Assembly (NCBI GenBank): GCA_030600555.1
Contig: JAUVLW010000002.1
Coordinates: 1,335 to 65,334, forward strand
Source: Candidatus Aenigmatarchaeota archaeon
GTDB taxonomy: Archaea > Aenigmatarchaeota > Aenigmatarchaeia > QMZS01
DNA length: 64,000 bases
Reading direction: 5' to 3'
Below the pieces are notes generated by a model. That model did not search any database. It saw only the letters and a program-made list of their open reading frames with translations, and was not told the DNA's origin. The position numbers and the translations under genes were made by a program. How positions within the stretch are numbered: position 1 is the first letter of the stretch; every line of letters begins with the position of its first letter. Positions 1-64,000 of this stretch are shown piece after piece.

Positions 1-147
1 TTTTATCTTTTTAGCTTCTGGAAGAAATTTATGGTAATAATAATCCCATACTGGAAAATGTTTTTCTATTTTTTTAATAGTATTTTTACCCAAATAAGAA
101 GTATGCGTAGAAATATATTTTGAATAAAGTTTTTCTTTATAGTTCAT
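1..147 (-). CDS. Partial CDS running off the window start; N-terminal 47 aa MNYKEKLYSKYISTHTSYLGKNT... Possibly a class I SAM methyltransferase associated with the polysaccharide cluster.
   Basis: Hand translation of the minus strand from the ATG at 147-145. The start overlaps the stop of the downstream GT1 gene in an ATGA arrangement. Family assignment is a guess from N-terminal composition only. Confidence 0.3.
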   Translation of the reverse strand, partial: MNYKEKLYSKYISTHTSYLGKNTIKKIEKHFPVWDYYYHKFLPEAKKIK

Positions 148-1262
148 TTTTTCACCATTTCAATAAATTTTTTAGTTCTTTCTTTGAATTTATTAATCCC
201 ATAAATTTCTATAACTTTTTTTCTTAAATATTTTTTATCCAATAGTTTTTTTGGAATTTTTTTGTTTAAAACATTAATTATAGTTTCTTCAAGGTCTTGA
301 AGATTTTCGGGATCTATTAAAACCCCAAGTTCACCATTTAATAAAGCATCACAAGACCCATCCCTATTTCCTGCAATTACAGGTTTACCACAAGCCAAAG
401 CCTCAAGAAAAACCATACCAAAACCTTCTCCTTTAGAAGGCATAGCAAATATATCACAAATATTATAATATTCAATTAATAAATTGTTGGGAACAAAACC
501 ACAAAAAATAACATAACTTTCTAAATTGAGTTCTTCAACCATTTTTTTAATTCTAGGCAAATCATTTCCTTTTCCAATTATAAGGTATTTTACATCAGGT
601 ATTTTTTTAATGATATTTGGCAATGCAGTTATAATATGGTCATAACCTTTATATTTTTCTGTTGAGAATAATCTTGAAACCGTTAATATAATGTTACTTT
701 TTTTTAAATTATATTTTTTAATTAATTCTTTATTTTTAGGTTTAATAAAAAATTTATTTTCTTCCACAAGGGGTGGGAATAATATAGAAGAATATTCTGA
801 TTTTATTTGCTTTTTAATTTTATTTGCAGTATAGTTGCTGAAGGGGGCAATCACCTTGGCATCTTTTATTATTTTTTTATCTGTTTTATCCAGATTCCAA
901 ACATCTATCCCATACCCAACAAATCCATATTTTATTTTAAATAATGGGTGGAGATAAGAGTACAATCTAAGAAGTGAAATATGGTTTGAAATTATGTATT
1001 CTGGTTTTTCAAATATTAAACTTTTCAGGAAGAAAAAAACAAATTTTAATTTTTTTATTAATTTATATTGCGAATCACAACAGAAATAGTTTATTTCATT
1101 GCAATTTTTTTCAATTTTTGGAGGTTCCTTATTATTAACTAAGATGGAATCAAACTTAGTTTCTTTTTCATAGTCAAGAATAGAACTTAAAAAATATTTA
1201 CTAAAAACTTCAATACCGCCTTTATCAGAAATTTCTGTAAACAATAATAATACTTTTCTCAT
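144..1262 (-). CDS. Glycosyltransferase family 1 (GT4-type, retaining)
   Basis: 372 aa ORF with the C-terminal EGFGMVFLEALACGKPVIA motif typical of the GT1/GT4 nucleotide-sugar binding fold. Sits in a sugar-nucleotide gene cluster. Confidence 0.8.
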   Translation of the reverse strand: MRKVLLLFTEISDKGGIEVFSKYFLSSILDYEKETKFDSILVNNKEPPKIEKNCNEINYFCCDSQYKLIKKLKFVFFFLKSLIFEKPEYIISNHISLLRLYSYLHPLFKIKYGFVGYGIDVWNLDKTDKKIIKDAKVIAPFSNYTANKIKKQIKSEYSSILFPPLVEENKFFIKPKNKELIKKYNLKKSNIILTVSRLFSTEKYKGYDHIITALPNIIKKIPDVKYLIIGKGNDLPRIKKMVEELNLESYVIFCGFVPNNLLIEYYNICDIFAMPSKGEGFGMVFLEALACGKPVIAGNRDGSCDALLNGELGVLIDPENLQDLEETIINVLNKKIPKKLLDKKYLRKKVIEIYGINKFKERTKKFIEMVKK

Positions 1263-1264
1263 TA

Positions 1265-2284
1265 TTATTTAAATAATTCTTTATTTTCAGAAACCCAATC
1301 GAAGAGTTTTTTTACGCCGTTCTTTATATTTATTTTAGGTTTCCACCCAAAATCTTTTTCTGCTTCTCTTATATCACAAACAAATACTTTTTGGTCGCCC
1401 GGTCTCCAATCTGAAAAAGAATATTTTATTTTATTCCCTGAAAATTCTTCCAATAAAGAAATCAATTCTAACAATGAAAGGGTATTCTTAGAACCACCGC
1501 CTATATTGTAATTATTCCCTTTAATTTTATCAATATTTTTAATAGCTTCTGTATAGCCATCAATTAAATCTCCAACAAAAAGAGTGTCTCTTACTTGTTC
1601 TCCATCACCATAAATTGTAATGGGTTCTCCAAGAACTGCGCGTATAGTGAACCAAGCAACCCACCCTTGATCTTCTATTCCAAATTGATGCGGACCATAG
1701 ATGCAGGATTGACGAAAATTCAAAGTTTTTAATCCATATATTCTGGAATAATCTCTGACATATTGGTCAGCAGCCCCTTTTGAACATCCATAAGGTGAAT
1801 AGAAATCCAGACAGGTATTTTCTGAAACCCCATAAGGCAGATTCAAGTATTCATATCTTTTGTTGCGTTCGATTATTTTTAAATCTTCCATATTACCATA
1901 GACTTTGTTAGTGGAAGCATTTAATAATATCGTATTCGGTTGATATTTTCTAACACCTTCACAAATATTAAAAGTTCCTAAAGCATTGGTATTAAAATCA
2001 TCTCTCGGATTAGTTACTGAGGTTGTAACCGCAACTTGAGCGGCAAGGTGTAAAACAACATCAATATTTTTATGGCTGATTAAACAACTTTTTATTTGAT
2101 CAAAATTTCGTATATCTCCGTTAATGAATGTAAAATCCCCCTGTTTTTTTAGCCAGTCTAAATTGTTTTCAGTACCTTTTCTTGAAAGATTGTCAAATAT
2201 AACAACCTCATCACAATTTTCAATAAATCTTTTTGCAGAATTTATCCCAATAAATCCAGCACCCCCTGTAATAAGGATTTTCAT
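1265..2284 (-). CDS. NAD-dependent epimerase/dehydratase (SDR family, CDP-paratose 2-epimerase / UDP-Glc 4-epimerase-like)
   Basis: Rossmann motif MKILITGGAGFIG plus a YxxxK region (YGCSKGAADQY). The ORF track starts at 2317, but the ATG at 2284 (MKILITGG) is the likelier start and removes the overlap with the upstream gene. Confidence 0.75.
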   Translation of the reverse strand: MKILITGGAGFIGINSAKRFIENCDEVVIFDNLSRKGTENNLDWLKKQGDFTFINGDIRNFDQIKSCLISHKNIDVVLHLAAQVAVTTSVTNPRDDFNTNALGTFNICEGVRKYQPNTILLNASTNKVYGNMEDLKIIERNKRYEYLNLPYGVSENTCLDFYSPYGCSKGAADQYVRDYSRIYGLKTLNFRQSCIYGPHQFGIEDQGWVAWFTIRAVLGEPITIYGDGEQVRDTLFVGDLIDGYTEAIKNIDKIKGNNYNIGGGSKNTLSLLELISLLEEFSGNKIKYSFSDWRPGDQKVFVCDIREAEKDFGWKPKINIKNGVKKLFDWVSENKELFK

Positions 2285-2294
2285 AATATTATTA

Positions 2295-3203
2295 TTAATC
2301 TTTTTTAAATTCCTCAATAGTTCTTTTTAACCCATCTTCTAAACTAATTTTTGGCTCCCAACCCAGAACCTCTTTAGCTTTTGTAATATCAGGGCATCTC
2401 CTCACAGGATCATCTTCAGGAAGTTCTTTAAAAACAATTTCCGATTTTGAATTAATTAATTCTTTAATCTTCTTTGCCAGTTCCATAATACTCATTTCAT
2501 TAGGGTTTCCAATATTTACAGGCTTCATATAATCAGAGTTCATTAGTTTAATCAACCCATCAACAGTATCTGAAACATAACAGAAACTTCTTGTTTGTTT
2601 ACCATCCCCGTATATGGTAATAGGTTCATTTTTAAGAGCGGAAACAATAAAATTACATACAACACGACCATCTCCGGAATTCAGTCTAGGACCATAAGTA
2701 TTAAAAATTCTTGCAATTCTGGTTTCAACCCCATATTCGCGGTTAAAATCACTCATCAGGGTTTCTCCAAGTCTTTTTGATTCATCATAACAGCTTCTGA
2801 TTCCAATTGTGTGAACATTTCCCCAATAGTCTTCTTTTTGAGGATGTTCCAAAGGATTCCCATATATTTCTGAAGTCGAAGTAAACAAAATTCTTGATTT
2901 ATGTTTTTGCGCTTCAACAAGCAGATTATAAGTCCCCACAGAATTGCTCAAAGCAGTTTCAACCGGGTTTTTCTGGTAAAATATTGGAGATGCCAAAGAA
3001 GCAAGATGGTATATCTGGTCAAACCCAGATAAAGTTCTTTTGTCAATGACATTATGATGAATAATATTCACATTCAGATTTTTCAGATTTTCAAGACTTC
3101 CTGAACTAAAATTATCCATTACAGTCACTTCATCATCTTTTATAAGTCTTTCAACTAAATGACTTCCAATAAAACCCGCGCCGCCTGTAACAAGGATATT
3201 CAT
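2295..3203 (-). CDS. UDP-glucuronate decarboxylase (UDP-xylose synthase, UXS-like SDR)
   Basis: MNILVTGGAGFIGSHLVERL Rossmann motif and the CYDESKRLGETL motif, which matches the UXS signature YDEGKR. Track start 3293 is probably too far upstream. The ATG at 3203 gives a canonical N-terminus. Confidence 0.7.
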   Translation of the reverse strand: MNILVTGGAGFIGSHLVERLIKDDEVTVMDNFSSGSLENLKNLNVNIIHHNVIDKRTLSGFDQIYHLASLASPIFYQKNPVETALSNSVGTYNLLVEAQKHKSRILFTSTSEIYGNPLEHPQKEDYWGNVHTIGIRSCYDESKRLGETLMSDFNREYGVETRIARIFNTYGPRLNSGDGRVVCNFIVSALKNEPITIYGDGKQTRSFCYVSDTVDGLIKLMNSDYMKPVNIGNPNEMSIMELAKKIKELINSKSEIVFKELPEDDPVRRCPDITKAKEVLGWEPKISLEDGLKRTIEEFKKD

Positions 3204-3334
3204 AATATTAGTAAATTTAAAATAATCAATACAAAAACATACTAATATATATTCCCTTTGTGGAAATGGCTGCTGTCTGATTAATCCAACCACTCAAAAT
3301 AACAAAACTCTAAATAATTTTACTATAGCCTATT

Positions 3335-4087
3335 ATGAAACTCCAAGAGAAATATCTAAAAACAATTTTAATAATTTTTTTAATAACTGTTTCTTGTCAC
3401 CTTGCAATTAATTTTGAGATATATTTAGATAATCAAAATTTCATCCAAAAAATATTATCTGAAAATGATATTGATAAATACAAAACAGAATCTGAGGTTG
3501 CACAAGCTATAACTTCTATTACTTTTAATAATATCAAAAATTATACCGGAAACAAATCAGCTTTTATTTATTGTGGAACTCCACTAAATATTTATAAAGA
3601 CGGTGGGGCTTGCGGCTGTAAATCTTTATTTACCTTAAGTTTGTTAAAAGAAGCAGGAATTGAAGCGCACATACTTGGACTTACTCAAGGGAAGAATAAT
3701 TATGCTTTTAAACATGTTATTATTGAAGCTAAAATTGGAAATAGGTATATTATTTTAGACCCTTCTTTTAACACTTCATATAATTATTCAAAAGAACAAT
3801 TAAAGAGTAAAACAATATTTGATGAATATATTGCCAAAATTAAAGAGGACTCAAATATAGTTTATCCAAAATTATATAATTTCACAACTTATTCTTATTT
3901 CAATTATAATCTATTCGGTCCATTTAAAAATATAGCCTTTTCTTTTTCCAAAAAATTAGATTCAACATTAGGTTATAAAATATATCAACCCTATTTTATA
4001 ATAAGATGCGATTTAAGATATATATTTATCTCATTATTTTTGATGGTATTGTTATCTTTAATTCTAATTAAGGTTTATAGAATATAA
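3335..4087 (+). CDS. Membrane-anchored transglutaminase-like cysteine protease-domain protein
   Basis: N- and C-terminal hydrophobic segments. Core motif GGACGCKSLFTLSLLKEAGIEAHILG matches the GxCxx(F/A)...LLRAxGIPAR pattern of transglutaminase-like domains. A downstream His (FKHVIIEA) and Asp (ILDPS) complete a Cys-His-Asp triad. Confidence 0.45.
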   Translation: MKLQEKYLKTILIIFLITVSCHLAINFEIYLDNQNFIQKILSENDIDKYKTESEVAQAITSITFNNIKNYTGNKSAFIYCGTPLNIYKDGGACGCKSLFTLSLLKEAGIEAHILGLTQGKNNYAFKHVIIEAKIGNRYIILDPSFNTSYNYSKEQLKSKTIFDEYIAKIKEDSNIVYPKLYNFTTYSYFNYNLFGPFKNIAFSFSKKLDSTLGYKIYQPYFIIRCDLRYIFISLFLMVLLSLILIKVYRI

Positions 4088-4108
4088 GTTTAATCCAACA
4101 CATAAACT

Positions 4109-5908
4109 TTAAATCCATTCACTCAAAACAACAAGACTCCAAACCTTTGAGAAATGTATTTTTTTATTATAGAAATCTCTTAATAATTTATTCACCAATT
4201 TTTCATCAAAAGAAGACCTTTCCAGTTTTTTCTCAACAAAATCCTTCAATTCTTCTTTCATCCATAATTCAAATGGAAGCACAAAACCCTGTTTTTTCCT
4301 ATAAACAATTTCTTCAGGTAGTTTATTCCCAAGTGCTTTTACAAGCAGTCTTTTTGGGGTTTTTCCAATTTTATACTGGGAAGGAATCCCCGCAACCAAT
4401 TCAATCAATTTGTGGTCAACAAAAGGAACCCTGATTTCAAGAGAATGAGCCATTGAGAAAACATCTGTGTCTCTCAGGAGCTGGTTTGACATATACTGAG
4501 TTAATTCCAAAAACGAAACTTTTGACAGATAATCGGTGTCTGGTAAATTAATTTTATCTAAAAAAACAGGAAATCCAAGCAAATTTTCAGATTGTTTGTT
4601 GTTAAAAATTCCCCTGTAAATAGAATAAGATTCGCTAAAAGAGTTGCTTGAAAGAAGAGACAAAATTTTAGCTTTTGAATCAAAAGAATTTCCAGATAAT
4701 TTACTAAATATTTTATTTCTAAAAGGAATAACAGAAAAAATTTTGGAAAATCTCTGCAATAAAGGCAGTTGGGTGAATGAATTATAACCACAGAAAATTT
4801 CATCTCCTCCAAGGCCTGATAAAACAACCTTTAAATTTAATCTGGAAGCTGCGAGGGAAACAAAATATGAATTAATTCCGTCAACTGTTGGCTGATCCAT
4901 ATATTCAAATATTCTATTAATATGTTTTTTTAAATCACTACCGGTTATTTCAATTTCATTGTGGTCTGTTTTAAATTTATCAGAAACAATTTTTGCGTAT
5001 TTGCTTTCATCATAATTTGTTCCAGGGAAGATAATTGATAAGGTTTTTATCTCTTTTTGTTTTGCTTCTCTAGCAAGAGCCACTATTGCGGAAGAATCAA
5101 TACCACCGCTTAAAAAACATCCTACAGGAACATCACTTATAAGATGGTATTTCACAGAATCAAGCAAACAATCATGTATTTTTTTTATAGATTCCGCTTC
5201 TGAAATATTTTCTTTTTTCATAAAAATTTCTAAAGGATTATAATATTCTTTTTTAATTAATTTTCCTTTTTGAAATATTAGAAAACATCCGGGTTCTAAT
5301 GCAGAAATTCCTGCATATATTGTGTCTGGGGGCGGTATGGAGCCATTAAGCATGAAGAGACCAGCGGCTTTTTTATTGATATTTTTTTCAATTAAATTTG
5401 AAGATAATATTCCTTTTAACTCTGATGCGAAAACAAAATATTCATTTGAATAATTATAATAAATTGGTTTAATTCCAAATCTATCTCTTGCCAGAAACAA
5501 TTTTTCTTTTTTAGAATCCCAGATTGCAAAAGCAAACATCCCTCTTAAGTCATCCAGTAATTTTTCTCCTTTTTCTTTGTAGAGATAAAGTATAACTTCT
5601 GTATCTGAGGTTGATTTAAATTTATATTTCTTTTCCAGTTTTTTTCGCAGTTCTTTATAATTGTAAATTTCCCCGTTAAAGACAATATGTATTGAATTAT
5701 CTCTATCTGACATTGGCTGGTTTCCTGAAGAGCTCAGGTCAATGATGCTCAGTCTTCTGTGCGCAAGTCCAATAGTCCACCCATTTTTAGAATCAATAAA
5801 AGAACCTTTTGCATCAGGACCTCTATGAGATAAAACCTTTTGAAATTTATTCAGAGTTTTTTTTGTATTTAGATTTCCTTTACTCAAGATTCCCGCTATA
5901 CCGCACAT
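4109..5908 (-). CDS. asnB: Asparagine synthase (glutamine-hydrolysing)
   Basis: N-terminal MCGIAGI (Cys2 Ntn glutaminase nucleophile) and the SGGIDSS PP-loop motif in a 599-aa ORF. Confidence 0.85.
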   Translation of the reverse strand: MCGIAGILSKGNLNTKKTLNKFQKVLSHRGPDAKGSFIDSKNGWTIGLAHRRLSIIDLSSSGNQPMSDRDNSIHIVFNGEIYNYKELRKKLEKKYKFKSTSDTEVILYLYKEKGEKLLDDLRGMFAFAIWDSKKEKLFLARDRFGIKPIYYNYSNEYFVFASELKGILSSNLIEKNINKKAAGLFMLNGSIPPPDTIYAGISALEPGCFLIFQKGKLIKKEYYNPLEIFMKKENISEAESIKKIHDCLLDSVKYHLISDVPVGCFLSGGIDSSAIVALAREAKQKEIKTLSIIFPGTNYDESKYAKIVSDKFKTDHNEIEITGSDLKKHINRIFEYMDQPTVDGINSYFVSLAASRLNLKVVLSGLGGDEIFCGYNSFTQLPLLQRFSKIFSVIPFRNKIFSKLSGNSFDSKAKILSLLSSNSFSESYSIYRGIFNNKQSENLLGFPVFLDKINLPDTDYLSKVSFLELTQYMSNQLLRDTDVFSMAHSLEIRVPFVDHKLIELVAGIPSQYKIGKTPKRLLVKALGNKLPEEIVYRKKQGFVLPFELWMKEELKDFVEKKLERSSFDEKLVNKLLRDFYNKKIHFSKVWSLVVLSEWI

Positions 5909-5950
5909 AATAATATCCTGTAATTATTTTAGAGGGATTATTTAAATAAG

Positions 5951-7498
5951 TTATAATATTTTAAACAAAAAGAAACCCTTATTGCTTAATTTTTCTTCAA
6001 CTCTGAATTTTCCAGAGCTAAATATCTCCTGTATTTTTAAATTAGTTTGATTTAAACCAAAATCTTTGACACAAGAGCCGTCAAGTATTAAATATTTATA
6101 CTCATATTTTTTCAGGAAGATTAAATTATTATTTAAAGTATCATTTAGAGCTATTTTTTTATAATCTTCAATTTCTTTAATCCAAGGATAATCCATTTTA
6201 TCCATACCTATAAGGGTTTTAGGGTTTTTGCATAAACTATACACCAGTGTATTTGGCGGAAGTTCTTTTAATCCAATATACCCTTGAATCTGTTCATTGG
6301 AAGCCCACCCTACACCAGGAGGCCATTGGGAAGTCTGCACCATATATTTTGGATAAGCTGAAGTAATTAAAATTCCTGCGAATATCAAGGAAATTATTAT
6401 ATAGGAAATCGCTTTATCTTTTTTTGTTGAGTTATAAATCAAAATTATATTCCATGCAACTAAAATTACCACAGGTATTGCAAAGAATACCCAGAATCTG
6501 TGAGGCATTAATTTAAAAGGAAGAGCATTTCCTTCCACACCCAGGAATCCTATAATTAACCATAATAGCGAGATTAACAGGTATTTGTTGCGCGGGTTGA
6601 TTAATTTCTTTCGCTGATATAGTAACACAATGATGGAGAATAATAATAACACAAAAATCACAGGACCCAACCCAGTTGCCTGATCCATTTTTGAAACATT
6701 AGGTGCAATTACGAAATCCTGCAATCCATAAACAAGGCCTCCTGAAGTATCTGCAGTTGTTCCGCCAACAAAGAAATCTTTTTTAATGAAACCCATTCTT
6801 TCTCCAGCGTCATCCCAACCCCTAAAACCTATTTCGGGCAACCAATAAATTGATACAGCAAGAATCAATCCGAGAAATCCCGCAATAAATAAATATTTTA
6901 TTTCTTTACTTTTGAATATCTTGATAAGATTATGTTTTTTGGAGTTTAATAAAGTGGTGATGAATTCGACTGAAAAGTAACACACAAAGAACATCATAAA
7001 TATTGCTGCTGTTGAGGATTGGGTTATTAAAATTGCGGATATTGTTAAGATACTCGTTACCAACCATTTTTTCTTTTTCTCATTCTTCATTTTTTCAATG
7101 GAATATAAAGCAGGGAACCAAAGAACTAAGGCAAGTGTCTGTGCCCAGATAAAATGATTCATAAAACATGGAAGAACCGCAAACAAAAAAGTTCCGGTCA
7201 AGGCAGTATTATCTGATTGGGTAAATTTTCTCAACCAGATATAAATGAAAGGAAGACCTAAAGTGATAAGTAAAACATTGAAAAATTTCAAGACCCATTG
7301 CACGGATTCTGGGTGGACTTGATGCAACACACCCATCACAGTAGAATAAAAAGGAGGATATGGTTCAAGGTAATGCATTGGAAAATGGTCTGGTTGAATA
7401 TAGGTGTGTTCTATTGAAACATATTTTGCGGCTTTAGCATGCCCCCAAGAATCATCATCTTCAAGATAAGGATAACTAAAAGCCCCTGTCAGGTACAC
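5951..7498 (-). CDS. GT-C fold membrane glycosyltransferase (ArnT/PMT-like, GT39/GT83 family)
   Basis: Polytopic membrane protein with an early acidic loop motif YPYLEDDDSW. The annotated start is a GTG at 7498. The reading frame stays open upstream to about 7686 (adding ...LCYFYGLIWQAFLIISLIIPLY...), with no ATG, GTG or TTG in that stretch. Confidence 0.55.
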   Translation of the reverse strand: MYLTGAFSYPYLEDDDSWGHAKAAKYVSIEHTYIQPDHFPMHYLEPYPPFYSTVMGVLHQVHPESVQWVLKFFNVLLITLGLPFIYIWLRKFTQSDNTALTGTFLFAVLPCFMNHFIWAQTLALVLWFPALYSIEKMKNEKKKKWLVTSILTISAILITQSSTAAIFMMFFVCYFSVEFITTLLNSKKHNLIKIFKSKEIKYLFIAGFLGLILAVSIYWLPEIGFRGWDDAGERMGFIKKDFFVGGTTADTSGGLVYGLQDFVIAPNVSKMDQATGLGPVIFVLLLFSIIVLLYQRKKLINPRNKYLLISLLWLIIGFLGVEGNALPFKLMPHRFWVFFAIPVVILVAWNIILIYNSTKKDKAISYIIISLIFAGILITSAYPKYMVQTSQWPPGVGWASNEQIQGYIGLKELPPNTLVYSLCKNPKTLIGMDKMDYPWIKEIEDYKKIALNDTLNNNLIFLKKYEYKYLILDGSCVKDFGLNQTNLKIQEIFSSGKFRVEEKLSNKGFFLFKIL

Positions 7499-7651
7499 AT
7501 AGAAAAATACTAAAGTTATTAATCCAACAACAATATAATTTTTATAAGCAATATTTGAAAAGTCTAATTTTAATTTATTCTGTTTTATTTTTTCGCCCAG
7601 AGAATATAAAGGAATTATAAGAGAGATGATTAAAAAAGCCTGCCAGATTAA

Positions 7652-8185
7652 ACCGTAAAAATAGCAAAGACGGAAGGGGCGGAAATCTTACTTCAGGAAG
7701 GCAAAGGCAAGGGAATGGGTTTTCAGACTTTCCTTAAAAAATATCCAATCAAAGAAGACGAACTTTATGTAATGCTTGACGGGGATGCAAGTTATCCCGC
7801 AAAAGATATACCAATATTTTTGGAGAATTTAAAAGAATATGAAATAATTTCAGGAAAAAGAAAAGGAGTAAGATTTAAATTGAAAAATATTGTTCATTTC
7901 ATAGGAAATAAAATTATCAGTTTATTAGGATTTTTGTTGTATGGGAGATATATTGATATTTGCACAGGCATGTGGGGTTTTAGAGGGGATGTTTTAAAAA
8001 ACATGAAAATTTCCGCAAAGGGTTTTGAACTTGAAGCGGATTTGTTTATGAATATGCGCAGGTTAAATTTAAAATCAAAAGAAATTTTGATTGATTATTT
8101 TCCAAGAATTGGGGAAGAAAAACTCAAAGAATCTGATGGGTTTAGAATTATTTATTTTTTAATCAGGAAGAGATTTGCAAGCTAA
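7652..8185 (+). pseudogene. 5'-truncated GT2 glycosyltransferase fragment (dolichyl-phosphate mannose/glucose synthase-like); only the C-terminal ~175 aa are present
   Basis: The frame is open from 7652 (stop at 7649-7651), with the first ATG at 7715. The encoded ...AEILLQEGKGKGMGFQTFL...LDGDASYP...ICTGMWGFRGD...GFELEADL corresponds to the C-terminal half of DPM1-like GT2 enzymes. The N-terminal Rossmann half, including the first DxD, is absent. Confidence 0.5.
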
Positions 8186-8197
8186 ACAGAATTTTTC

Positions 8198-9121
8198 TTA
8201 TTTAACTCTCAACCAACACAACAATCCAAGTCCTCCAAGAATATAATCTTCAAGCATAATACCTAAAGAGAAAGCAATTGCCAATTCCGGAGAGATTCCA
8301 AAAGTTGATAAGAGTAAAACCGCAGCAGCTTCTCTCGTTCCTATACCGGAAATTGAAATTGGAATTAACTGAACTAAAATCAGCACAGGCATGATTAGAC
8401 AAATTGAAAAATAAGATAAATTTAATCCAAGTGAAAGGGACAAAAACCAGAACTGGACAAAACAACCAAACCAGGCAAGGACACTCAGCAAAAAGTTAAT
8501 AATTATTTTATTTTTATCCAGTCTGTTAAAATTATCATAAAAAATATTAATATTTTCTCCGGCAATACCTTTAAATTTTTCAGGAACTAAAATTTTGTAA
8601 AAAGGCATACCAATTTTTTTAATTAATTTTTCATTTTTCAAAATAAAGATACCTATAATGAAAAATACGAAGAATAACAAGAATAGATAATTCAGGTAAG
8701 ATAAATGGGTTTTATTTGAGAATAAAATAAAAACTGCGAATATTCCAAGAATGAAGAGGACAAAAATATCATTAAGACGGTCAACCAGAATGGTGAGAAA
8801 ACTTTTCCCTGGTTTTGATTTCAGGAATTTTGCTTTTGTAAAGTCGCCAACTTTTCCCGGAGTTAACATTCCAATACCAAATCCCGCAACCCATGCAAAG
8901 ACACCTTCAGATAAACTAATTTTATCTTTTTTGTCTATGAGCAACAACCATTTTATAACTTTTACGAAAACTACAGGGATAATAAACAAAAGAGAGATTA
9001 ACAGATAAGTATAATTCATTGATTTGAAAGAAGCCAGCAAAAGATTTAAATTAATCGTTGACATCATATAGATGAATATACCAATACCAATCAACCCAAA
9101 TAATCTGAAATAGTTTTTCAT
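8198..9121 (-). CDS. Flippase-like membrane protein (lysylphosphatidylglycerol-synthase TM-region / UPF0104 family)
   Basis: 307 aa with about 8 TM segments and a C-terminal GIGTREAAAVLLLSTFGISPELAIAFSLGIM motif. This family commonly partners with GT2 enzymes in archaeal glycosylation loci. Confidence 0.6.
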   Translation of the reverse strand: MKNYFRLFGLIGIGIFIYMMSTINLNLLLASFKSMNYTYLLISLLFIIPVVFVKVIKWLLLIDKKDKISLSEGVFAWVAGFGIGMLTPGKVGDFTKAKFLKSKPGKSFLTILVDRLNDIFVLFILGIFAVFILFSNKTHLSYLNYLFLLFFVFFIIGIFILKNEKLIKKIGMPFYKILVPEKFKGIAGENINIFYDNFNRLDKNKIIINFLLSVLAWFGCFVQFWFLSLSLGLNLSYFSICLIMPVLILVQLIPISISGIGTREAAAVLLLSTFGISPELAIAFSLGIMLEDYILGGLGLLCWLRVK

Positions 9122-9264
9122 AATATATTTACTTTCAAATAACCGAATGATTTTTATTAAGTAACTTAATTTATTTTATCAATTAAATCAGTTTAACTTC
9201 TTTTTGGATTTTTAGATAACCTCCAAATATTTGGATAACTTAAAAACTTATTTCAAATAATAAG

Positions 9265-10908
9265 ATGGAGAAGCATATTCTGATTGGCGGCGAAGCGGGA
9301 GCCGGAATCGCTAAAACCACCCTTCTGATAAGTGAAATTTTTACAAATGCGGGATATTATGTTTTTAATTACAGAGAATACCAATCGTTGATAAAAGGGG
9401 GATTTAATTTCAATGTTCTTAAAATATCCGATAAGCCGGTTTATTCCCATGACAATTCTTATGATGTGATTTTTGCTTTGAATCAGGATTTAATTGACCG
9501 GCACGAGAAAGATTTAAAAGATGATGGATTTATAATTGGTGATAAGAACCTGAAAGGAAAAAATATGATTAGCATTGATGTGCAGGCTATGCTTGAAAAG
9601 ATGGGCGCATCCAAAAAATTAGGGAATGATATTTTGATAGGGGCTTTGGCAAAAATTATTGGGTTGCCTGTTGAACCTGTAGTTAAAGTGGTAAAAGGCG
9701 CATTTAAGAAAAAGATAGATTTGCTTGAAGAATCAATAATCGAGGGTTATAATTGTGTTGAAAAGAAAATGGAACTTGATAACCCGGACGGGAAACCTAA
9801 ATATTTTATAACCGGTAATGAGGCAATTTCAATGGGAGCAATCGTTTCGGGGATGGATATGTATATTGCTTACCCAATAACTCCTGCAACACCAGTTCTT
9901 CATGAGCTTGCATCAAAACAAATTGAGCATGATTTTATGGTTGTTCAGCCTGAAAATGAAATTGCTGTTGCTTGTTCTGCATTGGGAGCAAGCTATGCCG
10001 GAGCAAATACTATGATAGGAACTTCAGGGGCTGGATTTTCTTTAATGGCAGAAGCATTAAGTTTACAGGGAATGTCAGAAATACCTTTAGTGGTTTATCT
10101 TAGCCAGAGAACCGGACCTGCTTCAGGAGTCCCAACTTATAATTCACAAGGGGATTTGAAATTTGCTGTAAATATTGGTCATGGCGAATTTGTCAAAGTG
10201 GTTGTTGCCCCGGGAGACGCAAAAGAATGTTTTTACAGGACAATTGAGGCTTTCCATTTAGCTTCCAAATACCGAGTGCTCGTAATGATTCTTGGGGACA
10301 AACATGTTGGTGAAAGCAATTATTCTTTTGATGATTTTGAAGAACCAAAAATTAAACCCAACCGTTTCATCACAGAACCCTGCGAAGATTATAAGAGTTA
10401 TTTGATAACTGAAAATGGAGTTTCCCCAAGATCCGTTCCCGGACAGAGCGCAGTTGTGAGGGCTACAAGTTATGAACATAATGAATATGGACACACAACT
10501 GAAGAATCCGAGGAAGTAATTAAAATGAATGATAAAAGATTAAAGAAATTTGATGATTTGAAAAAAGAAATAATAGGTTTGGTTCCTGTTTATCTTCATG
10601 GACAGGGAAAGAAATTGATTGTTGGATGGGGTTCAACAAAAGGCGCAATAGTCGATGCATTGAAAAATTTGCCTGATTTCAAATTCTTGCAGGTTTCTTA
10701 TATCTCGCCTTTCCCAGCAGAAGAAGTGAAGAGAGAAATTGAGGATTCTGATGAAGTTATACTTATTGAAAATAATGCAACAGGATTGCTCGGGGATATA
10801 ATTGCTGAGCAGACAGGAAAGATTATAAATAAAAAGGTTTTAAAATATGATGGAAGACCATTCACATCCGAAGAAATTGTTGAAAAGGTCAGAGAGGCAA
10901 TAAAATGA
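9265..10908 (+). CDS. korA: 2-oxoacid:ferredoxin oxidoreductase, alpha subunit (fused gamma-alpha type)
   Basis: 547 aa. Begins with the gamma-domain-like IGGEAGAGI motif. A 4-nt overlap with the downstream beta subunit gives an operon arrangement. Confidence 0.85.
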   Translation: MEKHILIGGEAGAGIAKTTLLISEIFTNAGYYVFNYREYQSLIKGGFNFNVLKISDKPVYSHDNSYDVIFALNQDLIDRHEKDLKDDGFIIGDKNLKGKNMISIDVQAMLEKMGASKKLGNDILIGALAKIIGLPVEPVVKVVKGAFKKKIDLLEESIIEGYNCVEKKMELDNPDGKPKYFITGNEAISMGAIVSGMDMYIAYPITPATPVLHELASKQIEHDFMVVQPENEIAVACSALGASYAGANTMIGTSGAGFSLMAEALSLQGMSEIPLVVYLSQRTGPASGVPTYNSQGDLKFAVNIGHGEFVKVVVAPGDAKECFYRTIEAFHLASKYRVLVMILGDKHVGESNYSFDDFEEPKIKPNRFITEPCEDYKSYLITENGVSPRSVPGQSAVVRATSYEHNEYGHTTEESEEVIKMNDKRLKKFDDLKKEIIGLVPVYLHGQGKKLIVGWGSTKGAIVDALKNLPDFKFLQVSYISPFPAEEVKREIEDSDEVILIENNATGLLGDIIAEQTGKIINKKVLKYDGRPFTSEEIVEKVREAIK

Positions 10909-11771
10909 AAGCAGAAGAATTAAACACAGGGGAGAAAACAACGTGGTGTCCGGGTTGCACTGACTTTGGAATTTTAACTTCAGTCAAACAGGCAATAACA
11001 AATCTTGTAAATGATGAAAAAGTAAAACGCGAGAATGTTGTTGGGGTCAGCGGAGTTGGGTGTTTTGATAAAATTTATGATTATCTAAATATTAATTTTT
11101 TCCATGCTCTGCACGGCAGGACTTTGCCGACAATGTTTGGAATAAAATTAGGAAACCCTGAATTAAATGTCATAGGTTTCGGCGGGGATGGTTCAACTTA
11201 TGCTGAAGGGATGGCTCATGTGGTGCATTCCTGCAGATACAATGAAGATACAACATTTCTTGTTTTTGACAACCAGAGATTTTCATTGACAACCGGACAG
11301 GCAACGCCTGTGACCGAAAAGGGTTTTGCGGGTCCTTCAACGCCTTTAGGAGTTCATGAGAAACCAATAAATCCTTTGGTGCTTACCCTGACCTGCGGGG
11401 CGAGTTTTGTTGCAAGAGGATTTGCTTTGGATATTCCAAACTTAACAAAATTGATTGAGGCGGCTATGATGCACAAAGGTTTTTCTTTTGTGGAAATTCT
11501 TCAGCCATGTATTTCTTATAACAACACCATACAATTTCTTAGAGACCACATATATAAACTTGAAAACCATGATGCGGGAAATTATGATGAAGCAATGAAA
11601 AAAGCTCTTGAATGGAATTATTGTCAGGATGAAAATTCAAAGATTCCAACAGGAATTTTTTATGAAACAAACAGTCCTGTTTACGAAGACCAGTGGCCTC
11701 AGTTAAAACCATGGCATAATGTTGAGAGAAATCCGGATTTCAGAAAACTTTTGGCTGAATTTAAAAAGTAA
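10905..11771 (+). CDS. korB: 2-oxoacid:ferredoxin oxidoreductase, beta subunit (TPP-binding)
   Basis: WCPGCTDFGIL N-terminal Cys motif and GFGGDGSTYAEG TPP-binding motif. Confidence 0.85.
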   Translation: MKAEELNTGEKTTWCPGCTDFGILTSVKQAITNLVNDEKVKRENVVGVSGVGCFDKIYDYLNINFFHALHGRTLPTMFGIKLGNPELNVIGFGGDGSTYAEGMAHVVHSCRYNEDTTFLVFDNQRFSLTTGQATPVTEKGFAGPSTPLGVHEKPINPLVLTLTCGASFVARGFALDIPNLTKLIEAAMMHKGFSFVEILQPCISYNNTIQFLRDHIYKLENHDAGNYDEAMKKALEWNYCQDENSKIPTGIFYETNSPVYEDQWPQLKPWHNVERNPDFRKLLAEFKK

Positions 11772-11793
11772 ATAAAACAAATACTCTTTAATT

Positions 11794-12696
11794 ATGTTGG
11801 AATCGGAATATTTTTTAGGTATTGATGCGGGAGCAACAAAAACAACAATACTTGTTGTTGATTCAAAAGGAAAAATAATATTTGAAACAAAGAAAGATAA
11901 TTTATCCCACAGGCATTTAACAGAAAAACAATTTGTAAATACTCTGGATGAAATTACTTTGTCAATTAAGTTCCCTCTTAGGTTTTCCTGTTTTGCTTTT
12001 GCGGGAATGGATACTGAGGAAGAGGAAAAGAAAATTTCAAAAATGATTAAAAAAAGCAAATTTGGTAAAATGATTAAATCAGATTTTATTGTTGTAAATG
12101 ATATTGAAACCGTATTGCCTTCTGTTGATGCGGAAAATGGGGTTGCGGCAATTGCGGGGACAGGTTCCGCTTTTTTTGCGGTAAACAAAAACAAAACTTT
12201 TAAGGCAAGTGGTGTGGGTTATTTGCTGGCCGATCAAGGCTCAGGTTATTTTATTGGACTTAAAGTTTTGAGAGCGGCGGTAAAATCAAATGATGGAAGA
12301 GGAAAGAAAACAATTCTTGAAAAGATGGTTTTCAACAGATTAAAAATCAGCAGTGTGGAAGAATTGGTGGATTATATTTATACCGGAAATCTAAAGAAAC
12401 AAATCGCGGAGTTTGCTCCTTTGACAGAAAAAGCCCTTGAGAAAAAAGACCTGGTTGCGAGAGAGATATTAAATTCAGCAGTTGATGAAATTGAGGGTGG
12501 AATTAAAGCTGTTGTGAAAAGAGCTGGACTTAAGGGAAACTTTAAGATTGCTTTAACCGGAAGCGTTTTTACAAATAAATTTATAATAAAAAATATAACT
12601 CCCAGAATTAAAAAACTTTTTCCAAAAGCGGAGATTTTCGTTGTCAAAAACTCGGCGATTGGCGCGGCGAAACTCGCAATAAAAGGAGTTAAATAA
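11794..12696 (+). CDS. BadF/BadG/BcrA/BcrD-type ATPase (N-acetylglucosamine kinase-like sugar kinase)
   Basis: N-terminal FLGIDAGATKTTILVVD phosphate-1 motif of the ASKHA fold, plus a GTGSAFFAV motif. 300 aa. Confidence 0.65.
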   Translation: MLESEYFLGIDAGATKTTILVVDSKGKIIFETKKDNLSHRHLTEKQFVNTLDEITLSIKFPLRFSCFAFAGMDTEEEEKKISKMIKKSKFGKMIKSDFIVVNDIETVLPSVDAENGVAAIAGTGSAFFAVNKNKTFKASGVGYLLADQGSGYFIGLKVLRAAVKSNDGRGKKTILEKMVFNRLKISSVEELVDYIYTGNLKKQIAEFAPLTEKALEKKDLVAREILNSAVDEIEGGIKAVVKRAGLKGNFKIALTGSVFTNKFIIKNITPRIKKLFPKAEIFVVKNSAIGAAKLAIKGVK

Positions 12697-12750
12697 AAAA
12701 TAAATCTTAATAAAAATCCCCTTATTTAAATTTTTAGATTACAATATTTT

Positions 12751-13290
12751 ATGCTCGATATAGCACTTAAGAATAGTGAAACAAAAACCATTGAACAGGT
12801 TTACTCAGATTTTTTAAAAAATCCTGCTAAATATGTTAATAACCAAGAACTTTATGATTGCCGGAGAGGTGTCCATCATTATTGGATAACAGACCCTTTT
12901 TATAAGGAGGGATATAGTTTTGAGGTAAAGTTATCTCCTGAAATTTTTGACTGTACTCAGGAAGAATTTATCACTTTTTTTGGAAAAACACTACAATTGA
13001 TAAACCAAGTATCAAAGACCGAAATCCCTTTCCGATATGTTGAAATATTGGATAGTACGAATTTTAAACAAGGAGATGGTAAAGATGATAAGCGTAAATA
13101 TTATTCAGTGCCTACAATAATGAAAGGCAATAATCTTAAAGATGCTTTTGTGGAGATTAAAAGAAGAACCGAATTTTTAGATAATAATACTCTTTATGTG
13201 TATAATTTGGAAGGAGCTCAAGTATCAGATTTTCTTTTAGATAATTGGTTTAATATAAACGACAACGGTTATTCAATAATTACTAAGTAA
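12751..13290 (+). CDS. Hypothetical protein
   Basis: 179 aa ORF with consistent coding composition, located between the sugar kinase and PGI. No motif recognised. Confidence 0.4.
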   Translation: MLDIALKNSETKTIEQVYSDFLKNPAKYVNNQELYDCRRGVHHYWITDPFYKEGYSFEVKLSPEIFDCTQEEFITFFGKTLQLINQVSKTEIPFRYVEILDSTNFKQGDGKDDKRKYYSVPTIMKGNNLKDAFVEIKRRTEFLDNNTLYVYNLEGAQVSDFLLDNWFNINDNGYSIITK

Positions 13291-13297
13291 GATAATT

Positions 13298-13978
13298 ATG
13301 TGGCAACTTGAAAAGATAAATAAACTCGAACCTGATGTAAGAACTTTGTTTGATATAAAGGAAGTTGTTTATGACAAACCTTGGCTTAAGAACCAGAAAG
13401 ACAAAGATTTGTATTTTATGTACAGAAATATTTTTAGGGAAGAAGATAAAGATAAAATAGAAAAATCAGGTTTGAGATATGATGTTACTGTAATACCTCC
13501 AGGAATGCTGGGATGCGAATTTATGAAGACTGTAGGACATTACCATGAAATTGCGGTTGAGGATTTATCTTATCCTGAAGTTTATCAGGTTTTGAAAGGC
13601 GAAGCAATTTTCCTGATTCAGAAAATTGATTTTGACACAAACAAAATAATTGATGTGTGTTTTTCGAGATGTTCTGTCGGAGATATTTTTGTGATTCCCC
13701 CAAATTATGGTCATATTACAATCAATCATTCCAATCAGGAACTTGTGATGTCAAACTGGGTTGCATCAAATTTTAAGTCTGTTTATCATTCCATAAAATA
13801 TATGGGCGGAGCATGTCATTTTTTTCTTAATGAAGGCTGGGTAAAAAACACAAGGTATCCTCCAGTTCCTGATCTCAGAGAACTTCATGGAAAAAATATG
13901 GAAGATATGTACGAGCTTATAAACACACCTGAGAAACTGGAATTTCTAAAAAATCCTTTGGTAAAACCAGGAATTTAA
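13298..13978 (+). CDS. pgiA: Cupin-type glucose-6-phosphate isomerase (archaeal cPGI)
   Basis: TVIPPGMLGCEFMKTVGHYHE...EVYQVLKGEAIFLIQ...VIPPNYGHITIN closely follows the Pyrococcus cupin PGI metal-binding pattern (HxH...E...H). Confidence 0.75.
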   Translation: MWQLEKINKLEPDVRTLFDIKEVVYDKPWLKNQKDKDLYFMYRNIFREEDKDKIEKSGLRYDVTVIPPGMLGCEFMKTVGHYHEIAVEDLSYPEVYQVLKGEAIFLIQKIDFDTNKIIDVCFSRCSVGDIFVIPPNYGHITINHSNQELVMSNWVASNFKSVYHSIKYMGGACHFFLNEGWVKNTRYPPVPDLRELHGKNMEDMYELINTPEKLEFLKNPLVKPGI

Positions 13979-14024
13979 TTATTTTAAAAAAACCTTGATA
14001 CGTTAAATTTTCAGGAATATTTTT

Positions 14025-15782
14025 ATGGCAGATTTATCTGAGAAAGGTCAATCAAAAGAACAGAAATCAATATCAATAAGACAGCCAATTGTTACTGTTC
14101 TTGGACATGTGGACCATGGGAAAACAACTTTATTGGATTATCTGAGAAAGACTGTTGTTGCAAAAAGAGAAGCTGGGAATATAACTCAGGAAATTGGAGC
14201 AACAGATATACCAATGTCCGTAATCTTTGATATTGCTTCTGAATATTTGGAGCCAATCAGGAATCAGGTGAAAATTCCCGGGTTGTTATTTATAGATACT
14301 CCCGGACATCTTGCATTTAGCGCAATGAGAGAAAAAGGAGGGGCTATCGCGGATTTGGCAATTTTAATTATAGATATTACTGAGGGATTAAAACCCCAGA
14401 CAGAGGAGAGTTTAAATATTCTTAAAAAATGCAAGACTCCTTTTGTAATTGCTTTGACAAAAATTGATAGGTTGTGGGGATGGAGAAATGAAAGCAAGGA
14501 TTTTTCGGTTAATTTTAAGGAACAGCAGGAGAGAACAAAACAGGACTTTTATGAAAGGTTTTATAGGATACAGGGAGAACTTTCAAATCAGGGTTTTAAT
14601 GCAGAATTATTTTTTGAAGTAAAAGATTTTACAAAAGAAATTTCGATGGTTCCGTGTTCAGGCATAACCGGAGAAGGCATCCAAAATTTGTTTGCGGTTT
14701 TAATTGGTCTTTCCCAGAAATTTTTAATAGATAAGTTGCAGTTGTCTGATGTTGGAAAAGGAGTTATTCTTGAATTAAAAAAAGACGAAAAATTAGGATG
14801 CAATGCTGATATAATTTTGTATGACGGGACTCTGAAAGTTGGCGATGAAGTGATGGTGGAATTAGAGAAACCTATTTATGTTAAAATAAGAGCTTTGCTT
14901 GAGCCAGCTTCATTGCAAGATATCAGAGCCGAGAAAAAGTTTGTGGCTGTTAAGGAAATTAAAGCAGCTGCGGGGATAAAAGTTATAGGGAAGAATATTG
15001 ATGCAGCTTTTGCGGGTGCTAATTTCACTGTTTTTAGGTCAGAGGAAGAAAAAATGAAATTACTGGAAGAGCTGGAAGAAGAGCATACTTCAAATGAAAT
15101 TGATAAATCAATTGACGGGATTATTTTGAGGACTTCAAATATTGGGGGATTGGAAGCATTGATGTGTTTATTTTGCAAGGCTTGTATAAGAAGGGCAAAA
15201 GTAGGTGCTCCGATTAGAGAGGATTTAGTAATGCTTGAAGACGCAGCTCCTAAAAATAGAGTATTAATTTGTTTTAATGTTGAAAATACTTTTGAGGACC
15301 TTGCGCTCAATAAAAAAATAAAAGTTATTCAGGGAGATGTTATCTACAAATTATTTGAAGAGTATGAAGCATGGGTAAATAAATTGGAAGCTGAAGAACA
15401 AGCTGATAAGAAGCAGAAAATGAAAAAAATAGTTAAAATAAAATTGTTGCCTGGTTTTGTTTTTAGAAAGAATAATCCCGCAATTGTTGGGGTTGAGGTT
15501 CTTGCTGGAAAACTTGTAAGTGGCGTGAAATTAGTAAATTCAGAAGGTAAGGTGGTTGGCAGCGCTAACCAGATTCAGAAAGAAGGAGAACATTTAAAAC
15601 TGCTTGAAAAAGAAGAACAGGCCGCAGTATCTTTTAATGGGGTTACAATTGGCAGGCAGGTTAAGGAGGGTGAGCTATTATATTCTTTAATCTCAAAAGA
15701 CGATTATCGAGAATTAATTAAATGCGATGAAACTGACCTTGAATTGCTGGAAGAGATAAAGAGGATTCTAGGATATATGTAA
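14025..15782 (+). CDS. infB: Translation initiation factor aIF5B (IF-2 homologue)
   Basis: GHVDHGKTTLLD G1 motif, DTPGH G3 motif, 585 aa with the four-domain aIF5B layout. Confidence 0.9.
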   Translation: MADLSEKGQSKEQKSISIRQPIVTVLGHVDHGKTTLLDYLRKTVVAKREAGNITQEIGATDIPMSVIFDIASEYLEPIRNQVKIPGLLFIDTPGHLAFSAMREKGGAIADLAILIIDITEGLKPQTEESLNILKKCKTPFVIALTKIDRLWGWRNESKDFSVNFKEQQERTKQDFYERFYRIQGELSNQGFNAELFFEVKDFTKEISMVPCSGITGEGIQNLFAVLIGLSQKFLIDKLQLSDVGKGVILELKKDEKLGCNADIILYDGTLKVGDEVMVELEKPIYVKIRALLEPASLQDIRAEKKFVAVKEIKAAAGIKVIGKNIDAAFAGANFTVFRSEEEKMKLLEELEEEHTSNEIDKSIDGIILRTSNIGGLEALMCLFCKACIRRAKVGAPIREDLVMLEDAAPKNRVLICFNVENTFEDLALNKKIKVIQGDVIYKLFEEYEAWVNKLEAEEQADKKQKMKKIVKIKLLPGFVFRKNNPAIVGVEVLAGKLVSGVKLVNSEGKVVGSANQIQKEGEHLKLLEKEEQAAVSFNGVTIGRQVKEGELLYSLISKDDYRELIKCDETDLELLEEIKRILGYM

Positions 15783-15847
15783 TTTTGAGGTATTATCCTT
15801 TATTTTAGAATATCCTTCTATTTTAAATTAAATTTTTAACAAATTAT

Positions 15848-15957
15848 GGGAAGGTAGCTCAGGCTGGGAGAGCGCACGGTTGAAGACCGTGATGTCGTGG
15901 GTACTCTTTTCTTGAAATCTTCTGAAAAGACGCCACAATCAAATCCCACTCTTCCCA
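15848..15957 (+). tRNA. tRNA-Phe (anticodon GAA) with a ~36-nt intron inside the T-loop (after T54)
   Basis: Hand fold: acceptor GGGAAGG/TCTTCCC, D-arm GCTC-AGGCTGGGA-GAGC, anticodon arm CACGG-TTGAAGA-CCGTG, T-stem GTGGG/CCCAC. The T-loop T|TCAAAT is interrupted by actcttttcttgaaatcttctgaaaagacgccacaa, which contains the hairpin TCTTTTC/GAAAAGA. Discriminator A, no encoded CCA. Confidence 0.7.
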
Positions 15958-15973
15958 CTTAATTTTATTTTAG

Positions 15974-15999
15974 ATCAACATTTTAAATGTTGATTTTTG
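15974..15999 (+). terminator. Hairpin plus T-tract downstream of tRNA-Phe
   Basis: Perfect inverted repeat ATCAACATTT / AAATGTTGAT followed by TTTTT. Confidence 0.35.
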
Positions 16000-16098
16000 G
16001 TCAAAATCTAAAAAACGAGAAAATATTGATTTTAATCAGTTAAACAAAGAAGCGGAGAAGATAAGAAATTTAGATTTATATAATATTATTGACTTTAG

Positions 16099-17373
16099 AT
16101 GATTATGTATGTGTTAACTGAAGAAGGGGAAAAATATTTGAAAGAAGGATTGCCTGAAATAAATCTGATAAAAAAACTTTCAAAAAAAGAATTATCTGTT
16201 TCTGAGGCAAAAAAACTGGAGAATTTTAACATTGCTTTGCAGTGGGCAAAGAAAAACCAGTGGATTGAAATTGAAAAAGGAACAATGAAACTCACAAAAA
16301 CCGGAAATTCAGTTCTTGAGAAAAAATACGAAACTGAAGAATATTTGAAAGAAATTAAATCAGGAAAATTTGATGAGGATAAAATGAAAATACTATTGAC
16401 AAGAAATCTTGTAAGGAATGTCACTGAAAAAGAAATTGAAACCAAAAAATTAATTGGTAAAGAGGTGGTGGAATTGACTCCGGAAATTATTAAATCCGGA
16501 ATTTGGAGAGATATTAAGTTTAAGAAATATAATGTTGAATTTCCTGGAAAGAAAATTTATCCCGGAAAAAAACATCCTTTGAATCTAGTTTTTGAAAAAA
16601 TAAGGGAAGTTTTTATTGAAATGGGTTTTGATGAAATGCAAGGACCTTTGGTTGAAACCGCGTTCTGGAATATGGACTCAATGTTTATCCCGCAGGATCA
16701 TCCGGCGAGGGATATTCAGGATACTTTTTATCTTTCAGGAGAAGGAGATTTGCCTGACAAAAAAATAGTTAATAATGTTAAAGAGGTTCATGAGACTGGA
16801 GGCAATTCAGGTTCGAAAGGATGGAACCTGAAATGGGAACCTGAAATCGCAAAACAATTATTATTGAGAACACACACAACTTCTGTGACTTATAGGACTC
16901 TTGCGGGAGGAATTAAAATCCCCTGCAAGCGTTTTTGCATTGGCAGGGTTTTTAGGAATGAGGCTTCGGATGCAACCCACCTCCCTGAGTTTCATCATGC
17001 AGAAGGTTTTATTGCGGCGGAGAATCTTAATATAAGAACCTTGATGGGATTTATAAAATCATTTTATTCCAAGTTCGGATTGGACGAAGTGAAATTTAAA
17101 TTTAATTACAATCCCTACACAGAACCAAGTCTTGAGGCATTCGGATATTCAGAAAAGCTAGGGAGGTGGATTGAGTTAATAAATTCAGGAATCTTCAGAC
17201 CAGAATCTTTAGCTCCTTATGGAATTAAAGTTCCTGTGATTGCGTGGGGTTTTGGGATTGAAAGACTGGCAATGTTTATCTATGGAAATAAAAGCATCAA
17301 GGAAATTCTTGGACACACCTGTGATTTAAAATATTTGAGAAATTATGATTTATTGAAACTTGAAAAATGGTAA
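16099..17373 (+). CDS. pheS: Phenylalanyl-tRNA synthetase alpha subunit (archaeal type)
   Basis: Class II aaRS motifs (FRNE..., GFGIERLAM) in a 424-aa ORF. It overlaps pheT by 7 nt. Confidence 0.9.
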   Translation: MIMYVLTEEGEKYLKEGLPEINLIKKLSKKELSVSEAKKLENFNIALQWAKKNQWIEIEKGTMKLTKTGNSVLEKKYETEEYLKEIKSGKFDEDKMKILLTRNLVRNVTEKEIETKKLIGKEVVELTPEIIKSGIWRDIKFKKYNVEFPGKKIYPGKKHPLNLVFEKIREVFIEMGFDEMQGPLVETAFWNMDSMFIPQDHPARDIQDTFYLSGEGDLPDKKIVNNVKEVHETGGNSGSKGWNLKWEPEIAKQLLLRTHTTSVTYRTLAGGIKIPCKRFCIGRVFRNEASDATHLPEFHHAEGFIAAENLNIRTLMGFIKSFYSKFGLDEVKFKFNYNPYTEPSLEAFGYSEKLGRWIELINSGIFRPESLAPYGIKVPVIAWGFGIERLAMFIYGNKSIKEILGHTCDLKYLRNYDLLKLEKW

Positions 17374-18995
17374 TGTTAAATACGAGTCTGGGATATTTAA
17401 ATAGTTTAATAAAGAAGAAATTATCTTTGGACAAACTTGAGGATTTATTGTTCAATATGGGCTTTGAACTGGATGAAGTAAAAGGGGACGAGATTGCAAT
17501 AGAGATGACTGCTGAAAGACCTGATTTATTATGCGCTCATGGTCTTGCAAGAGCTATAAATCATTATCAAGGGGAAAAACCAAGAGAATACAAAACAAAG
17601 AAAAGCGGATATCAGGTTATTGTTGATAAATCTGTTTCGATGAGACCTTATACTGCATGCGCAATTGTTAGGAATATTCATTTTGATGATGAAGGGATTA
17701 AGCAGCTTATGCAGATGCAGGAGAAATTAGCGTCAACTTATGGGAGGAATAGAAACAAGTCAGCTTATGGATTATATCCTTTAAAAGGAATTAATTTTCC
17801 AATACATTATATTGCGAAAGACCCCAAAAAAATTAAGTTCAGACCTTTAGGTTTTGATAAAGAAGTAACTGCGATAGAAGTTGAACAAACTCATCCGAAA
17901 GGTAAAGAGTATAATTGGATTGCCAAGGACTGGAAAAAATATCCTTTTTTTATTGATGATAAAGATAATGTGATGTGTATGCTTCCTTATACAAATTCTG
18001 AAGATACTGGAAAAATTGATGATGCTACAACAGAAATTTTTATTGAGTGCACTGGCGTTGATTTGGAAAATGTAATGAAAGTACTCAATATTTTTGTTAC
18101 AATGTTTGTGGATATGGGTGGTGATGTTTATTCTCTGGAAATGATATATCCTGACAAAAAAATAGAAACCCCAAATTTAAATCCTGAAAAAATTAATCTG
18201 AAAAAATGCAATGCAGAAAGTATCCTTGGTTTGAAATTCTCTGATAAAGAAATATTTTCTCTTTTGGAGAAAACAGGTTATATAATAAAGGGAAATAAGA
18301 TTTTTGCACCCTGCTATCGCGCAGATATATTGCACGAGGTTGATGTTATAGATGATATTGCAAGAGCTTATGGACCCGGCAATTTTATTCCTGAGTTTCC
18401 GCAGGTATCAACAATAGGAAATTTAATGAGAAATACCAGAATAGAAACCAGAGTCAGGGAATTGATGGTTGGTCTTGGATTTCAGGAAGTCTTTACTCTA
18501 CTTCTTACCAGCAGGGAAGAGCAGTTTGGAAAGATGAGACTGGAAGGAGACGCAATATTGCTTGATGCTCAGGTTGATAAATCAATCAACATGATTAGGG
18601 TGTCTTTGTTGCCTGAATTGTTGAGGGTGCTAAAAACAAACCAGCATTATGAATTCCCTCAGAAAATATTTGAAGTTGGAAAAGTTTTATTTCCTGATAA
18701 GAAATCGGAGACCAGGTCAAGAGAGACCACTTATTTATCTTCAGTAATCTCAAATTCAATTTCCACTTATGAGGAAATATCTTCAGTTCTAAATTCAATA
18801 TTTTCCAATTTGAATATTTCTTATAAATTAAAGGAAACTGAAGACCGGAGATTTATAAAAGGGAGAGTTGCAAAAATAATTGTTGATGGAAAAGCGAGAG
18901 GGATAATCGGCGAGATTTGCCCCAAGGTTTTGGATAATTTCAAACTTGATAATCCCACAACAGGTTTTGAATTGGATTTGGATTTTTTAAATTAA
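17367..18995 (+). CDS. pheT: Phenylalanyl-tRNA synthetase beta subunit (archaeal type)
   Basis: 542 aa with B3/B4 and B5 domain-like segments. Operonic with pheS. Confidence 0.9.
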   Translation: MVMLNTSLGYLNSLIKKKLSLDKLEDLLFNMGFELDEVKGDEIAIEMTAERPDLLCAHGLARAINHYQGEKPREYKTKKSGYQVIVDKSVSMRPYTACAIVRNIHFDDEGIKQLMQMQEKLASTYGRNRNKSAYGLYPLKGINFPIHYIAKDPKKIKFRPLGFDKEVTAIEVEQTHPKGKEYNWIAKDWKKYPFFIDDKDNVMCMLPYTNSEDTGKIDDATTEIFIECTGVDLENVMKVLNIFVTMFVDMGGDVYSLEMIYPDKKIETPNLNPEKINLKKCNAESILGLKFSDKEIFSLLEKTGYIIKGNKIFAPCYRADILHEVDVIDDIARAYGPGNFIPEFPQVSTIGNLMRNTRIETRVRELMVGLGFQEVFTLLLTSREEQFGKMRLEGDAILLDAQVDKSINMIRVSLLPELLRVLKTNQHYEFPQKIFEVGKVLFPDKKSETRSRETTYLSSVISNSISTYEEISSVLNSIFSNLNISYKLKETEDRRFIKGRVAKIIVDGKARGIIGEICPKVLDNFKLDNPTTGFELDLDFLN

Positions 18996-19096
18996 TTTTT
19001 GTGTTTGTTGTTGGAAGTCAGATGAGTTTTACAAAATTATTTTATTTCAAAGTTGATTGCTCTTTGACCTGTTTATTTTAATCTATTATAAATATT

Positions 19097-20134
19097 ATGA
19101 AAGGTCAATCCATCGTTGTTTATTTTGTTGGAAGTTTTGTTGCGATAATGTTGGTGATGGGTATTATGTGGAGCGTTCAGGAAGTTATTGGCAGAACTGT
19201 TGTAATTTATGTTGCTCATGATCAGGACTACAGCGAACCTATTTTGAAAGAATTTGAAGAAAAAACAGGAATGAAAATCAAGATTAAATATGATACTGAA
19301 CTAACAAAAACTGTTGGGTTGGTTAACCGATTAATCGCTGAAAAAGATAATCCCCGTGCAGATGTTTTCTGGAATAATGAAATAAGCAGGTCAATACAAT
19401 TAAAGGACGAATTTATATCTAAACCTTATTGTTCTATAAGCAGCATAAATATTTCTGAAAAATACAAAGATCAGGAGTGTTACTGGACAGGGTTTGCGGC
19501 AAGAGCAAGAGTTATAATTTATAACACAGAGCTGGTTACTGAAACCGAAGCCCCGAAATCAATTTTCGAACTCACAGATGAAAAATGGAAAGGAAAAGTC
19601 TGCATTGCAAATCCTCTGTTTGGCACAACAGGTTCTCAGGTGGCTGCGTTGTTTGCAATAATGGGCGATGAATCAGCAAAGGAATTTCTGTTAAATTTAA
19701 AAAAGAATGAAATTCAAATAGTGTCAAGTAATTCAATGGTAAGAGATCAGGTTGTTGCGGGGGAGTGTTGGGTTGGAATTACTGATACGGATGATGCAAA
19801 TGATGCGATTGTTGATGGAAAACCTGTGAAAATGGTATTTCCTGACCAGACTCTGGAACAAACAGGAACTCTAATAATCCCAAATTCCGTAATGTTAATC
19901 AATGGGGCGCCTCATGAGGAAAACGGGAAAATATTGATAGATTACCTACTTTCAAAAGAAGTTGAGAAAAAACTTTCAGAAACAAAAGCAATGCAGATGC
20001 CAACAAGAGATGTTGAAACTCCTGAGAATGTGCCAAAATTAAGCGAACTCAAAGGATTGTCTGTGAGTGATTATCAGATTTTTGAAAAATTGAATGTTTC
20101 AAGAGAATTTGTACAAAATGAGTTTATCGAGTAA
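19097..20134 (+). CDS. ABC-transporter substrate-binding protein (Fe3+/FbpA-like, SBP family 1) with N-terminal membrane anchor
   Basis: N-terminal TM followed by VVIYVAHDQDYSEPILKEFEEKTGMKIKIKYD, typical of iron(III)-binding periplasmic proteins. No permease or ATPase genes are adjacent. Confidence 0.6.
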   Translation: MKGQSIVVYFVGSFVAIMLVMGIMWSVQEVIGRTVVIYVAHDQDYSEPILKEFEEKTGMKIKIKYDTELTKTVGLVNRLIAEKDNPRADVFWNNEISRSIQLKDEFISKPYCSISSINISEKYKDQECYWTGFAARARVIIYNTELVTETEAPKSIFELTDEKWKGKVCIANPLFGTTGSQVAALFAIMGDESAKEFLLNLKKNEIQIVSSNSMVRDQVVAGECWVGITDTDDANDAIVDGKPVKMVFPDQTLEQTGTLIIPNSVMLINGAPHEENGKILIDYLLSKEVEKKLSETKAMQMPTRDVETPENVPKLSELKGLSVSDYQIFEKLNVSREFVQNEFIE

Positions 20135-20155
20135 TATTTATAAGATATTGTGTAA

Positions 20156-20479
20156 ATGAGACCTATATATAGTAAAGAATCTGTTTTGGAGTCTTCAATA
20201 AGGATAAGAGATATTTTGGATTCTTCAGAGTATCCTTTAACAAGAAAGGAAATAAAACAGAGGTATGAGCAAACCTATAGATACACTGACAGAGCCTATG
20301 ATAAAGCAATGGTTGAGCTTTCAAATAATAACCGGTGTACGGTAAAGGATTTATTGGAGGAATATCCCCAGGCAAGAATACCCTCAGAGATAAATCCAGG
20401 TACGGGGATATATTTTACAGGAAAAAACCAAATAGAAAATTGGGTTGATGGAAATAGAAGGATTGGTTTAAAGAAATAG
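20156..20479 (+). CDS. Hypothetical protein
   Basis: 107-aa ORF. No motif recognised. Confidence 0.35.
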   Translation: MRPIYSKESVLESSIRIRDILDSSEYPLTRKEIKQRYEQTYRYTDRAYDKAMVELSNNNRCTVKDLLEEYPQARIPSEINPGTGIYFTGKNQIENWVDGNRRIGLKK

Positions 20480-20557
20480 GAACAACCTTATAATTAGGTT
20501 TAAAGGGCTAACTCTGGCTTTTGGTGTTTATATAGTCTATATAATTAAACAAGTATT

Positions 20558-21889
20558 ATGAGGAAAAACATTAATTTATTTATCTTTATTTTGGTTATTC
20601 TTTGTTCAATTAGTTCGGTTTATGGACTTGAAACCCTAAATATTCAGCAGGGAGAGCATAAAGAATTATCATTCGAAATTAACAATACTTATAATGAAGA
20701 ACTCAGGTATTCTATTTATTCTATTGGGTGGTATCCTTGGATATTTTTCTCATATTCCCAGATTTTAATTCAGCCCGGAGAATCAAAAAATATTTCTGTG
20801 TTTTTGCAACCAAGTGTAATTATCGAAGAAGGTGAATATTATATCAAATTAATTGCAAAATCACGGAAGGATGAGATTGAAAAATATCTAAAAATTATTG
20901 TCAGTGATTTAAAGAAACCTGAGGTTAAAGAATTTGTTTGTGATGGCAAAAATTTAGGTTTGGTTGTTGAGTCTGAGGAAGAATTTGGATTGTTCCTTGA
21001 TATTTATAAAGAAAACCGTTTGATAAAAAGAATAGAAGAAAATATTTCTATTGGAGAAAACAGTTTTACTTTTCCTTTGGATTCTGAATATGGAGATTAT
21101 GTGGCAGAAGCCAGTTTTTTAAAAGGGGTTGTGGTGGTTGATAGGATAAATAAATCATATTCCATCCAATATTTTGAAGGCGATAAACAGGAATCAAATA
21201 TAGTTGAAAGCAGAAGCGACTGGAATTATTATCTTGTTTCTGGTTCTAGGATAGTGTTTGATAATAGAGGGTCGATAACCGAAAATAAAAAATATTCTGT
21301 GCTTGTTGATAAATCACAGGATTCTTTTTTCAAAGCAACAGATTATAAAGATAAATTGGTTGAAGGTGATTCTTATAAATATATATGGGAATTTGTGCTG
21401 TTGCCAAATCAAAAATATGTGATTTCTCATTCTTATAATTATTCTTTGTTTCTGATAATTTGTTTGGCAATAACCTTCTTTATTATTTTGTTAAGTTTGT
21501 CGCTCAGAAGAGAAGTAAAAGTAAAAAAATTCCTTGTGAGGAGAATAAATAAATTGGAAGACGGGAAAGAAGTTGGGGTTTGTATCGAAGTTATAAACAA
21601 AACAAAACATGAATTAAACAATGTATTGGTTGAAGATTATATTCAACCTATTTTTAAATTGAACAAAGAATTCAGCGGAATAAGACCAGATAAGATTATG
21701 AAAATAGGCGCAAAAAATAAATTAGTATGGAAAGTTTCGCGATTTGAGCCAAGAGAAACAAGAGTATTTTCATACAAAATTACTCCAAGGATTGGATTAA
21801 TGGAAACTTATTCATTTTCCCTTGCAAAGGTGAGATATAAAATAAAGGATTTGGTGAAGATGGTTTTCTCGAACCAGATAACAATTTAA
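20558..21889 (+). CDS. Hypothetical surface/membrane protein (signal peptide plus one internal TM)
   Basis: N-terminal signal-like hydrophobic segment, TM at about aa 295-315 (LFLIICLAITFFIILLSL), beta-rich ectodomain composition. Confidence 0.45.
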   Translation: MRKNINLFIFILVILCSISSVYGLETLNIQQGEHKELSFEINNTYNEELRYSIYSIGWYPWIFFSYSQILIQPGESKNISVFLQPSVIIEEGEYYIKLIAKSRKDEIEKYLKIIVSDLKKPEVKEFVCDGKNLGLVVESEEEFGLFLDIYKENRLIKRIEENISIGENSFTFPLDSEYGDYVAEASFLKGVVVVDRINKSYSIQYFEGDKQESNIVESRSDWNYYLVSGSRIVFDNRGSITENKKYSVLVDKSQDSFFKATDYKDKLVEGDSYKYIWEFVLLPNQKYVISHSYNYSLFLIICLAITFFIILLSLSLRREVKVKKFLVRRINKLEDGKEVGVCIEVINKTKHELNNVLVEDYIQPIFKLNKEFSGIRPDKIMKIGAKNKLVWKVSRFEPRETRVFSYKITPRIGLMETYSFSLAKVRYKIKDLVKMVFSNQITI

Positions 21890-21920
21890 CGGGAAACTGA
21901 GATGGTATACTGTTCAGGGG

Positions 21921-22175
21921 GTGGTGGAATTTGTATGTCCTTTTTTAAGTTGCACAAAAGTGCCTAATTTTGAATATATTTCTGATGAAGATAGTAATGT
22001 AATTGATAAATATTTCACAAAGATAGAGCAGGATATTGTGGGTGGCAAGACTCTTGTAAATACTTTTAATGAACTTTCGCAATATATGCGGAAATCAGAT
22101 GATTTACAATTAAGAGCTTTGGGAAGTCAAATTGGTTTTACTGCAAGTATGATGAGAAAATATAATTCCAGATAG
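21921..22175 (+). CDS. Hypothetical protein
   Basis: 84-aa ORF. No motif recognised. Confidence 0.3.
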   Translation: MVEFVCPFLSCTKVPNFEYISDEDSNVIDKYFTKIEQDIVGGKTLVNTFNELSQYMRKSDDLQLRALGSQIGFTASMMRKYNSR

Positions 22176-22270
22176 ATTTAGAAATTTATATCAAAAATAT
22201 TTAATTTTAGAATAGGGTCAATTTTATTTGTTGGTTGTTGAATGTTTCTTCAAATGTTCCGGAACTGAAA

Positions 22271-22516
22271 TTATTTGTTTTGTTTTTGTCCTACAACAAT
22301 ATCCACAACATAAGCTTTTCCTCTTGTGCTGCTAACCTCCCCTATCAGCCCGTGATATCTTGGATGAGGGTAATTTTGGGAGCTTGAGTCTATTTTAATT
22401 ACAACCTTCTCGCCAACCTCGAATTTTTTAAGGTATTTGGTGATTCCTTCTTTCTTTTTATCTCTTATCAGTTTATTTCTTGATTTGCTGATTTTTCCGT
22501 GTCCAAACCTTGCCAT
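22271..22516 (-). CDS. rpl21e: 50S ribosomal protein L21e
   Basis: MARFGHGKISKSRNKLIRDKKKEG...YPHPRYHGLIGEV is the conserved L21e N-terminus and core. Confidence 0.85.
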   Translation of the reverse strand: MARFGHGKISKSRNKLIRDKKKEGITKYLKKFEVGEKVVIKIDSSSQNYPHPRYHGLIGEVSSTRGKAYVVDIVVGQKQNK

Positions 22517-22548
22517 AATATAGAATAAAATAAATTTAAATTAACATT

Positions 22549-23808
22549 ATGCGGTTGTTAAGTAGATTTTTTAAGAAAAAAGAGGAAATATCAACAAAAG
22601 ACCTGAATTTTGATGAAATTGGCAGTTTTGTGGACGAAGAATTTAGAGATAAGAAACAGGAACTTTTGAAGGTATCTGAAAAATTCCGAAAGTCTTTGGT
22701 TAATCAGCTCGATTCACTGGAAGGTCTTTTCAAGAAACTTCTGGATTCTGATTTTGAACCTGTTATTTTACAGGATAAAAGAGATATTTCAAATATTGTT
22801 GAAACCAGTAAAAAGAATTATTGTTCTAATTCAGAAAAATTAATTGTCCGGGTGGTGGATTCCTTAAATGAAAAACCTTCACCTTTTAAAATAAAATCAA
22901 TTGTTTTAGAGACTTTCAACAAATTAAATAATTTTTCAAGAGAAGCTCTTATTCTTTTACACCCTTTTGGGAAAGATATGAAGTGCATAGCTTCTGGGTT
23001 GAAAGAATTTAAGAAAGAAATAGATAATTTTGAATCGTTTCTTAATTCAGATTACAAACTCATTTCTGATGTGGAAGAAGCGGAAAGAATTGTTTATAAA
23101 ATAAATCATCTTGAAGAGAATAAGATTAAATCTGGTAAAAGAAAAGTTGAATTGGATAAAAAGACAACTGAGTTAAAAAAAGAGATGAAAACCCAGAATT
23201 TAAAACTTTCTGAGCTGGTTTCTTCAAAGGAATCAAGAAATCTCGCAAAACTTGAAAAACAACAAAAAGAATTTGAGTTGCAATCAGAGAAACTTATGGC
23301 GGATGCAACGCAATTAGTCTCCAGGGTCAGCAGACAGATTAAAGGATACATTCATAATTGCAAACCCGATAAAGAACAAATAATAAAAATTGAAAATTTT
23401 CTTGATAATCCTGAATTATTGCTCCAAAAATCTAATTTTTTTGTAGATGTGATTGAGAATGTAAAAAAAGACCTTGATAAAATAGAACCAGACGAAAAAA
23501 AAAGAAAGAAATTTTTGAGTATTGAAGAAAACATAAAAGATTTAATAAAAGAAACCCAGATAAAACATAAAGAAATTTCCAATAAACTTATTGAAAATAT
23601 CGCAGCCATAAAAGAATTAAAACCCAGATTAACAACTGAAAAATTTGAGAAGAATCTTAAAAAATTGGATGAAAATATGAATCAATTGGACGAAGAAAAG
23701 AAAAATATTAAATTGGAATCTAGTGGGGATGTAGGAGAATTATTAAATGAACTTGAAAAAGTATTGTCTTCTATTTCAAATAAGGAAATAAGAATTAATA
23801 AAAAGTAG
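22549..23808 (+). CDS. Hypothetical K/E-rich coiled-coil protein
   Basis: 419 aa, strongly heptad-like K/E/L composition. No catalytic motif. Confidence 0.45.
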   Translation: MRLLSRFFKKKEEISTKDLNFDEIGSFVDEEFRDKKQELLKVSEKFRKSLVNQLDSLEGLFKKLLDSDFEPVILQDKRDISNIVETSKKNYCSNSEKLIVRVVDSLNEKPSPFKIKSIVLETFNKLNNFSREALILLHPFGKDMKCIASGLKEFKKEIDNFESFLNSDYKLISDVEEAERIVYKINHLEENKIKSGKRKVELDKKTTELKKEMKTQNLKLSELVSSKESRNLAKLEKQQKEFELQSEKLMADATQLVSRVSRQIKGYIHNCKPDKEQIIKIENFLDNPELLLQKSNFFVDVIENVKKDLDKIEPDEKKRKKFLSIEENIKDLIKETQIKHKEISNKLIENIAAIKELKPRLTTEKFEKNLKKLDENMNQLDEEKKNIKLESSGDVGELLNELEKVLSSISNKEIRINKK

Positions 23809-24092
23809 CCCCGCGCGGATTCGAATACCGCCGAACTTCAAAAAACACTCGTCGTTCCAACAGTGCAAGCGTTTCCTTTGGAAACGATGCATCATTTGCT
23901 TTGCAAATAAATGCCTCATTTTGCTTTGCAAAATGAAAGTTCGATCATTTACCCTATCTTCGATTTCGTCTCAATAGGCTTTCCGCGGTCACAGGATCCA
24001 GGGTCCTATATGCCTAACCCTCTCCTTGTTTCATAAAATGACTTTTTTCGTTCATTCAATCAAAGAAAGCTTGGCCACTACACTACGGGGCT
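23806..24092 (-). tRNA. tRNA-Gln (anticodon CUG) with two non-canonical introns (~57 nt in the D-arm, ~157 nt at T-stem/T-loop junction 53/54)
   Basis: Hand fold on the minus strand: A1-U72 acceptor AGCCCCG/CGGGGCT with discriminator A, the archaeal tRNA-Gln hallmark. D-arm GTGT-AGTGGCCAA-GCAT split by an intron. Anticodon arm TAGGA-CCCTGGA-TCCTG (position 33 is C, which is unusual). Variable TGAC. T-stem CGCGG...CCGCG with the long intron before the TTCGAAT loop. The 3' end overlaps the TAG stop of the upstream CDS. Confidence 0.55.
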
Positions 24093-24120
24093 ATAATTTA
24101 CTTTTGTAATTTACTTTAAT

Positions 24121-24642
24121 ATGGGCTGCGGGATATTGATGGTGGTTGCTCCGAAGAATTTTAGAGATGAGGAATTTATGATACCCAAACAGATTTTTGA
24201 GGGCTCAGGACTTGAGGTTACTGTGGCTTCTAAAGGCGTGAAAAAGGCAACTGGGATGTTTAGCGTAACCACAGAGGTCAATAAAGATATTGTAGAAATT
24301 GATGTGGCTGATTATGATGTTATTGTGTTTGTTGGGGGGAGCGGTTCTTCAATATATTATGAAGACAAAGCTGCTTTGGGATTGGCTAAACAGTTCTATG
24401 AAAATGGCAAAGTTACTGCGGCAATATGCATTGCTCCAGGCATTTTGGCAAAAGCAGGAATTTTAAATGGAAAAAAAGCAACAATTTGGGACTCTGGAGA
24501 TGGGACTTTTATAAAAATACTGGAGGGTGGAGGAGCAAAGTACACAGGAGCAGATGTTGAACAGGAGGGTAAAGTTGTAACGGCAAATGGACCTCAGGCA
24601 GCAAAAGAGTTTGCTGAGAAAATAATTGAACTTTTAGATTGA
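24121..24642 (+). CDS. DJ-1/PfpI family protein (intracellular protease/deglycase-like)
   Basis: 173 aa with the nucleophile-elbow motif AAICIAPGILAKAG. Confidence 0.85.
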   Translation: MGCGILMVVAPKNFRDEEFMIPKQIFEGSGLEVTVASKGVKKATGMFSVTTEVNKDIVEIDVADYDVIVFVGGSGSSIYYEDKAALGLAKQFYENGKVTAAICIAPGILAKAGILNGKKATIWDSGDGTFIKILEGGGAKYTGADVEQEGKVVTANGPQAAKEFAEKIIELLD

Positions 24643-24800
24643 TTTTATATTTTTAATTATTGAATTTTCTGAAGTTTTGCTTTGAGGATATAATTTATAT
24701 TCTCCAGTGTTGTTAAAATTTGGAATCTAACCCACTTCAATTTAAAAATACCACTCAGAAATTTTAATTAATCGAACTTGAAGATTAATATTTAGAATAA

Positions 24801-25148
24801 TTATCCTGCTGGATTAGCCCCTTGAATAAAACCCATTAATTTTTTCTGATTTTCTTCCATTTCTGATTTTAATTTTTCTTCTTTTGTATTGACCTGTTTT
24901 TCTCTTACAACCAACATTTCTTTTTCTTCATCAAGTTCTTCCTGTATTTTGTCTTTATCTGTTTTAACAAGAATCCCCCCAACTTCTTTATATATCTCGG
25001 TTTTGTCTTTGATTTCTTTAAGAGCTTCTTCTATTTCCATCTTTTGCATTCCCTGGTTTTGTTTTTGCATAATAATCTCTTGCAATTCCTGGTTTTGCAT
25101 TTGTACTTTCATCAGTAAATCCTGAGCTTCTTTAGGTAGTTCTGTCAT
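24801..25148 (-). CDS. pfdB: Prefoldin beta subunit
   Basis: 115 aa, two coiled-coil halves around a central beta hairpin, typical PfdB length and composition. Confidence 0.8.
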   Translation of the reverse strand: MTELPKEAQDLLMKVQMQNQELQEIIMQKQNQGMQKMEIEEALKEIKDKTEIYKEVGGILVKTDKDKIQEELDEEKEMLVVREKQVNTKEEKLKSEMEENQKKLMGFIQGANPAG

Positions 25149-25174
25149 ATTTATAATAGGATTTAAATATTATT

Positions 25175-25498
25175 ATGCTTGGACTGGATTTAATTTTTGG
25201 AATTAATAGGCGAGTTAGAGGTTTACGAAGAAAGTGGTGCAGATACAGGCTAAGAGCTTTAAGATTGGAGGGTTCTTCTAAAAGCAGGATTTTAAATCAA
25301 CTGGATAGCGTAGAGCAGGAGTTAAGAACCCTGGAAGGTCAGGATTTAAGGAGACTTGACAGGAATAGAATTGCTGCATCTGTTGAACATGGGTTAAAGA
25401 ATGTATATAATGAATTATCCAGTAAAAAGAGAAAAACAGAGGCAGCGGAAGAAAAAAGAATAAGTGAACTTGAGACTGAATTGAGAGAGTATAAATAA
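25175..25498 (+). CDS. Hypothetical Arg/Glu-rich coiled-coil protein
   Basis: 107-aa ORF. The coding strand is markedly purine-rich relative to its surroundings. No motif recognised. Confidence 0.35.
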   Translation: MLGLDLIFGINRRVRGLRRKWCRYRLRALRLEGSSKSRILNQLDSVEQELRTLEGQDLRRLDRNRIAASVEHGLKNVYNELSSKKRKTEAAEEKRISELETELREYK

Positions 25499-25538
25499 GA
25501 GAATTAATAGAATAATAAAACCAAAATGATAGATATTT

Positions 25539-27638
25539 ATGAGGAAGTGGGTTATTTTATTTTTAGGGTTTTTTTTTGTTCTTGGAATTTTTGCTCAGAT
25601 TGGGTTTTGCGAAGATGGTGGAGAAGATGAATGTGAATCGGATTGTAGTGGTTGTGAGTGTAGTAGTTGCGAAGGTTGTGTTTCTTATGGTTGTGATGAT
25701 GCTTGTGGTGTTGGCAGTCTCACTTCTTCAACTGATAAATTAATTTGGTATCATGCCAATAATCAACAAAACTCATATACTTTCAATTCTAAACAATATT
25801 ATAGTTTAACTAAAACCTTTACAAATAGGAAATATAATTGTGTAAGTTGTGGGTCTTGTGGAGATGGTTGTGGCGGAACTTGTTGCACGGATTATTGTGA
25901 TAAATGCACTTCAAATTTAATAAATTGTAAAAATTGGCAAGAATGTTATGACGATGATAATTCGGGATGTCTGGATGGTTCAACAGGATGTGAATGTGTG
26001 GATGAATATTGCGCTGGTTGGTGTATGGACAATGCTCAGGTATATGATGGATTGGCAAGTTGCACCGCTGCAAGTAATGGGGATTGGGTGATACCATCAT
26101 TTCCAAAACCCCCAGAATATATATTAAATACAAATTATCACTCTGCAAGTATGGGTGGGGGATGTTATTGCAATTATTATGAAATCAAAAATCATCATGA
26201 ATGCGATTCCGTTAATATTAAAGATTCTCATCCATGTCAATCAAGCAATTGCGCCCCGGATTTTATCCAAGGGGGTGATTATTGTTGTCCTTCCGGACAA
26301 TGTGCTCATTTAGGTTTGGATGTTGATATTTTAAATGGATTGCTTAGAAACAACAACCTTGCGGATAGTGTAGATCCTGATTTATATTGTTATTCTAATG
26401 GAGCGGTTATACAGTACCAGGGAGATTCCTTAAAATGCATCAATAGTGTGTGGAATTTTGTTACAGGTGATATTGAGGATTTTACAGATAATTGCGGGAA
26501 AACAATATATAATTTCCCTTTATTTTTTAATAACTATCCTGTATACCCAAATTCGGATAATCCTTTTTCAGGGTACAAGAACACTTACTTAGCGCACCCA
26601 CTTTCATTTCCTGGAAAAACAAAAGATATCATTGCATATATTCTACCAAATAGGGATTTTGTTAAAATACAAATTTCAAAAACCTTTTTTGATTTAGGCA
26701 CAGTTGGTGATGGAGATAATAAACTCATTCAACAATATAAGGATAGCGCCATTGTAAAATTCTCTTTATCAGAAGATATACAGGGAGAAATGTTTGATTA
26801 TTATATTGGTTGTTATACACCAAAAGGTTATGAATGCAATTATCTTTTTGATGAGTGTTGGTCAAATTCTTATTGTTCTCAGGACAATCCTTCAAATACT
26901 GCGAGTGAGGATAACGATGAAAATAAATATTATTGTTGCCCTAAAGGAACCTGCGCTCATAAAGATTCTGGTATTGAAGCAAGTTGTTATGATGAAGGTG
27001 GACACGAATTTAGCATAGATGGGAAAACTTGTTTATGGGAATGTAAGGATGAGATATGGGGTAAGAGAGATGAAGGGGAATTATGTTCCCGTGATTGTGA
27101 TTGCGCTGATTTGGAGAATATAAACAAAGAACTTTTTTGTAAAACCACTTTATATAATAAGAGCGATAAGATATGTTGTCCTGAAGGAAAATGCGGATTA
27201 AAAACCGGAGTATGTGTCGAAGAGAATGGTGTGGCTCAATCCGGCGAGTATAAAAACTGCGTGTGTCAGGGAGGAACTTGGCATTGTAAGAATATTCTTG
27301 TTAAAAATAAGAATTCGAGAATATTATTTTCAGAAGGTCTGAATACTTATAAGACAAGTTTAAAGTTAAATACTTATTTAGATAAACCCGCGCATATAAC
27401 TACAATGGTTTTCTTTGATAAAAAAAATTATAATGGAAACGTAAAAATAACAGGAACCGGTGATTGCGATATAGATAAAACTATTACTCTAGATGAGATA
27501 AATAATATTTTTGAGGAATCTATATCATCCGAAGAATATACATGCGAACTTGAAATAACCGCCCCCGATTTATTAGAAGGCCAGTATTTCTTTTACACAG
27601 GAAGTGCATTGATTTTAGAATATACTGCTTTGATTTAA
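25539..27638 (+). CDS. Large secreted cysteine-rich repeat protein
   Basis: Signal peptide followed by extremely Cys-dense segments (CESDCSGCECSSCEGC...). At least three copies of a CCP-x-G-x-C-(A/G)-(H/L) motif: DYCCPSGQCAHLG, YYCCPKGTCAHKD, ICCPEGKCGLKTG. Confidence 0.6.
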   Translation: MRKWVILFLGFFFVLGIFAQIGFCEDGGEDECESDCSGCECSSCEGCVSYGCDDACGVGSLTSSTDKLIWYHANNQQNSYTFNSKQYYSLTKTFTNRKYNCVSCGSCGDGCGGTCCTDYCDKCTSNLINCKNWQECYDDDNSGCLDGSTGCECVDEYCAGWCMDNAQVYDGLASCTAASNGDWVIPSFPKPPEYILNTNYHSASMGGGCYCNYYEIKNHHECDSVNIKDSHPCQSSNCAPDFIQGGDYCCPSGQCAHLGLDVDILNGLLRNNNLADSVDPDLYCYSNGAVIQYQGDSLKCINSVWNFVTGDIEDFTDNCGKTIYNFPLFFNNYPVYPNSDNPFSGYKNTYLAHPLSFPGKTKDIIAYILPNRDFVKIQISKTFFDLGTVGDGDNKLIQQYKDSAIVKFSLSEDIQGEMFDYYIGCYTPKGYECNYLFDECWSNSYCSQDNPSNTASEDNDENKYYCCPKGTCAHKDSGIEASCYDEGGHEFSIDGKTCLWECKDEIWGKRDEGELCSRDCDCADLENINKELFCKTTLYNKSDKICCPEGKCGLKTGVCVEENGVAQSGEYKNCVCQGGTWHCKNILVKNKNSRILFSEGLNTYKTSLKLNTYLDKPAHITTMVFFDKKNYNGNVKITGTGDCDIDKTITLDEINNIFEESISSEEYTCELEITAPDLLEGQYFFYTGSALILEYTALI

Positions 27639-27697
27639 ATATTTTTTGAATAACTGCAAATTTCCAGACCTTAGATATTTATTTTATACCAGTAAGT

Positions 27698-29455
27698 TTA
27701 TCGCTTTAGTAATTCCAAAACTTCTTCACTGTCAACTCTTTTTCCATATTTTTTCATAATTTCCCCCATCGCCTTTTTCCCATATTTTTTTGTATAATTT
27801 CCAATAATTTTCTTCAATTCAACTCCTGAAATTTTCTCAAATCCTTTAATAGTTTTATTGGTTAAAACATTTTCTATTGCTTTTTTTACAATTTTTCCTT
27901 TTTCCAGATTTTTAAGAACAAATTCCAAATCTTTTTTTACAATTTTAATATTTTTTCTTTCAAGAGATTTCTTTTTATTTAGAATTAAATCGGCAATTAT
28001 TTTAGGTTCAACTTTATATTTTAAAAGTTCTTCAAATAAACCTAACTCTTTGTTTTTTGAAATTTGTTCCGCTAAATCTTTGCTTAAACCTAATTTTAAA
28101 AATCTTGCTGATTTTTCTTCAAGAGATTCTGGTAATTTTATCTTATTTAGATATTTGTTAAGGTCTATTTTTGGAAGGTCTGTTTCAGGGTACATTCTTG
28201 CGGCTCCGGGCAATTCACGGGCGTATCTTGTGAGAATATCTTCCGCAAATCTGGTTTCTTCAGGAATCCCTTTACCAAGAGATAAAATTCTTTTTTTAAT
28301 TAATTCCAAAGCATTCCTGCAGTTTTCCCCTGTTATCAGCAAAAACAAATCTTTTTCTTTTGCGCAAATTTCTTTTTTTAAATGATTAATTTCTTTTGAA
28401 TCAAACTGATATTTTTTAAGGTCTTCATCTGAATGGATAATTCCTCCAATCCCGAAAACTTTTGCATAATTTGCGATTTCTTTTCCCAGAGTTATTTCAC
28501 CACAGGGATTTTTAAATAATCCTGAAAGATTTTCTATTTTCAAACATAATATTTTTTCCTTATCTTTTAGAATTTTGCATTTTGATGATTTAAATAAATC
28601 TGTCACTTCTTTTTCAGTTAATTTTATTGGTTTATTTTTTAATTTTTCTTTTATTGAAATTAAATCCAGTTGTCTTTTAACTTCATTTTCTATTAATTTG
28701 TCAAGTTTTTTTAATTCCTGAAATCCTTTAATTTCTATTCTGGAACCTCCTTTTATTGAGATATTTACATCCTGTCTTATTGTTCCGATGCCTCTTTGCA
28801 CTTTTAGGCTTCTGAGCAACAATCCAATTTTTGATGCAAATTCTTTTGCCTGTTCAGGATGCCAGATGTCAGGGTGACAACTAAGTTCAATTAATGGAAT
28901 CCCTAACCGGTCAAGCCTGTAATAAATCATCTTTTCTTTTTCTTTAATTTTTGTTGCGCTTTCTTCTTCAAGATTTAGATCCTGGATATGGACTTTCCCA
29001 AAACTGGTTTCAATATAAGAATTCTCATTCCCTTTTCCAACCAAAGAAGTTCTTTGATAACCTGTGGTGTTGCTCCCGTCAATAACAACTTTTCTCATTA
29101 TCTGCAGTGAGTCGGGAACACACATTTTTAATATTTTGGCTAATTGCAAACTAATTAAAAGAGCCTCTTCGTTTAATTCATTTGGAAATTTTGAGTCTGT
29201 TTCAACAGAGCAGCAGTTTGGATAAGAATAATATGTAAATTCTTTATCTTTTAAGAATTCCTGCATTGCGGCTTTGTCAACTTCACCTGTTTCACTCGCC
29301 GTTGGTCTTAATTTTCTTGAGAATTCAAAAACCGGGTTTTCGTCTTCTGAAATTTCTGTTGAACAGTTGCAGAATAGTTTTGTTTTTGTTGCCAGTCTCT
29401 GATGTATTTCTATACCAATTTTTAAACCTATTTTTTTATAGTCAATCATAATCAA
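27698..29455 (-). CDS. gatE: Glutamyl-tRNA(Gln) amidotransferase subunit E (GatE; GatB/GatE family)
   Basis: N-terminal GIEIHQRL...KLFCNC motif of GatB/E. The 585-aa length and an internal insertion favour GatE. C-terminal YqeY-like tail. No gatD in the window. Confidence 0.65.
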   Translation of the reverse strand: MIMIDYKKIGLKIGIEIHQRLATKTKLFCNCSTEISEDENPVFEFSRKLRPTASETGEVDKAAMQEFLKDKEFTYYSYPNCCSVETDSKFPNELNEEALLISLQLAKILKMCVPDSLQIMRKVVIDGSNTTGYQRTSLVGKGNENSYIETSFGKVHIQDLNLEEESATKIKEKEKMIYYRLDRLGIPLIELSCHPDIWHPEQAKEFASKIGLLLRSLKVQRGIGTIRQDVNISIKGGSRIEIKGFQELKKLDKLIENEVKRQLDLISIKEKLKNKPIKLTEKEVTDLFKSSKCKILKDKEKILCLKIENLSGLFKNPCGEITLGKEIANYAKVFGIGGIIHSDEDLKKYQFDSKEINHLKKEICAKEKDLFLLITGENCRNALELIKKRILSLGKGIPEETRFAEDILTRYARELPGAARMYPETDLPKIDLNKYLNKIKLPESLEEKSARFLKLGLSKDLAEQISKNKELGLFEELLKYKVEPKIIADLILNKKKSLERKNIKIVKKDLEFVLKNLEKGKIVKKAIENVLTNKTIKGFEKISGVELKKIIGNYTKKYGKKAMGEIMKKYGKRVDSEEVLELLKR

Positions 29456-29515
29456 ACCACTAAAAATATAATTAATTCATAAATAAAAAATATCCTAAAA
29501 TAAAAAATAAAAGGG

Positions 29516-30358
29516 TTATGTTAATTTTGGATGTACCACTATTTTTGTTTCAGCAGAAGTTACATAGGTGTAGCTTGTTGTTACTTCTATAGGAAGTTTT
29601 ACTTCATCACCAGCAGGTATTGTTACTTGCACTGTGCACGAACCTTCTCTACCGCCTTTCATTCTTATGTTGCTGCATGTTTGAGTACTACTACCAGCCG
29701 TAATTGTAGCGCTATCAATTAGATAATGTTGGTTTTCATACCTCACATTGCCGCCTCCAACATTTCTGAAAATTAATGTGATTGGAACTGTGCTTCCTGT
29801 TTTTAACACATTTTGCACCCTCACGTCAACATGGATTGGAGCGTTGCTGTTTTTTAGACTTTTTACCATAGGTATGTCTTGATTTGCTTCCATTTTTTTA
29901 ACATATTCGTTTTCAGAGAAAGCATAAACTGTTGCTATGGTATTTGTGGTGTAATCATAGTTAATATGCACTCCAACATCATAAGTCTGCGTTTCTGTTA
30001 CTTCCGGAGCTGTTGTGTCATCAGTTACTTTACATTCTTGTCCGTCTTTATTCATTTCTGCGTTTGGAGGTTTTAGTCCGGTGGTGCATGCGTTTTGAGA
30101 ATTGCTTGTCCCCCAACTTAACAAATATATGGTGCTTCCTATGTTGCTTGCTTCTGCTCCTCCAACATTTCTAAGTCTGGTTTCAAGGGTTATGGCCTGA
30201 CCAGATACCGGGTATTCCACATCAGGTCCAAAATATTCTATATATACTCCATTTGTTCCTGCTGCCATTGATGAGTCTCCGCCGGTTTCTGTACAACCGC
30301 TCATTGCTATTACTAAACCCATTAAAAAAACTACTGAAATTTTGTTATAGATTCCCAT
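29516..30358 (-). CDS. Hypothetical secreted/lipobox-like surface protein
   Basis: N-terminal hydrophobic segment ending AMSGC (lipobox-like), then a T/S/G-rich beta-type ectodomain. Confidence 0.5.
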   Translation of the reverse strand: MGIYNKISVVFLMGLVIAMSGCTETGGDSSMAAGTNGVYIEYFGPDVEYPVSGQAITLETRLRNVGGAEASNIGSTIYLLSWGTSNSQNACTTGLKPPNAEMNKDGQECKVTDDTTAPEVTETQTYDVGVHINYDYTTNTIATVYAFSENEYVKKMEANQDIPMVKSLKNSNAPIHVDVRVQNVLKTGSTVPITLIFRNVGGGNVRYENQHYLIDSATITAGSSTQTCSNIRMKGGREGSCTVQVTIPAGDEVKLPIEVTTSYTYVTSAETKIVVHPKLT

Positions 30359-30457
30359 ATTTTTATTTGTATTATTTTATATATATCAATAAATTAACTT
30401 TAATTGATTATTTTGAATCAAAATTTATCCTAAACTAAAAATTTATAATTTAATTAT

Positions 30458-30667
30458 GCTGGGGTGGCCGAGTGGCTAAAGACTTTCTTTCTCAAAAGAA
30501 AGTCCTTAACGTCAAAGAAAGGAAAATTTGTCGCTTCGCGACATATATCCAAAAGACGTTAAATTCCACAATAAGGCGCTAGCCTGCTAAGCTAGTTTCT
30601 GTAATGGATCCCTGGGAAATCTTTTCTTTAACAGAAAGGTTCAGGTATTCGAATCCCAGCCCCAGCG
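30458..30667 (+). tRNA. tRNA-Ser (anticodon GCU) with two non-canonical introns (~92 nt in D-loop/D-stem, ~31 nt at T-arm position 53/54)
   Basis: Hand fold: acceptor GCTGGGG/CCCCAGC with discriminator G. Type-II D-arm GCC-GAGTGGCTAAA-GGC split by an intron. Anticodon arm CTAGC-CTGCTAA-GCTAG. 16-nt variable arm. T-stem CTGGG/CCCAG with an intron before TTCGAAT. Both introns contain strong hairpins. Confidence 0.6.
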
Positions 30668-30693
30668 TTTATATTATACTTATTGTATTTATT

Positions 30694-31341
30694 ATGTTGT
30701 ATCTGATAAATTTCAAGACTTATGAAGAAGGTTTGGGAGATAAAGGCATAAAGCTGGCAAATTTGATTGCGGAAGTTGGAAAAAAATTAAATGCGGAAAT
30801 ATGGGCGGCCCCTCAGTTCACAGATTTAAAAGAAATTTCAAAGATAGCCTCAACGTTGTCGCAGCATATTGACCCTGTTTCATTTGGTTCTCACACAGGT
30901 TCTGTTTTACCGGCTTCAGTTAAAGACGCTGGTGTGATAGGCACTTTAATTAATCATTCTGAGAGGAGATTACCTTTGGATAAAATAGAAGGAATTATAA
31001 ATGCTTCAAAGTTATCTGGCATAAAGACTGTTTGTTGTGCTGCTGATTTAAAAGAAGTGATGGAGATTGCAAAATTTTCGCCTGATTATATTGCTTATGA
31101 AGACCCTGAATTAATCGGTTCCGGCAGGTCAATAGCTCAGGAAAAACCCGAAGCAATTTCTGAGTTTGTGGGAGTTCTAAAAGATTTAAATCCAGGGATT
31201 ATTCCTTTATGCGGGGCAGGAATCGCAACCAAGCAGGATGTGCAGATTGCAAAAGATTTGGGCACGAAAGGAGTGTTGGTTGCTTCCGCGATTGTTAAGG
31301 CCGAAGACCAGAGGGAAGCTTTATTGAACTTGGTTTTGTAA
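30694..31341 (+). CDS. tpiA: Triosephosphate isomerase (archaeal short type)
   Basis: MLYLINFKTYEEG start and the GTLINHSERR active-site motif of archaeal TIM. Track start 30604 would overlap tRNA-Ser, so the ATG at 30694 is preferred. Confidence 0.85.
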   Translation: MLYLINFKTYEEGLGDKGIKLANLIAEVGKKLNAEIWAAPQFTDLKEISKIASTLSQHIDPVSFGSHTGSVLPASVKDAGVIGTLINHSERRLPLDKIEGIINASKLSGIKTVCCAADLKEVMEIAKFSPDYIAYEDPELIGSGRSIAQEKPEAISEFVGVLKDLNPGIIPLCGAGIATKQDVQIAKDLGTKGVLVASAIVKAEDQREALLNLVL

Positions 31342-31503
31342 TAACAATTTATTTTAATTTTCTTTGGAATAAGTTCATTAATTTAATTAATCTTTCCTGA
31401 GGTTTTATATTGATTGGCTATATTATTTATTGGATGTTATGTGCAATATTCCTCGCCAACAATTTTTAGAAATATTTAAATAGTTTCATTAATTTAATCT
31501 ATA

Positions 31504-31659
31504 ATGATGAAAACAAATAAAGCAATAAAAGAAATAAAAGTGCTTGGTATTGTAATGTCACTTTTAGGTGTAGTTTTAATATTTATAGGTATAAGTTCAT
31601 TACCAAGATTATCTGATTGGATTATTTCTTTTAATCTACGGATTAATACACATATTTAA
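31504..31659 (+). CDS. Possible small membrane protein (51 aa)
   Basis: Hand-found ORF MMKTNKAIKEIKVLGIVMSLLGVVLIFIGISS... with one TM. Weak evidence only. Confidence 0.2.
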   Translation: MMKTNKAIKEIKVLGIVMSLLGVVLIFIGISSLPRLSDWIISFNLRINTHI

Positions 31660-31773
31660 ATTAGAAAGATTCAAATAAAAATTGTTGGCTGCGTCATACT
31701 GTCGCTCCGTTTCACTTCGCGATTTTTTCTTGCAGAAAAAACACATAACAGCGATTAAGAGGAAAATTCTTAT

Positions 31774-32814
31774 TTATTTCCGGTTGTAAATATTCAAACA
31801 AGGGAATGCTATTTCTATCTTATTTTTCCTGAATTCTTTTGTTAATGCTTTTATAAATTCATGTTTCATTTTATATTGGCTGACAAATTCTTTTACCCTT
31901 AGGATTATTGAAAATTCTATGTTTGAATCCCCAAAATTCTTGAATCTCATAAGAGGTTCATAATCTTCAACACCGCCATCCACAGATTTTAATGTTTTTT
32001 TGGCAACAGCTATTGTTATTTTCTCAACTTTTTCAAGGTCCGAATCATAACCAACACCACAATTAACCGAAAATGATAATTCTTCGGTTGGGTCGGAATA
32101 ATTGGTAACAATCATTTCTGATAATTTGGCGTTTGGGATAATAACAAGATTGTTTGGAAGGGTTCTTATTTGTGTTGATCTCCACCCGATTTTTTCAACA
32201 TGACCTTTTAGACCCCCATTTTCAAGTTCAATATAATCTCCAATTTTAATTGACCTGTCTGAAGAAATATATAAACCCGCAAAATAATTGGCCAGCGTGC
32301 TTTGAAGGGCAAGAGCAACAGCCAAACCCGCAACACCTAAACTGGCTATTAGAGGCGTTATTTCAACCTTAAAATAGTTTAAGATGATGAAAAGACCCAT
32401 TAGGTAAATGAAAATGTTAATTAATCCTTTTAAACTAAGGAAAACCGTTTTTTGGGCTCTTGAGGTTTTATCTTTGGTTGTATGGTGCATCACGAAGGTA
32501 TCCACAATTTTTATTAAAGTCCAGGTTCCAAGACCAACACCAGCAATTACAAATAAGGTTTCTATCGGGGCTTTGTAAATTGTAAGAATTTTTAGGGTTT
32601 CTGTTGCATAATAACCACCAATTAATAGAATGCCTATATAAATTGGTTTGTGGCAGGTTTCCAGTAATTCATCATCCAGAGTAGTTTTTGTTTTTGCGGT
32701 TATTTTTGCCACATATTGTTTAAGCGTAAAATAGAATATTTTTGCGCAAATAACTGAACCAATTATAATTAAAATAGCATATAAATAATCCTGCGGAATT
32801 ATATTTTCAAACAT
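31774..32814 (-). CDS. Mechanosensitive ion channel, MscS family
   Basis: Three N-terminal TMs plus the conserved MscS beta-domain (IKIGDYIELENGGLKGHVEKIGWRSTQIRT). Confidence 0.85.
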   Translation of the reverse strand: MFENIIPQDYLYAILIIIGSVICAKIFYFTLKQYVAKITAKTKTTLDDELLETCHKPIYIGILLIGGYYATETLKILTIYKAPIETLFVIAGVGLGTWTLIKIVDTFVMHHTTKDKTSRAQKTVFLSLKGLINIFIYLMGLFIILNYFKVEITPLIASLGVAGLAVALALQSTLANYFAGLYISSDRSIKIGDYIELENGGLKGHVEKIGWRSTQIRTLPNNLVIIPNAKLSEMIVTNYSDPTEELSFSVNCGVGYDSDLEKVEKITIAVAKKTLKSVDGGVEDYEPLMRFKNFGDSNIEFSIILRVKEFVSQYKMKHEFIKALTKEFRKNKIEIAFPCLNIYNRK

Positions 32815-32882
32815 AATTACTTATAAATTATACATAAAAAAGTAATAATTGCTTTGTTTATTTTTTTAGGAAGATTAATTAT

Positions 32883-33111
32883 AGCCCCGTAGTCTAGCGG
32901 CCCATCTTTTTTCGATAGATTGTCATATGAAGCGAGGAAAGGGTCAAGGATTCTGGCCTTTGGAGTTCAAAGGAAAGAGCAAATATTAATTTGCGATGAT
33001 TGAAGTTAGCCAGCGACCGCGGTTCGAAGCAACACTTTTCAAGATAATTGTTGAAAAAGGTCTGCACCCCAAAACATAAATTAGGGTAGAACGAGAATCC
33101 GCGCGGGGCTA
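32883..33111 (+). tRNA. tRNA-Gln (anticodon UUG) with three introns (D-loop ~42 nt; canonical 37/38 ~44 nt; T-loop ~65 nt)
   Basis: Hand fold: acceptor AGCCCCG/CGGGGCT, same as the CUG isoacceptor. D-arm GTCT...GGAT interrupted. Anticodon arm CTGGC-CTTTGG|intron|A-GCCAG. Variable CGAC. T-arm CGCGG-TTCGA|intron|AT-CCGCG. Confidence 0.55.
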
Positions 33112-33147
33112 TGATTAAATAGAAATAAATATGAATTTACTAAATTT

Positions 33148-33720
33148 ATGAACCAAATAGAAAAAGCCGCAGAGGTTTTAAAGTTGGGTGGAATAATCGC
33201 ATATCCAACCGAAACAGTTTACGGGCTTGGAGTGAATATTTTTGATGAGACTGCAATAAGAAGATTATTTGAGATAAAGCGCAGGTCTCTAAACAAACCA
33301 ATTTCTGTTGCTGTGGCAAATTTTAAAATGTTGAATGATATTGCATGCGTTTTTGAGAAGGACAAAGAGCTTCTGGAGAAATTATTGCCCGGACCTGTGA
33401 CAATAATTTTTCCCAGAAAAGAAGTTGTTTCTGATTTGCTCGCCGCAGGAAGAGATTTAATAGGGATAAGATTTCCTGAAAATGAAACAACAAGAGAAAT
33501 AATAGAAAAAGCCGGATTTCCAATAACAGCAACCTCAGCGAACTTTTCAGGTGAGGGGGATGTTACTGAAGCTGAATATGTGAAACCGGAAGTTGATTTT
33601 GTTGTTAACGGAGACTGTAAATATAAGAGACCCTCTACAGTCGTTGATTTGAGCAACAGGAGAATTTTGAGAGAAGGTGTTAATTTGGAGAGGGTTAAAC
33701 AGGTGTTAAAATTAAGCTGA
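33148..33720 (+). CDS. tsaC: L-threonylcarbamoyladenylate synthase (TsaC/YrdC-type, short form)
   Basis: YPTETVYGLG motif and 190-aa length. Confidence 0.85.
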   Translation: MNQIEKAAEVLKLGGIIAYPTETVYGLGVNIFDETAIRRLFEIKRRSLNKPISVAVANFKMLNDIACVFEKDKELLEKLLPGPVTIIFPRKEVVSDLLAAGRDLIGIRFPENETTREIIEKAGFPITATSANFSGEGDVTEAEYVKPEVDFVVNGDCKYKRPSTVVDLSNRRILREGVNLERVKQVLKLS

Positions 33721-33751
33721 CTGGATATTAAACATAAAAACAAGATAGAAT

Positions 33752-34393
33752 ATGGTGGATTGGAAGGTTCCTATTACAATATTAATTTTGGTGTTGATTA
33801 TTTCTTTAGGAGTATTCCCTTTCTTTTCGTCAGATTTTGCAAGTTCTTTAACTGATGTGCTTTCTCCGGTTAATGAGCTTTTTAACAATTTATTTAACAG
33901 GAATCAGGAGTTTCAGGAAAACATATTATTGTCTTTTTCAACAAGGGAGTTGAATGATTTGCAGGTGGGCGTCCCATCAGACATAAATATGAAATTTTAC
34001 GGGGCTTATAAATTAAAAGTGGATGACAAAGATTTGACTGTTGATGGTGAATTATTGTTAAAGAACTTCACAGGTTCTATTTCATTTACTAATTCTCTAA
34101 TTTCAGGTTCTATAACCGGATTGTCTTCAGGAACTTTCAAACTTGATGGAAATTCAAGAGTGCAGTTATATGATATGAATATTGATGAATTAAGAGTATC
34201 TCATTTGAAGATTGGGGAGTTAACTGTAAATGAAGGCGAGATGACTGTAACTTATCCGCAGAACCTTGAGGTTAAACTGGATTTAGGAACCAAGATTTAT
34301 GGTTTCCAGGGGGATATGGTATATGGCAGCAATATGATGACTTTTAGCGGGAAATGTTCAAAGGTTCACATGGATTCTTTTAATTTGGGTTAA
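33752..34393 (+). CDS. Hypothetical secreted/membrane-anchored protein
   Basis: N-terminal TM followed by a beta-rich T/S/G domain. Confidence 0.4.
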   Translation: MVDWKVPITILILVLIISLGVFPFFSSDFASSLTDVLSPVNELFNNLFNRNQEFQENILLSFSTRELNDLQVGVPSDINMKFYGAYKLKVDDKDLTVDGELLLKNFTGSISFTNSLISGSITGLSSGTFKLDGNSRVQLYDMNIDELRVSHLKIGELTVNEGEMTVTYPQNLEVKLDLGTKIYGFQGDMVYGSNMMTFSGKCSKVHMDSFNLG

Positions 34394-34397
34394 GTTT

Positions 34398-34772
34398 TTA
34401 AATCCTGCATATTTTAAACTCAACATTTCCATTGTAAATAACCTCTCTTATCTGTTCCTCTTTTTTTGTAAGCTTGCTTTTTCCGGATTTTACTTCAACA
34501 AATACAATTTTTTTCACATTACTATCTGCGGCGCCGTCAAATATAACAAAATCAATTGGAGACCCGAGAAATCTCGCATCTGTTGGATTAAAATTAAAAT
34601 CCGGAAGGAACGGAGCCAGCTGTTCTTTAAATTTGCCCTCCAGAACCAACCTACTTTTTTCAATTGCATCTTTTCTGATGGCTTTGATATCTTTTCTTCT
34701 TGAAATTAAGAGATAAATCAGGAGAATAATTATCAGAGAAAGAACGAAGATAATAATATAGAGAATTGTCAT
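34398..34772 (-). CDS. Membrane-anchored PD-(D/E)xK nuclease-like protein (Hjc/Mrr-cat-like core)
   Basis: N-terminal TM (ILYIIIFVLSLIIILLIYLLI) followed by IDFVIFDG (Asp) ... VFVEVKSGKSK (E-x-K), the canonical PD-(D/E)xK restriction-endonuclease-like arrangement. Confidence 0.45.
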   Translation of the reverse strand: MTILYIIIFVLSLIIILLIYLLISRRKDIKAIRKDAIEKSRLVLEGKFKEQLAPFLPDFNFNPTDARFLGSPIDFVIFDGAADSNVKKIVFVEVKSGKSKLTKKEEQIREVIYNGNVEFKICRI

Positions 34773-34781
34773 AAATTAGTT

Positions 34782-34922
34782 ATGATTAAAGAAAGTATTT
34801 GTCAGCTATGCGGAAAACCCGGGATAATGAATTCCTGCAATCTTTGCGGAAGACTGGTTTGTTCAGAATGTTATGATGCTGAAAAAGGTTTGTGCAAAAT
34901 CTGCGCTGCAAAGTTTAAATAA
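34782..34922 (+). CDS. Small zinc-ribbon protein (4 x Cys pairs), 46 aa
   Basis: Hand-found ORF MIKESICQLCGKPGIMNSCNLCGRLVCSECYDAEKGLCKICAAKFK, below the ORF-track size cutoff. CxxC-x8-CxxC-x4-CxxC-x7-CxxC. Confidence 0.4.
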   Translation: MIKESICQLCGKPGIMNSCNLCGRLVCSECYDAEKGLCKICAAKFK

Positions 34923-34936
34923 TTTTAAACCCTTTT

Positions 34937-35761
34937 TTATTTAGAACTAGCCTCAAGATTGCTTGCGTTTGCATGAGCAACCCTCAATAAATCAGGAAGC
35001 AATTCTTTTGCAGGCACTCCAAGTTTCATACCAAGACTTTTTGCGTGTTGTCTGCTTTTCTGCAACAAGATATTTATATTGTCTTTTGTAGGATAGTTGA
35101 TATGCGTTGTTAATTTAAATAAATTGTTTGCGCACACATTAATCTGGTCTTTGAAATAAGTTTCATCCAATTCAAGAACCGATTTATTGTATATCATATT
35201 TTGGCTGTAACCGAGCGCTGGTTGAATTGTTAATTCAGCCGGTTCAATGTTAAGCATATTAAGAAGAGAAACAAGACCTCCGTCCGCTTTGTCTCCTTCT
35301 TTACACACAACTTTTGCTTCTCTCACAGCTATTTTTCCTGCTTTCATTATTGTCTGAATCTTGAACTGTTTGAAGATGCTTATTGCTGGACCTGCCTGAA
35401 TCTCGGTATCCATTGCAGGAATTTCTATTTTTTTAGATATAAGTTCATTGACTTTTATTTTTCTTTTTACTGTTAATTTTTTAAGACTCTTAAGAATATC
35501 AAATATATTTTTGTTTGAATAAATAAGCGCCGGTTGTTTGAATTCATCAAGACTTAAATCTTTTTTATTTTCTTTAAGACTCAATTCAAGAACGCTTTTT
35601 TTTGGAACTATTGCAAATATTTCCTCTTTTTTTAATTGGTTTCTAATCTGATGTAATTGTCTTGAAGGTATCTGATCCAAATCGAAAAGCAAAAGTGTGT
35701 CATGTTCTTTTAAAAACTTATTAATTTTTTTAAGTAACCCAACTTTCTTTTCAGATACCAT
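34937..35761 (-). CDS. rplP0: 50S ribosomal protein L10 / acidic ribosomal protein P0
   Basis: N-terminal FDLDQIPSRQLHQIR pattern of archaeal P0. Sits immediately downstream of rpl1. At 274 aa it is shorter than typical P0 and lacks an obvious acidic C-terminal tail. Confidence 0.7.
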   Translation of the reverse strand: MVSEKKVGLLKKINKFLKEHDTLLLFDLDQIPSRQLHQIRNQLKKEEIFAIVPKKSVLELSLKENKKDLSLDEFKQPALIYSNKNIFDILKSLKKLTVKRKIKVNELISKKIEIPAMDTEIQAGPAISIFKQFKIQTIMKAGKIAVREAKVVCKEGDKADGGLVSLLNMLNIEPAELTIQPALGYSQNMIYNKSVLELDETYFKDQINVCANNLFKLTTHINYPTKDNINILLQKSRQHAKSLGMKLGVPAKELLPDLLRVAHANASNLEASSK

Positions 35762-35762
35762 A

Positions 35763-36380
35763 TTATAATAATTTTATTGGTTCGCACATAGTTAATTTAA
35801 GGTAAACCGCTTTTATAATTCCACCTTTACTTTCAATATTTTCATTTATGTGGGTGTATGCAGTATTAAAATTTTCAATTAATTCTTCATCTTTGAGTTT
35901 TTCTGTTCCAATAGGAATCTGTATAAGGGGTTGTTTAATCAGGTTTATTGAAACTGTTCTTTCAAGGTCCTGAATTACAAGAGGAAGATTTTTTGCGGTT
36001 GGGGGAAGTGGAATCATTGATTTATTTCTGGGTCCAATGTATTTTCCAAGAATTTTTGCCACTTTAGACATTAAAGGAGCTTCTACAACAAAGAAATCAT
36101 AATCTCCTGCGAGTTTCTTGCCTTCGCTTTTCTTAAAATCTAATTCTGAAACTTTGAATACTTTTTGTTTGGTTTCTTTTGCTTTGGTTATGAGAGATTC
36201 AACAATAAAGCATATTTTACGATCTCTGACTTTATGAGTTAATTTTAATTTGTCCCTAATTCTGTTTTCCGGTTTTTTTAGGTCTAAACCAGAGATATTA
36301 ATCACCAAGTCGAACATCTGATTAAAATTTCTCTTATTTTCTCTTAATTTTTTGAGGTCTTCGACTTTTAGTTCTACCAT
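35763..36380 (-). CDS. rpl1: 50S ribosomal protein L1
   Basis: 205 aa. L1 pattern (FDLVINISGLDLKKPENRIRDKLKLTH, PRNKSMIP...) and conserved L1-P0 gene order. Confidence 0.85.
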   Translation of the reverse strand: MVELKVEDLKKLRENKRNFNQMFDLVINISGLDLKKPENRIRDKLKLTHKVRDRKICFIVESLITKAKETKQKVFKVSELDFKKSEGKKLAGDYDFFVVEAPLMSKVAKILGKYIGPRNKSMIPLPPTAKNLPLVIQDLERTVSINLIKQPLIQIPIGTEKLKDEELIENFNTAYTHINENIESKGGIIKAVYLKLTMCEPIKLL

Positions 36381-36473
36381 TAATGTAATTAAGTTAAATT
36401 TTAAGTTTACATCACCTTCGAAGATATTGGCTTAATCTCTGGTTTTTAGGTTTAAATTGAAAAATGATTATTT

Positions 36474-37037
36474 ATGGAAGACTGGAAGGCTGTTTCAGGG
36501 ATAATGGGTACAATAATCCTTCTATTTGCGTTATTATTGGCATTCCCGCCGCAAACTCCGGTAATTCCTGAAGGAAACGGCAATTTTCAGTTAAACAATA
36601 AGACGATGATTTGTGATAATTATTATATTTGTTTTTTAATTGACAATGAATGGCATAAACCCGCTTATAATGCAGGAACCAACCTGATTTTGGCAAAAGA
36701 GTATGAAATTGAGGATGCCGGGCAGATAAAGGAATTTTTTGAGTCAAAAAAAATAAATCTTGTTGTAGAGACTACTGAGGGAGTTGTAAAGACAATGTCA
36801 TTTGCGTATTATTTGAGCTATTATTATAATTCGTTCCTAAAAGACCCAAAAGATATAAATTCTACAGCTTTATCAGAATATGTGTCCGAAGAACCAGCAA
36901 TAATAATTCTTGGACCTGATGAAAATTTACAGGACAGTTCACTTGAATTTGACGGGAAAAATATATTTGTGAAGGGGAAGGATTCAGAAGGATTAAGTCA
37001 AGTTTTGGGAAAATTGCTCTTGATTATTGTTTCTTAG
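36474..37037 (+). CDS. Hypothetical membrane-anchored protein
   Basis: 187 aa, N-terminal TM. Occupies the position where spt5/nusG and rpl11 would normally sit between secE and rpl1. Confidence 0.4.
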   Translation: MEDWKAVSGIMGTIILLFALLLAFPPQTPVIPEGNGNFQLNNKTMICDNYYICFLIDNEWHKPAYNAGTNLILAKEYEIEDAGQIKEFFESKKINLVVETTEGVVKTMSFAYYLSYYYNSFLKDPKDINSTALSEYVSEEPAIIILGPDENLQDSSLEFDGKNIFVKGKDSEGLSQVLGKLLLIIVS

Positions 37038-37136
37038 ATATAATTAACGATTTTTAAGAACTTGCGGTTCTCGGATTAAATTAATCCAGTTATTTTATAA
37101 ATAAAGGAAAATAAGAATTTTCAAAGCATTTCTAAA

Positions 37137-37310
37137 TTATACCCCTAAATAAGAGAATATGAGGTAAAATATGAATCCAAAAAGACCTAATGCAAAAACC
37201 CCAATAGCAATAATCTTTGAATAACTAAGATATTCATCTTTACCCGGTTTTGTTGCAATTGTCAGTATTCTTTTGCATTGTTTTAGGAATGTTTTCAGTT
37301 TTTTCTTCAT
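37137..37310 (-). CDS. secE: Preprotein translocase subunit SecE / Sec61-gamma (57 aa)
   Basis: Hand-found, below the ORF-track cutoff: MKKKLKTFLKQCKRILTIATKPGKDEYLSYSKIIAIGVFALGLFGFIFYLIFSYLGV. Basic N-terminus, the KP...E(Y/F) motif and a single C-terminal TM match archaeal SecE. Confidence 0.65.
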   Translation of the reverse strand: MKKKLKTFLKQCKRILTIATKPGKDEYLSYSKIIAIGVFALGLFGFIFYLIFSYLGV

Positions 37311-37336
37311 TATAAAACTATGTAGGATATTTAAAT

Positions 37337-37786
37337 ATGGATTGGACTGATTTTCAATTGCTATATTGGTTTTTTAAAGACAGCAATAAGGTGATTTATT
37401 TAGGAACACCAGATATATTAAAATTTACTCTTATGAACTCAAAAGAGACTTACTATGTTTCTCCTGAAAAATTGGATTTAAATAGTCCAAAATTAAAAAA
37501 GTTTGAAGAGAACCCAGATGATTTAGAACTTTCCAGACTACCAAAAAAAGTTGATTGCCTTGTGAATTATCTTCCATTAAATATTGTCACCAGTTTCAAG
37601 GTCATGGGTAAATTTTTGGATTTATTAACTCCGGATAAAAAAATTCTGATTAAAATGCAGGTTCCAAAAAAACAGGTGCAGTACACAGAAGTGATGGTCC
37701 ACGATTTGTTGCCGCAATTTAATATTTCCCCAATGTCTTATCTTGATATTGAAGGGCATCGATATATTTTAGGTAAGAAGATTTAG
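37337..37786 (+). CDS. Hypothetical protein
   Basis: 149-aa ORF. No confident motif. Confidence 0.4.
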   Translation: MDWTDFQLLYWFFKDSNKVIYLGTPDILKFTLMNSKETYYVSPEKLDLNSPKLKKFEENPDDLELSRLPKKVDCLVNYLPLNIVTSFKVMGKFLDLLTPDKKILIKMQVPKKQVQYTEVMVHDLLPQFNISPMSYLDIEGHRYILGKKI

Positions 37787-37855
37787 GTTTGTGGAATAAT
37801 TAAGTGCTTGCAGAAACTAAGTGTGGTAAAGAGTAAATTAACATTTTAAATTATT

Positions 37856-38860
37856 ATGGTTTCCATACATGAACTTGATAAAATAGTTGATAAAATAAGA
37901 AGTCTTGAAACAGAAAAGAAAAAACTCGCAGTTTTTTTAAGAGAAATTAAAGAATTATACTGGAATGTATCAAAAGTAGAATTGGGAAATATTAAGATTG
38001 GGGGCGAAGATGGAGGATTGACAAAAAAATCAGGTCACCTAATGGATTTTGTTTTCTTAAGAGCCATAGGAGTTATTTTTAGTTATGAAAAAAGCAAACT
38101 TGCGGATGTTGCATATTATCCAACCATGAATCCAACCCCTGAAATCACTTATTCAAAAGAATCATTTTCTGATATTGAATTTAGGATTTTCTGGAGTCTG
38201 CAAAGAATAAAAAAAGAACTTACCGTGAGCATTGAAACAATTTCAAAATATTCTCCTAATTTGTTTTTGATAGATGGGAGTTTGCTGGTAAATCCTGCAG
38301 ATGCTCCAAGCACGGAAAGCACGGTTTATTCTGATTATCTTGAAGTCAACAGATTATTTGAAAAATTATGCAGCACCGCAAAACAGGAGAACTGTCTTCT
38401 TGCCGGAGTTGTTGAAGATTCAAGAAGTTCAGCATTCTGCAAATATGTTGCGGAAAATATTGTTAAGAAAGCAGACATTAAAAATCAAGAGGAACTTGCA
38501 ACTATATTAAACCGGACAAAAGACACAAACCTGCTTCATTACATGCTTGAGAAAGGAGAGGTCACAAAAATAATAAATCTTGAAGGAGAGATAAATTGTC
38601 TTTATTTAAAAACCGTGGAATTTGACCGACCAATAAGAGTTGAGTTTATAGGGGATGAAGTTCAGGGAAAAAGAATTGCTGAACTTGTTTATACAATTTC
38701 ATCCCAGAGCAAAACTTACGGGCTTCCAACTGTTTTGATTGAAGCTGACCAGAGAGCAAAATTGTCAGAGAATGATTCTGATAATTATGTGAATATAATC
38801 GCTTCAAAATTAGGTCTCCAGAATATTTTCTTTTTGAGGCGGGATAATCGTCCTTTTTGA
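37856..38860 (+). CDS. Hypothetical protein, possibly NurA-like 5'-3' nuclease domain
   Basis: 334 aa. Contains NLFLIDGSLLVNPAD, resembling the catalytic (A/I)DGS motif of NurA. The spacing differs from characterised NurA and no herA is adjacent. Tentative. Confidence 0.3.
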   Translation: MVSIHELDKIVDKIRSLETEKKKLAVFLREIKELYWNVSKVELGNIKIGGEDGGLTKKSGHLMDFVFLRAIGVIFSYEKSKLADVAYYPTMNPTPEITYSKESFSDIEFRIFWSLQRIKKELTVSIETISKYSPNLFLIDGSLLVNPADAPSTESTVYSDYLEVNRLFEKLCSTAKQENCLLAGVVEDSRSSAFCKYVAENIVKKADIKNQEELATILNRTKDTNLLHYMLEKGEVTKIINLEGEINCLYLKTVEFDRPIRVEFIGDEVQGKRIAELVYTISSQSKTYGLPTVLIEADQRAKLSENDSDNYVNIIASKLGLQNIFFLRRDNRPF

Positions 38861-38987
38861 TTTGTTGTGGAAATCTCCTTGTATTTAATAGGATTTACAC
38901 AAAAAGAATAGAAGGAATTATAAACTATTACACTGTAATAACCATTTTTAACAATTTTGCGTGAATTTATCATTTTCTATATAAATT

Positions 38988-40124
38988 ATGGGAAAAATTA
39001 CAGAAAATGCAAAATACCTTATAAAACTTTCATTAGAAGCAGGATCTCTTGTAGAGAGGACCGACATTATTGGCGCAATTTTTGGCCAGACAGAAGGATT
39101 ATTAGGACAGGAAATGGATTTGAAAGAACTGCAGGAAAGCGGTAAAATAGGCAGGATAGACATCCACTTTAAGAAAAACAAAGAGGAAAAAACTCAAGTG
39201 GAAATAATAATCCCGTCAAATTTATCAACTTCCGAAAGCGCTTTATTGGCGGCAGCTCTTGAGACAATTGACAAAGTTGGTTATACAACTGCAAAAGTAA
39301 CTTTGGAAGAAATAGAAGATATAAGAAGCAGCAAGAGAAATTTCATAGAAAAGAGAAGCAGGGAAATTCTTGAGAAATTGTACAAGGATATACCAGACAC
39401 AAAAGAAACCTTAAATAAACTTTCCTCTGATATCAGGACAAAAGAAATAAAAAATTATAAAGGTTTAACCGGAGGTCCCGATGTTTTAACAAACAAAGAG
39501 ATTATAATTGTTGAGGGTAGAGCGGACGTAGTTAATTTAGTGGGTTATGGAATAAAAAATGTAATAGCTGTTGGCGGAAGCAAACCTTCTCCTCAGATAA
39601 AAGAAGTTGTAAAAAATAAATCCGTAACTATTTTCCTTGATGGGGATCGCGGAGGAGATTTAACTTCAAAGAGATTAAATCAGGAAATAAAAATAGATTA
39701 CTTTGCGAGAGCGCCTGATGGAAAAGAAGTAGAAGAATTAACAAAAAAAGAAATTTACCAGTGTCTGAAAGTCAAAAAGAAAAATGATGGTAAATCAAAA
39801 GAAATACCTCAACCTAAAACAAAAGCAACTTTGCCGCCTGATTTAAAAGAAAAAGTAAAACCAATGATAAAGAATATGCTTGGAACAAAAGAAGTCAGGT
39901 TATTGGATAACAATCTTAATGAAGTTCATAAAATGGGCTATGGTGAAATCAAGCAGGTGTTGAAAACAGCGGACCTTGACAATGTGTCTATTATCTTGAT
40001 GGATGGAAAATTAACTCAGGAGCTTGCGGAACAAATAGAGAAGAAAAATATAAATGCGGTTGTGTGTTTTGATTCCGAAAGAATTAAAACAAAAATGAAA
40101 GTTTTATGCATTCATGATTTTTAA
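38988..40124 (+). CDS. dnaG: DNA primase DnaG (archaeal Toprim-type)
   Basis: Toprim motifs IIIVEGRADVVNL and FLDGDRGGDL. 378 aa. Confidence 0.85.
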   Translation: MGKITENAKYLIKLSLEAGSLVERTDIIGAIFGQTEGLLGQEMDLKELQESGKIGRIDIHFKKNKEEKTQVEIIIPSNLSTSESALLAAALETIDKVGYTTAKVTLEEIEDIRSSKRNFIEKRSREILEKLYKDIPDTKETLNKLSSDIRTKEIKNYKGLTGGPDVLTNKEIIIVEGRADVVNLVGYGIKNVIAVGGSKPSPQIKEVVKNKSVTIFLDGDRGGDLTSKRLNQEIKIDYFARAPDGKEVEELTKKEIYQCLKVKKKNDGKSKEIPQPKTKATLPPDLKEKVKPMIKNMLGTKEVRLLDNNLNEVHKMGYGEIKQVLKTADLDNVSIILMDGKLTQELAEQIEKKNINAVVCFDSERIKTKMKVLCIHDF

Positions 40125-40147
40125 TTTTATAATTTTTTTAAATTTAT

Positions 40148-41686
40148 TTATTCAGAGAACTCTATCTCTTTTTTAAGTGTTGTGCTTGATTGGTATTCCA
40201 TACTCATTTGAATCTTTTCTCTTGGGTCTTTAATATAAGGTCCGCATGTTATTTCACCTCCGGCTGGAATATTGCCTGTGCATGTTGTTCCATCAAATTT
40301 TAAATTTTTTGGCGCAGTTGCTTCATTTCCATTATTTCGAATAGTTACTTCCACAGACATCTGATCCACATCAGTTTTTCTTTCACAAATACCTCTTCTG
40401 CATTCGCATCCAGAACTGCATTCGTTTCCATTAGGACATTTATCTATTTCTTCCACACCATCCACAATATGAGTGCAATATTCATAATCATAGCTAACAT
40501 CAATAACCTCAGATTCAATAACAAAAGGAGACCATTTAGTGTAGACTTTTTTATCCCCTATCGAATTTCCTGTAGATAATTCATATTCCAGGGTTGTTGT
40601 ATAGGTGATTGTGGCTGAAACCTCTGCGGTTGTGCCTGCGTCCTGATGGGTTCTTATAGTTAATCCAAGACGACATTCTTTAGTTTCGCCAGAACCAACA
40701 ATTCCTTCGCAATTATTATTAATCATATACTGTTCAAAATAAGTGGGATAATTATAATCAATGTCTTTAATAGTCAAAGGAACCTTATTATTATTTTCAA
40801 CTTCAAAAGTAAGTGTTATTTGCGAAGTTGTGGGATATATTTTTTCAACTGAGGAATCAAAATTAAATTCTGCATCATCTCCAACTCTGCTAGTATCTGT
40901 TGTAGGATCTGTTGGGATATATTCTCCTTCCCCTTTAAGAATCATAAAATTTAAATATTTTATTTCCCTGTAAGTATATTCAATTTCCATATCGAAATTT
41001 ATTTCTTCGAGCTGGTCCGGGTCTCCGCTGAATTCGCATGAGACTGTGTTTGTGAATTCATTTATTTCTTCGCACATAATATCGTCGCCGTATATTGAAT
41101 CAAAATCCAGAATTCCGTTCATTCTTGGAATTAGTTTAATTGTAGCCCATGCGTTTCCTGTGTCTATTGGAGGATTTTTGTTTAATTCTATTTCTACATT
41201 CACAAGCCGGTCTGCTAAAGTATATATTTTTGGCTGTTCTTGAATTGGCTGTCCGGCAATTTCTTGTTCTATTGCGTATTCGCGGTCTGTAAATAAAATT
41301 GGAATGTGGAAATTGGATATTTTTAGTACCTGCACCTCAACGCTTATTCTGGATGGGATATCTGCGCTGATTTCAGGAGCCCCTAATTCCATTTCAAGGG
41401 TTTTTTTCTGCAAACCCTTTAGTTCTTCATCGCCAAATGAATCTGAGATAATAAAGATTCCCCCGTCCATTATTTTCCCGGAAACTTCATATTCTTCCAG
41501 TTCATCAAGGTTGTCAAAAGTCAGGTAAAGGAATGTTTTTTCTCCGGATTTAAGAGTTGTTAAATCAGATTCTAAAGTAATAATTAAGGGCTGTATTTGT
41601 CTTGGTGTTTGGTCATCAAGAAAAGGAATGGTGCATCCAGATAAACTTATTAAACAGATAAGCAGGAAGGGAATAATCTTATTCAT
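40148..41686 (-). CDS. Hypothetical secreted lipobox-like surface protein with Cys-rich C-terminus
   Basis: Signal peptide ...LICLISLSGC, long acidic beta-rich ectodomain, C-terminal CPNGNECSSGCECRRGICERK cluster. Confidence 0.5.
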   Translation of the reverse strand: MNKIIPFLLICLISLSGCTIPFLDDQTPRQIQPLIITLESDLTTLKSGEKTFLYLTFDNLDELEEYEVSGKIMDGGIFIISDSFGDEELKGLQKKTLEMELGAPEISADIPSRISVEVQVLKISNFHIPILFTDREYAIEQEIAGQPIQEQPKIYTLADRLVNVEIELNKNPPIDTGNAWATIKLIPRMNGILDFDSIYGDDIMCEEINEFTNTVSCEFSGDPDQLEEINFDMEIEYTYREIKYLNFMILKGEGEYIPTDPTTDTSRVGDDAEFNFDSSVEKIYPTTSQITLTFEVENNNKVPLTIKDIDYNYPTYFEQYMINNNCEGIVGSGETKECRLGLTIRTHQDAGTTAEVSATITYTTTLEYELSTGNSIGDKKVYTKWSPFVIESEVIDVSYDYEYCTHIVDGVEEIDKCPNGNECSSGCECRRGICERKTDVDQMSVEVTIRNNGNEATAPKNLKFDGTTCTGNIPAGGEITCGPYIKDPREKIQMSMEYQSSTTLKKEIEFSE

Positions 41687-41800
41687 AATAATTATTTATT
41701 TCATATAATTCAATACTTTCCGTTAACCTAAAATATGCTTAATTATGCAGGGGTTATTTAAATTCTAAGGATTCTTTTATAATTATTTCAATGTTGAATT

Positions 41801-42835
41801 ATGGTTGATTTAAAATTATTAAAAAAATTGAGTGAATCCTGCGGTGTTTCTGGTTTTGAAAGCGAAGTCAGGGAAGTGATAAAAAAAGAAATTTCAAAGT
41901 ATGCGGACAGTGTGATTGAAGATAATTTAGGAAATTTGATTGTTCTAAAAAAAGGTTCTGGTAAAAACAGGAAAAAAATAGCCTTGGTAGCTCATATGGA
42001 TGAGATTGGATTAATTGTAAAAAGAGTTGATAAAGGGTTTATTGAATTTTCAAAGATGGGTGGTATTGATGACAGGATTCTTTTAGCCCAGAGGGTTTTG
42101 ATAAAAGGAAAGTCTGAGATTGAGGGAATTATAGGTTCAAAGCCAGTTCATTTGCAGAAAGAAGAAGAGAGGAAGAAATTGGTGAAATATGATGAAATGT
42201 ATATTGAAGCGGGCTTTGCTGAGAAAGACAAATCTACGGTGGAAATAGGCACCCCGATTGCTTTTAAATCTGAATTTAAGGAATTGAGAAATAATCTTTT
42301 TGTTGGAAAATCCCTTGACAATAGGTTGGGAGTTTATTGTTTAATGGATTTGATTAAAAACATGAAAACCTCAAAAGATGATATATACTTTGTTTTTTCA
42401 ACTCAGGAAGAAGTTGGGTTGAAAGGCGCAAGAACTGCGGTTTATGCAATAGATCCTGATTTAGCTATTGTTATTGATACAGCTATTGCTGGGGATGTGC
42501 CTGCTGTGACTGAGAAAGACACTGAGATAAAATTGGGTGAGGGGGTTTCAATTACTTTGGTTGAGGCTGGAGGTCGCGGAATGATTTTACCCGAAAATTT
42601 AAAAAATTTTGTTCTTGATTTGGCGAAAAAGAATAAGATTAAACATCAACTGGAATTAGTTGAAGGAGGAATGACTGATACTGCTGTAGTTCAGATGATT
42701 AGGAAAGGTATTTTGAGTTTGTCTATTAATATTCCTCTAAGAAATATGCACACACCTAATGAGATTTTTAATGTGAAGGATTTGGAAGAAACAATTAAAT
42801 TCGCAGGATTGATTATAAAAAATTGGAAATACTAA
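41801..42835 (+). CDS. M42 family peptidase (TET/FrvX-type aminopeptidase; sometimes annotated endoglucanase)
   Basis: 344 aa with the AHMDEIGL metal-binding motif and M42 domain organisation. Confidence 0.8.
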   Translation: MVDLKLLKKLSESCGVSGFESEVREVIKKEISKYADSVIEDNLGNLIVLKKGSGKNRKKIALVAHMDEIGLIVKRVDKGFIEFSKMGGIDDRILLAQRVLIKGKSEIEGIIGSKPVHLQKEEERKKLVKYDEMYIEAGFAEKDKSTVEIGTPIAFKSEFKELRNNLFVGKSLDNRLGVYCLMDLIKNMKTSKDDIYFVFSTQEEVGLKGARTAVYAIDPDLAIVIDTAIAGDVPAVTEKDTEIKLGEGVSITLVEAGGRGMILPENLKNFVLDLAKKNKIKHQLELVEGGMTDTAVVQMIRKGILSLSINIPLRNMHTPNEIFNVKDLEETIKFAGLIIKNWKY

Positions 42836-42856
42836 TATTAATCTTTATTTAATATT

Positions 42857-43609
42857 ATGTTTAAAGCGGTTTTGGAGGATGTAGGTTTGATAAAAGAAAG
42901 TTTTAATGCAATTGCGGAAATTGTTGATGAGGGCACATTTAACATAAAGAAAGATGGGATTTCTCTCATATGTCCTGACAGAGCTGTTATCGCTGTTGTG
43001 GACTTTTTAATCCTTCCAACAGCATTCGAAAGTTATACTTGTGATAAAGAATTGGAAATAGGTTTGAATATTTTAAAAATGTTGCAGTTTATAAAGAAAT
43101 CAAAGCCCGACGATAAATTAACTTTGGCTGTTGATGAAAACGAGGATAGGTTTGAATTAACTCTTGAGGGAAGTACAACAAGGAAATTTGCAATGCCTAT
43201 TATTTCTGTTGCAAAACAGGAAATGCAGGATATAAGTAGATTTAATTTTGAAAATTCAATTGAACTTGACCCTTCAGTGCTAAAAGAAGGTCTTGAGAAT
43301 TGCGCTTTGATTTCTGATGGGATTGCAATAATGATTTCAAAAGAATCTTTGGTTTTAAAAGCCGAAGGAGATTCAAGTTTCACGCAGATAAAGATTGAAG
43401 CGGATAATCCTCAGTTGTATTCTCTAACCTGCAAAGAAGATACCGTTGCGAGATATTCCATTGAATACCTCAGTAAGATGTTGAAAGCCGGAAAACTTAC
43501 TGATAAAGTTAAACTTGAATTTAACAAAGATTACCCAGTTCATCTTGAATATATGATTAAGGACAAAGTCAAACTTGGGTTCATACTGGCTCCAAGAATT
43601 GAGGAATAA
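42857..43609 (+). CDS. pcn: DNA polymerase sliding clamp PCNA
   Basis: 250 aa, MFKAVLEDVGLIKESFNAIAEIVDEG... two-domain PCNA pattern. Confidence 0.85.
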   Translation: MFKAVLEDVGLIKESFNAIAEIVDEGTFNIKKDGISLICPDRAVIAVVDFLILPTAFESYTCDKELEIGLNILKMLQFIKKSKPDDKLTLAVDENEDRFELTLEGSTTRKFAMPIISVAKQEMQDISRFNFENSIELDPSVLKEGLENCALISDGIAIMISKESLVLKAEGDSSFTQIKIEADNPQLYSLTCKEDTVARYSIEYLSKMLKAGKLTDKVKLEFNKDYPVHLEYMIKDKVKLGFILAPRIEE

Positions 43610-43667
43610 TTTTTATAATAAATAAAAGATAAAATTCATTATCAAATTATAAATAATTTTCTGTTTA

Positions 43668-44417
43668 TTGATTATGGTATTTTCTGGAGTTGTAGAAGAC
43701 ATTTCCCAGTTGGAAACGGATGTGGCTGAGGGATATCTGTGGGCTGTGGAGTTGTTGGATATTATGGCCAGAAATCCAGATTTGGAAGTTAAGAAGGAAT
43801 TAGTTGAAAAAGCTTACGAAACTCAGTTCGAGACAATTCTTGTGAAAAGAGGAAAGAGAAATATTGATGATTTATCTTTTTCATATGCTTTGGTTGATAT
43901 CAGACAGGCTGATGAACAGATTAAGGAAGCGGAAGAATTGGGTTATAATGTGGATACTTCCATAACCCTATTAAAGGAAATAGTGCAGGATTTATACGAA
44001 GGCGTTTGTGATGATTTTGGCGGGAGTTCAAAATTGCTTAAATTTATAGAAAATTCTTACATTAATTTTGATGATTATACGAAAAATCTTGAAGGAGCAA
44101 TGCCTGTACTGGCAGAGAATTATTCAAAAGAAGTGTTAAAAAGAGCAAGAAAAAATGCAAAACACTTTAAAATAACCAGAAAGCGTCCTGTGCATAAACA
44201 CAGGTTAAGAGCATATCTGGAGGGATTAGAACCCGTTAAGGTCTATGGTGTAAACCAAGAGGATGAAATAACTAAAATCTTATATCTTGCTTACAAAAAA
44301 GGAGTGAAATATTTTATTGAAGAAGCAAATAAGTTGCCTGAAAACGACTCGATGAAATTAGAATACCTGAAATTAGCGGAAGTAAATGAAAAATATTTGA
44401 ATAATATATTCCAATAA
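43668..44417 (+). CDS. Hypothetical alpha-helical protein directly downstream of PCNA
   Basis: 249-aa ORF. No motif recognised. Position next to pcn suggests a replication accessory role, but that is speculative. Confidence 0.4.
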   Translation: MIMVFSGVVEDISQLETDVAEGYLWAVELLDIMARNPDLEVKKELVEKAYETQFETILVKRGKRNIDDLSFSYALVDIRQADEQIKEAEELGYNVDTSITLLKEIVQDLYEGVCDDFGGSSKLLKFIENSYINFDDYTKNLEGAMPVLAENYSKEVLKRARKNAKHFKITRKRPVHKHRLRAYLEGLEPVKVYGVNQEDEITKILYLAYKKGVKYFIEEANKLPENDSMKLEYLKLAEVNEKYLNNIFQ

Positions 44418-44465
44418 TCCACAATAAAATTATAGAATCAATGAACTTACTAATATATATTAATT

Positions 44466-45470
44466 ATGGAACCAATCCCACAAAAATCAAAAGAAGCATT
44501 ATTCTATGAAAAATTGCCAGACGAAAAAGTAAGATGTTTGCTTTGCCCAAGAATGTGTTATATAAATAAAAATTCAACAGGATTCTGCAGGGCAAGGAAA
44601 AATATGAAAGGTAGATTATATTCTCTGGTTTATTCAAAACCCTGCGCTTTATCAATTGACCCAATTGAAAAGAAACCTTTATTTCATTTTCTGCCCGGAA
44701 CCACAGCCCTTTCAATTGCGACCTGCGGATGCAATCTCTCCTGCGCTTTCTGTCAGAACTCTAAAATTTCACAGGGAGAAATTTTCGGTGACTTTGTTCC
44801 GCCTGAGAGAGTTATTGAACTTGCAAAAGAACACAAGGTAAAAACAATTGCTTATACTTACACTGAGCCAACCATTTTCTATGAATATGCTCTTGATATA
44901 ATGAAGCTGGCAAAAAAAGAAGGTTTAAGAAATATCTGGGTTTCAAATGGTTATATTAACAAGAATCCAATCAAAAAACTTGCGCCTTATCTGGATGCAA
45001 TTAATATTGATATAAAAGGTCCGGAAGGACTTTACTCAACTTTGTGTCTGGCTTCTTTAAAACCAGTGCTTGAATCAATACTCGAATACAAAAAACAGAA
45101 TATCTGGATTGAACTCACCAGTTTGATTATTCCGGAACACAATGATTCAAAAGAATGGATTAATTATATTTCGTCGTGGATTAAAACTAACCTCGGTTCA
45201 GAAACTCCGTTGCATCTTTCTAGATTTCATCCTGATTATAAACTTCTAAATTTAGAGCCGACAAAAATTAAAGTTCTTAAAGATTTATTTAAAGAAGCAA
45301 AGAAAAAATTAAAATATGTTTATCTTGGAAATGTTTTTGAACCTGAATATGAAAGCACTTTTTGTCCTTCATGCGGAAACTTGATGATAAAACGGCAGGG
45401 CTATGAAGTGGATTTTGAACACTCAAAATGCAGGAAATGCAATGCCTTGTTGGCGGGAATCTTTGATTAA
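44466..45470 (+). CDS. AmmeMemoRadiSam-system radical SAM enzyme (PFL-activase-like)
   Basis: N-terminal Cys cluster (CLLCPRMC...GFC) followed by the CNLSCAFCQN radical-SAM CxxxCxxC motif. 334-aa length is typical of this family. Confidence 0.75.
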   Translation: MEPIPQKSKEALFYEKLPDEKVRCLLCPRMCYINKNSTGFCRARKNMKGRLYSLVYSKPCALSIDPIEKKPLFHFLPGTTALSIATCGCNLSCAFCQNSKISQGEIFGDFVPPERVIELAKEHKVKTIAYTYTEPTIFYEYALDIMKLAKKEGLRNIWVSNGYINKNPIKKLAPYLDAINIDIKGPEGLYSTLCLASLKPVLESILEYKKQNIWIELTSLIIPEHNDSKEWINYISSWIKTNLGSETPLHLSRFHPDYKLLNLEPTKIKVLKDLFKEAKKKLKYVYLGNVFEPEYESTFCPSCGNLMIKRQGYEVDFEHSKCRKCNALLAGIFD

Positions 45471-45655
45471 TTATCATCCAGTAAATTTTTGAGGTTTTCT
45501 ATTTCGGATGGCAGGAAGAGGTCGTCAAATGGACCACTGATTACTCCGAAATGAGAAAATACTGTTTCGCAATTTATGCATTGATAATGTTTTCCTTTTT
45601 TGTTTCCTTTCACTCCGCATATGGGACAATAACTTTTTCTAGTATAATGCAGCAT
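45467..45655 (-). CDS. Small zinc-ribbon protein (62 aa)
   Basis: CPICG...CINC pair of CxxC motifs. Confidence 0.4.
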   Translation of the reverse strand: MLHYTRKSYCPICGVKGNKKGKHYQCINCETVFSHFGVISGPFDDLFLPSEIENLKNLLDDN

Positions 45656-45785
45656 ATAATAATTATAAAAAAACTATAAATTAATATAGGTTTGTTGTAA
45701 GTAAATTGTCGAATTGGTTGTTGTTCAATTTTATATTTCTTTTGTAATTGCTTTAGATAACACAATTGTTAAAAATAAATCTAAT

Positions 45786-46910
45786 TTATAATGTTGCCAG
45801 TTTCGTTCTTTTACCGCTAAATTTTAGCAAATCTCTTAACCTGATTAATTCATTTAGTTTTGCGATTCTTATTTGGGATATTCCGAATTTTGCGATTTTG
45901 GTAAGAAGACTTAGTTTGGAGATTGTGGAATCGCAGGTCTCTCCGGACCTGTGCGACAAAACAGGAATCATATTTAGTTTTTTTGCTTTATCTATGCAGT
46001 CCAACGCACCTGTAACTGTTCCAACCTGATTGGGTTTTACAATACAGGAGTTTGCAAGTTCCTTGTCAAGTCTGGTGATTTGCGTGGCAAATAAATCATC
46101 CCCGCAGATTAAACATTTTTTCCTAAATCTTTTTGTCAATTCCATAAAACCCGAAACATCATTTTCTTCAAAAGGATCTTCTATAAAATATAGTTTATAA
46201 TCTTTTATCCATTGACCCATTAAATCAACCTGTTCTTCTTTGCTGACTTTCAGGTTTTTATAAACATATTTTTTTCCATCAAATAATTCTGACGCCGCTA
46301 AATCAATCCCAACTTTTGTTTTATATTTTTTTGCAATATCTAAAACATTTCCAAGGGCTTCTTCATTTGAGAAATTCATTACAAGAGCACCTTCATCATT
46401 AACTCCAAGGAATTTAGTTTTGTATTTATCCCGAAGTTCATTCATTATAGCAAAATTTGTTTTTATTCCATCAAAGATATCTTTTGCTTTAACAGGCAAT
46501 AATAAAATTTCCTGGATGTCTGTTATGCCATGGTGAGCTCCGCCTCCAATCACATTTCCCATGGGAATAGGAATTTCCCCGGAAACTTTATGAAGAAATT
46601 TATCGGTGTTTAGATTAAAGAAAGCAAATGATAAACTTGTTGTGAGATTTGAACCAATTTTTTCCAGATTATTCATCAACAATAAATCAAATTCTTCCTG
46701 CGTAAATTTCCCAGTAAATTTATTTTTAATTTTATTAAAATTTTTCAATCCAGCATCGAGATTAACAAGTTTGGCTTCTTTGGTTCCAACACTTGCTCCG
46801 CTTGGAGCGCTTCCAACCCCAGTTTTATTATTTGAAAATATTGTTGATTCGATTGTTTCTTCTCCTCTTGAGTTGAATATTTTTCTCAGACCAATGCATT
46901 CAATTTTCAT
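45786..46910 (-). CDS. eno: Enolase (short form)
   Basis: SAPSGASVGTKEA matches the enolase SGASTG...EA signature. 374 aa is short but within range for reduced archaeal enolases. Confidence 0.75.
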   Translation of the reverse strand: MKIECIGLRKIFNSRGEETIESTIFSNNKTGVGSAPSGASVGTKEAKLVNLDAGLKNFNKIKNKFTGKFTQEEFDLLLMNNLEKIGSNLTTSLSFAFFNLNTDKFLHKVSGEIPIPMGNVIGGGAHHGITDIQEILLLPVKAKDIFDGIKTNFAIMNELRDKYKTKFLGVNDEGALVMNFSNEEALGNVLDIAKKYKTKVGIDLAASELFDGKKYVYKNLKVSKEEQVDLMGQWIKDYKLYFIEDPFEENDVSGFMELTKRFRKKCLICGDDLFATQITRLDKELANSCIVKPNQVGTVTGALDCIDKAKKLNMIPVLSHRSGETCDSTISKLSLLTKIAKFGISQIRIAKLNELIRLRDLLKFSGKRTKLATL

Positions 46911-46919
46911 ATTTCGTTG

Positions 46920-47225
46920 TTATGGACATAAACATGCTTTTTTTGCTTCATCTTCTTTTGCAACTCCATAAGTTTTATTAAGATAAGGATAAATAAACTC
47001 ACCTTCTTTATTAATTATATCAAGTTTATCCACACAAGGACCTGTTTCCGCTGAAATCCACATTATGCATTCACCGCGCAGATTATTTTCTTCATTGATT
47101 GTGTTAATCTCTTTATTCCATCCACTAAATATAAAAGTTATAATAACCACCAAAATAAAAATAGCAACAATAAGATAGACAATCGGACTTATTTTGAGGT
47201 CCCCTTCCAATTTATTTTTCATCAT
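46920..47225 (-). CDS. Small membrane protein co-transcribed with the secretion ATPase
   Basis: 101 aa, single TM (ISPIVYLIVAIFILVVIITFIF). Its start overlaps the ATPase stop. No class III signal peptide seen. Confidence 0.4.
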   Translation of the reverse strand: MMKNKLEGDLKISPIVYLIVAIFILVVIITFIFSGWNKEINTINEENNLRGECIMWISAETGPCVDKLDIINKEGEFIYPYLNKTYGVAKEDEAKKACLCP

Positions 47226-48705
47226 AAATATAATTTTCTATTTCTTTTTGAACTTCATACATATCAAATATTTCTTTTTTCACGAGTGAAAGCAAAAATT
47301 TCCCCCTATTTTCAATAATTTTTTTAATTTTTTCAGGATCTATTCCCTGATTTATTGAAATTTTTTCAAGGATGCGGCTCATGGGAGTATATTCAAAAGA
47401 ATCAGTTCTTGAATCATAACCAACAATTATTTTGGTTTCAGCAACTCCTCGAACTTCATCTATTTTAATAAATTCTTCAATCTTTTTCACTCTTCGGTTA
47501 AGGTTGTTTTTATCTTCGTTTTTAGTGACTGTAATAATAATATCCAATAATTCTATAAGGGACGAAGGCAGGTTAATTGGGGGTGTTTTTAATCTTGAAA
47601 TAACTGAATGCACATCTTCAGAGTGGAATGTTGATAATGTCGGGTGCCCGCTAGCCATACCCTGAAACATTACATATGTTTCTTTTCCTCTAACTTCACC
47701 CACAACAACATATTCAGGATTTTCCCTAAAACTTTCTCTCAGTAATTTATTTAAATCAATTTCACCTATTTTCAGTCCGCCAATAGATTCTCTGCTTACA
47801 GTTGCAATCCAGTTGCCATGATAAATTCTGATTTCTCTTGTATCTTCAATTGAAACAATTTTTGAGTTTGAAGGGACAAATGTCAATAAAGAAGTTAATA
47901 ATGTTGTCTTGCCTACTCCGGCTCCGCCAATAATCAACATGTTTGATTTGTGTTCTATCAGGTACCATAGATAAGCAAATGCTTCCGCGGATATGGTGTT
48001 TGATGAAATTAATTCTGTTGGGGAGAACGGAATTCTTCTGAATTTTCTTATTGAGAAATTAGGTCCTTTGGGACTTATTTCTTCTGAAATAGTTCCTTCG
48101 ATTCTGGAACCATCTGCCAGACTACCTTCAAGGAAAGGATCCGAATAGGAAATATGCTTGTTGCATCTTTGCGCAAGCTTGATTATAAAATTTTTTATAA
48201 GTTCATTATTTTTGTAAATTATATTTGTTTTCATATTTCCGAATAACCTGTGTTTAATATATATTTCTGTGTTCAGACCATTGCAGTTTATATCTTCTAT
48301 ATAATCATCCTGCATCAACCCTTCTATTTCATTAAGTCCAACAAAATTCCTGTAGATATAATACATTAGTTTGTTATAACTTTTTTCAGAAACCTGATAA
48401 TTATATTCATTCATGAGAAATTTAATTTTAATCTCAAAATATTTGATAAGTTCCCCTTTGTTTTTGAAATCCATCGGAGACAAATCTATTAATTGCAATA
48501 ATCCATCATATAATTTGTTAAATATTGCAATTTCTTTTTTTGTTAATTTTGGTTCTATGAGTTCATACACAATTTCTTTCCCCTGATGATGTATGGAGAT
48601 ATCAATAAAATTTTCTATTAATGTATATTTCATATCTATTTTTTTCAGGTCTTTAGGAATTTTAATTTTTGGATTAACTTCTTTTAATTGAAACATAATT
48701 AACAT
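47212..48705 (-). CDS. Type II/IV secretion-system ATPase (archaeal FlaI/TadA/VirB11 family)
   Basis: Walker A IIGGAGVGKTTLL, Walker B and His-box region in a 497-aa ORF with a FlaI-like N-terminal domain. Confidence 0.8.
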   Translation of the reverse strand: MLIMFQLKEVNPKIKIPKDLKKIDMKYTLIENFIDISIHHQGKEIVYELIEPKLTKKEIAIFNKLYDGLLQLIDLSPMDFKNKGELIKYFEIKIKFLMNEYNYQVSEKSYNKLMYYIYRNFVGLNEIEGLMQDDYIEDINCNGLNTEIYIKHRLFGNMKTNIIYKNNELIKNFIIKLAQRCNKHISYSDPFLEGSLADGSRIEGTISEEISPKGPNFSIRKFRRIPFSPTELISSNTISAEAFAYLWYLIEHKSNMLIIGGAGVGKTTLLTSLLTFVPSNSKIVSIEDTREIRIYHGNWIATVSRESIGGLKIGEIDLNKLLRESFRENPEYVVVGEVRGKETYVMFQGMASGHPTLSTFHSEDVHSVISRLKTPPINLPSSLIELLDIIITVTKNEDKNNLNRRVKKIEEFIKIDEVRGVAETKIIVGYDSRTDSFEYTPMSRILEKISINQGIDPEKIKKIIENRGKFLLSLVKKEIFDMYEVQKEIENYIYDEK

Positions 48706-48789
48706 TTTCTTTAAAAAAGATAGGCTTATTTTTAAAAAACGGAGGATTTAAGCAGATTAAAGGGTTAAAAACTATTTTAAATATCTTTT

Positions 48790-50388
48790 ATGAGAAAATT
48801 AATTACTTCTGCCCTGCCTTATATACATGGGATTTCCCATTTAGGCAATATTGTTGGCAGTATGCTTCCCGCTGATGTATACGCAAGGTTTTGCAGGCTG
48901 AGGGGAAATGAGGTTTTATTTGTCTGCGGTTCTGATTCTCATGGCACAATGTATGAAGTTACTGCAGCGAAAATGAAGATAACTCCAAAAGAATTAGCAT
49001 ATAAAAATCATGAAAAAATGAAGGAAATTCTGAAAAAGTTTGAGTTAAATTTTGATTATTATGGAATTACTGACAGCGATGCGAACCGAGAAATGTCTTT
49101 TCACATATTTAATAAACTTGATGAAAACGGATATCTTAAAGAAGAAGAAGTTGAGAATGTTTATTGCGAGAAATGCAGTCGGTTTCTTCCTGACCGCTGG
49201 GTTGAAGGAAAATGCCCTTCTTGCGGAGGTCTTACAAGAGGAGACCAATGCGATGACTGCGGGAAGTTAATAGACGTAAAAGATATAGTAGAACCTTATT
49301 GCGTTCTTTGCAAAAGTAAAATTATTTTTAAGAAAACAAAACATCTTTTCCTCGACCTTCCAAAGTTTGATAAAGAATTATCGGATTTTGTAGATAATAA
49401 AAGTAAAAAATGGAGCAAACTTGCGAGAACAGAAACAATTGGTTTTTTGAAAAATGGATTGAAGCCAAGGGCGGTTACAAGAGACGCAACCTGGGGATTT
49501 AAAGTTCCCAAAGAAGGATATGAAAATAAAATTTTGTATGTGTGGTTTGATGCCCCGATAGGTTATCTGGCATTCACAAAAGAATGGTGCGAAAAAAATA
49601 ATCAGAAATTTGAAGACTGGTGGCAAAATGAGGGTACTGAGTTGACGCAGTTTATGGCAAAAGATAACACAATTTTCCATTCAATAATATTTCCTTCAAT
49701 GCTGATTGGTTGCAAAGAAAACTGGAAACTCGTTGACAGGTTAATGTCCTGCGGGTGGCTGAAAGCAAAAGGAATAAAATTCTCAAAGAGCCGGGGGAAT
49801 GGATTGACCACAGAAGAAGCCCTTGAGAAATATCCCGCGGATTATTGGAGGTTTGTTTTAATATCTTTATATCCTGAACAGGATGATTCTGTGTTTTCAA
49901 TGGAAGCTTTTAATGAAACAATAAACAATGAGTTTGCGGATATAATAGGAAACTTTGTCCACAGGGTTCTTTCTTTTTGTTATTCTAATTTTGGGGAAAT
50001 TCCTGAAGTTGAGAAGGAAACTGAAGCTGAATTGGTTGAAAAGGAATGCAGTGAAGTGCGTCAGACAATCACGAAAAATTTTGAGGACTGCAGATTCCAT
50101 GAAGCTCTAAAAAATATTGTCCATTACGCAAAACTTTCAAACGCATATTTTAACAACAGCGAACCGTGGAAGAAAGATGAAGAAGAGAAAAAAAGAATTT
50201 CTTATATTGCGGGAAATCTTGTGAAAAATCTCGCAGTAATGCTTTATCCAATTACCCCAAAATTCTCTGAACAGATTTTTGATTATCTTAACATAAAACC
50301 AGAGGATGTGAAATGGGATGACGCAAATAATTTTAATTTCTCAGGAAAGCTCAAGAAACCAGAACCTCTTATAAAGAAAATTGAATAA
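48790..50388 (+). CDS. metG: Methionyl-tRNA synthetase
   Basis: ALPYIHGISHLGNIVGSML (HIGH-like), CxxC...CxxC zinc knuckles, KFSKS (KMSKS-like) motif. Confidence 0.9.
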   Translation: MRKLITSALPYIHGISHLGNIVGSMLPADVYARFCRLRGNEVLFVCGSDSHGTMYEVTAAKMKITPKELAYKNHEKMKEILKKFELNFDYYGITDSDANREMSFHIFNKLDENGYLKEEEVENVYCEKCSRFLPDRWVEGKCPSCGGLTRGDQCDDCGKLIDVKDIVEPYCVLCKSKIIFKKTKHLFLDLPKFDKELSDFVDNKSKKWSKLARTETIGFLKNGLKPRAVTRDATWGFKVPKEGYENKILYVWFDAPIGYLAFTKEWCEKNNQKFEDWWQNEGTELTQFMAKDNTIFHSIIFPSMLIGCKENWKLVDRLMSCGWLKAKGIKFSKSRGNGLTTEEALEKYPADYWRFVLISLYPEQDDSVFSMEAFNETINNEFADIIGNFVHRVLSFCYSNFGEIPEVEKETEAELVEKECSEVRQTITKNFEDCRFHEALKNIVHYAKLSNAYFNNSEPWKKDEEEKKRISYIAGNLVKNLAVMLYPITPKFSEQIFDYLNIKPEDVKWDDANNFNFSGKLKKPEPLIKKIE

Positions 50389-50416
50389 ATTTGTTTATTT
50401 AAATAATAAAATAATT

Positions 50417-51166
50417 ATGGCGTGGGAGATTACATTGCTTTTATTTATCGTAGTAACTTTTTTTGCGGGAATCAGAATAATTGATCAATATGATAGGGGA
50501 GTTAAATTTAGATTTGGTAAATTTGCTGGTGTTCTTGAACCTGGATTCCGGTGGATAATTCCGATTGTAGATAGGATTGAGAAGGTAGATATAAGAGTAA
50601 TTACCGCGGATGTGCCTTCACAGGAAGTTATGACTCAGGATAATGTTCCAATCAAAGTAAATGGTGTTGTGTTTTTCAAAGTATTGAGGGCCGACCAGGC
50701 TGTGCTTGAGGTTGAGGAATACAAATATGCGGTTTCGCAATTAGCCCAATCCGCATTAAGGGATATGTGCGGAAAAGCAGAACTTGATGATGTTCTTGCA
50801 AAGAGAGAAGAAATCGGTAAGAAAATAAGAGAAGTGGTTGATGAGGAAACAGATCCCTGGGGAATTAAAGTTACGGATGTTAAAATCAAAGATATTGAAT
50901 TGCCTGAGAATATGAAGAGAGCAATGGCCCATCAGGCAGAAGCTGAAAGAGACAGGAGAGCAAGGATTATTCTTGCTGAGGCAGAGAGGCAGGCGGCTCA
51001 GGGTTTGCTTGATGCAGGCAGGATAATTGATAAATCCCCAGCTTCCTTAAAATTAAGATTATACCAGACTTTATCTGAAATTGCTTCGGAGAAGAATTCA
51101 ACAATAGTGTTCCCTTTCCCTGAGGAATTGATGGATTTTGTTAAGAAGACATCAAAGAAAAAATAA
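50417..51166 (+). CDS. SPFH/band-7 (stomatin/prohibitin-like) membrane protein
   Basis: N-terminal TM then a band-7 domain (RGVKFRFGKFAGVLEPGFRWIIPIVDRIEKVDIRV...). The track start at 50381 is a TTG inside the metG 3' end, so the ATG at 50417 (MAWEI...) is preferred. Confidence 0.8.
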   Translation: MAWEITLLLFIVVTFFAGIRIIDQYDRGVKFRFGKFAGVLEPGFRWIIPIVDRIEKVDIRVITADVPSQEVMTQDNVPIKVNGVVFFKVLRADQAVLEVEEYKYAVSQLAQSALRDMCGKAELDDVLAKREEIGKKIREVVDEETDPWGIKVTDVKIKDIELPENMKRAMAHQAEAERDRRARIILAEAERQAAQGLLDAGRIIDKSPASLKLRLYQTLSEIASEKNSTIVFPFPEELMDFVKKTSKKK

Positions 51167-51225
51167 GGGAAGAAATTTATAATAAAGTACAAAATATTCT
51201 AAAATCAGATTGGTTAAAAGGAGCA

Positions 51226-51912
51226 TTGATTGGGGGTATAATGTTTACCTTATCTTGTTATACTTTTGCTCTCTTGGTATTTATGTTTTCACCTGATAGA
51301 TGCACACCTTCAGGAGTAAATTTCGGTTGGTTTGAGTTTATTTTCTTGTTGAGAGGCATAGACTCATTTTCAGGATTAATGCTTGCCGGAACCCTTTGGT
51401 TTATTTTTGGAAGTATTATTGGTGGAATACTCGGGGAAAAATCCAAAAAGATTATTAAGTTTATGATCTTAGTTATAATAATAGAATTTATAATTATTTT
51501 TGGTTTGTTTTTTCTTACAAGTGGTTTTGCGGGACCGTCTCATCCAGAACGCCCAAGTTTAACTGGCATGGAAAAAGCACAGCAAAGCTCTAATCTACCA
51601 ACAGCTTATGAATGTTCAGAAAATATTATTTGTTTTGAGTTCATGGCTTCTTCATTAAATGAGATTAATTATCCTGCAAATCAATCTTATATGAATTTAT
51701 ACTTAGATGGTGTTCCAAAAGAACTTGGTATTTGGAATGGAGGTATTAATGGAATTGCTTGTTATAACAATCCAAAAAAGTTATCTCCCGGAAGAACTTG
51801 TTATGGTAAAATAAATGCAACCCCAAGAACCTGCGAAGAAGGAGCTATATTAGCACTAAAAATAAAACATTCCTGGGGCGCAGAAAAAACAGTTAGTGTA
51901 TTGTGTAAATAG
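51226..51912 (+). CDS. Hypothetical polytopic membrane protein with Cys-containing C-terminal ectodomain
   Basis: Four predicted TMs followed by a soluble domain with 6 Cys. Confidence 0.4.
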   Translation: MIGGIMFTLSCYTFALLVFMFSPDRCTPSGVNFGWFEFIFLLRGIDSFSGLMLAGTLWFIFGSIIGGILGEKSKKIIKFMILVIIIEFIIIFGLFFLTSGFAGPSHPERPSLTGMEKAQQSSNLPTAYECSENIICFEFMASSLNEINYPANQSYMNLYLDGVPKELGIWNGGINGIACYNNPKKLSPGRTCYGKINATPRTCEEGAILALKIKHSWGAEKTVSVLCK

Positions 51913-51973
51913 AACTTTATCTCGTTATAATTCAACAATTCTTATTAATTTCTTAAAACTAATTTAATATATT

Positions 51974-52561
51974 ATGAAAGGAAACTCAATAATCTGGGCT
52001 TTTGTATTAGGTCTTTTAATAATTGCGGGACTATTATTTATGGAAGGAGTTTCAGATTCACCCACGGGCGGAGATAATTCAACAGGAAATGTTTCGGTTG
52101 CAAAGAAAGTTTTGTTGAAAACCACTTTAGGTGATATTACGATTGAATTATACGGAGATATGCCAATTACCATAGGTAATTTTGAGGAATTGGTTGAAAA
52201 AGGAACCTATGATGGCGTAATCTTTCATAGGATTATTCCTGGGTTCATGATTCAGGGCGGAGACCCAACCGGAACCGGATATGGGGACCCAACAATACCA
52301 AATATCAAAGATGAATTTACCCATGAGGGAGGAAACAGAAATGAGAGAGGAACAATTTCAATGGCAAATGCGGGACCAAACACAGGTTCAAGCCAGTTCT
52401 TTATAAATCTTGTTGACAACAGTTTCCTTGATACCAAACATCCTGCTTTCGGGAAAGTTATTGAGGGAATGGATGTGGTTGACAAACTCGGAAAAGTGCA
52501 GACAAAACAGGGCGATAGACCTGTTGAAGAAGTTAAGATAATTAAAGCGGAGATGATTTAA
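51974..52561 (+). CDS. Peptidyl-prolyl cis-trans isomerase, cyclophilin type, with N-terminal membrane anchor
   Basis: Cyclophilin motifs FHRIIPGFMIQGGDPTGTG and SMANAGPNTGSSQFFI. Confidence 0.85.
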   Translation: MKGNSIIWAFVLGLLIIAGLLFMEGVSDSPTGGDNSTGNVSVAKKVLLKTTLGDITIELYGDMPITIGNFEELVEKGTYDGVIFHRIIPGFMIQGGDPTGTGYGDPTIPNIKDEFTHEGGNRNERGTISMANAGPNTGSSQFFINLVDNSFLDTKHPAFGKVIEGMDVVDKLGKVQTKQGDRPVEEVKIIKAEMI

Positions 52562-52656
52562 TTTCAGTAAACTTGTTTTTAGGATATTGGTAAATATTTA
52601 ATTTCAAATAGTTCTGGATTTTGCTTGCAATTTAGGAATCAATAATTTTAAAAATA

Positions 52657-52761
52657 TGCATCGATCGGGATTCGATTACAGCACTATTCCGGCAAACCAG
52701 AACAAATGTACCCGAATTGTTGGCTTGGAAGGCCAATGTCCTACCGTTAGACTATCGATGC
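52657..52761 (-). tRNA. tRNA-Gly (anticodon UCC) with a ~34-nt intron in the T-loop (after T54)
   Basis: Hand fold of the minus strand: acceptor GCATCGA/TCGATGC with discriminator A, D-arm GTCT-AACGGTA-GGAC, anticodon arm TTGGC-CTTCCAA-GCCAA, T-stem TCGGG/CCCGA. The loop T|TCGAAT is interrupted by ACATTTGTTCTGGTTTGCCGGAATAGTGCTGTAA. Same intron position as in tRNA-Phe. Confidence 0.65.
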
Positions 52762-52921
52762 ATAAACTAATATAAAATTAAATTTAGGTAATTATTCAGA
52801 GAATTTTGTGGCTATCATATCTATTAGTATGCCGTAAACTATGCTGAATGCAGTTAATATGACCATTGCGTCCAGACCAGAAGGTATACCCAGGTTTAAA
52901 TGATTGTTAAGAATATAGTAA

Positions 52922-53848
52922 ATGGATTTATACAAAGAAGTCGGGAAAAAGTTAATAACCACTGTGGTTGGGAGTTATCCCCCAAATTCGTTAAATTACG
53001 AAGATGCATTAACAAGAGCAGTAAAAGATCAGATGTATGCGGGAATAGATATAATTTCTGATGGACAAGTCAGAGCTAATTTAATTGATTTATTTGCTCA
53101 GGATATTGAAGGAATTGAATTGCGGGGAGATTCACTAAAACCCAGAATTGTTGGTAATTTAGCCTACAAATATCCTTCCACAATTGATGATTTTTTGAAA
53201 GCAAAAGAAATCTCTGAGGGAAAATCTAAAATTGCGGGAATTATTACAGGTCCGACAACATTATCCTATTCTATGGATATTGAGCCAAAGTTTTCTTTAA
53301 CAAAATATGCAAATAGAAATTATCTTATTGGAGGACTTGCGGACATACTTCATGAAAATGCAAAAGAACTTGAAAGAGCTGGGGCGGATTTGATTCAAAT
53401 TGATGAACCTTGTTTCAGTTTACTTCAAAAAGGAATTAATGAGAAAGTTAAATTTATTGACAGGGTTTTAGATGGAATAAAAGTGCCAACAAAATTGCAT
53501 GTTTGCGGGAATATTTCAAAGATTTATAAATCGCTGTTGAACTTGGAAAATGTAAATATTTTGGATCATGAATTTTCAGGAAACCAGAATAATTTAAATA
53601 CTTATTCAGAAGAAGATTTAATATCAAATGAAAAAATTATTGGATTTGGATGTGTAAATACTATGAGGGAAACAATAGAACCTGTTAAAGATATTGAAAA
53701 TTTTATTCAGAAAGGCATCAAGCATTTTGGAAAGAATCTCCTTGTGGACCCCGATTGCGGAATGCGTATTCTTCCCCATGAAATTGCTTTTGGAAAACTA
53801 AAGAATATGGTAATTGCGGCAAAACGCGTGGAAGATAAATTATATTAA
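52922..53848 (+). CDS. metE: Cobalamin-independent methionine synthase-like protein (MetE C-terminal domain homologue, archaeal short form)
   Basis: 308 aa. TTVVGSYP N-terminal motif and zinc-ligand pattern HVCGN...DPDCGMR, characteristic of the MetE/UroD-like fold. Confidence 0.65.
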   Translation: MDLYKEVGKKLITTVVGSYPPNSLNYEDALTRAVKDQMYAGIDIISDGQVRANLIDLFAQDIEGIELRGDSLKPRIVGNLAYKYPSTIDDFLKAKEISEGKSKIAGIITGPTTLSYSMDIEPKFSLTKYANRNYLIGGLADILHENAKELERAGADLIQIDEPCFSLLQKGINEKVKFIDRVLDGIKVPTKLHVCGNISKIYKSLLNLENVNILDHEFSGNQNNLNTYSEEDLISNEKIIGFGCVNTMRETIEPVKDIENFIQKGIKHFGKNLLVDPDCGMRILPHEIAFGKLKNMVIAAKRVEDKLY

Positions 53849-53883
53849 TTGGTTTATTGTTTTGTGAAAACTTTGAAACTAAA

Positions 53884-54681
53884 TTAAAACTTTGTTTCTA
53901 TTTCTGAACTTTTAATCATTGAAAGGATTTCATTTTTTAGTTTCTCAAAATTCTTTTTTGTTCCGCACCCGTAAAACACCACATGCCTGTGTTTATCAAA
54001 AAACGGAATTATTCCGAAATATCCTTTTAATTGAATTGGTTTGAACGGGGTTTTGTTATCATATTTCGGGAGGAATGCTTTAGGTTTAAAAAAATCTTTT
54101 TTCCCGTTGAATTGTTTGTAATTTAGTATTGAATATAACTCCATACTCAAGCTTTTTGTTTTATTGCTATTGTCCGAAGTGGTCTTATATTCTCCTGAAA
54201 ACAAATGGCATGTGTGCCCGCTCGCAATTTTAAAATTTTTTATAAATTTCACGCTTTTGTAATCCAGGGTTGTCGGAGCTTTTGGATTCATGCACATATT
54301 CAACCAGTTATTTTGATCAACCATGCTCAATTTATTATAATCCAGAATTTTTATTTCTTTTGACCTTCCTTTTCCTTCTTTAATTCCGAATTGATTGCTG
54401 GATTTAATAATATAAGTTCCAAACCAGGATTGGAAATATTTTGATTTTTCATCATATCTTGTTGACTTGCCGTTTTTATCCACATTGCCTATGGTCCAGC
54501 AGTTAACACCTTTAATTCCTATTGGACGCCAGAATAAATCCATTGTGTGGAGAACAACACCCTGCATCCATCCAGACCCAATTTTATTTACTTTCACTTT
54601 TATTCCAAGTCTCAATAAATCAATATTTCTAGATAATATTGCAAAAGGGTAGATAATTTCAGCGATTATTCTGGCTAACAT
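53884..54681 (-). CDS. Hypothetical protein
   Basis: 265-aa ORF with a GVNCWTIG segment. No family confidently recognised. Confidence 0.4.
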   Translation of the reverse strand: MLARIIAEIIYPFAILSRNIDLLRLGIKVKVNKIGSGWMQGVVLHTMDLFWRPIGIKGVNCWTIGNVDKNGKSTRYDEKSKYFQSWFGTYIIKSSNQFGIKEGKGRSKEIKILDYNKLSMVDQNNWLNMCMNPKAPTTLDYKSVKFIKNFKIASGHTCHLFSGEYKTTSDNSNKTKSLSMELYSILNYKQFNGKKDFFKPKAFLPKYDNKTPFKPIQLKGYFGIIPFFDKHRHVVFYGCGTKKNFEKLKNEILSMIKSSEIETKF

Positions 54682-54818
54682 TATATTAACTGCAAGGGAA
54701 TTATTTGAGGCTGATTAAATTAATCAATTTTTAGAAAACACGATTTTTTACTTTTGACATAATAAGTAAAATTTTGAGGTAAAAATACTTGAAAAATCCC
54801 CAAGTTGACTAAAATATT

Positions 54819-56870
54819 TTAAACTAAAATCTTCTCCAAAGTCTTCTTCCCAATCAACCTCCCAGCCATAATTTTATTCTCCCGAATATCTTCAACATTT
54901 TTAATCCCAACTTTATACAATTTTCTTGCCTTAACCCGACCAATTCCTTTAATCATAATCAGTTTCAATAGCTCTTCCCGGATTCCATTCTTAAGCCTTA
55001 ACCGGAGTTTATTAAGTTCTTCAGCAATTTCATTTTTATTTTTCAGTTTTGCAAATTCTTCAGCAGCATATAAAACCCACTCAGCATTTGATATTTTCAT
55101 ATACAGTTCCCCAGGAGTAACAGAATATTCTTCAAGCAGGTAATCTTCTGTTCTCTCAGAAATCCAGTCATTTAATAACATTGCTGTTTTCAGGGACTGC
55201 AAAAATAATCCATAATCAAAATCATAGGGTTCCGGCACATCGCTCAAAAACAAACTTTCATTTTTTACAATAAAATCTTCAAATTCTTCAGCTTCGCTAT
55301 TTTTCACCCTGAGCGAAGGATATAGTTCTGAACAGGAAGATATTGAATGAAGATAAGACATAGGAACTGTTTCACTGCCAACCCGCTCAAGCGAAAGCAG
55401 AAGCTTGTGAGCGGACAAAGGATCAAGATAGAGTTCTGAAACCCTTTTTCCAATAGGCGTTGCTTTAAATTCACTCAAATCCAAAAACCCAAATTCTTCA
55501 AGTTGCTCAAGAATATTTTCTATTTTTATTTCAAGTTCCAGTGATGCTCCGAAAGTGTAACCAAAGAAAGTTTTTCCAAAGAATTCAATTAATTTTTTCT
55601 TTGAATAAATGAATTCTGTTGCAATCAATGAAAGAATCTGCATTCTTAAAACAGGTTCCATGGACAATTTTGAAACAATTGGTTCAACTTCCCCGAGCAG
55701 ATATTTATCTCTTAATTCAATCGCAACATTTTCATCTTTTGCGAGCAGCAAGGCAAGACCATTGGAATCATATTTTGGTCTTCCAGCCCGACCAAGCATT
55801 TGCTGCACTTCCAGATTAGGAATATACTGCGAAAACCCTCCTGAGAATCTTTTGATATCTCTTACAATAACAAGGAAAGCAGGCAAATTTAAACCCGCCG
55901 CAAGTGTTGTTGTTGCGCATATAACTTTTATTTTATTTTCCCTGAATGCTTTTTCTATTTTACTTCTTTGTTTGTTCACAAGACCTGCGTGATGGAATGT
56001 GATACCATGTTTTAAACAACCGGAAAGTTTCCTGCATTGTTTTGTGGGGGTTTCAAGTGCTTTAAGTATTTCGCCTGAAACCTCATTTTCAATAAGAGGA
56101 AATTCCTTTGAAAGTTTTTCCGCAAGACTCTCAGTGTTCCTTCTTGAGGACAAAAAAATCAAAACTTGTTTCCCTTTTCCAACAATTTTTTTGACTATTG
56201 AATTTAAATCAGAACATTCAACTTCTTTGGTTTCCTCAATAAAGATAATTTTGTTGTCCATGAAAATTCCTTTTTTGAGAGGAACTGGTCTGTAGTCGCT
56301 AAGCACAAGTTCTGCTTCAAGCCACTCCGCGAGGTCATCGCAGTTTGAAATTGTTGCAGATAGCGCAATAATCTGAGGGGAATAATTTTCTTTAAGCAGG
56401 GTTAAAACAATCTCTAGAGTTGGTCCTCTGAAAGGGTCCGTTAATAAATGAGTTTCATCCGCAATAACAAGCGATATTTCAGAGAGCCATTCTGTTTTGT
56501 GTCTTATCAGGGAATCAAGTTTCTCTGAAGTCAGGATAATGATATCTTTGTCTCTTAGATATCTGGAAGCGGAGTCAAGGTCTCCTGTTGAGACTCCTAT
56601 TTTCAATCCAAGTTTTTCATATTTTTCTTTGAAATCATCATATTTTTCATAAGCAAGCGCTTTTAGAGGAACAATATAAACTGATTTCATTTTCTTTTTC
56701 ATCCAGTTGTTTATCATTGCAAGTTCCGCGATAATTGTTTTTCCTGAAGCAGTCGGACTTGAAACCACAAGGTTAATTCCTTTCATCAGACCTTTTTCAA
56801 GGGCGAGTTCCTGCACAGGATTAAATTTTTCAATATTTGACAATTTTTTCACAATTTCAATCGGTTCCAT
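54819..56870 (-). CDS. hel308: Ski2-like DNA helicase Hel308 (Hjm)
   Basis: SF2 motifs: Walker A SSPTASGKT, DETH box VIADETHLL, motif VI QMLGRAGR, plus a winged-helix/HhH C-terminal region. 683 aa. Confidence 0.8.
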   Translation of the reverse strand: MEPIEIVKKLSNIEKFNPVQELALEKGLMKGINLVVSSPTASGKTIIAELAMINNWMKKKMKSVYIVPLKALAYEKYDDFKEKYEKLGLKIGVSTGDLDSASRYLRDKDIIILTSEKLDSLIRHKTEWLSEISLVIADETHLLTDPFRGPTLEIVLTLLKENYSPQIIALSATISNCDDLAEWLEAELVLSDYRPVPLKKGIFMDNKIIFIEETKEVECSDLNSIVKKIVGKGKQVLIFLSSRRNTESLAEKLSKEFPLIENEVSGEILKALETPTKQCRKLSGCLKHGITFHHAGLVNKQRSKIEKAFRENKIKVICATTTLAAGLNLPAFLVIVRDIKRFSGGFSQYIPNLEVQQMLGRAGRPKYDSNGLALLLAKDENVAIELRDKYLLGEVEPIVSKLSMEPVLRMQILSLIATEFIYSKKKLIEFFGKTFFGYTFGASLELEIKIENILEQLEEFGFLDLSEFKATPIGKRVSELYLDPLSAHKLLLSLERVGSETVPMSYLHSISSCSELYPSLRVKNSEAEEFEDFIVKNESLFLSDVPEPYDFDYGLFLQSLKTAMLLNDWISERTEDYLLEEYSVTPGELYMKISNAEWVLYAAEEFAKLKNKNEIAEELNKLRLRLKNGIREELLKLIMIKGIGRVKARKLYKVGIKNVEDIRENKIMAGRLIGKKTLEKILV

Positions 56871-56970
56871 TAATTAGTTTGATTAATTTTTTGTTAGTCA
56901 GAAATTTATATTCTATATACAACAAACTAGTTGCAATGGTTTGCCAAATAAATTGTCAGGAGCTAAGAAC

Positions 56971-57597
56971 TCAATTATATTTCCCAGCATTTCCAGATAA
57001 AGAATATTTCCTCCCAAGAACATTTTCCATTCCTTTTTGATTGGCCCTTTTCGCTAAATCTTTAATGGATACGCCTTTTTGTTCAAGTTCTTTCATCTGG
57101 TGATAATATTGTTTATATGCGGGAGATAAAGAAGTGTAATAAACATTAGCGAACATTGTTTCACCTTTCTTCAATAATTCTTCTATGTTTGTGTAGACGG
57201 TTAATCCTTCAATAAAATCTTCACCAACAGCCATAGGTAAATAACGAAGCTCTCTCATCTGGGCTTCATGAGTTTTCTCATGAAATGGAGCTACGAGTCC
57301 CATATATTTGTGAAATGCATGTTCCGCTTTATTTAGTGTTATACTTTCAGGTTTGCACCCATAAGGAGAACAGCTTGTTGCAGTAACGCCACCAACACCT
57401 TCAGGCAGTTCTTCATATTTTGGTTTTATTTTTGGTTCATAAGGAGATCCAAAATATTCTTTTGAAATTGAATTTACATAATCATCAAGAAAGGTTTCTT
57501 CTTGTTGTGAAAGTCCTATAGGTATTCCCATAACTGAAATACAAAAATTTTTAAGTAATTTATGCTCCTCAAGAATTGCAGGTTTATAGTCACCCAA
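56971..57597 (-). CDS. Hypothetical protein with HExxH motif (possible zinc metallopeptidase)
   Basis: 208 aa containing FHEKTHEAQM (H-E-x-x-H). No other supporting motif identified. Confidence 0.35.
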   Translation of the reverse strand: MGDYKPAILEEHKLLKNFCISVMGIPIGLSQQEETFLDDYVNSISKEYFGSPYEPKIKPKYEELPEGVGGVTATSCSPYGCKPESITLNKAEHAFHKYMGLVAPFHEKTHEAQMRELRYLPMAVGEDFIEGLTVYTNIEELLKKGETMFANVYYTSLSPAYKQYYHQMKELEQKGVSIKDLAKRANQKGMENVLGRKYSLSGNAGKYN

Positions 57598-58818
57598 AAT
57601 GAAAAACGAGAAATTCTTGAGAATAAAGACGTTTTAATTGAAAATGGGAGAATTTCGGAGATAGGAAATAATCTAAGCAGTAAGGAGGAAATAATTGATT
57701 GCTCCAATAAAATAATAATTCCCGGATTGATAAACTGCCACACTCATGCGGCAATGAATCTTTTGAGAGGTGTTTCAGATGACAAAAATCTTCAGGAATG
57801 GCTGAACGAAGATATCTGGCCAAGAGAAGCAAAGTTAAACGGCGAACTTTGTTATCAGGGAACTTTACTTGCAACAGCGGAAATGTTGTTAACCGGAACA
57901 ACATGTTTTAATGATATGTATTTTTACACCGGAGATGTTGCAAGGGCTGCGGAAAAATCCAGGATGAGGTGTTTTCTCGGTCAGGTGATGTTTGACTTTT
58001 TTGATAAAGATAAAACCAGAAAAATAATTGAAGACTCTGAAATGGAAATAAAGAAAATTCTTGAGCTAAAAAATGAAAGAATAAAACCAACAATAACCCC
58101 GCATTCTGTTGAAACCTGCTCTGATGATTTATTAACTCAGAGCAGAGACCTTGCGAATAAATATAATCTGCCAATACATATGCATTTATCTGAAACCGAA
58201 AAGGAAATAAATGATTGCCTGGATAATCGGGGAAAGAGACCATTGATTTTACTCAATGAACTTGGTTTTCTGAAAAACAAATTTGTCGGCGCTCACGGAA
58301 TTCATTTTAACGAGGAAGAAATAAATATTCTGAACCAAAACAACTCTTTCATTATTTACAACCCCTGCTCAAACGCAAAACTTGCAAGCGGGATTTGCCC
58401 TGCCCGAGAATTAAATAATCTTTGTATTGGGACGGATTCTGTTGCAAGCAACAACAACTTAAATTTATTTGAGGAAATGAAATTCGGGGTTCTTTTGCAA
58501 AGGGTAAACTATAATGAGGTTAATGCAATGAGCACCCAGAGAATTTTTGATTCCGCAACAATTGACGGAGCAAGAGCTTTGGGAATTGAAAATGAAGTCG
58601 GGAGTATTGAAATTAATAAAAAGGCGGATTTGGTTTTAATTGACAAAGACAATATTTTCATGAATCCAAATTATAATATAATTTCCAATCTGGTTTACTC
58701 TTTTAACGGAACTGTGTCTGATGTGATGATTGACGGGAGCTTTGTTGTGAGAAACAAGGAAATTGTGAATTTTGATTTGCGGGAATTGATTGGAAAATTA
58801 AATAGTTTAAACTTTTGA
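57562..58818 (+). CDS. mtaD: Amidohydrolase, MtaD/SsnA-like (5-methylthioadenosine/S-adenosylhomocysteine deaminase family)
   Basis: Metal-binding HTHAAM motif near the N-terminus, SVASNN, and 418-aa length typical of chlorohydrolase/MtaD enzymes. Confidence 0.8.
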   Translation: MLLKNCRFIVTQNEKREILENKDVLIENGRISEIGNNLSSKEEIIDCSNKIIIPGLINCHTHAAMNLLRGVSDDKNLQEWLNEDIWPREAKLNGELCYQGTLLATAEMLLTGTTCFNDMYFYTGDVARAAEKSRMRCFLGQVMFDFFDKDKTRKIIEDSEMEIKKILELKNERIKPTITPHSVETCSDDLLTQSRDLANKYNLPIHMHLSETEKEINDCLDNRGKRPLILLNELGFLKNKFVGAHGIHFNEEEINILNQNNSFIIYNPCSNAKLASGICPARELNNLCIGTDSVASNNNLNLFEEMKFGVLLQRVNYNEVNAMSTQRIFDSATIDGARALGIENEVGSIEINKKADLVLIDKDNIFMNPNYNIISNLVYSFNGTVSDVMIDGSFVVRNKEIVNFDLRELIGKLNSLNF

Positions 58819-58822
58819 TTAA

Positions 58823-59296
58823 TTGAAATGTATGGAAAAACATGAATTCTATTTGAAGCATTACCCAACACTAGATGAAACTGAGAGGGTTTATAGAATT
58901 GCGCTCGGGAAATTAATAAATTCTGAAGAAAGAAAAACTTTTGAACCTGGGTGGAAAAGTCCTGAGTTCGGAAATAAAACCGGTTCAATAGGCTATTTGG
59001 ATGTTGAATTTGGAGATAAATTTATTCCTGTAGATTGTTCTAAAGGAACTGATTATTCCAATATGGAGCATAGAGATGTATTGACTATTTTGGTTGTTGG
59101 AATTGAACCAGAATATCAAAAACAGGGTTATGGCACTCAGTTAATTAACAGAGCTGAGGAAATTGCGTCTGAGAGAAGGCTGGATACATTAATTGTTAGT
59201 TGGCTTGAAGATGAAATCTCCAGAAAATTGTTTACAAGATTGGGTTATCAATTGTATGAAGATGGGTTTTATGCTACGAAAAGATTATACTTCTAA
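58823..59296 (+). CDS. GNAT family N-acetyltransferase
   Basis: Acetyl-CoA binding motif QKQGYGTQLI (Q/RxxGxG/A) in a 157-aa ORF. Confidence 0.8.
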   Translation: MKCMEKHEFYLKHYPTLDETERVYRIALGKLINSEERKTFEPGWKSPEFGNKTGSIGYLDVEFGDKFIPVDCSKGTDYSNMEHRDVLTILVVGIEPEYQKQGYGTQLINRAEEIASERRLDTLIVSWLEDEISRKLFTRLGYQLYEDGFYATKRLYF

Positions 59297-59525
59297 ATTA
59301 AATCCAAAATACCGGCAGTATTCTAAAAAATAAACCTATAAATTTTAATAATTATATGTTATATATATCTAACATTAAGTTAGAAATAGAGAACTTTCCT
59401 AAAAAATTATTTTCACGGAAATTTCTAATTACCTTTTGGAACGCAGTAAAGACACAGGTAATAAATTCAAAAGGTAATAAACAACAGGGTGAAAAAATGA
59501 ATGAAAAATGCAAAGGTGATGTTGA

Positions 59526-59926
59526 ATGAAACTAAGAAAAGACAAAGATATATTATCATTTATTGGGGTCGGTTTGATTATTATCTTACTCGGAAGTGTT
59601 GCGTTGTTTTTTCAAACAGGTTTCAAGACAATAATGGTTCTCGGAGGAATATCAATTCTTGTTGGCATAATGATGTGCCTCATGGTATTAGTTGCTTCGA
59701 CAAAACCAAAACAGAGTTAATACCAGATGAAAGAGTTACAAGAATTAATGAAAAGGCAGGATATTATGCCGGTTTGCTGATTATGTTAGCTGTAATAATT
59801 TTGTTTCAGGCAGACAAAATCTGGTCGTTGGACGTAGAACTTGAAGATATGTATTATACGGTCCTTTTTGTTGGAATGTTTTCATGGATGATACTCAGAT
59901 GGTATTACAATAAAAGAGAAGTTTAA
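59526..59926 (+). pseudogene. DUF2178-like four-TM membrane protein, apparently frameshifted near 59690-59720
   Basis: The N-terminal two TMs are encoded by ORF 59526-59720 (MKLRKDKDILSFIGVGLIIILLG...). The C-terminal half (ELIPDERVTRINEKAGYYAGLLIML...WYYNKREV) continues in another frame (ORF 59501-59926). The switch lies at an A-rich run, acaaaaccaaaacag. The gene directly precedes its usual partner, a 65-aa XRE HTH regulator. Confidence 0.45.
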
Positions 59927-59932
59927 ATAGAT

Positions 59933-60130
59933 ATGAAAACCCGGATAAAAGAACTAAGGGTAAAATATAATTTTACTCAGGAAGACCTCGCAAAAAAAGT
60001 AGGTGTTAGAAGAGAGACAATAGTATTTCTTGAGAGCGGAAAATATAATCCCTCTCTTAAATTAGCCCGCGATATATCAAAAGTCTTAAAATCTAAAATC
60101 GAGGATATTTTTCTTTTTGATGAAGATTAA
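59933..60130 (+). CDS. Helix-turn-helix transcriptional regulator (XRE family, 65 aa, DUF2178-partner type)
   Basis: [65 protein letters not shown], the classic Cro/C1-type HTH with the GKYNPSL signature. Confidence 0.85.
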
Positions 60131-60194
60131 AACTGTAAAATTAGCAGATTCTTGGTTTTTCAATGAAGATTAAAAAATTATCTTAATTAACTTT

Positions 60195-60686
60195 ATGAGC
60201 GGAAATAAATCAGAGAAAACTGAAAAACCTAAGAAGCAAGAAAAAGAAGATTCAAAGAGTAAAAAACTGGAAGAAGATTATCTTGAGCAGTTAAAATATC
60301 TGCAGGCGGATTTTGAGAATTACAAAAAACGAATTTCTAAAGAAAGGGTGGAATTTATAAATACAGCCAATGAAAATTTGATAAGAGAATTATTGGCTGT
60401 TCTGGATGATTTTGGGATGGCAAATACTCACGCAAAAAATCAGGAGGATTTAGGAGGATTAAAATTAATCCATAAAAATTTCCTGAAAATCCTTGAGAAA
60501 TTCGGGCTAAAAAAAATCGAAACAGAAGGAAAAAAGTTCGACCATTATTTTCATGATGTTCTGTTAAAAGAACCCTCGGATGAGGAAGAAGGAATTATAT
60601 TGGAGGAACTACAGGCAGGTTATCTGCTGAACGGAAAAGTAATCAGGCATTCAAAAATAAAGATTTCTGGAGGGAAAACTCAATAA
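60195..60686 (+). CDS. grpE: Nucleotide exchange factor GrpE
   Basis: 163 aa. LKYLQADFENYKKR GrpE signature and C-terminal beta-domain. Confidence 0.85.
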   Translation: MSGNKSEKTEKPKKQEKEDSKSKKLEEDYLEQLKYLQADFENYKKRISKERVEFINTANENLIRELLAVLDDFGMANTHAKNQEDLGGLKLIHKNFLKILEKFGLKKIETEGKKFDHYFHDVLLKEPSDEEEGIILEELQAGYLLNGKVIRHSKIKISGGKTQ

Positions 60687-60736
60687 TCTTAAATTTAGTC
60701 ATTAAAACACTTTAAATTTTTTTACTTTAATTATTA

Positions 60737-62632
60737 ATGGCAAAAGAGAAAATTATCGGGATTGATTTGGGAACCTCTAATTCACAGGCTTCTGTGATGA
60801 TGGGGGGAAAACCAACAATAATCCCTTCTGCGGAGGGTTCTACCTTATATGGGAAAGCATTTCCTTCAGTTGTTGCATTCACGAAAGATGGTCAGTTGCT
60901 TGTTGGGGAGCCGGCGAGAAGGCAGGCTGTTTCAAACCCGGAAGGAACAATATCCGAAGCAAAGAGGAAAATGGGCGAGAATTATAAATATAAAGTTCAT
61001 GGAAAAGAATACACCCCGCAACAGATTTCAGCTTATATTTTACAGAAAATAAAAAAGGACGCTGAGGCTTTTATAGGAGAGCCTGTTAAGAAAGCAGTCA
61101 TAACTGTTCCGGCTTATTTTGATGACAACCAGAGAACCGCAACAAAAGATGCGGGAAAAATTGCGGGTCTTGATGTTGTAAGACTGGTTAATGAACCAAC
61201 CACAGCTTCAATGGCTTACGGTCTTGACAGAAAGGAGGAAACAAATATTCTTGTTTTTGATTTCGGGGGAGGAACTCTTGATGTTACAATCATGGAATTT
61301 GGAGACGGAACTTTTACGGTTTTGGCAACTCACGGAGATACCCATCTTGGAGGAACTGATATGGATAAAGTACTTGTGGATTATGTAACCGAAGAATTCA
61401 AAAAACAGGAAGGTCTTGATATAATGAATGATGCCATGGCAGTTCAGAGAGTAAAAGAAGCCGTGGAAAAAGCAAAGATTGAACTTTCAACTGTTCTTGA
61501 AACAGAAATTAATTTACCTTACATTACTGCAACAAAAGAAGGACCAAAGCATCTTGTTATGAAAATTACCAGAGCTAAAATTGAAGAACTCGTAGAGCCA
61601 ATAGTTGAAAAATGCAGGAAACCAATTGAGCAGGCAATAAAAGATTCAAAATTATCAAAGGAAACTATTGGAAAAGTTATTTTGGTTGGAGGTCCGACAA
61701 GGATGCCAATTGTGCAGAAATTTGTTGAAAATTTTGTGGGAAAACCTGAGGGCGGAATTGACCCAATGGAATGCGTTGCTCAGGGAGCCGCAATTCAGGG
61801 AGCTGTTCTTTCCGGCGAGGTGAAAGATTTAGTTTTATTGGATGTAACTCCTTTAACTTTAGGAATTGAAACTCTTGGAAGCGTTATGACCCCTTTGATA
61901 GAAAAAAACACAACAATACCAATAAAGAAAAGTCAGATTTTTTCAACAGCGGCTGATATGCAGACTGCTGTTACCATCCACGTTTTGCAGGGAGAAAGAC
62001 CAATGGCAAGTGACAACACAAGTTTGGGTAATTTCAATCTTGTGGGAATTCCTCCGGCTCCAAGAGGCATGCCTCAGATAGAAGTGACTTTTGATATTGA
62101 TGCAAGCGGGATATTAAATGTAAGTGCAAAAGATATGGGAACCGGAAAAGAACAGAAAATGACAATTACAGCCTCAACAAAATTATCTGATGACGAAGTT
62201 GAAAAAATGGTTAAACAGGCAGAAGAACACGAAGAAGAAGATAAAAAAAGAAAGGAGGAAATAGAAATAAGAAACAATGCGGATTCAATGGTTTACACCA
62301 CTGAGAAAACTTTGTCTGAATTGGGAGATAAATTACCAAAAGAGCAAAAAGAAAAAATTGAAGTTAAACTTAAAGAAGCAAAAGAGATTTTGAAAGATAA
62401 AGATACTGCCAAAATTAAAGAGAAAACCGAAGAACTTACAAAAGTTGTTCAGGAAGCCGGAGCCTCAATTTACCAGCAGGCTGCCCAGCAACAGGCTCAG
62501 GAACAGCAGGCAGGTCAGGGAGAAGATAAGAAAGAAGAGGGGAAACCTGAAGATAAAAAAGACCAAGATGAGGTGGTAGACGCTGAGTACAAAGTTGATG
62601 GCGAAGATAAGAATAAAGAGGAGAAGAAATAA
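60737..62632 (+). CDS. dnaK: Molecular chaperone DnaK (Hsp70)
   Basis: [29 protein letters not shown] Hsp70 signatures. 631 aa. Bacterial-type grpE-dnaK arrangement. Confidence 0.95.
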
Positions 62633-62635
62633 TAT

Positions 62636-63667
62636 TTGAGTATTATGGAGAAAGCTGAAGTAAATGAAATGATTAATTCTATATTGGATATGGAATTTTT
62701 AGATTTAAATAATGGGGAAGATACTTTTAAATTAAAGAATGAAAATAATTTAGCAACTCTGGATTATCCTCATTCAAATGATTTAATTGATATTTATTCT
62801 AATATACAAAATAATAATAATTTAAAAGAAATATTTTTGAAAAATCTGAAACTTAATTTAACCAATTCTAGTGAAACTTATAAAGACTTAAATATCATAT
62901 TAAGGGGTTATAGTTTTCAATATGCTTCTAAGTCAGCTCTGTGTTTTTATACTTTACTTAAATTGGGGTATGTTGAAGAAGCTTTGTTTAGTTTATCTCA
63001 GCGTAGACACACTTCAGGTATTTTAACTAAATTACTTCATTTTATTTTAAAAGAAGATTATCGTTATTTTAATTTAGCTCAATTAACCAAGCTTTTAAAT
63101 TCAGTCCATAGTTTTAAATTTATTCCCAATGATAATGAAAATCATTTTTATTTGGAGTTATCGGGAATAATTATTCGCAATAGATATCAAATTACCAAGA
63201 AGAAAATTAAAGGAGTTAATATAGAAATAAATCAGGATAAAAGAAATATAATTGAAAAAATAAAATATTTGAATTTTGATGATAAATATAATCACTTTTT
63301 AAATGAGATTTATAACTGGATCAATCAAGATACTTCCAAAGTGGTAAACGCAGGCATGATTGGAAATTTAAGAAATTTCATGCAAGATTTGTTAACCGAT
63401 ATTGCTAAAAGAATCGCTAGTGAAGAGAAAGAAAATATTCCTAAAAGCTGTAATAGTGAAATGGGGAATATAAGAGCTTATCTGAAGATTAAATTAGAAT
63501 TGTCTGATAAAGATAATTCCTTTATAAATAGTTATATTTCTGTTCTTCATTCTGAAGGTGGACACTCTTTTACTTCAAATAAGGAATATTTTAGACTTGC
63601 TATAAATATAGGTGTTGAAATTATTCTTCTTATTTTGTCAAAATATCAAAACAAATATTCTAAATAA
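62636..63667 (+). CDS. Hypothetical N/K/I-rich protein
   Basis: 343-aa ORF occupying the position where dnaJ would be expected. No J-domain HPD motif. Compositionally even more AT-rich than its surroundings. Confidence 0.4.
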   Translation: MSIMEKAEVNEMINSILDMEFLDLNNGEDTFKLKNENNLATLDYPHSNDLIDIYSNIQNNNNLKEIFLKNLKLNLTNSSETYKDLNIILRGYSFQYASKSALCFYTLLKLGYVEEALFSLSQRRHTSGILTKLLHFILKEDYRYFNLAQLTKLLNSVHSFKFIPNDNENHFYLELSGIIIRNRYQITKKKIKGVNIEINQDKRNIIEKIKYLNFDDKYNHFLNEIYNWINQDTSKVVNAGMIGNLRNFMQDLLTDIAKRIASEEKENIPKSCNSEMGNIRAYLKIKLELSDKDNSFINSYISVLHSEGGHSFTSNKEYFRLAINIGVEIILLILSKYQNKYSK

Positions 63668-63709
63668 TTTTAGCAGTTATGAACCCTAAAAAAACAACTC
63701 AATATAATA

Positions 63710-64000
63710 ATGAACCAAAAAAATGTTGACAGAATAAAACTCAAAGACAAGGAAATAATTCTTATAGGTACTGTTCATGTATCAAAGAACAGTGTTGAAC
63801 TTGTGGATGAAATAATAAAAAAGGAAAAACCCGATACAGTTGGAGTTGAGCTTTGCGAAAACCGCTACAAATCCTTGACCTCAAAGAAGAAATGGGAAAA
63901 CATGAAAATAACCAAGATAATGAAAGAGGGAAAAACCTATTTATTTCTCGCAAATCTTTTGCTTGCTGGTTTCCAGAAGCGGATTGGAGAAGACCTCAAA
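63710..64000 (+). CDS. TraB/PrgY/GumN-family protein (partial; continues beyond window end)
   Basis: Hand translation: MNQKNVDRIKLKDKEIILIGTVHVSKNSVELVDEIIKKEKPDTVGVELCENRYKSL... matches the conserved TraB-family N-terminus (GTxHVS...VxVEL). Confidence 0.6.
   Translation, partial: MNQKNVDRIKLKDKEIILIGTVHVSKNSVELVDEIIKKEKPDTVGVELCENRYKSLTSKKKWENMKITKIMKEGKTYLFLANLLLAGFQKRIGEDLK

Follow-up and report, generated by a model that had tools for sequence, protein, structure and literature searches.

The tRNA genes in a 64-kb stretch of archaeal DNA (the window, which is the whole sequence analyzed) raise the question of whether they are functional genes with introns, mostly outside the canonical site (37/38), or genes that have been disrupted beyond use. 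We conclude with high confidence that there are five functional tRNA genes, and that each precursor carries one to three introns of the bulge-helix-bulge (BHB) type. The host is a Candidatus Aenigmatarchaeota (DPANN) archaeon of low GC content (33%). The gene content of the window is archaeal (aIF5B, archaeal PheRS, GatE, Hel308 and PCNA), and the closest relatives are metagenome-assembled genomes (MAGs) of Candidatus Aenigmatarchaeota. An identical sequence is also present in SRR18936874 and SRR18936875. A preliminary description of this DNA had guessed, in general terms, at a DPANN host, which is consistent with these relatives.

Interrupted tRNA genes and their detection

The window codes for tRNA-Phe(GAA), tRNA-Gly(UCC), tRNA-Ser(GCU), tRNA-Gln(CUG) and tRNA-Gln(UUG) (Table 1). 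The preliminary description had placed interrupted tRNA genes at these five loci, two of which are matched by the Rfam tRNA model as they stand, while all five are called by ARAGORN after splicing. Three genes have multiple introns with noncanonical sites (Ser, two; Gln-CUG, two; Gln-UUG, three). Only one of the nine introns is at the canonical 37/38 site; it belongs to tRNA-Gln(UUG) and had been recognized as the only one of its kind. The D-arm introns described for three genes (Ser and both Gln) were also recovered and are located in the D-loop (20a/20b in Ser, 21/22 in both Gln genes). The four T-loop introns attributed to positions 53/54 or 54/55 were correct, but a fifth, at 59/60 in tRNA-Gln(UUG), had been missed. 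This third Gln-UUG intron brings the total to nine, and all five genes thus have a T-arm intron (53/54, 54/55 or 59/60). The strand of tRNA-Gln(CUG), which had not been stated, is minus.

Table 1. tRNA genes of the window with their predicted introns and central helices
Feature	Position	Strand	Exons and mature length, or helix
tRNA-Phe(GAA) gene	15848..15957	+	exons 15848-15902, 15939-15957; mature 74 nt
Phe intron at 54/55 (T-loop), 36 nt	15903..15938	+	central helix GTGG/CCAC, 4/4 pairs
tRNA-Gln(CUG) gene	23806..24092	-	exons 24092-24071, 24013-23983, 23825-23806; mature 73 nt
Gln-CUG intron at 21/22 (D-loop), 57 nt	24014..24070	-	helix GGCC/GGTT; 9-bp inner helix
Gln-CUG intron at 53/54, 157 nt	23826..23982	-	central helix CCGC/GCGG
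tRNA-Ser(GCU) gene	30458..30667	+	exons 30458-30477, 30572-30616, 30648-30667; mature 85 nt
Ser intron at 20a/20b (D-loop), 94 nt	30478..30571	+	central helix GTGG/CCAC, 4/4 pairs
Ser intron at 53/54, 31 nt	30617..30647	+	central helix CCTG/CAGG; 8-bp inner helix
tRNA-Gln(UUG) gene	32883..33111	+	exons 32883-32904, 32948-32963, 33008-33028, 33098-33111; mature 73 nt
Gln-UUG intron at 21/22 (D-loop), 43 nt	32905..32947	+	helix GGCC/GGTC; 9-bp inner helix
Gln-UUG intron at 37/38 (canonical), 44 nt	32964..33007	+	helix CTTT/GAAG; outer helix = anticodon stem
Gln-UUG intron at 59/60 (T-loop), 69 nt	33029..33097	+	helix TTCG/CGAG; T stem outer; hBH
tRNA-Gly(UCC) gene	52657..52761	-	exons 52761-52710, 52675-52657; mature 71 nt
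Gly intron at 54/55, 34 nt	52676..52709	-	central helix TCGG/CTGT, 3/4 pairs

Standard finders miss most of these genes, as had been anticipated. The Rfam tRNA model matches the Phe (44.1 bits) and Gly (53.6 bits) loci, each with a T-loop insertion of about 40 nt; the loci for Ser-GCU, Gln-CUG and Gln-UUG are unmatched even at E ≤ 10. ARAGORN finds none of the five genes in the unspliced window. When the nine inserts are removed in silico, ARAGORN (default settings) calls all five with full cloverleaves and the right anticodons. If introns are allowed and thresholds are lowered, every ARAGORN call is either false or wrongly assigned; an example is a 'tRNA-Ile' at 22201-22844, which has a GC content of 19.6% and a 552-nt 'intron' that overlaps an ORF. 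A permissive Rfam search (E ≤ 10) yielded no additional tRNA fragments, only sub-threshold matches to a CRISPR repeat and to snoRNAs; the region has no direct repeats.

When the window was scanned independently for three features (an acceptor stem of 7 bp rich in GC, the bases U8-R9-G10, and a T stem), the same five loci and no other were retrieved. An initial acceptor-stem scan was too permissive (hundreds of matches), while the tightened version was specific. The remaining intergenic gaps of the window contain no further tRNA-like GC-rich islands. This agrees with the earlier statement that every tRNA gene of the window is interrupted. Intron-free duplicates, which had been named as potential counterevidence, were not found within the 64-kb window. 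Split or permuted tRNA genes were considered and rejected: the exons are colinear within 105-287 nt, and each gene lies inside one intergenic gap.

Splice junctions and the bulge-helix-bulge rule

In the proposed precursors, the four exon nucleotides just 5' of the 5' splice site would pair with the four intron nucleotides just 5' of the 3' splice site to form a 4-bp central helix, and each cut would lie 2 nt beyond the 3' end of the helix on that strand. We tested this rule (the BHB rule). Since an unfiltered BHB scan of each locus returns many chance motifs in AT-rich DNA, the splice sites were first set from the mature cloverleaf and from orthologues, and BHB pairing was tested only afterwards. 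All four central-helix pairs are formed in eight of the nine window introns and, when orthologues are included, in 26 of 31 introns. In 12 shifted registers (offsets -6 to +6), this is the case for only 0-2 of the 31. The helix is thus register-specific, and the junctions can form the relaxed BHB-like motifs that had been expected. For the Gly intron, an alternative register (GGTA/TGCT) is better paired and has a 9-bp inner helix; it was rejected because it would leave a 12-nt T-loop.

The motif would be supported by a single flanking helix. This would be an intron hairpin (HBh' type) for most introns in the D-loop and at 53/54 or 54/55, the anticodon stem at 37/38 and the T stem at 59/60 (hBH type). 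An inner helix of 2-9 bp is found for the Gly intron, both Ser introns (D-loop and 53/54) and both Gln D-loop introns. The Gly intron has a 4-bp inner helix and a 6-bp hairpin, and the Phe intron has 1 bp, a mismatch and then 6 bp. An outer helix of 3-5 bp is found for Gln-CUG 53/54, Gln-UUG 37/38 and Gln-UUG 59/60. No intron has both flanking helices, so that the motifs are of the relaxed form only (strict hBHBh' motifs: 0/9). Free-energy folding predicts the central helix for Phe 54/55 (pair probability 0.9-0.95 in the folded pre-tRNA), Ser 53/54 (local pair probability 0.93), the Ser D-loop intron and both Gln D-loop introns (0.98 in Gln-UUG); it is not predicted for Gly 54/55, Gln-UUG 37/38 and Gln-UUG 59/60. 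We saw no convincing C-box/D-box pair, as in C/D-box sRNAs, when the introns were inspected by eye. Further nucleotides of the exons (A1-U72 in both Gln genes, G73 in Ser, A73 in Phe and Gly) and the long variable arm of tRNA-Ser fit archaeal tRNA identity. Together, the sequence data support the interpretation that the inserts behave as archaeal BHB introns at noncanonical positions.

We infer that the archaeal splicing endonuclease (EndA), here probably with relaxed specificity, would cleave at both splice sites and that an RtcB-type ligase would join the exons, resulting in ordinary tRNAs of 71-85 nt. A gene for EndA was not detected in the window or in the fetched loci (Pfam on ORFs of at least 80 aa, tblastn and a motif search), nor was one for RtcB. 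The EndA from M. jannaschii, which as a query matches 1A79 at 371 bits, gave no tblastn match in the window or in L001-L011 (L numbers denote fetched loci). Alpha4 enzymes with an 'L3' loop have also been tied to tRNA gene disruption in DPANN lineages (PMC5829648). The enzyme could therefore be of a type other than alpha2beta2 or epsilon2, the two that the preliminary description had named.

The lack of an EndA gene in these sequences, the relaxed nature of all motifs and the three of nine introns with no BHB helix predicted by folding would be compatible with real inserts that are removed by a route other than EndA, or with some being retained in the mature RNA as expanded loops. We consider this very unlikely. 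Group I and group II introns are larger than the inserts, their ribozyme core alone comprising several hundred nucleotides. They were rejected given the insert lengths (31-157 nt) and because no Rfam intron family matched, whether at the gathering threshold or with E ≤ 10. A 4-bp helix in one specific register is the very feature that EndA measures. Retention is also at odds with intron-free orthologues (see below), which indicate that the tRNA body needs no insert. Finally, ARMAN-2 has a relaxed hBH intron at 59/60 that has been proven to be cut by its EndA (PMC3239211).

Exon conservation and intron turnover in relatives

Across 3-6 related genomes, conservation of the exons is 99-100%, in contrast to variable introns and flanking regions. 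Among genomes with 74-93% protein identity, a spliced sequence either is unchanged or has 1-3 nt differences; identity in the 80-nt flanks is 47-99%. At the level of sequence comparison, this shows that the exons are under purifying selection. Comparison with intron-free orthologues likewise shows that several junctions have been correctly assigned. For tRNA-Phe, such an orthologue (L014:2314-2387) reads GTGGGTTCAAATCCCAC over the predicted junction. For tRNA-Ser, the L001 and L003 orthologues lack the D-loop intron and read GTGGCT directly followed by TAAGGCG, exactly at the predicted junction, and the L005 orthologue, which lacks the T-loop intron, reads CCTGGGTTCGAATCCCAG. Spliced tRNA-Ser is 100% identical to that of L001, L002 and L003 despite different intron sets. 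In L013 and L019, the central helix of the Phe intron has CCGC instead of CCAC, with pairing kept as U.G.

A different explanation would be that these are decaying tRNA pseudogenes, disrupted by insertions, with functional intron-free copies elsewhere in the genome. It could be invoked because standard finders do not recognize the loci, because only 64 kb of the genome are in view, and because tRNA-Gln(CUG) (anticodon loop CCCUGGA) has an unusual C33 in place of the near-universal U33. Decay is hard to reconcile with exons that are conserved while introns and flanks diverge, and with inserts that are each bounded by a helix obeying the BHB rule. Compensatory stem changes are present, as in the anticodon stem of L005 tRNA-Ser. 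In about 0.2 Mb of Aenigmatarchaeota DNA, 20 of 21 tRNA gene copies are interrupted, and the single intact one is the Phe orthologue rather than an additional copy. We therefore consider pseudogenes extremely improbable and retain the interpretation as functional, intron-containing genes.

The introns appear, from these comparisons, to be evolutionarily mobile in this lineage, being gained, lost, moved and shared between tRNA genes.

(a) In genomes with 85-93% protein identity, a single tRNA gene may have its T-arm intron at 53/54, 54/55 or 59/60, or have none.

(b) One family of 54/55 introns is common to Gly, Ser and Phe genes. The Gly 54/55 intron, which is also present in the orthologues from L035-L038, resembles the Ser 54/55 intron of L001 and L003 (score 31 vs a shuffled maximum of 15).

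(c) The Gln isoacceptors (orthologues in L001 and L002 for Gln-CUG; in L001, L002 and L003 for Gln-UUG) have introns swapped between the two. The 157-nt intron of Gln-CUG and the 63-nt intron at 53/54 of L003 tRNA-Gln(UUG) are homologous. The former contains a 13-nt palindrome in three copies. A nested intron is unsupported; the additional ~94 nt seem to be an internal expansion that includes the three palindromes. In L001, each of the two Gln genes has an intron of the Gln-UUG 59/60 family at this same site, and the two copies are 98% identical. The canonical 37/38 intron of Gln-UUG shows 93-96% conservation in L001-L003.

Integrating viruses and plasmids usually attach at the 3' halves of tRNA genes. 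With a T-arm intron in every tRNA gene of the window, it is tempting to speculate that this intron load is adaptive and shields the 3' halves from integration (the Randau and Soll hypothesis), an idea that has been discussed for archaeal disrupted tRNA genes (PMC4033280, PMC3239211). We regard this as unlikely. Intron positions differ among close relatives, and the T-loop intron is absent in L005 Ser and L014 Phe; such positional variation and absences would be explained equally well or better by neutral or selfish turnover. Beyond the window, BHB introns might be currently mobile across the Aenigmatarchaeota clade, with nearly the whole tRNA gene set interrupted; we put this forward tentatively and with some doubt. 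A search of the accessible literature retrieved no specific report on tRNA introns in Aenigmatarchaeota.

Significance and comparison with known systems

Since ARAGORN recovers none of the five genes by default and Rfam only two, this lineage's genomes will seem short of tRNAs. The apparently absent ones would include both tRNA-Gln genes and tRNA-Ser(GCU), and this distorts completeness estimates and codon-usage inferences. For Aenigmatarchaeota, a splicing endonuclease that tolerates relaxed motifs is predicted. The relatives provide unusually clean cases of intron presence and absence, of position shifts in the T-arm and of sharing across tRNA genes, which are the kind of material needed to understand how tRNA introns spread in archaea. 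Thermoproteales have the highest recorded share of disrupted tRNA genes (about 87%). If the pattern seen here were genome-wide, the lineage would match or surpass this value and would provide population-level snapshots of archaeal intron gain.

A layout with noncanonical and multiple introns is known from Thermoproteales and from ARMAN-2 (PMC4090602, PMC3239211); the preliminary description had pointed to Thermoproteales and some DPANN lineages. Known noncanonical positions have been listed (PMC4090602), and three introns per tRNA gene is the known maximum (PMC3239211). Thermoproteales (Crenarchaeota) likewise have up to three BHB introns per gene, whose sites are spread over the D-arm, anticodon loop and T-arm (53/54 and 59/60 among them), and likewise have relaxed HBh'/hBH motifs. 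They also have similar introns in different tRNA genes, which has been read as intron transposition (PMC4090602, PMC4033280). Unlike the hyperthermophilic crenarchaeal Thermoproteales, the host analyzed here is a DPANN archaeon with a low GC content, and the T-arm is interrupted in every gene of the sample. [quoted passage not shown]

ARMAN-2 (Candidatus Micrarchaeum acidiphilum, with an epsilon2 EndA) is itself a DPANN archaeon and likewise has an hBH intron at 59/60. Its T-loop introns at 53/54 and 59/60 are adjacent, and relaxed hBH introns are cut in vitro by its enzyme (PMC3239211). It belongs, however, to another phylum, and the introns of the assayed substrates are shorter (13-25 nt) than those described here. 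In addition, the introns of the window occupy 54/55 and the D-loop. Increased tRNA gene disruption, together with incomplete tRNA sets from automatic prediction, is also found in Pacearchaeota, Woesearchaeota and Nanohaloarchaea, which have an alpha4 EndA with the L3 loop; the survey of these lineages did not include Aenigmatarchaeota (PMC5829648). The gene layout is thus known but extreme, and heavily disrupted tRNA genes are now extended to another DPANN phylum.

Interrupted tRNA genes in the window

The window has a GC content of ~33% and encodes aIF5B, archaeal PheRS alpha and beta, GatE, a Hel308-type helicase, PCNA, the ribosomal proteins uL1 and uL10, and DnaK/GrpE. GatE shares 85-90% identity with its counterparts in three Candidatus Aenigmatarchaeota MAGs and 74% with those in three others. 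The exact sequence is present in the Logan assemblies of SRR18936874 and SRR18936875.

ARAGORN at default settings calls no tRNA in the whole 64-kb window. Rfam at gathering thresholds gives only two tRNA matches there, 15848-15957(+) and 52657-52761(-), which coincide with the Phe and Gly genes of the preliminary description; both leave a T-loop block of ~40 nt unaligned. A rerun at E<=10 gave no extra tRNA signal in the window. The expectation that standard finders miss such genes was thus borne out. The genes for tRNA-Ser(GCU), tRNA-Gln(CUG) and tRNA-Gln(UUG) each occupy one intergenic gap, as GC-rich tRNA-like segments split by AT-rich inserts; the Gln-CUG locus (23806-24092) is on the minus strand. 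When spliced in silico, the five genes yield five complete cloverleaves (ARAGORN, default stringency), with the anticodons that had been named from the sequence alone. An independent anchor scan (GC-rich 7-bp acceptor stem, U8-R9-G10 and T stem) recovered precisely these five loci and no others. As far as this tool-independent search shows, the window thus has no uninterrupted tRNA gene, in line with the preliminary description; atypical tRNAs could escape the scan because U8-R9-G10 is demanded. The tRNA-Ile(GAU) that ARAGORN proposes in intron mode at 22201-22844, with an intron of 552 nt, is a false positive: its acceptor stem is all A/T, its GC content is 19.6%, and it overlaps an ORF.

Exon boundaries were set from the cloverleaf first and then tested against bulge-helix-bulge (BHB) geometry (each strand 5'-HHHH-BB|B-3', the two HHHH tetramers paired). 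The five genes contain nine introns, including one in the T arm of each.

Introns of the five tRNA genes (window coordinates)
Gene	Strand	Position	Coordinates	Length (nt)
Phe-GAA	+	54/55	15903-15938	36
Gly-UCC	-	54/55	52676-52709	34
Ser-GCU	+	D-loop 20a/20b	30478-30571	94
Ser-GCU	+	53/54	30617-30647	31
Gln-CUG	-	D-loop 21/22	24014-24070	57
Gln-CUG	-	53/54	23826-23982	157
Gln-UUG	+	D-loop 21/22	32905-32947	43
Gln-UUG	+	canonical 37/38	32964-33007	44
Gln-UUG	+	59/60	33029-33097	69

As described previously, three genes have a D-arm intron (in each case in the D-loop), and only one intron is canonical. The four T-arm introns reported at 53/54 or 54/55 were also recovered, but the fifth gene, Gln-UUG, is interrupted in this arm as well.

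The Gln-CUG 53/54 intron exceeds its homologue of 63 nt in L003 by ~94 nt (L numbers denote loci from related Aenigmatarchaeota genomes). It carries a 13-nt palindrome (TTTGCTTTGCAAA) three times at 23872-23932, with 23-25 nt spacing. A nested intron was considered; with these three palindromes, internal expansion looks like the better fit. tRNA position 33 is U almost universally. The Gln-CUG anticodon loop (within 23983-24013, minus strand) is CCCUGGA, with C33, and is the same in the L002 orthologue, while the L001 orthologue has an ordinary CUCUGAA loop.

Splice motifs and orthologues in relatives

The central helix is fully paired (4/4) in eight of the nine window introns; that of Gly 54/55 has three pairs. 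The pairing rule was examined in 31 introns, from the window and from orthologous genes of relatives. In the true register, 26 have 4/4 central-helix pairs (mean 3.81), as against 0-2 of 31 in each of twelve shifted registers (means 0.7-2.2). Flanking helices occur on one side only, and none of the nine window introns has the strict hBHBh' form. The relaxed HBh' type, in which a hairpin of the intron adjoins the 5' bulge on its inner side, prevails among the introns in the D-loop and at 53/54 or 54/55. In Gln-UUG, two introns are of the hBH type, the outer helix being the anticodon stem (37/38) or the T stem (59/60); the Gln-CUG 53/54 intron has an outer helix of 3 bp. For Phe, both Ser introns and both Gln D-loop introns, the central helix is highly probable in free-energy folding. 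Folding predicts none for Gly 54/55, Gln-UUG 37/38 and Gln-UUG 59/60, so that support for these comes from geometry and comparison, not from thermodynamics. For tRNA-Gly, with its imperfect central helix, no intron-free orthologue was found to confirm the 54/55 junction.

The strongest support comes from the comparison with relatives. In L001 and L003, tRNA-Ser lacks the D-loop intron, and GTGGCT|TAAGGCG there agrees exactly with the junction predicted. The T-arm intron of tRNA-Ser lies at 54/55 in these two and at 53/54 in the window and L002. L005 has a D-loop intron but none in the T-loop; in L006 and L007 both introns occur in shorter form. Despite these differences, spliced tRNA-Ser is 100% identical among the window, L001, L002 and L003. 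L013 and L019 share the 54/55 intron of tRNA-Phe, with an A-to-G exchange that turns a central-helix U-A into U.G. In the more distant L014 the gene is uninterrupted, and the junction sequence equals the predicted spliced product. tRNA-Gly has its 54/55 intron in another four contigs too, which show single-base differences. The D-loop and canonical introns of Gln-UUG are present throughout the four genomes (window, L001, L002, L003), but the position in the T arm shifts: 59/60 in the window and L001, 53/54 in L002 and L003. The T-arm intron of Gln-CUG is at 53/54 in the window and at 59/60 in L001 and L002. The exons are under selection, being 99-100% identical to those of relatives, compared with 47-99% for the 80-nt flanks.

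In ~0.2 Mb of Aenigmatarchaeota DNA (window, L001-L007, L012-L014, L019), 20 of 21 tRNA gene copies are interrupted, which is suggestive but no genome-wide estimate, since these are orthologues of only seven genes. L007 contains a tRNA-Gly(GCC) at 11037-11141 (+) with a T-loop insertion of ~31 nt, and a tRNA-Trp at 10807-10995 (-) with an anticodon-loop intron of ~115 nt.

Neighbourhood of the tRNA genes

AATTAT lies directly 5' of Phe (15842-15847), Ser (30452-30457), Gln-UUG (32877-32882) and Gln-CUG (24093-24098, minus), and GTTTAT directly 5' of Gly (52762-52767, minus). AT-rich TATA-like tracts are found farther upstream. In relatives, conservation over the 80 nt preceding the genes is mostly 82-96% (L019 Phe: 58%).

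The PheRS alpha and beta genes (16099-18995, +) directly follow tRNA-Phe, an adjacency kept in L013 and L019 and not in L012. GatE, which acts on Glu-tRNA(Gln), is encoded between the two tRNA-Gln genes (27698-29455, -). The mechanical ORF for triosephosphate isomerase (30604-31341, +) overlaps the last tRNA-Ser exon. Since the Pfam match begins only at residue 34 and an ATG lies in frame at 30694, translation probably begins downstream of the tRNA gene.

GC-rich islands in AT-rich intergenic DNA (7590-7714 and 31680-31715; e.g. AAGACGGAAGGGGCGGAAATCT upstream of ORF 7715) have no Rfam match (E<=10). They may represent small RNAs or gene starts that escaped recognition. Rfam CRISPR direct-repeat families score 28.5 bits at 37093-37137 and 25.5 bits at 37351-37379 (gathering 47-48). 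There are no direct repeats in 36900-37500, so these matches were rejected as chance.

Proposed splicing mechanism, intron exchange and comparison with known systems

Splicing most likely proceeds by the standard archaeal mechanism. The splicing endonuclease EndA would recognise a BHB-like fold and cleave within each bulge, after which the exons would be joined by a ligase of the RtcB type. As all nine motifs are relaxed, EndA would have to tolerate hBH and HBh' substrates. The preliminary description had proposed an (alpha-beta)2 or epsilon2 enzyme. An alpha4 EndA with an 'L3' loop, from several DPANN lineages, also accompanies strongly disrupted tRNA genes (Kaneta et al., PMC5829648), so the subunit type need not be either of those two. 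No EndA gene was found in the window or the fetched loci (Pfam on every ORF of at least 80 aa; tblastn with M. jannaschii EndA, a query that matches PDB 1A79 at 371 bits). A 124-aa ORF at 34398-34772 (-), ~1.3 kb from tRNA-Gln(UUG), is not EndA. With an E-value of 2e-38 it matches PF10107 ('endonuclease related to archaeal Holliday junction resolvase'), although the match spans only positions 59-158 of the 159 in the profile.

Introns are shared between tRNA genes. Between the two Gln genes of L001, the 59/60 introns show 98% identity, and they match that of Gln-UUG in the window at 93-95%; the L003 Gln-UUG 53/54 intron is homologous to the Gln-CUG 53/54 intron of the window. These homologies point to exchange between the two Gln isoacceptors. 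The L001/L003 Ser 54/55 intron aligns with the window Gly 54/55 intron at a score of 31 (maximum of 2000 shuffles: 15) and with the Phe intron at 25 (shuffled maximum: 17), which suggests a single intron family at the same T-loop site of three unrelated tRNA genes.

From a similar pattern in Thermoproteales, intron transposition has been inferred (PMC4033280, PMC4090602). Relaxed motifs, genes with as many as three introns, and non-canonical sites, 53/54 and 59/60 among them, are also already documented (PMC4090602, PMC4033280). The precedents named in the preliminary description are confirmed for Thermoproteales and, within DPANN, for ARMAN-2 (PMC3239211). In the latter, 56% of tRNA genes are disrupted, one tRNA has 53/54 and 59/60 T-loop introns, and a 59/60 hBH intron is cut in vitro by its epsilon2 enzyme (PMC3239211). 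ARMAN-2 thus shares with the window a 59/60 hBH intron, the 53/54 site and a DPANN host. Our literature search found no paper on tRNA introns in Aenigmatarchaeota. The kind of gene layout is already known; what stands out is its density (nine introns in five of five genes, each with a T-arm intron) together with the turnover of introns among very close relatives.

What the first reader, a model, noticed from the sequence alone, without database searches (positions are those of the whole stretch)
23806..24092. tRNA-Gln(CUG) with an unusually long (~157 nt) T-arm intron plus a D-arm intron, overlapping the upstream stop codon
The exons reassemble into a canonical archaeal tRNA-Gln: A1-U72, discriminator A, D-arm GTGT/GCAT, T-arm CGCGG-TTCGAAT-CCGCG. 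The insert between T-stem position 53 and T54 is about 157 nt, well above typical archaeal tRNA introns. It is highly structured, with two copies of TTTGCAAAGCAAA hairpins and a perfect CGTTTCC-AAA-GGAAACG hairpin. Such a long intron could host an embedded small RNA, as with the C/D-box sRNA in some tRNA-Trp introns, though I could not find clean C or D boxes. The anticodon loop reads CCCUGGA, with C instead of the near-universal U33. The tRNA 3' end overlaps the TAG stop of CDS 22549-23808.
Basis: seen in the sequence. Interest (0 to 1): 0.7.

Follow-up and report, generated by a model that had tools for sequence, protein, structure and literature searches.

The report
Intron-split glutamine tRNA gene
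This is a real glutamine tRNA gene of a tiny uncultured archaeon (Aenigmarchaeota) in which two introns fill three quarters of the gene; it looks exotic but is typical of its lineage, whose tRNA introns are long, numerous and fast-changing.

Summary
On the minus strand, 24092..23806, three exons (22, 31 and 20 nt) splice to a 73-nt tRNA-Gln(CUG). The introns are 57 nt (D-loop/D-stem junction) and 157 nt (T arm, 53/54). Standard finders miss the unspliced gene.

It is a functional-looking gene, not a relic. Four other lineages carry it at the same syntenic site with near-invariant exons, compensatory anticodon-stem changes and very different introns. Both introns have a 4-bp helix flanked by 3-nt bulges that places the cuts exactly where a canonical tRNA results. 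No shorter alternative exists.

The embedded-small-RNA idea is not supported. There is no Rfam hit, no D box and no ACA. The middle 94 nt are absent from the homologous 63-nt intron in a genome about 85% identical.

157 nt exceeds the published 11-129 nt range but not this clade: 132-138 nt in orthologues, about 241 nt in another Aenigmarchaeote.

Extras:
- The orthologues carry their T-arm intron at 59/60, not 53/54.
- A ~57-nt two-hairpin module recurs in four intron contexts and both orientations, which suggests DNA-level movement.
- C33 recurs in DPANN tRNA-Gln genes.
- All five tRNA genes found in the window have T-arm introns.

Verdict: a new member of a known kind.

The parts
24093..24120 (-). 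28-bp A/T-rich spacer between the tRNA 5' end and the ATG of the divergent DJ-1/PfpI gene (24121-24642). It is the putative shared TATA-type promoter (ATTAAAGTAAATTACAAAAGTAAATTAT).
   Evidence: The spacer is nearly invariant in five lineages whose introns are unalignable. That it is a promoter is inferred, not shown. All five tRNA genes found in the window are preceded by TTAT.
24071..24092 (-). Exon 1: positions 1-21 (acceptor 5' strand, U8, A9, D stem 5' strand, D loop), AGCCCCGTAGTGTAGTGGCCAA.
   Evidence: Identical in all five lineages.
24014..24070 (-). Intron 1, 57 nt, at the D-loop/D-stem junction (between A21 and G22 by my numbering). Its motif is hBH: H = GGCC/GGUU, bulges AA|G and AG|G, inner helix h of 9 bp (CUUUCUUUG/CAAGGAGAG).
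   Evidence: Across 9 orthologue and paralogue sequences, 90.6% of cells pair, against 41-63% when partners are slid. The same position is used in the UUG paralogue.
23983..24013 (-). Exon 2: positions 22-53 (D stem 3' strand, anticodon arm UAGGA-CCCUGGA-UCCUG with C33 and anticodon CUG, 4-nt variable loop, T stem 5' strand CGCGG).
   Evidence: Orthologues show compensatory anticodon-stem changes: CGAGA/UCUCG in L007, U-A instead of U-G at 27:43 in L003 and L009.
23826..23982 (-). Intron 2, 157 nt, between G53 and U54. Its motif is a relaxed BHB: H = CCGC(48-51)/GCGG, bulges GG|A and UA|U, exon-side helix h' of 3 bp, and no helix directly opposite the 5' bulge.
   Evidence: unique solution. 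The minimum-free-energy fold forms the ACCGC/GCGGU helix unprompted. A homologous 63-nt intron sits at the same position in L014 tRNA-Gln(UUG), with GUGG in place of GCGG.
23936..23982 (-). 5' part of the conserved two-hairpin module: hairpin A (GCCUAUU...GAUAGGG), linker UAAAUGAU, and the 5' arm of hairpin B (CGAACUU).
   Evidence: Alignments A2 and A3. nhmmer E = 1.3e-12. Pair 6:29 of hairpin A is C-G in the window, U-A in L014 and A-U in L133.
23842..23935 (-). 94-nt lineage-specific insertion in the loop of hairpin B. It holds four small hairpins: hp1 23936-23916, hp2 23914-23889 (a near-duplicate of hp1), hp3 23886-23870 (CGUUUCC-AAA-GGAAACG) and hp4 23866-23845.
   Evidence: Fold. Absent from the L014 homologue. 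The hp1 motif resembles hairpins in the L003 59/60 intron (0 of 500 shuffles) and in the L133 His intron (2 of 500).
23826..23841 (-). 3' arm of hairpin B (AAGUUCG), followed directly by H' (GCGG) and the bulge nucleotides UA of the 3' splice site.
   Evidence: The closing pair of hairpin B is C-G in the window and U-A in L014, a compensatory change.
23806..23825 (-). Exon 3: positions 54-73 (T loop UUCGAAU, T stem 3' strand, acceptor 3' strand, discriminator A73). No CCA is encoded. The last three bases are the reverse complement of the TAG stop of ORF 22549-23808.
   Evidence: The overlap is conserved in orthologues.
23800..23805 (-). C followed by a run of five T just after the tRNA 3' end: the likely oligo-T terminator. 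It lies inside the last Lys codons of the convergent ORF.
   Evidence: TTTTTT in orthologues. Function is inferred from the known use of oligo-T terminators by archaeal RNA polymerase.

Best explanation
This is the working tRNA-Gln(CUG) gene of an Aenigmarchaeota (DPANN) archaeon.

Inferred pathway:
- A 287-nt precursor is transcribed from the A/T-rich spacer shared with the divergent DJ-1/PfpI gene. It ends in the oligo-T run that overlaps the end of the convergent ORF.
- The archaeal tRNA splicing endonuclease cuts at two bulge-helix-bulge-type motifs. One is at the D-loop/D-stem junction and removes 57 nt. The other is between positions 53 and 54 of the T arm and removes 157 nt.
- An RtcB-type ligase joins the three exons, and CCA is added afterwards.

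The long intron most likely has no sequence-specific job of its own. It is a ~63-nt two-hairpin intron, as in the relative L014, that has been inflated by a 94-nt insertion of small AAA-loop hairpins, two of them tandem duplicates. The only selected properties appear to be that it folds on itself and presents the splice-site helix.

C33 is a tolerated, recurrent variant of tRNA-Gln in DPANN archaea, not a sign of decay.

Shown: the exon-intron anatomy, the conservation pattern, the splice-site helices and the homology of the intron.
Inferred: transcription, cleavage, ligation, and the lack of intron function.
For: The spliced product is a canonical 73-nt tRNA-Gln(ctg).

Orthology and conservation:
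- The gene sits between the same 419-aa ORF and the DJ-1 gene in four other lineages: L001/2, L003-6, L007/8 and L009.
- Exons 1 and 3 are identical across them. The anticodon stem shows compensatory changes. The introns differ in length and sequence: D intron 37-67 nt, T intron 63-138 nt.

Splice sites:
- Both introns have a perfect 4-bp central helix with 3-nt bulges. Cutting after the second bulge nucleotide gives exactly the canonical D and T arms.
- 53/54 is the only excision that does so.
- The 53/54 intron is homologous to the one in L014 tRNA-Gln(UUG). Helices are preserved through changes: GCGG to GUGG, C-G to U-A in hairpin B, C-G to U-A in hairpin A.
- The D-intron helices pair in 90.6% of cells, against 41-63% for slid controls.

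Context:
- A second 53/54 intron with the same ends (AAA... and ...GUUC-H'-UA) is in the window's tRNA-Ser(GCU).
- All five tRNA genes found in the window have T-arm introns.
- The locus is reproduced 100% in an independent assembly.
- Positions 53/54 and 59/60 are known intron sites (PMC4090602).
- DPANN endonucleases carrying the L3 loop are linked to more tRNA gene disruption (PMC5829648).

Against an intron function: no Rfam family, no C/D or H/ACA boxes, and the 94-nt core is absent in L014.

C33 occurs in 10 of 107 parsed distinct tRNA-Gln genes, in several unrelated DPANN lineages. It toggles with U33 on the neighbour-protein tree.
Against: - There is no expression or splicing data.
- The T-intron motif is relaxed. 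Its exon-side helix has only 3 bp, and no helix lies opposite the 5' bulge, where a 38-nt hairpin-containing stretch sits instead.
- A naive motif scan of this AT-rich precursor gives 281 chance candidates, so the motif alone proves little.
- Covariation in the D-intron helices is weak: one pair with double changes, not above shuffles.
- C33 violates a near-universal rule for elongator tRNAs (PMC5041475).
- Neither the endonuclease type of this genome nor a possible second tRNA-Gln(CUG) gene outside the window could be checked.
Confidence: 0.82

Rival explanations
1. The core of the T-arm intron is a miniature mobile DNA module of about 57 nt, made of two hairpins. It moves or recombines between tRNA introns in either orientation. 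On this view the introns of this lineage are created, replaced and enlarged by such modules. This complements the best explanation rather than excluding it.
For: The same module (87% mean column identity across the three sequences first aligned: window, L014 and L133) occurs in four contexts:
- sense, in tRNA-Gln(CUG) 53/54 (window);
- sense, in tRNA-Gln(UUG) 53/54 (L014);
- antisense, in the 59/60 intron of tRNA-Gln(CUG) in L009;
- antisense, in the 37/38 intron of a tRNA-His(GUG) in L133.
The nhmmer E-values are 1e-12, 5e-17, 3e-7 and 3e-10.

Only the few nucleotides next to the 3' splice site differ with the host tRNA.

Orthologous genes in genomes about 85% identical carry introns at different positions:
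- Gln-UUG: 59/60 versus 53/54.
- Ser-GCU: D intron plus 53/54 versus 54/55 only.

DNA-level intron transposition is already proposed for Thermoproteales (Fujishima 2010, as summarised in PMC4090602).
Against: - Only four contexts were found. There is no copy outside tRNA introns and no second copy in the 64-kb window.
- No terminal repeats, target-site duplication or transposase were identified.
- Exchange between the two Gln paralogues by gene conversion explains part of the pattern.
- Short AT-rich hairpins can converge.
Confidence: 0.35
2. The 53/54 intron arose from the ancestral 59/60 intron by inversion of the DNA block [U54-A59 plus intron]. The T-loop hexamer TTCGAA is a palindrome and the T-stem arms are inverted repeats. 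Such an inversion would put TTCGAA back on the other side of the intron and flip the module.
For: - The intron position differs by exactly the six palindromic nucleotides.
- The module is antisense in the 59/60 intron of L009 and sense in the 53/54 introns of the window and L014. In both arrangements hairpin B is the end nearest TTCGAA.
- 59/60 is the widespread, probably ancestral position in DPANN tRNA-Gln genes.
Against: - An inversion alone yields loop AUUCGAA and no GCGG helix partner. Extra steps are needed: one inserted T and about 7 new nucleotides.
- The non-module part of the L009 intron has no counterpart in the window or L014.
- The His 37/38 copy shows the module can be antisense without any T-loop inversion.
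- tRNA-Ser has a 53/54 intron without the module.
Confidence: 0.12
3. The long intron encodes a functional small RNA released by splicing, for example a box C/D guide as in archaeal tRNA-Trp, or a new stable circular RNA.
For: - The length and strong predicted structure: z = -4.2, four to six hairpins.
- Archaeal spliced introns are known to circularise.
- One heptamer, AUGAUGC, is one mismatch from a C box.
Against: - No Rfam family matches: best E = 2.8, on the wrong strand.
- There is no CUGA and no ACA.
- The 94-nt core is absent from the homologous L014 intron, and orthologues carry unrelated sequences.
- The conserved module occurs in both orientations relative to transcription, which argues against an RNA-level sequence function.
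Confidence: 0.06
4. The locus is a decaying, non-expressed relic. C33 and the oversized, relaxed T-arm intron would be symptoms, and CAG would be read by tRNA-Gln(UUG) or by another copy.
For: - C33 is exceptional for elongator tRNAs.
- The T-intron motif is relaxed.
- The genome is AT-rich (32.8% GC), so CAG codons may be few.
- The rest of the genome is unseen.
Against: - All stems are intact.
- Exons, the promoter spacer and the terminator are conserved across lineages that are only 71-77% identical in the neighbouring protein, while the introns diverge freely.
- C33 is kept in three of five lineages and in unrelated DPANN genomes, including intronless genes.
- The splice helices are kept through compensatory changes.
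Confidence: 0.05

Closest known systems
Multi-intron tRNA genes of Thermoproteales (Pyrobaculum, Thermofilum, Caldivirga) with BHB introns at non-canonical positions (Sugahara 2007/2008; reviewed in PMC4090602)
   Same: Two or three protein-spliced introns per gene. Positions 53/54 and 59/60 and the D arm are used. Motifs are the relaxed hBH/HBh' type. The genes are invisible to standard tRNA finders.
   Different: The host is a DPANN archaeon, not a crenarchaeote. The introns are far longer: 57 and 157 nt against a median of 12-25 nt and a published maximum of 129 nt. All five tRNA genes found here have a T-arm intron, 9 introns in total, against 0.84 introns per gene in Thermoproteales (PMC8450103). 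This is a small sample.
Disrupted tRNA genes of other DPANN archaea (Nanoarchaeum equitans split tRNAs; ARMAN-2/Micrarchaeota with the epsilon2 endonuclease; PMC3239211, PMC5829648, PMC12397907)
   Same: The same superphylum. The introns are relaxed BHB-like motifs, which need a broad-specificity endonuclease. The literature already notes that tRNA sets of DPANN MAGs are incomplete because disrupted genes go undetected.
   Different: I found no description of Aenigmarchaeota tRNA introns. The gene here is cis-spliced, not split. The endonuclease type of this genome is unknown.
tRNA-Trp intron carrying a box C/D guide RNA (Haloferax and other Euryarchaeota)
   Same: A long, structured intron in an archaeal tRNA gene.
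   Different: That intron is at 37/38 and has C, D', C' and D boxes and guide sequences. This one has none of these and is not conserved.
[quoted passage not shown] 2010, as summarised in PMC4090602)
   Same: Closely similar intron sequences in different tRNA genes and at different positions. The gain is thought to proceed at the DNA level.
   Different: Here the shared unit is an internal two-hairpin module found in both orientations relative to the tRNA. I did not find that reported for BHB introns in the papers I read.
C33 in elongator tRNAs: Sulfolobales tRNA-Cys(GCA) (PMC7668247); C33 in eukaryotic initiator tRNAs (PMC5041475)
   Same: C replaces the U-turn nucleotide U33 in an otherwise normal tRNA.
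   Different: The isoacceptor and the clade differ. Here C33 recurs in tRNA-Gln (both CUG and UUG) in several DPANN lineages and alternates with U33 among close relatives.

Membership tests
tRNA-Gln (archaeal type) | Cloverleaf with 7-bp acceptor stem, D, anticodon and T arms, a 7-nt anticodon loop and a YUG anticodon | tested here: met
   ARAGORN calls the spliced 73-mer tRNA-Gln(ctg).
tRNA-Gln (archaeal type) | A1-U72 first pair and A73 discriminator, as in other archaeal tRNA-Gln genes | tested here: met
   Read from the sequence. The same 5' end occurs in 117 distinct archaeal tRNA-Gln genes retrieved with the exon-1 pattern.
tRNA-Gln (archaeal type) | U33 (near-universal in elongator tRNAs) | tested here: not met
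   The loop is CCCUGGA. C33 is shared with L003, L009, L040, L081, L100 and L113 (CUG) and with L028, L031, L070 and L109 (UUG).
Archaeal endonuclease-spliced (BHB) tRNA intron | Central 4-bp helix flanked by two 3-nt bulges, with both cuts after the second bulge nucleotide | tested here: met
   D intron: GGCC/GGUU, AA|G and AG|G. T intron: CCGC/GCGG, GG|A and UA|U.
Archaeal endonuclease-spliced (BHB) tRNA intron | Strict hBHBh' form: outer helices of at least 2 bp adjoining both bulges | tested here: not met
   D intron: h is 9 bp, but the exon-side helix is not adjacent. T intron: h' is 3 bp and there is no h opposite the 5' bulge. Both are relaxed forms (hBH, HBh'), which the literature accepts as substrates of broad-specificity enzymes.
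Archaeal endonuclease-spliced (BHB) tRNA intron | Excision restores a canonical mature tRNA, and no better excision exists | tested here: met
   Of 11 cloverleaf-compatible excisions in the T region, only 53/54 has 4 of 4 helix pairs and a UUCGAAU loop.
Archaeal endonuclease-spliced (BHB) tRNA intron | Cleavage by EndA and ligation by RtcB shown in vivo or in vitro; a broad-specificity EndA encoded in the genome | not testable with these tools
   There is no transcript data, and the rest of the genome is not in the window.
Intron-encoded box C/D sRNA (tRNA-Trp type) | C box RUGAUGA and D box CUGA (plus C'/D') framing roughly 12-nt guides | tested here: not met
   No CUGA in either intron and one 6/7 C-box-like heptamer. 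The only C/D family hit (SNORD108, E = 2.8) is on the opposite strand and far below threshold.
Transposed or mobile archaeal tRNA introns (Fujishima 2010 type) | Highly similar intron sequence in non-orthologous tRNA genes or at different positions | tested here: met
   The module occurs in Gln 53/54, Gln 59/60 and His 37/38.
Transposed or mobile archaeal tRNA introns (Fujishima 2010 type) | An identifiable mobility mechanism or hallmarks (target duplication, terminal repeats, an associated enzyme) | tested here: inconclusive
   None was recognised in the four copies. The sample is too small.

The most novel reading that the evidence does not exclude
Aenigmarchaeota tRNA introns are built and rebuilt by a miniature, orientation-independent two-hairpin DNA module.
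- The module hops between introns of different tRNA genes: Gln 53/54, Gln 59/60 and His 37/38.
- This would drive the fastest intron turnover yet seen in tRNA genes, with different intron positions in orthologues of genomes about 85% identical.
- It would also inflate introns beyond the known size range.
- The palindromic T-loop (TTCGAA) may let an inversion shift an intron from 59/60 to 53/54.
- Alongside, C33 is a tolerated or selected state of tRNA-Gln across DPANN.
Probability: 0.3. Interest if true: 0.6.

Novelty: new member of a known kind. Interest (0 to 1): 0.4.

Why it matters
Practical: genes like this are invisible to ARAGORN and to the Rfam tRNA model. All five tRNA genes found in this window carry T-arm introns, and three of the five were found only by hand. 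DPANN genomes will therefore be scored as lacking tRNAs (here both Gln isoacceptors and a Ser) unless intron-aware, clade-trained models are used. That affects completeness estimates and claims of host dependence.

Biological: the locus extends the size range of endonuclease-spliced tRNA introns. It adds Aenigmarchaeota to the intron-rich archaea. Through its relatives, it also gives a compact comparative system for how such introns are gained, moved and enlarged: two paralogues, several orthologues, three intron positions and one shared module in both orientations. The recurrent C33 offers a natural test of how strictly the U-turn nucleotide is needed.

Tried and rejected
- Detection tools. 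ARAGORN with and without intron mode finds nothing correct on the raw window; the one -i call, 'tRNA-Ile' with a 552-nt intron, is spurious. Rfam at gathering and at E-value thresholds does not see the locus.
- Exact-protein look-up of the DJ-1 neighbour: not on record.
- 'Intron sliding with relics of the 59/60 intron'. I first read ATCGAAC... and GGAACGACGAG inside the 157-nt intron as relics. A Smith-Waterman shuffle test shows the TGGAACGA match is not significant (76 of 500). Only the hp1 hairpin motif is significant, at 0 of 500 against L003. L014 then showed that the 53/54 intron is a family of its own. The relic claim is dropped.
- A swap of T-introns between the two inverted Gln paralogues by a 9-kb inversion. 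The window and L134 are collinear throughout, so there is no such difference between them.
- A generic scan for BHB motifs in the precursor gives 281 candidates in this AT-rich sequence, so it is not discriminating.
- The pattern scan of viral contigs for the module found nothing. Three of the five metagenome hits (L130-L132) match only about 24 nt in non-tRNA context and are taken as chance.
- More distant homologues of the 419-aa neighbour (L010, L011) have no tRNA-Gln next to them.
- The B56_G9 contig ends about 460 nt short of where its CUG gene should be, so the closest relative's copy could not be read.
- Weak CRISPR-repeat Rfam hits at about 37.1-37.4 kb: there is no repeat array.
Full report
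**What is at the locus**

Read on the minus strand, 24092..23806 is a 287-nt stretch. Three segments make the gene:
- AGCCCCGTAGTGTAGTGGCCAA (24092-24071)
- GCATATAGGACCCTGGATCCTGTGACCGCGG (24013-23983)
- TTCGAATCCGCGCGGGGCTA (23825-23806)

Joined, they give a 73-nt sequence that ARAGORN calls tRNA-Gln(ctg). It has A1-U72, A73, a D stem GUGU/GCAU and a T arm CGCGG-UUCGAAU-CCGCG. The two intervening pieces are 57 nt (24070-24014) and 157 nt (23982-23826), so three quarters of the gene is intron.

The raw gene is invisible to ARAGORN and to Rfam's tRNA model at any threshold. The last three bases are the reverse complement of the TAG of the convergent ORF 22549-23808. No CCA is encoded. An independent Logan assembly reproduces 2408 nt around the locus without a single difference.

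These include the C33 loop CCCUGGA, the CGUUUCC-AAA-GGAAACG hairpin (unique in the window) and the two UUUGCAAAGCAAA copies 25 nt apart. The intron folds far better than shuffles (z = -4.2), as does the whole precursor (z = -3.7).

**Whose genome**

The window has 32.8% GC. The neighbouring 419-aa protein has homologues only in MAGs labelled Candidatus Aenigmarchaeota or Aenigmatarchaeota. An 11.7-kb contig of isolate B56_G9 (L134/L014) is collinear with window 24550-36154 at 84-88% nucleotide identity. The host is therefore an Aenigmarchaeota (DPANN) archaeon.

**Is the gene alive?**

The same gene lies between the same two neighbours in four further lineages: L001/2, L003-6, L007/8 and L009. 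Their neighbour proteins are 71-77% identical to the window's. The neighbours are the 419-aa ORF, with the same stop-codon overlap, and a divergent DJ-1/PfpI gene.
- Exons 1 and 3 and the 28-bp promoter spacer are almost invariant.
- The anticodon stem shows compensatory change: UAGGA/UCCUA, UAGGA/UCCUG, CGAGA/UCUCG.
- The introns differ widely in length and sequence: D intron 37-67 nt, T intron 63-157 nt.

That is the signature of a tRNA under purifying selection with freely evolving introns. It is not the signature of a relic.

**Splice sites**

I used the standard geometry: a 4-bp helix H between two 3-nt bulges, cut after the second bulge nucleotide (my own knowledge of the BHB rule; motif as described in PMC4090602).
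- D intron: H = GGCC/GGUU, bulges AA|G and AG|G, and a 9-bp inner helix.
- T intron: H = CCGC/GCGG, bulges GG|A and UA|U, and a 3-bp exon-side helix.

In both cases the predicted cuts give exactly the canonical mature arms. A brute-force search of every single excision in the T region found 11 that leave a cloverleaf-compatible arm. All are 157 nt. Only 53/54 combines four helix pairs with a UUCGAAU loop.

Both motifs are relaxed (hBH and HBh'), not strict hBHBh'. A naive motif scan of this AT-rich RNA gives hundreds of chance candidates. The motif is therefore supporting evidence, not proof. Comparative support:
- The D-intron helices pair in 90.6% of cells over nine sequences, against 41-63% for slid partners. 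True covariation is weak.
- The T-intron helices are preserved through changes in a homologous intron, described next.

**The 157-nt intron dissected**

The exon-1 pattern scan of GTDB genomes returned 118 loci holding tRNA-Gln genes. One is L014, the UUG gene of B56_G9. Its T arm carries a 63-nt intron at 53/54: AAAGCUUAUCGAGCCAAAGGCGAAGAUAAGGUAAAUAAUUGAACUUUUUGAAGUUCAGUGGAG.

This aligns end to end with the outer parts of the window's intron. The layout is hairpin A, a linker, hairpin B, then the H partner and the bulge. Helices are kept by substitutions:
- C-G to U-A in hairpin A.
- C-G to U-A at the base of hairpin B.
- GCGG to GUGG in H.

The window's extra 94 nt (23842-23935) sit in the loop of hairpin B. 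They consist of four small hairpins, the first two near-duplicates. The great length is thus a lineage-specific insertion plus an internal duplication.

Nothing suggests an embedded RNA:
- Rfam gives only E = 2.8 and 5.6 hits, on the other strand.
- There is no CUGA, no ACA and one 6/7 C-box-like heptamer.
- There is no ORF.

**How unusual is the length?**

A 2014 review gives 11-129 nt for archaeal tRNA introns, with medians of 12-25 nt. So 157 nt is beyond the published range. Within this clade it is not exceptional:
- Orthologous T introns are 138 nt (L003) and 132 nt (L007, L012).
- Another Aenigmarchaeote (L058) has a 408-nt tRNA-Gln gene with a T-arm insert of about 241 nt.
- A Pacearchaeote (L090) has a 37/38 intron of about 165 nt by eye.

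**Intron position differs between orthologues**

In all four orthologous CUG genes, and in the window's own UUG paralogue, the T-arm intron is at 59/60. There H = UUCG/YGAR and the T stem acts as the outer helix. The same position is used in tRNA-Gln genes of Woesearchaeota, Micrarchaeota and others, so it is probably ancestral.

The window's CUG gene and L014's UUG gene instead have the 53/54 intron. I first took parts of the 157-nt intron for relics of the 59/60 intron. A shuffle test shows only the hp1 hairpin motif is significantly shared, so I dropped that claim. The swap is not explained by an inversion between the two inverted paralogues, because the genomes are collinear.

**A shared module in both orientations**

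A profile of the two-hairpin module finds it in the 59/60 intron of L009's CUG gene, on the antisense strand (E = 3e-7). The one metagenome scan found it, again antisense, in the 114-nt 37/38 intron of a tRNA-His(GUG) gene (L133). ARAGORN confirms that spliced product.

The module therefore occurs in four contexts, three positions and both orientations. Only the nucleotides next to the 3' splice site are host-specific. This argues against an RNA-level sequence function. It argues for DNA-level exchange or mobility, akin to the intron transposition proposed for Thermoproteales.

TTCGAA (positions 54-59) is a palindrome and the T-stem arms are inverted repeats. An inversion of [54-59 plus intron] would move an intron from 59/60 to 53/54 and flip the module, which matches L009 against the window. 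It needs further steps, however, and the His copy shows that inversion is not required. I rate it as speculative.

**Context in the window**

All five tRNA genes I could find carry T-arm introns:
- Gln(CUG): 53/54.
- Ser(GCU), 30458-30667: a 31-nt 53/54 intron with the same ends, plus a D-loop intron of about 92 nt. It was found by a custom scan and confirmed by ARAGORN after splicing.
- Gly(UCC) and Phe(GAA): 54/55.
- Gln(UUG): three introns, at the D loop, 37/38 and 59/60.

That is 9 introns in 5 genes.

The Ser orthologues in L134 and L001 have no D intron and a 54/55 intron instead. Intron content therefore turns over between genomes about 85% identical.

**C33**

U33 is regarded as near-universal in elongator tRNAs. 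Known exceptions are eukaryotic initiators, a Candida tRNA-Ser with G33 and Sulfolobales tRNA-Cys.

Here C33 is shared by the window, L003-6 and L009, while L001 and L007 have U33. On a neighbour-protein tree the two states are interleaved (a single-gene neighbour-joining tree, so weak). Among 107 parsed distinct tRNA-Gln genes, 10 have C33. Six are CUG and four are UUG. They have different anticodon stems, come from different DPANN groups, and include an intronless gene. One further partial gene also has it. C33 is thus a recurrent, tolerated state of DPANN tRNA-Gln, not a lesion of this locus.

**Verdict**

This is a genuine, probably functional tRNA-Gln(CUG) gene with two endonuclease-type introns at positions already known from other archaea, in a phylum where they had not been described. 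The small-RNA hypothesis is not supported.

The finding is a new member of a known kind. It has three moderately interesting by-products: a record-range intron length that is typical of the clade, an orientation-independent intron module with rapid intron turnover, and recurrent C33. None of the processing steps has been observed; they are inferred from sequence and comparison.

Noticed in passing
window 30458-30667 (+): Hidden tRNA-Ser(GCU), 210 nt, missed by ARAGORN and Rfam. It has a D-loop intron of about 92 nt and a 31-nt intron at 53/54 (CCUG GG|A ... CAGG UA|U). The spliced 87-mer is called tRNA-Ser(gct). Orthologues in L134 and L001 are 121 nt, with no D intron and the T intron at 54/55.
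   Followed up: yes
window 32883-33111 (+): The tRNA-Gln(UUG) paralogue has three introns: D loop 43 nt, 37/38 44 nt and 59/60 69 nt. In L001 the T introns of the CUG and UUG genes differ by one base, which suggests gene conversion between the paralogues.
   Followed up: partly
window 52657-52761 (-) and 15848-15957 (+): tRNA-Gly(UCC) and tRNA-Phe(GAA) each carry one intron at 54/55, of about 34-35 nt. The Phe motif is clean (GUGG/CCAC, GU|A, AA|U). I could not draw a clean one for Gly.
   Followed up: partly
window, immediately 5' of each of the five tRNA genes (e.g. 24093-24096, 32879-32882, 30454-30457): Every tRNA 5' end is directly preceded by TTAT, with an A/T-rich box about 20-28 nt upstream. 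The fixed spacing may mean very short or absent 5' leaders, as in Nanoarchaeum. This was not examined.
   Followed up: no
window 27698-29455 (-): A 585-aa GatB/GatE-family protein (PF02934, E = 4e-52), probably the GatE subunit that makes Gln-tRNA(Gln). It lies between the two tRNA-Gln genes, and this arrangement is syntenic in relatives.
   Followed up: no
L133 4190-4439 (+) (metagenome contig Ga0164318_10000195): tRNA-His(GUG) with an encoded G-1, a 64-nt D-loop intron and a 114-nt 37/38 intron. The 37/38 intron contains the Gln-intron module in antisense orientation, with a 48-nt insertion in the loop of hairpin A.
   Followed up: yes
L028, L031, L070, L109 (UUG); L040, L081, L100, L113 (CUG): C33 occurs in tRNA-Gln genes of several unrelated DPANN MAGs, including an intronless 73-nt gene (L113). 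About 9% of the distinct genes parsed have it.
   Followed up: partly
L058 (Aenigmatarchaeota NC_groundwater_576), gene of 408 nt; L090 (Pacearchaeota): Even longer tRNA-Gln introns occur elsewhere: a T-arm insert of about 241 nt in L058, where the exact splice register is ambiguous, and a 37/38 intron of about 165 nt in L090.
   Followed up: partly
L038-L129, Thermoplasmata MAGs: About 25 Thermoplasmata tRNA-Gln(CUG) genes have an identical length of 107 nt, with an intact anticodon arm and an insert of about 34 nt 3' of it. This looks like a conserved non-canonical intron in that class. It was not analysed.
   Followed up: no
L134 end / QMZS01000008.1 end (equivalent to window ~24550): The closest relative's contig breaks about 460 nt before the expected tRNA-Gln(CUG) gene. 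The hairpin-rich intron may be what hampers assembly there.
   Followed up: no

Follow-up and report, generated by a model that had tools for sequence, protein, structure and literature searches.

A cysteine-rich coding gene

What protein is specified by a gene of extreme cysteine content that lies among the housekeeping genes of an Aenigmarchaeota (DPANN) archaeon, and what might it do? We addressed this question in a 64,000-nucleotide stretch of a Candidatus Aenigmatarchaeota contig (JAUVLW010000002.1), called the window below, which is an AT-rich archaeal chromosome segment (about 32% GC) encoding GatE, prefoldin beta, an aIF2/IF-2-like GTPase, TIM, a Hel308-type helicase, DnaK, POR, NurA, and a Toprim protein, among others. 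The gene (25539-27638, + strand) starts with ATG and ends with a stop codon at 27636-27638. The first-pass annotation of the window had placed a 699-aa reading frame at these positions, and the frame and its homologues agree with this assignment and with a modular, Cys-rich, apparently secreted product.

Several observations establish this frame as a real coding gene. Its full-length orthologues lie in conserved synteny, and 17 Cys together with several Trp, Gly, and Pro positions are invariant in an alignment of 11 family sequences. By the Nei-Gojobori method against three orthologues, dN/dS is 0.05-0.6 across all regions, with values of 0.05-0.27 in the modules and 0.09-0.29 in the beta-sandwiches described below; purifying selection thus acts on this gene. 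An AF2 model made from an input of only 26 sequences reached a mean pLDDT of 78.1, with 525 residues at or above 70. A chance reading frame or pseudogene, which has nothing in its favor except the missing annotation, is ruled out by the synteny, the invariant Cys, the module dN/dS, and the confident model, and its probability is negligible. A promoter and terminator scan near the gene gave background levels, where the signals were of bacterial type and uninformative for an archaeon.

Cysteine accounts for 59 of the 699 residues (8.4%), compared to 1.57% in the pooled 59 large ORFs of the window, ~1.3% when this protein is left out, and 4.2% or less in every other large ORF. The extreme Cys density reported in the first-pass annotation, which quoted the string at aa 32-57 (CESDCSGCECSSCEGCVSYGCDDACG), is therefore genuine. 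The same annotation counted at least three spaced copies of a CCPxGxC motif. There are exactly three exact matches, at aa 249, 466, and 546, in the contexts DYCCPSGQCAHLG, YYCCPKGTCAHKD, and ICCPEGKCGLKTG, respectively, compared to a chance expectation of 0.0011 per protein of this composition; only 22 of 20,000 protein shuffles contained one or more. Throughout the family, CC-x4-C cores occupy the same three positions, and CC-x4-C is the strict family-wide form of the motif.

Predicted domain architecture

The chain is predicted to be a string of independently folded beta domains behind an N-terminal signal or anchor segment, where a variable N-terminal domain would be followed by three small modules, homologous to each other, and by two jelly-roll beta-sandwiches interspersed among them. 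The putative signal peptide or N-terminal membrane segment (aa 1-23; 25539-25607, +) consists of MRK and a run of ~20 hydrophobic residues, of which aa 2-18 form a helix in the AF2 model, and is followed by a Cys at aa 24. The signal peptide of the first-pass annotation has a counterpart in this signal-like segment, which is conserved in all full-length homologues, and export of the protein is likely on this basis. The segment ends in Q-I-G-F-C, with F at -1, which is non-canonical compared to the lipobox [LVI][ASTVI][GAS]C; C24 is occupied in 8 of 15 homologues. Two other window proteins have canonical lipoboxes (MSGC and LSGC). Because the IGFC sequence is non-canonical and the C-terminus lacks a membrane anchor, the protein may either stay attached through an uncleaved or lipid-modified N-terminus or be released.

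A low-complexity, CxxC-dense stretch follows (aa 24-56; 25608-25706, +), delimited by its AF2 pLDDT, its Cys columns, and its variable length in the alignment. Confidence in the model is low (pLDDT <50) for aa 18-49 and for both CxxC-dense stretches, at aa 24-56 and aa 101-123, and these stretches are evolutionarily labile, with many Cys columns filled in just 1-6 of 15 homologues. The second stretch is a Cys-rich loop embedded in the variable N-terminal beta domain (aa 57-200; 25707-26138, +), which was delimited by AF2 and conservation and is modeled with strands in aa 60-137 and a helix at aa 155-165. This domain is the least conserved region of the protein (32-45% identity to the orthologues; dN/dS 0.42-0.60).

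Module 1 (aa 201-312; 26139-26474, +) comprises a Cys-rich lead-in, a CCPSGQC clasp at aa 249-255, a long loop, and the hairpin unit CYSNGAVIQYQGDSLKCINSVW. Beta-sandwich domain A (aa 313-424; 26475-26810, +), apparently closed by a C319-C425 disulfide, separates it from module 2 (aa 425-512; 26811-27074, +), which has a CCPKGTC clasp at aa 466-472, the hairpin unit CYDEGGHEFSIDGKTCLWECKDEIW, and invariant Cys; a fragment model gave a pLDDT of 85.7 here. Module 3 (aa 513-586; 27075-27296, +), with a CCPEGKC clasp at aa 546-552 and the hairpin unit CVEENGVAQSGEYKNCVCQGGTWHC, leads into the C-terminal beta-sandwich domain B (aa 587-699; 27297-27635, +), for which AF2 places strands in aa 586-695 at a pLDDT of ~85-93.

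The three modules are homologous to each other when family sub-alignments are compared by hhalign (probabilities of 96%, 95%, and 88%; E 2e-9, 5e-8, and 3e-6), where the comparisons of module 1 to modules 2 and 3 account for 96% and 95%, respectively. Their shared core reads [YFI]-C-C-P-x-G-x-C-[AG], a loop of 4-30 aa, C-[YV]-x-x-G, a hairpin, and C-x-x-G-x-W. By contrast, hhalign detected no relationship between sandwiches A and B or between either sandwich and the N-terminal domain, so that a simple duplication of a "module plus sandwich" unit is not supported.

Cysteine pairing implies disulfides more than metal sites

Disulfides were deduced from the co-variation of Cys occupancy in the 26-sequence family alignment. 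All five variable pairs (C250/C284, C319/C425, C498/C520, C574/C583, and C643/C669) are lost strictly together: P0012 alone has Glu in place of C498 and Asn in place of C520, and C574 and C583 are both missing in seven sequences. Because clusters of three to four ligands would behave otherwise, this paired loss points to disulfides rather than metal clusters in the family. We infer a C250-C284 bond between clasp and hairpin unit, in which the second residue of the CC pair is joined to the hairpin unit's first Cys. The C319-C425 bond would close sandwich A, and a C498-C520 bond would link modules 2 and 3. Each module would thereby be stapled by disulfides, with its CC-P-x-G-x-C clasp packed on a three-stranded hairpin unit that carries conserved Tyr and Trp.

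A metal-binding role had been among the functions suggested in the first-pass annotation, and the Cys could in principle be ligands, either for a metallothionein-like sequestration of metal or sulfide in hydrothermal sediment or, as in the VSPs of Giardia, for Zn or Fe in a surface protein. Both CxxC-dense stretches (aa 24-56 and aa 101-123), with their low pLDDT and metallothionein-like composition, speak for such a metal- or redox-active protein, as does the reducing, metal-rich habitat that we judge from Guaymas MAG names. However, the conserved modules and sandwiches lose their Cys in strict pairs, conservation is lowest in the CxxC stretches, many of whose Cys columns are sparsely filled, and Pfam returned no match to metallothionein or VSP families. 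On balance, we regard a metal- or redox-active protein as unlikely. Pfam and the pairwise co-variation of Cys in the conserved part likewise led us to reject assignment to the Giardia VSP-type CXXC or metallothionein-like classes. The labile N-terminal CxxC stretches themselves are open to a metal-binding or cross-linking role. The apparent extracellular disulfides, heavily used in an organism of reducing sediment, raise the question of how oxidation and folding proceed there.

Relationship of the modules to known families

A Pfam search, which the first-pass annotation had named as a check, gave 0 matches for the protein at E ≤10, NCBIfam gave none at E ≤1, and PDB sequence searches with the whole protein and with a hairpin profile returned nothing meaningful. 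In these three resources, then, the earlier impression that the repeat is not a described domain holds, and the Cys-rich module is new to Pfam and NCBIfam. A module-only profile compared to 5.8 billion proteins yielded 12 word candidates, none of which scored, the word index being ill-suited to 40-aa queries. The isolated hairpin peptide has a weak match to DUF1496 only in Pfam. The first-pass suggestion of knottin or EGF-like modules fails: the fold is not that of a knottin or inhibitor cystine knot, and EGF-like or laminin-type EGF domains, defined by a six-Cys disulfide pattern and fold, were rejected, with no match to EGF or Laminin_EGF in Pfam. Granulin was also rejected, where Pfam has no match and each module contains a single CC pair compared to the 12-Cys ladder with four CC pairs of granulins.

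The family profile has only one credible outgroup match, P0027 (E 2.4e-7), of which four stretches align to aa 245-304. P0027 reads as a 354-aa astacin/matrixin-like metalloprotease, then four repeats. These repeats belong to CBM_5_12 in Pfam (E 1e-9; 38.7 bits compared to a 26.2-bit cut-off), and their best PDB match is weak, the chitin-binding domain of ChiA1 (1ED7; E 0.27). An alignment of module-1 hairpins matches the P0027 repeats with an hhalign probability of 96.5% (E 9e-10) over a short span of 25 columns and through this single intermediate. The C-terminal half of each module, Y-x-x-G-x-x-[IV]-x-Y-x-G-x-x-[YL]-x-C...W, is predicted to form a small antiparallel sheet, and in this it resembles CBM_5_12, whose archetype is Bacillus circulans ChiA1. 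The hairpin half of the module is thus plausibly a divergent, disulfide-braced relative of CBM5/12, at a distance where neither this protein nor any of the 26 family members reaches the gathering score of the Pfam model (PF02839).

At the level of shape, the only solved structures retrieved with the module pair of the protein were fibronectin type I, vWC, IGFBP N-domain, and VWF/mucin Cys-rich modules. These small modules of animal extracellular proteins are similar in size to the modules described here (~40 aa), and in both, disulfides hold together one sheet of two strands and one of three. The placement is also alike, where the modules of the archaeal protein alternate with larger beta domains in the way known from CUB-EGF-CUB arrangements.

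A narrow, fast-diverging, and plastic family

An HMMER profile search of 1.84 billion cluster representatives found 22 proteins at E ≤1e-3, 20 of which are family members or fragments, and a word-indexed search of 5.8 billion proteins found 11 homologues; the family comprises about 25 proteins among the cluster representatives. P0028, a protein of Ig-like repeats without Cys (E 2.5e-6), was set aside, where its match, to the region of sandwich B, is driven by the repeats. All taxonomically labeled long contigs that carry the family are from Aenigmarchaeota/Aenigmatarchaeota MAGs. Among the named relatives there is one exception, an incomplete copy whose 2.4-kb contig was assigned to a Bathyarchaeota bin, probably in error. 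Every relative is called a "hypothetical protein" in its source annotation, and our search of the literature on Cys-rich, surface, extracellular, adhesion, and symbiont proteins of Aenigmarchaeota and DPANN found no description of the family. This is an undescribed and very narrowly distributed family, whose parts and role are of familiar kinds.

In the closest genomes, the gene order is SBP, a 443-aa gene, L21e, a 419-aa gene, DJ-1, prefoldin (-), a 107-aa gene, the Cys-rich gene, and GatE (-). Distant family members are found in different genomic contexts. The Cys-rich gene is thus chromosomal, present in a single copy, and without a fixed location. In the syntenic block, the 443-aa protein (20558-21889, +) has a signal peptide and a late transmembrane segment, and the 419-aa protein (22549-23808, +) is a highly charged coiled-coil; neither matches a family. 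The orthologous locus of the RS_11_5 MAG (L003) contains, downstream of GatE, two short ORFs (110 and 46 aa; 12187-12693) that match GatB_N and a second copy of a 281-aa lipoprotein gene, and this region looks like a local duplication with gene fragments.

The 107-aa gene (25175-25498, +) lies on the same strand, 40 nt upstream of the Cys-rich gene, and encodes a basic, coiled-coil-like protein that is 80-93% identical at the orthologous loci, far above the identity of the Cys-rich protein. Its distribution is lineage-restricted: a search of 5.8 billion proteins returned only 5 homologues. A homologue with 33% identity (E 3e-13; L005 5667-6011) directly precedes the distant family member P0011 and overlaps its start, at a locus that is otherwise unlike the one described here. 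The gene is absent beside family members of the LH_S clade. The 107-aa protein may be a functional partner or regulator of the Cys-rich gene.

Full-length comparisons to the three orthologous loci gave identities of 67%, 60%, and 53% for the Cys-rich protein and 71-94% for its neighbors, which makes it the fastest-diverging gene of its syntenic block. Relatives also differ in domain content. Six members (P0005, P0008, P0009, P0013, P0017, and P0021) carry domains of about 70-240 aa inserted within module 2. In P0005, P0008, P0009, and P0013 (loci L015, L006, and L013), the insert of ~130-240 aa lies between CSQDNP and YCCP, shows W-K-Y...DW...D-x-x-W motifs without a Pfam match, and may be an additional binding domain. 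In P0003, P0004, and P0007, Cys-rich repeats continue past sandwich B, and two of these three also have Lcl_C. By Pfam, Lcl_C domains occur in three of 26 family members, including P0004 and P0007, and the only other match among the 26 is a weak one to Fib_succ_major. Such fast divergence and domain plasticity are typical of surface recognition proteins. In Nanoarchaeota, the highest non-synonymous diversity is likewise found in hypothetical surface proteins (PMC6142677). The present protein resembles these fast-evolving Nanoarchaeota/DPANN surface proteins in being lineage-specific and unannotated, in its N-terminal hydrophobic segment, and in having the top divergence among its neighbors. 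It differs in that they are not reported to be Cys-rich; the word "cysteine" occurs 0 times in PMC6142677. We found no sequence relationship between the two.

These features bear on whether the protein could be a structural component of the envelope, such as an S-layer-associated, wall, or matrix protein, where disulfide cross-links would stabilize the surface without recognition of a partner. The signal-like N-terminus, the all-beta multidomain build, the single-copy chromosomal location amid housekeeping genes, and a low-complexity Cys-rich N-terminal stretch that could cross-link are all compatible with this role. However, the family is confined to a narrow subset of Aenigmarchaeota, its genomic position varies between clades, its members vary in domain content through insertions and Lcl_C add-ons, and it diverges faster than any gene nearby; moreover, Pfam detected no S-layer or anchor domain in the protein. 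Narrow range, shifting position, plasticity, and fast divergence are more in keeping with binding proteins than with a core lattice of the envelope, and we consider a structural role rather improbable, if conceivable.

A candidate multivalent binding protein

The reading to which we give about half of our confidence is that of an exported cell-surface or secreted binding protein, of the adhesin or lectin type, in an Aenigmarchaeota (DPANN) archaeon. The hairpin unit would be distantly related to carbohydrate-binding module family 5/12, and in predicted fold the sandwiches look like CBMs. From the remote homology of the hairpins and the folds of the sandwiches, we propose that three CBM5/12-like hairpins and the CBM-like sandwiches would together provide multivalent binding to a surface of glycans or glycoproteins. 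Most plausibly, this target would be a polysaccharide substrate or the envelope of another cell, either a host or a partner, and the fast-diverging N-terminal region, lineage-specific insertions, and C-terminal add-ons would tune specificity. The bracing of the modules by disulfides, as the paired loss of Cys suggests, would belong to the same design. Overall, we infer the extracellular location, disulfide formation, glycan binding, and host-attachment role from these lines of evidence.

Modular adhesins of bacteria, among them those of the Lcl type (Lcl_C domain, PF07603), offer a comparison. Three family members append Lcl_C to the same core, and these add-ons suggest, by association only, that the family core works in an adhesive context. 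The Legionella Lcl adhesin binds host glycosaminoglycans. The window protein differs in that it stops after sandwich B without Lcl_C, and its membership in the Lcl_C adhesins was rejected on the absence of this domain.

A more specific and more tentative version, possible in our view yet doubtful, would make the protein a host-recognition adhesin of one Aenigmarchaeota clade, that is, a mosaic extracellular protein evolved independently in prokaryotes, where disulfide-stapled mini-modules would sit between jelly-roll domains as in CUB-EGF-CUB proteins. Its module, combining the CCPxGxC clasp with the CBM5/12-like hairpin, would bind glycans of the host envelope multivalently, the variable N-terminal domain and insertions would set the host range, and the co-inherited, basic coiled-coil 107-aa protein would possibly exert control.

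The first-pass annotation had offered host attachment, a toxin-like action, or metal binding as functions. Its binding alternative is the one we favor, and the other two fare less well. A secreted effector (a toxin, an inhibitor of proteases or other enzymes, or an antimicrobial), directed against competitors or a host and not serving adhesion, is very unlikely, where the scores behind this idea are sub-significant or concern generic receptor-binding sandwiches. In addition, neither Pfam nor NCBIfam detected a domain for catalysis or pore formation, a multidomain protein of 699 aa does not resemble peptide toxins, and no immunity or secretion genes were found as neighbors. The probability left over by the adhesin, envelope, metal, effector, and artefact readings belongs to something not considered.

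We know of no Aenigmarchaeota with a known host or attachment mechanism, and the proteins of DPANN cell-cell contact are mostly unannotated hypotheticals. As a binding protein, the Cys-rich protein would be a concrete contact-protein candidate, with a well-folded predicted structure, module boundaries, five predicted disulfide pairs, and a testable ligand class (glycans). For a DPANN specialist, it is a useful candidate more than a surprise, and should it prove to be just another surface protein specific to its lineage, its value is that of annotation only.

Other exported and surface proteins of the window

The first-pass annotation had pointed to a second Cys-rich lipobox protein at 40148-41686 (-). 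This 512-aa protein indeed has a lipobox-like LISLSGC, but it contains only 14 Cys (2.7%), with one small Cys-rich patch (CPNGNECSSGCECRRGICE), has no Pfam or NCBIfam match, and is unrelated to the 699-aa protein; it was rejected as a paralogue at a best BLASTP E of 0.25. A 280-aa protein (29516-30358, -) with a canonical lipobox (AMSGC) and no family match is 83-88% conserved beside GatE at the orthologous loci, of which L003 has a duplicate of it.

N-x-S/T sequons are depleted in the Cys-rich protein (1 compared to 7.3±2.4 expected) and in the lipobox proteins at 40148-41686 and 29516-30358 (0 compared to 4.2 and 0 compared to 3.6 expected, respectively). Sequon z-scores are negative in most members of the Cys-rich family, and eight cytoplasmic controls show no depletion. 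This depletion may reflect selection against N-glycosylation of exported proteins.

A cyclophilin-type peptidyl-prolyl isomerase with an N-terminal hydrophobic segment (51974-52561, +) may be an extracytoplasmic folding catalyst, possibly relevant to exported proteins. Finally, a T2SSE-type ATPase of the type IV pilus or archaellum kind (47212-48705, -) precedes a membrane protein of 101 aa that contains 4 Cys (46920-47225, -), and the two may form a surface-filament locus about 20 kb from the Cys-rich gene.

Follow-up and report, generated by a model that had tools for sequence, protein, structure and literature searches.

Archaeal tRNA genes contain at most three introns, a maximum reached mainly in Thermoproteales (PMC4033280), and the disrupted tRNA genes of DPANN archaea have been linked to endonucleases that carry an extra loop (PMC5829648). 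The existence of tRNAs with several introns (up to three) is established, as is that of EndA variants of broad specificity (PMC4033280, PMC5829648). The euryarchaeal pre-tRNA-Trp intron is in addition a box C/D guide for the formation of Cm34 and Um39 (PMC7994747, PMC7714728, PMC2584109). As for tRNA-Gln(UUG), Um34 has been observed in this species in Sulfolobus acidocaldarius, along with a separate C/D sRNA whose predicted targets are U34 and G18 (PMC7668247).

Our literature search found no documented three-intron tRNA layout for the Aenigmarchaeota lineage. Here we analyze such a locus in a 64,000-nt stretch of Aenigmarchaeota (DPANN) DNA, hereafter referred to as the window, whose numbering is used throughout. 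Judging from its sequence and from those of its relatives, the locus is very probably a functional tRNA-Gln(UUG) gene with protein-spliced introns at sites 21/22, 37/38 and 59/60.

Anatomy, splice junctions and conservation of the gene

The unspliced locus gives no tRNA call, either by ARAGORN run on the whole window or with the Rfam tRNA model: the Rfam search returned no tRNA match in the region 32780-33220 even at E<=10 and, at the gathering threshold, recognized only two tRNAs in the window (15848-15957 and 52657-52761). We therefore rebuilt the gene by scanning the 229-nt stretch for bulge-helix-bulge (BHB) motifs, defined by a 4-bp central helix and by two 3-nt bulges, each cut after its second nucleotide. 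This cut rule was adopted because position 32 pairs with the intron nucleotide located three bases upstream of the 3' splice site, a pairing known in archaea.

The scan resolved positions 32883-33111 of the plus strand into the four exons and three introns of a tRNA-Gln(UUG) gene. Removing the introns at the predicted sites restores a canonical 73-nt tRNA (AGCCCCG TA GTCT AGCGGCCCA GGAT T CTGGC CTTTGGA GCCAG CGAC CGCGG TTCGAAT CCGCG CGGGGCT A), which ARAGORN recognizes as tRNA-Gln(ttg). Its acceptor stem measures 7 bp, its D-loop 9 nt and its variable loop 4 nt, its T-loop reads TTCGAAT, and it contains all the standard invariant residues (U8, A14, G18 G19, A21, U33, G53 T54 T55 C56, A58, C61 and A73). 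The anticodon TTG, the A1-T72 pair, A73 and the class I cloverleaf identify it as a tRNA-Gln. The G+C content reaches 67% in the exons, versus 30-37% in the introns and 33% over the whole window. The exon pieces, the cloverleaf and the location of the introns in the D-loop, at site 37/38 and in the T-loop had been given in a preliminary description of this DNA, and all of them are borne out here; of the intron lengths proposed there, about 44 nt proved exact for the second intron, and the approximate values of 42 and 65 nt for the first and the third become 43 and 69 nt.

Exon 1 (32883-32904, tRNA positions 1-21) comprises the 5' strand of the acceptor stem, U8 and A9, the 5' strand of the D-stem (GTCT) and the D-loop AGCGGCCCA. 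It is followed by intron 1 (32905-32947, 43 nt), which interrupts site 21/22 and was delimited by both the BHB scan and homology; its central helix is GGCC/GGTC, its bulges are CA^T and AA^G (^ denotes the cut) and it contains a 9-bp inner helix, CTTTTTTCG/CGAGGAAAG, the whole forming a relaxed HBh' motif. Exon 2 (32948-32963, positions 22-37) provides the 3' strand of the D-stem (GGAT), T26, the anticodon stem strand CTGGC and the loop CTTTGG with the anticodon TTG. Intron 2 (32964-33007, 44 nt) lies at the canonical 37/38 site, with the anticodon stem as outer helix, a central helix CTTT/GAAG that pairs C32-U35 with 33002-33005, and the bulges GG^A and TT^A. Exon 3 (33008-33028, positions 38-59) carries A38, the 3' strand of the anticodon stem (GCCAG), the variable loop CGAC, the T-stem strand CGCGG and TTCGAA of the T-loop. 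Intron 3 (33029-33097, 69 nt, site 59/60) uses the T-stem as outer helix and has the central helix TTCG/CGAG and the bulges AA^G and AA^T; its interior folds into two hairpins (z-score -2.5) with no inner helix, i.e. a relaxed hBH motif. Exon 4 (33098-33111, positions 60-73) supplies T60, the 3' strands of the T-stem (CCGCG) and acceptor stem (CGGGGCT) and the discriminator A73; CCA is not encoded. Every junction thus fits a BHB motif, strict or relaxed, with a complete (4/4-bp) central helix flanked by one helix or more; introns 2 and 3 have 5-bp outer helices and are devoid of a proper inner helix. Upstream of the gene, the TATA-like box TTTATTTTTTT (32857-32867, plus strand), recognized in the sequence and in the upstream alignment, spans -26 to -16 relative to the mature 5' end and is the putative promoter element.

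The exact register of intron 1 was set by homology, since thermodynamic folding favors another helix: in the minimum-free-energy structure, GGCCC pairs with GGGUC over 5 bp and AUC is bulged. Cutting within that AUC bulge would release a 41-nt intron (32906-32946) and leave a 75-nt tRNA with an 11-nt D-loop, AGCGGCCCAUA. Even though the BHB scan also lists this register (with an 8-bp inner helix) and ARAGORN also accepts the resulting 75-mer, we consider it highly unlikely and rejected it on homology. Indeed, the sequence AGYGGCC(A/C/T)A leads straight into the D-stem in intron-less relatives, every one of which has a 9-nt D-loop, and an 11-nt D-loop occurs in none of 116 distinct Gln genes. 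By contrast, the 43-nt register predicts the GGCCCA that is read in the intron-less D arms of loci L112 and L057, which match the 9-nt D-loop AGCGGCCCA; it also yields a 9-bp inner helix and places A21 correctly.

The junction helices of introns 1 and 3 are maintained in homologues. In the seven homologues of intron 1, the inner and central helices are paired in 98.9% of the alignment cells, with one C-G to U-A double change; this pairing is specific to the register, as sliding the partners lowers it to 69% or less, and its statistical support is modest, 26 of 500 shuffles scoring lower. In the orthologues of intron 3, complementarity is retained on the intron side of the central helix (CGAG or TGAG) and the bulge varies (AA or CA), as expected if it is unpaired. 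Intron 2 is near-invariant and hence uninformative in this respect.

The gene lies between an MscS channel gene and a Sua5/YrdC gene, as do its counterparts in L004/L130, L128, L129, L002/L131 and L132, the shared gene order being TIM, MscS channel, tRNA-Gln(UUG), Sua5/YrdC and further genes up to those of ribosomal proteins L10 and L1. The flanking proteins are 80-97% identical to their counterparts in L004, L002, L128 and L129, and an identical flanking protein is also found in the Logan assembly of SRR18936875. The nearest relatives are labeled Aenigmatarchaeota (isolate B56_G9 for L004, CSMAG_2581 for L088/L128 and RS_11_5 for L050/L129). An intron at 21/22, one at 37/38 and a third in the T arm are found in all six distinct positional orthologues (the window, L128, L004 = L130, L002 = L131, L132 and L129).

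Could the locus nevertheless be a decaying pseudogene or an assembly artefact, i.e. a former tRNA-Gln gene with junk insertions, as the silence of the standard tRNA finders might suggest? The probability of this is, in our view, negligible. The exons are near-invariant in six genomes whose proteins differ by 3-20%, with differences at only two loop or junction sites (positions 26 and 44), and BHB pairing has been maintained with a compensatory change. The promoter region is likewise conserved, the 52 nt upstream of the gene, including the TTTATTTTTTT box, being almost identical in the window, L128, L004, L129, L131 and L132. In addition, the 3' part of the gene recurs in an independent Logan assembly (L001), and the window contains no second UUG gene. 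Note that all five tRNA genes of the window contain non-canonical introns and become ARAGORN-positive once these are removed; the organism must therefore splice such junctions. As intact loci, none of the five is found by ARAGORN and two are found by Rfam. Standard tRNA finders thus miss heavily disrupted tRNA genes in DPANN genomes, which makes tRNA complements and claims of 'missing tRNAs' unreliable for such genomes. On the 3' side of the gene, a weak snoR4a-like C/D match (33107-33154, E 0.63) was discarded, as its box-like TGATTA is not conserved in the orthologues.

We also assessed how common the layout is. When one genome per species was searched with the first 20 nt of the gene, more than 118 archaeal loci were retrieved, mostly from DPANN and Thermoplasmata; these 20 nt are identical in more than 100 archaeal Gln genes. 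Of the 116 distinct Gln genes sampled, 36 are intron-less and 11 have introns in all three regions: those of the window clade, L073 and L083, which are of the Aenigmarchaeota type, and L058, L098 and L065. The last three loci are recorded as Woesearchaeota or 'uncultured Methanosarcinales'. Each of the sites 21/22, 37/38 and 59/60 is widely used in the Gln genes of DPANN and Thermoplasmata. The three-intron layout is uncommon, not unique; the preliminary description called triple-intron tRNAs rare, but with 11 of 116 distinct genes sampled the layout is not very rare among the Gln genes of DPANN.

A candidate methylation guide in the 37/38 intron

Intron 2 shows 0-4 differences in 44-45 nt among the six orthologues; intron 1 shows 0-10, and intron 3 diverges by 10-20%. 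The layout of intron 2 (A-G-U-[UCAAAGG]-A-[AAGA]-[GCAAAU AUUA AUUUGC]-[GAU-GA-UU]-[GAAG]-UU) combines an antisense element with a K-turn-like module. The antisense element TCAAAGG (32967-32973) is complementary to tRNA positions 37-31, with which it can form seven contiguous pairs. It sits directly upstream of the module (32975-33001; defined by motif scan and covariation, with putative protein binding), which consists of a D'-like box AAGA (32975-32978), a hairpin GCAAAT-ATTA-ATTTGC (32979-32994) and a C'-like box GAUGAUU (32995-33001). The latter contributes a 3-nt bulge (GAU), the GA of the tandem sheared G.A pairs and a UU that pairs with the AA of the D'-like box, both boxes being degenerate when compared with the consensus. 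The fifth nucleotide upstream of the D'-like box, A32970, pairs with the wobble nucleotide U34. Terminal boxes C (RUGAUGA) and D (CUGA) are absent from intron 2, and no Rfam C/D family matches it at E<=10. A guide-target duplex usually measures 8-12 bp, and that of intron 2 measures 7 bp. Because of the lack of terminal boxes, the single K-turn and this 7-bp duplex, we did not classify intron 2 as a box C/D sRNA.

A scripted motif scan was applied to the 37/38 introns of 41 distinct Gln genes (L129 was left out). The antisense element, NNGA, a hairpin or short loop and N-R-U-GA are present in every Aenigmarchaeota-type UUG intron scanned, i.e. those of the window clade and of L018, L022, L023, L052, L064, L073, L083 and L104, although the primary sequences of these introns are quite different; that of L022, for instance, has a perfect CUGA and a 5-nt loop. 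The K-turn-like motif was found in none of the 28 scanned introns from other lineages, and by eye no such motif conserved between orthologues was seen in intron 1, intron 3 or the 53/54 intron described below. The combined motif arises in 0.4-2.4% of mononucleotide shuffles of each intron. The NNGA and N-R-U-GA boxes are found in all nine distinct Aenigmarchaeota introns and both adjoining pairs in eight, L104 having one mismatch; L104 is also the exception to the register, the fifth nucleotide upstream of the D'-like box pairing with U34 in the eight others.

In a core alignment of these nine introns, which share ancestry and whose motif-selected segments were assembled by hand, 95% of the cells are paired and four of the nine pairs have changed on both sides. 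The covariation extends to the exon: position 31 forms G-C, C-G, U-A or G-U pairs with the intron, and position 33 forms U-A or C-G. Both pairs adjoining the G.A pairs covary as well. The covariation score is 0.48, versus 0.23 for shuffles (none of 500 reached it), and it collapses once the partners are slid. As for folding, the antisense hairpin belongs to the minimum-free-energy structure (-13.3 kcal/mol, compared to -9.1 kcal/mol for the BHB conformer), and these predicted energies support a switch of intron 2 between an antisense hairpin and a BHB conformer. For the splicing model itself, the lower stability of this BHB conformer is a point against, as is the missing inner helix of introns 2 and 3.

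We tentatively propose, with close to an even chance of being right, that intron 2 is a minimal guide with a single K-turn (box D'/C' only), embedded in its own target, which would direct the formation of Um34 by L7Ae, Nop5 and fibrillarin before being removed by BHB splicing. The intron might instead be purely structural, the K-turn-like module replacing the inner helix of the BHB motif and the antisense element masking the anticodon loop, without any methylation being guided. The presence of a single K-turn, the missing terminal boxes C and D and the shortness of the 7-bp duplex fit such a role. So does the position of the module: in six of the nine distinct Aenigmarchaeota introns, the sheared GA and its two pairs lie directly against the intron strand of the central helix, so that the module would stack where the inner helix should be, and L7Ae would possibly help EndA there. 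We nonetheless regard a purely structural role as somewhat unlikely, because masking explains neither the fixed register of the fifth nucleotide with U34 (eight of nine introns) nor the covariation of the intron with exon positions 31 and 33, and because Sulfolobus acidocaldarius is documented to have Um34 in its tRNA-Gln(UUG), along with a C/D guide predicted for it (PMC7668247).

From what is established for tRNA splicing in archaea and, as regards the methylation step, if the guide proposal is right, maturation would proceed as follows. A precursor of about 229 nt would be transcribed from the conserved TATA-like promoter. Beside the K-turn, the antisense element of intron 2 would first pair with the anticodon loop, and the L7Ae-Nop5-fibrillarin complex hypothesized to assemble on the intron would methylate the ribose of U34 prior to splicing. 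Intron 2 would then refold into the BHB conformer. Cleavage inside the 3-nt bulges would be carried out by an EndA of the broad-specificity type, since the motifs are relaxed in introns 1 and 3 and on the inner side of intron 2, and the exons would be joined by an RtcB-type ligase. CCA would be added, and the tRNA would be charged with Glu, to be converted to Gln by GatDE; a GatE gene (27698-29455) lies between the two Gln genes of the window. EndA, RtcB, fibrillarin, Nop5 and L7Ae were found neither in a Pfam scan of 40 window ORFs nor among the Pfam labels of the orthologues (24-43 kb part), and the splicing and methylation machinery is therefore assumed.

Our literature search returned no description of an element of this kind, either for tRNA-Gln introns or for Aenigmarchaeota. 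If the proposal holds, intron-encoded guides would be known for a second tRNA species, tRNA-Gln(UUG), in addition to tRNA-Trp, and the intron would form a natural 'half-mer' C/D RNP, meaning that a functional C/D particle with a single K-turn exists in nature. It would also explain why the 37/38 intron is frozen amid the turnover of its neighbors and provide a selective reason for retaining the canonical intron.

Intron inheritance and exchange in the tRNA-Gln gene pair

For comparison, we examined the tRNA-Gln(CUG) paralogue of the window (23806-24092, minus strand), whose sequence is identical to one in an independent Logan assembly and whose spliced product is called as tRNA-Gln(ctg). It has two introns: one of 57 nt at site 21/22 (24014-24070), with the central helix GGCC/GGTT and a 9-bp inner helix, and one of 157 nt at site 53/54 (23826-23982), with the central helix CCGC/GCGG and the bulges GG^A and TA^T, as read directly from the sequence. 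The UUG and CUG genes have the acceptor and T-arm sequence in common, as previously noted, and are identical from the T stem to the 3' end. The accompanying statement that their introns sit at different positions has to be corrected: it applies to the T-arm introns (59/60 in the UUG gene versus 53/54 in the CUG gene), whereas the D-loop introns occupy the same 21/22 site and are homologous. Indeed, alignment of the two loci gives 29 identities over the 43 positions of intron 1, the extra length of the CUG intron being apical; the central helix (GGCC/GGTY) is common to both introns, their 9-bp inner helices are homologous, one compensatory change (C-G to U-A) has occurred, and the alignment indicates that the 21/22 intron is shared by descent. 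The 37/38 intron is absent from the CUG gene and, in this pair, specific to the UUG gene.

The T-arm introns behave differently. At least five sequence types occupy sites 53/54 to 59/60 in close relatives. The 59/60 intron of the window (type A) is also found in both the UUG and the CUG gene of L128. A variant of type A with an insertion of about 65 nt is present in the UUG genes of L002 and L132 and in the CUG genes of L050, L136 and L137. The 53/54 intron (type B) belongs to the CUG gene in the window and to the UUG gene in L004/L130; the CUG gene of L004 (B56_G9) is off the contig and was left out of the comparison. Further types are found in L129 (UUG) and L135 (CUG). A metagenome scan based on GatE for contigs carrying both Gln genes returned eight loci and no further Gln genes.

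The simplest explanation for these sequence relationships is that the T-arm introns have been exchanged between the two Gln paralogues by gene conversion, with occasional intron replacement. We infer gene conversion because the 3' exons are identical, positional orthologues differ and paralogues of the same genome match. The differing T-arm introns could also be due to independent insertion or transposition of mobile introns, and the existence of at least five types in close relatives, which is reminiscent of the turnover reported for Thermoproteales as intron transposition (PMC4090602), is what such events would produce. As the sole cause they seem unlikely to us. Indeed, the UUG and CUG T-loop introns of L128 are identical to one another at 62 of 63 positions and only 90% identical to that of the window, and a second lineage behaves alike, a direct comparison of the T-arm introns of L132 (UUG) and L137 (CUG) revealing a single base difference. 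The sharing of the insertion-bearing variant between UUG and CUG genes and the fact that the 53/54 type belongs to the CUG gene in the window and to the UUG gene in L004 also argue against independent insertion. Finally, a search of the window for copies of the three introns, the preliminary description having raised intron similarity elsewhere, gave only short chance matches and no transposed copies with blastn-short, whose sensitivity does not extend to the homology between intron 1 and the CUG intron. The same description had invoked independent gain or loss, or transposition; this view needs adjusting, as independent gain fits the data less well than exchange between paralogues or intron turnover. 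Gene conversion and transposition may both be at work. A swap of the T arms through crossover inversion of the inverted Gln genes was also considered and rejected: the 53/54-type intron adjoins Sua5 in L004 and a 419-aa gene in the window, and synteny is unchanged. The Gln gene pair is a clean natural case of intron inheritance, paralogue exchange and turnover at neighboring sites, which bears on the spread of archaeal tRNA introns.

Comparison with described systems

The multi-intron tRNA genes of Thermoproteales (Sugahara et al. 2008), as reviewed in PMC4033280, have up to three BHB introns per gene. The locus described here resembles them, on that account, in its relaxed BHB motifs, in the need for a broad-specificity splicing endonuclease and in reaching the three-intron maximum. 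It differs from them in its host, which is an AT-rich DPANN lineage (Aenigmarchaeota) and not a crenarchaeote, and in that the layout is stably inherited across a clade and partly shared with a paralogous isoacceptor. As to intron mobility, the 2010 study of Thermoproteales, as summarized in PMC4090602, reports similar introns in different tRNA genes and a rapid turnover, as seen here; unlike in that system, sharing here does not extend beyond two paralogous Gln genes, whose flanking exons are identical.

With regard to its putative guide function, intron 2 is to be compared with the pre-tRNA-Trp intron (Clouet-d'Orval 2001 and Singh 2004, as cited in PMC7994747 and PMC7714728). According to these citing papers, the two have in common the 37/38 site and an antisense element directed against their own anticodon loop; they also have a D'-type box beside the antisense element, with a fifth-nucleotide rule that in intron 2 points to position 34, and guide and BHB splicing conformers that would be mutually exclusive in intron 2. 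Unlike the pre-tRNA-Trp intron, intron 2 has a single K-turn (D'/C'-like; AAGA or YUGA ... RUGA), lacks the terminal boxes C and D and carries no second guide. The Aenigmarchaeota Gln(UUG) introns are also shorter, mostly 38-52 nt compared to about 60-100 nt, and their guide activity is putative. The C/D sRNA of Sulfolobus acidocaldarius involves the same tRNA species, the same target nucleotide and the same RNA-guided ribose methylation as the putative guide of intron 2. It is encoded by a separate sRNA gene, whereas the guide proposed here is intronic and would act either in cis or on a different precursor molecule.

Interrupted tRNA genes in the window

The window holds nine tRNA introns distributed over five tRNA genes, and just one of the nine occupies the canonical site. 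Two of these genes carry a single T-loop intron at position 54/55: tRNA-Phe(GAA) (15848-15957, forward strand), whose intron is 36 nt long (15903-15938) and which is followed immediately downstream by the genes for PheRS alpha and beta (16099-18992), and tRNA-Gly(UCC) (52657-52761, reverse strand), whose 34-nt intron (52676-52709) has a junction in which only three of the four pairs of the central helix of the splicing motif can form.

The tRNA-Ser(GCU) gene (30458-30668, forward strand) has two introns, one of 93 nt in the D-arm (30482-30574) and one of 31 nt at position 53/54 (30617-30647), the latter with the central helix CCTG/CAGG. The unspliced locus gave no call with either ARAGORN or Rfam; its spliced product was called tRNA-Ser(gct). 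The gene runs into the 5' extension of a mechanically defined ORF (30604-31341) encoding triosephosphate isomerase. The true start of the enzyme, whose orthologues are 215 residues long, must lie further downstream.

Extra sequence in the T-arm introns of tRNA-Gln genes

The 53/54 intron of tRNA-Gln(CUG) (23826-23982, reverse strand), at 157 nt, is about 90 nt longer than the homologous intron in L004, a syntenic orthologue of the tRNA-Gln(UUG) gene. Some of these additional nucleotides fold into a tandem array of three hairpins whose loops are of the CAAAG type (CATTTTGCAAAGCAAAATG, CATTTATTTGCAAAGCAAATGATG and CGTTTCCAAAGGAAACG). The type-A T-loop intron, i.e. the 59/60 type found in the window's tRNA-Gln(UUG) gene, is also enlarged in several archaeal loci (L002/L131, L132, L050, L136 and L137): its second hairpin is interrupted by an insertion of about 65 nt with hairpins of its own (…AAAACCTAAATTYGC…GCGAATTTAGGTGCTGTTCTACCAYAGAAC…), which is common to the UUG and CUG genes in some genomes. 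It looks like an insertion nested within the intron.

Surroundings of the tRNA-Gln genes

The two tRNA-Gln genes are divergently oriented, and midway between them lies the gene for the GatE subunit (27698-29455, reverse strand) of the archaeal Glu-tRNA(Gln) amidotransferase, an arrangement kept in L128, L129 and L130. A weak box C/D-like match to Rfam snoR4a (33107-33154, forward strand; 19.9 bits, E 0.63) spans the last bases of tRNA-Gln(UUG) and the start of Sua5. It probably arose by chance, since its box-like TGATTA is retained in L128 only, being absent from L004, L129, L131 and L132.

On two other Aenigmarchaeota contigs, a 104-nt class II tRNA with an insertion in its anticodon arm is found close to the Gln gene (L104, 4146-4249, forward strand; L018, 6522-6625, reverse strand). 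Both its exon boundaries and its anticodon are ambiguous by eye; one reading gives it a putative A34 anticodon (AAG).

Position 33 of tRNA-Gln

The window's tRNA-Gln(CUG) (23806-24092, reverse strand) has C33 (anticodon loop CCCUGGA) in place of the near-universal U33. This residue is present, in CUG and UUG genes alike, in nine of the 114 parsed Gln genes, the others being those of L050, L108, L033, L094, L018, L023, L064 and L104; among these C33 genes, those of L018, L023 and L104 have a matching G in the antisense element of the intron.
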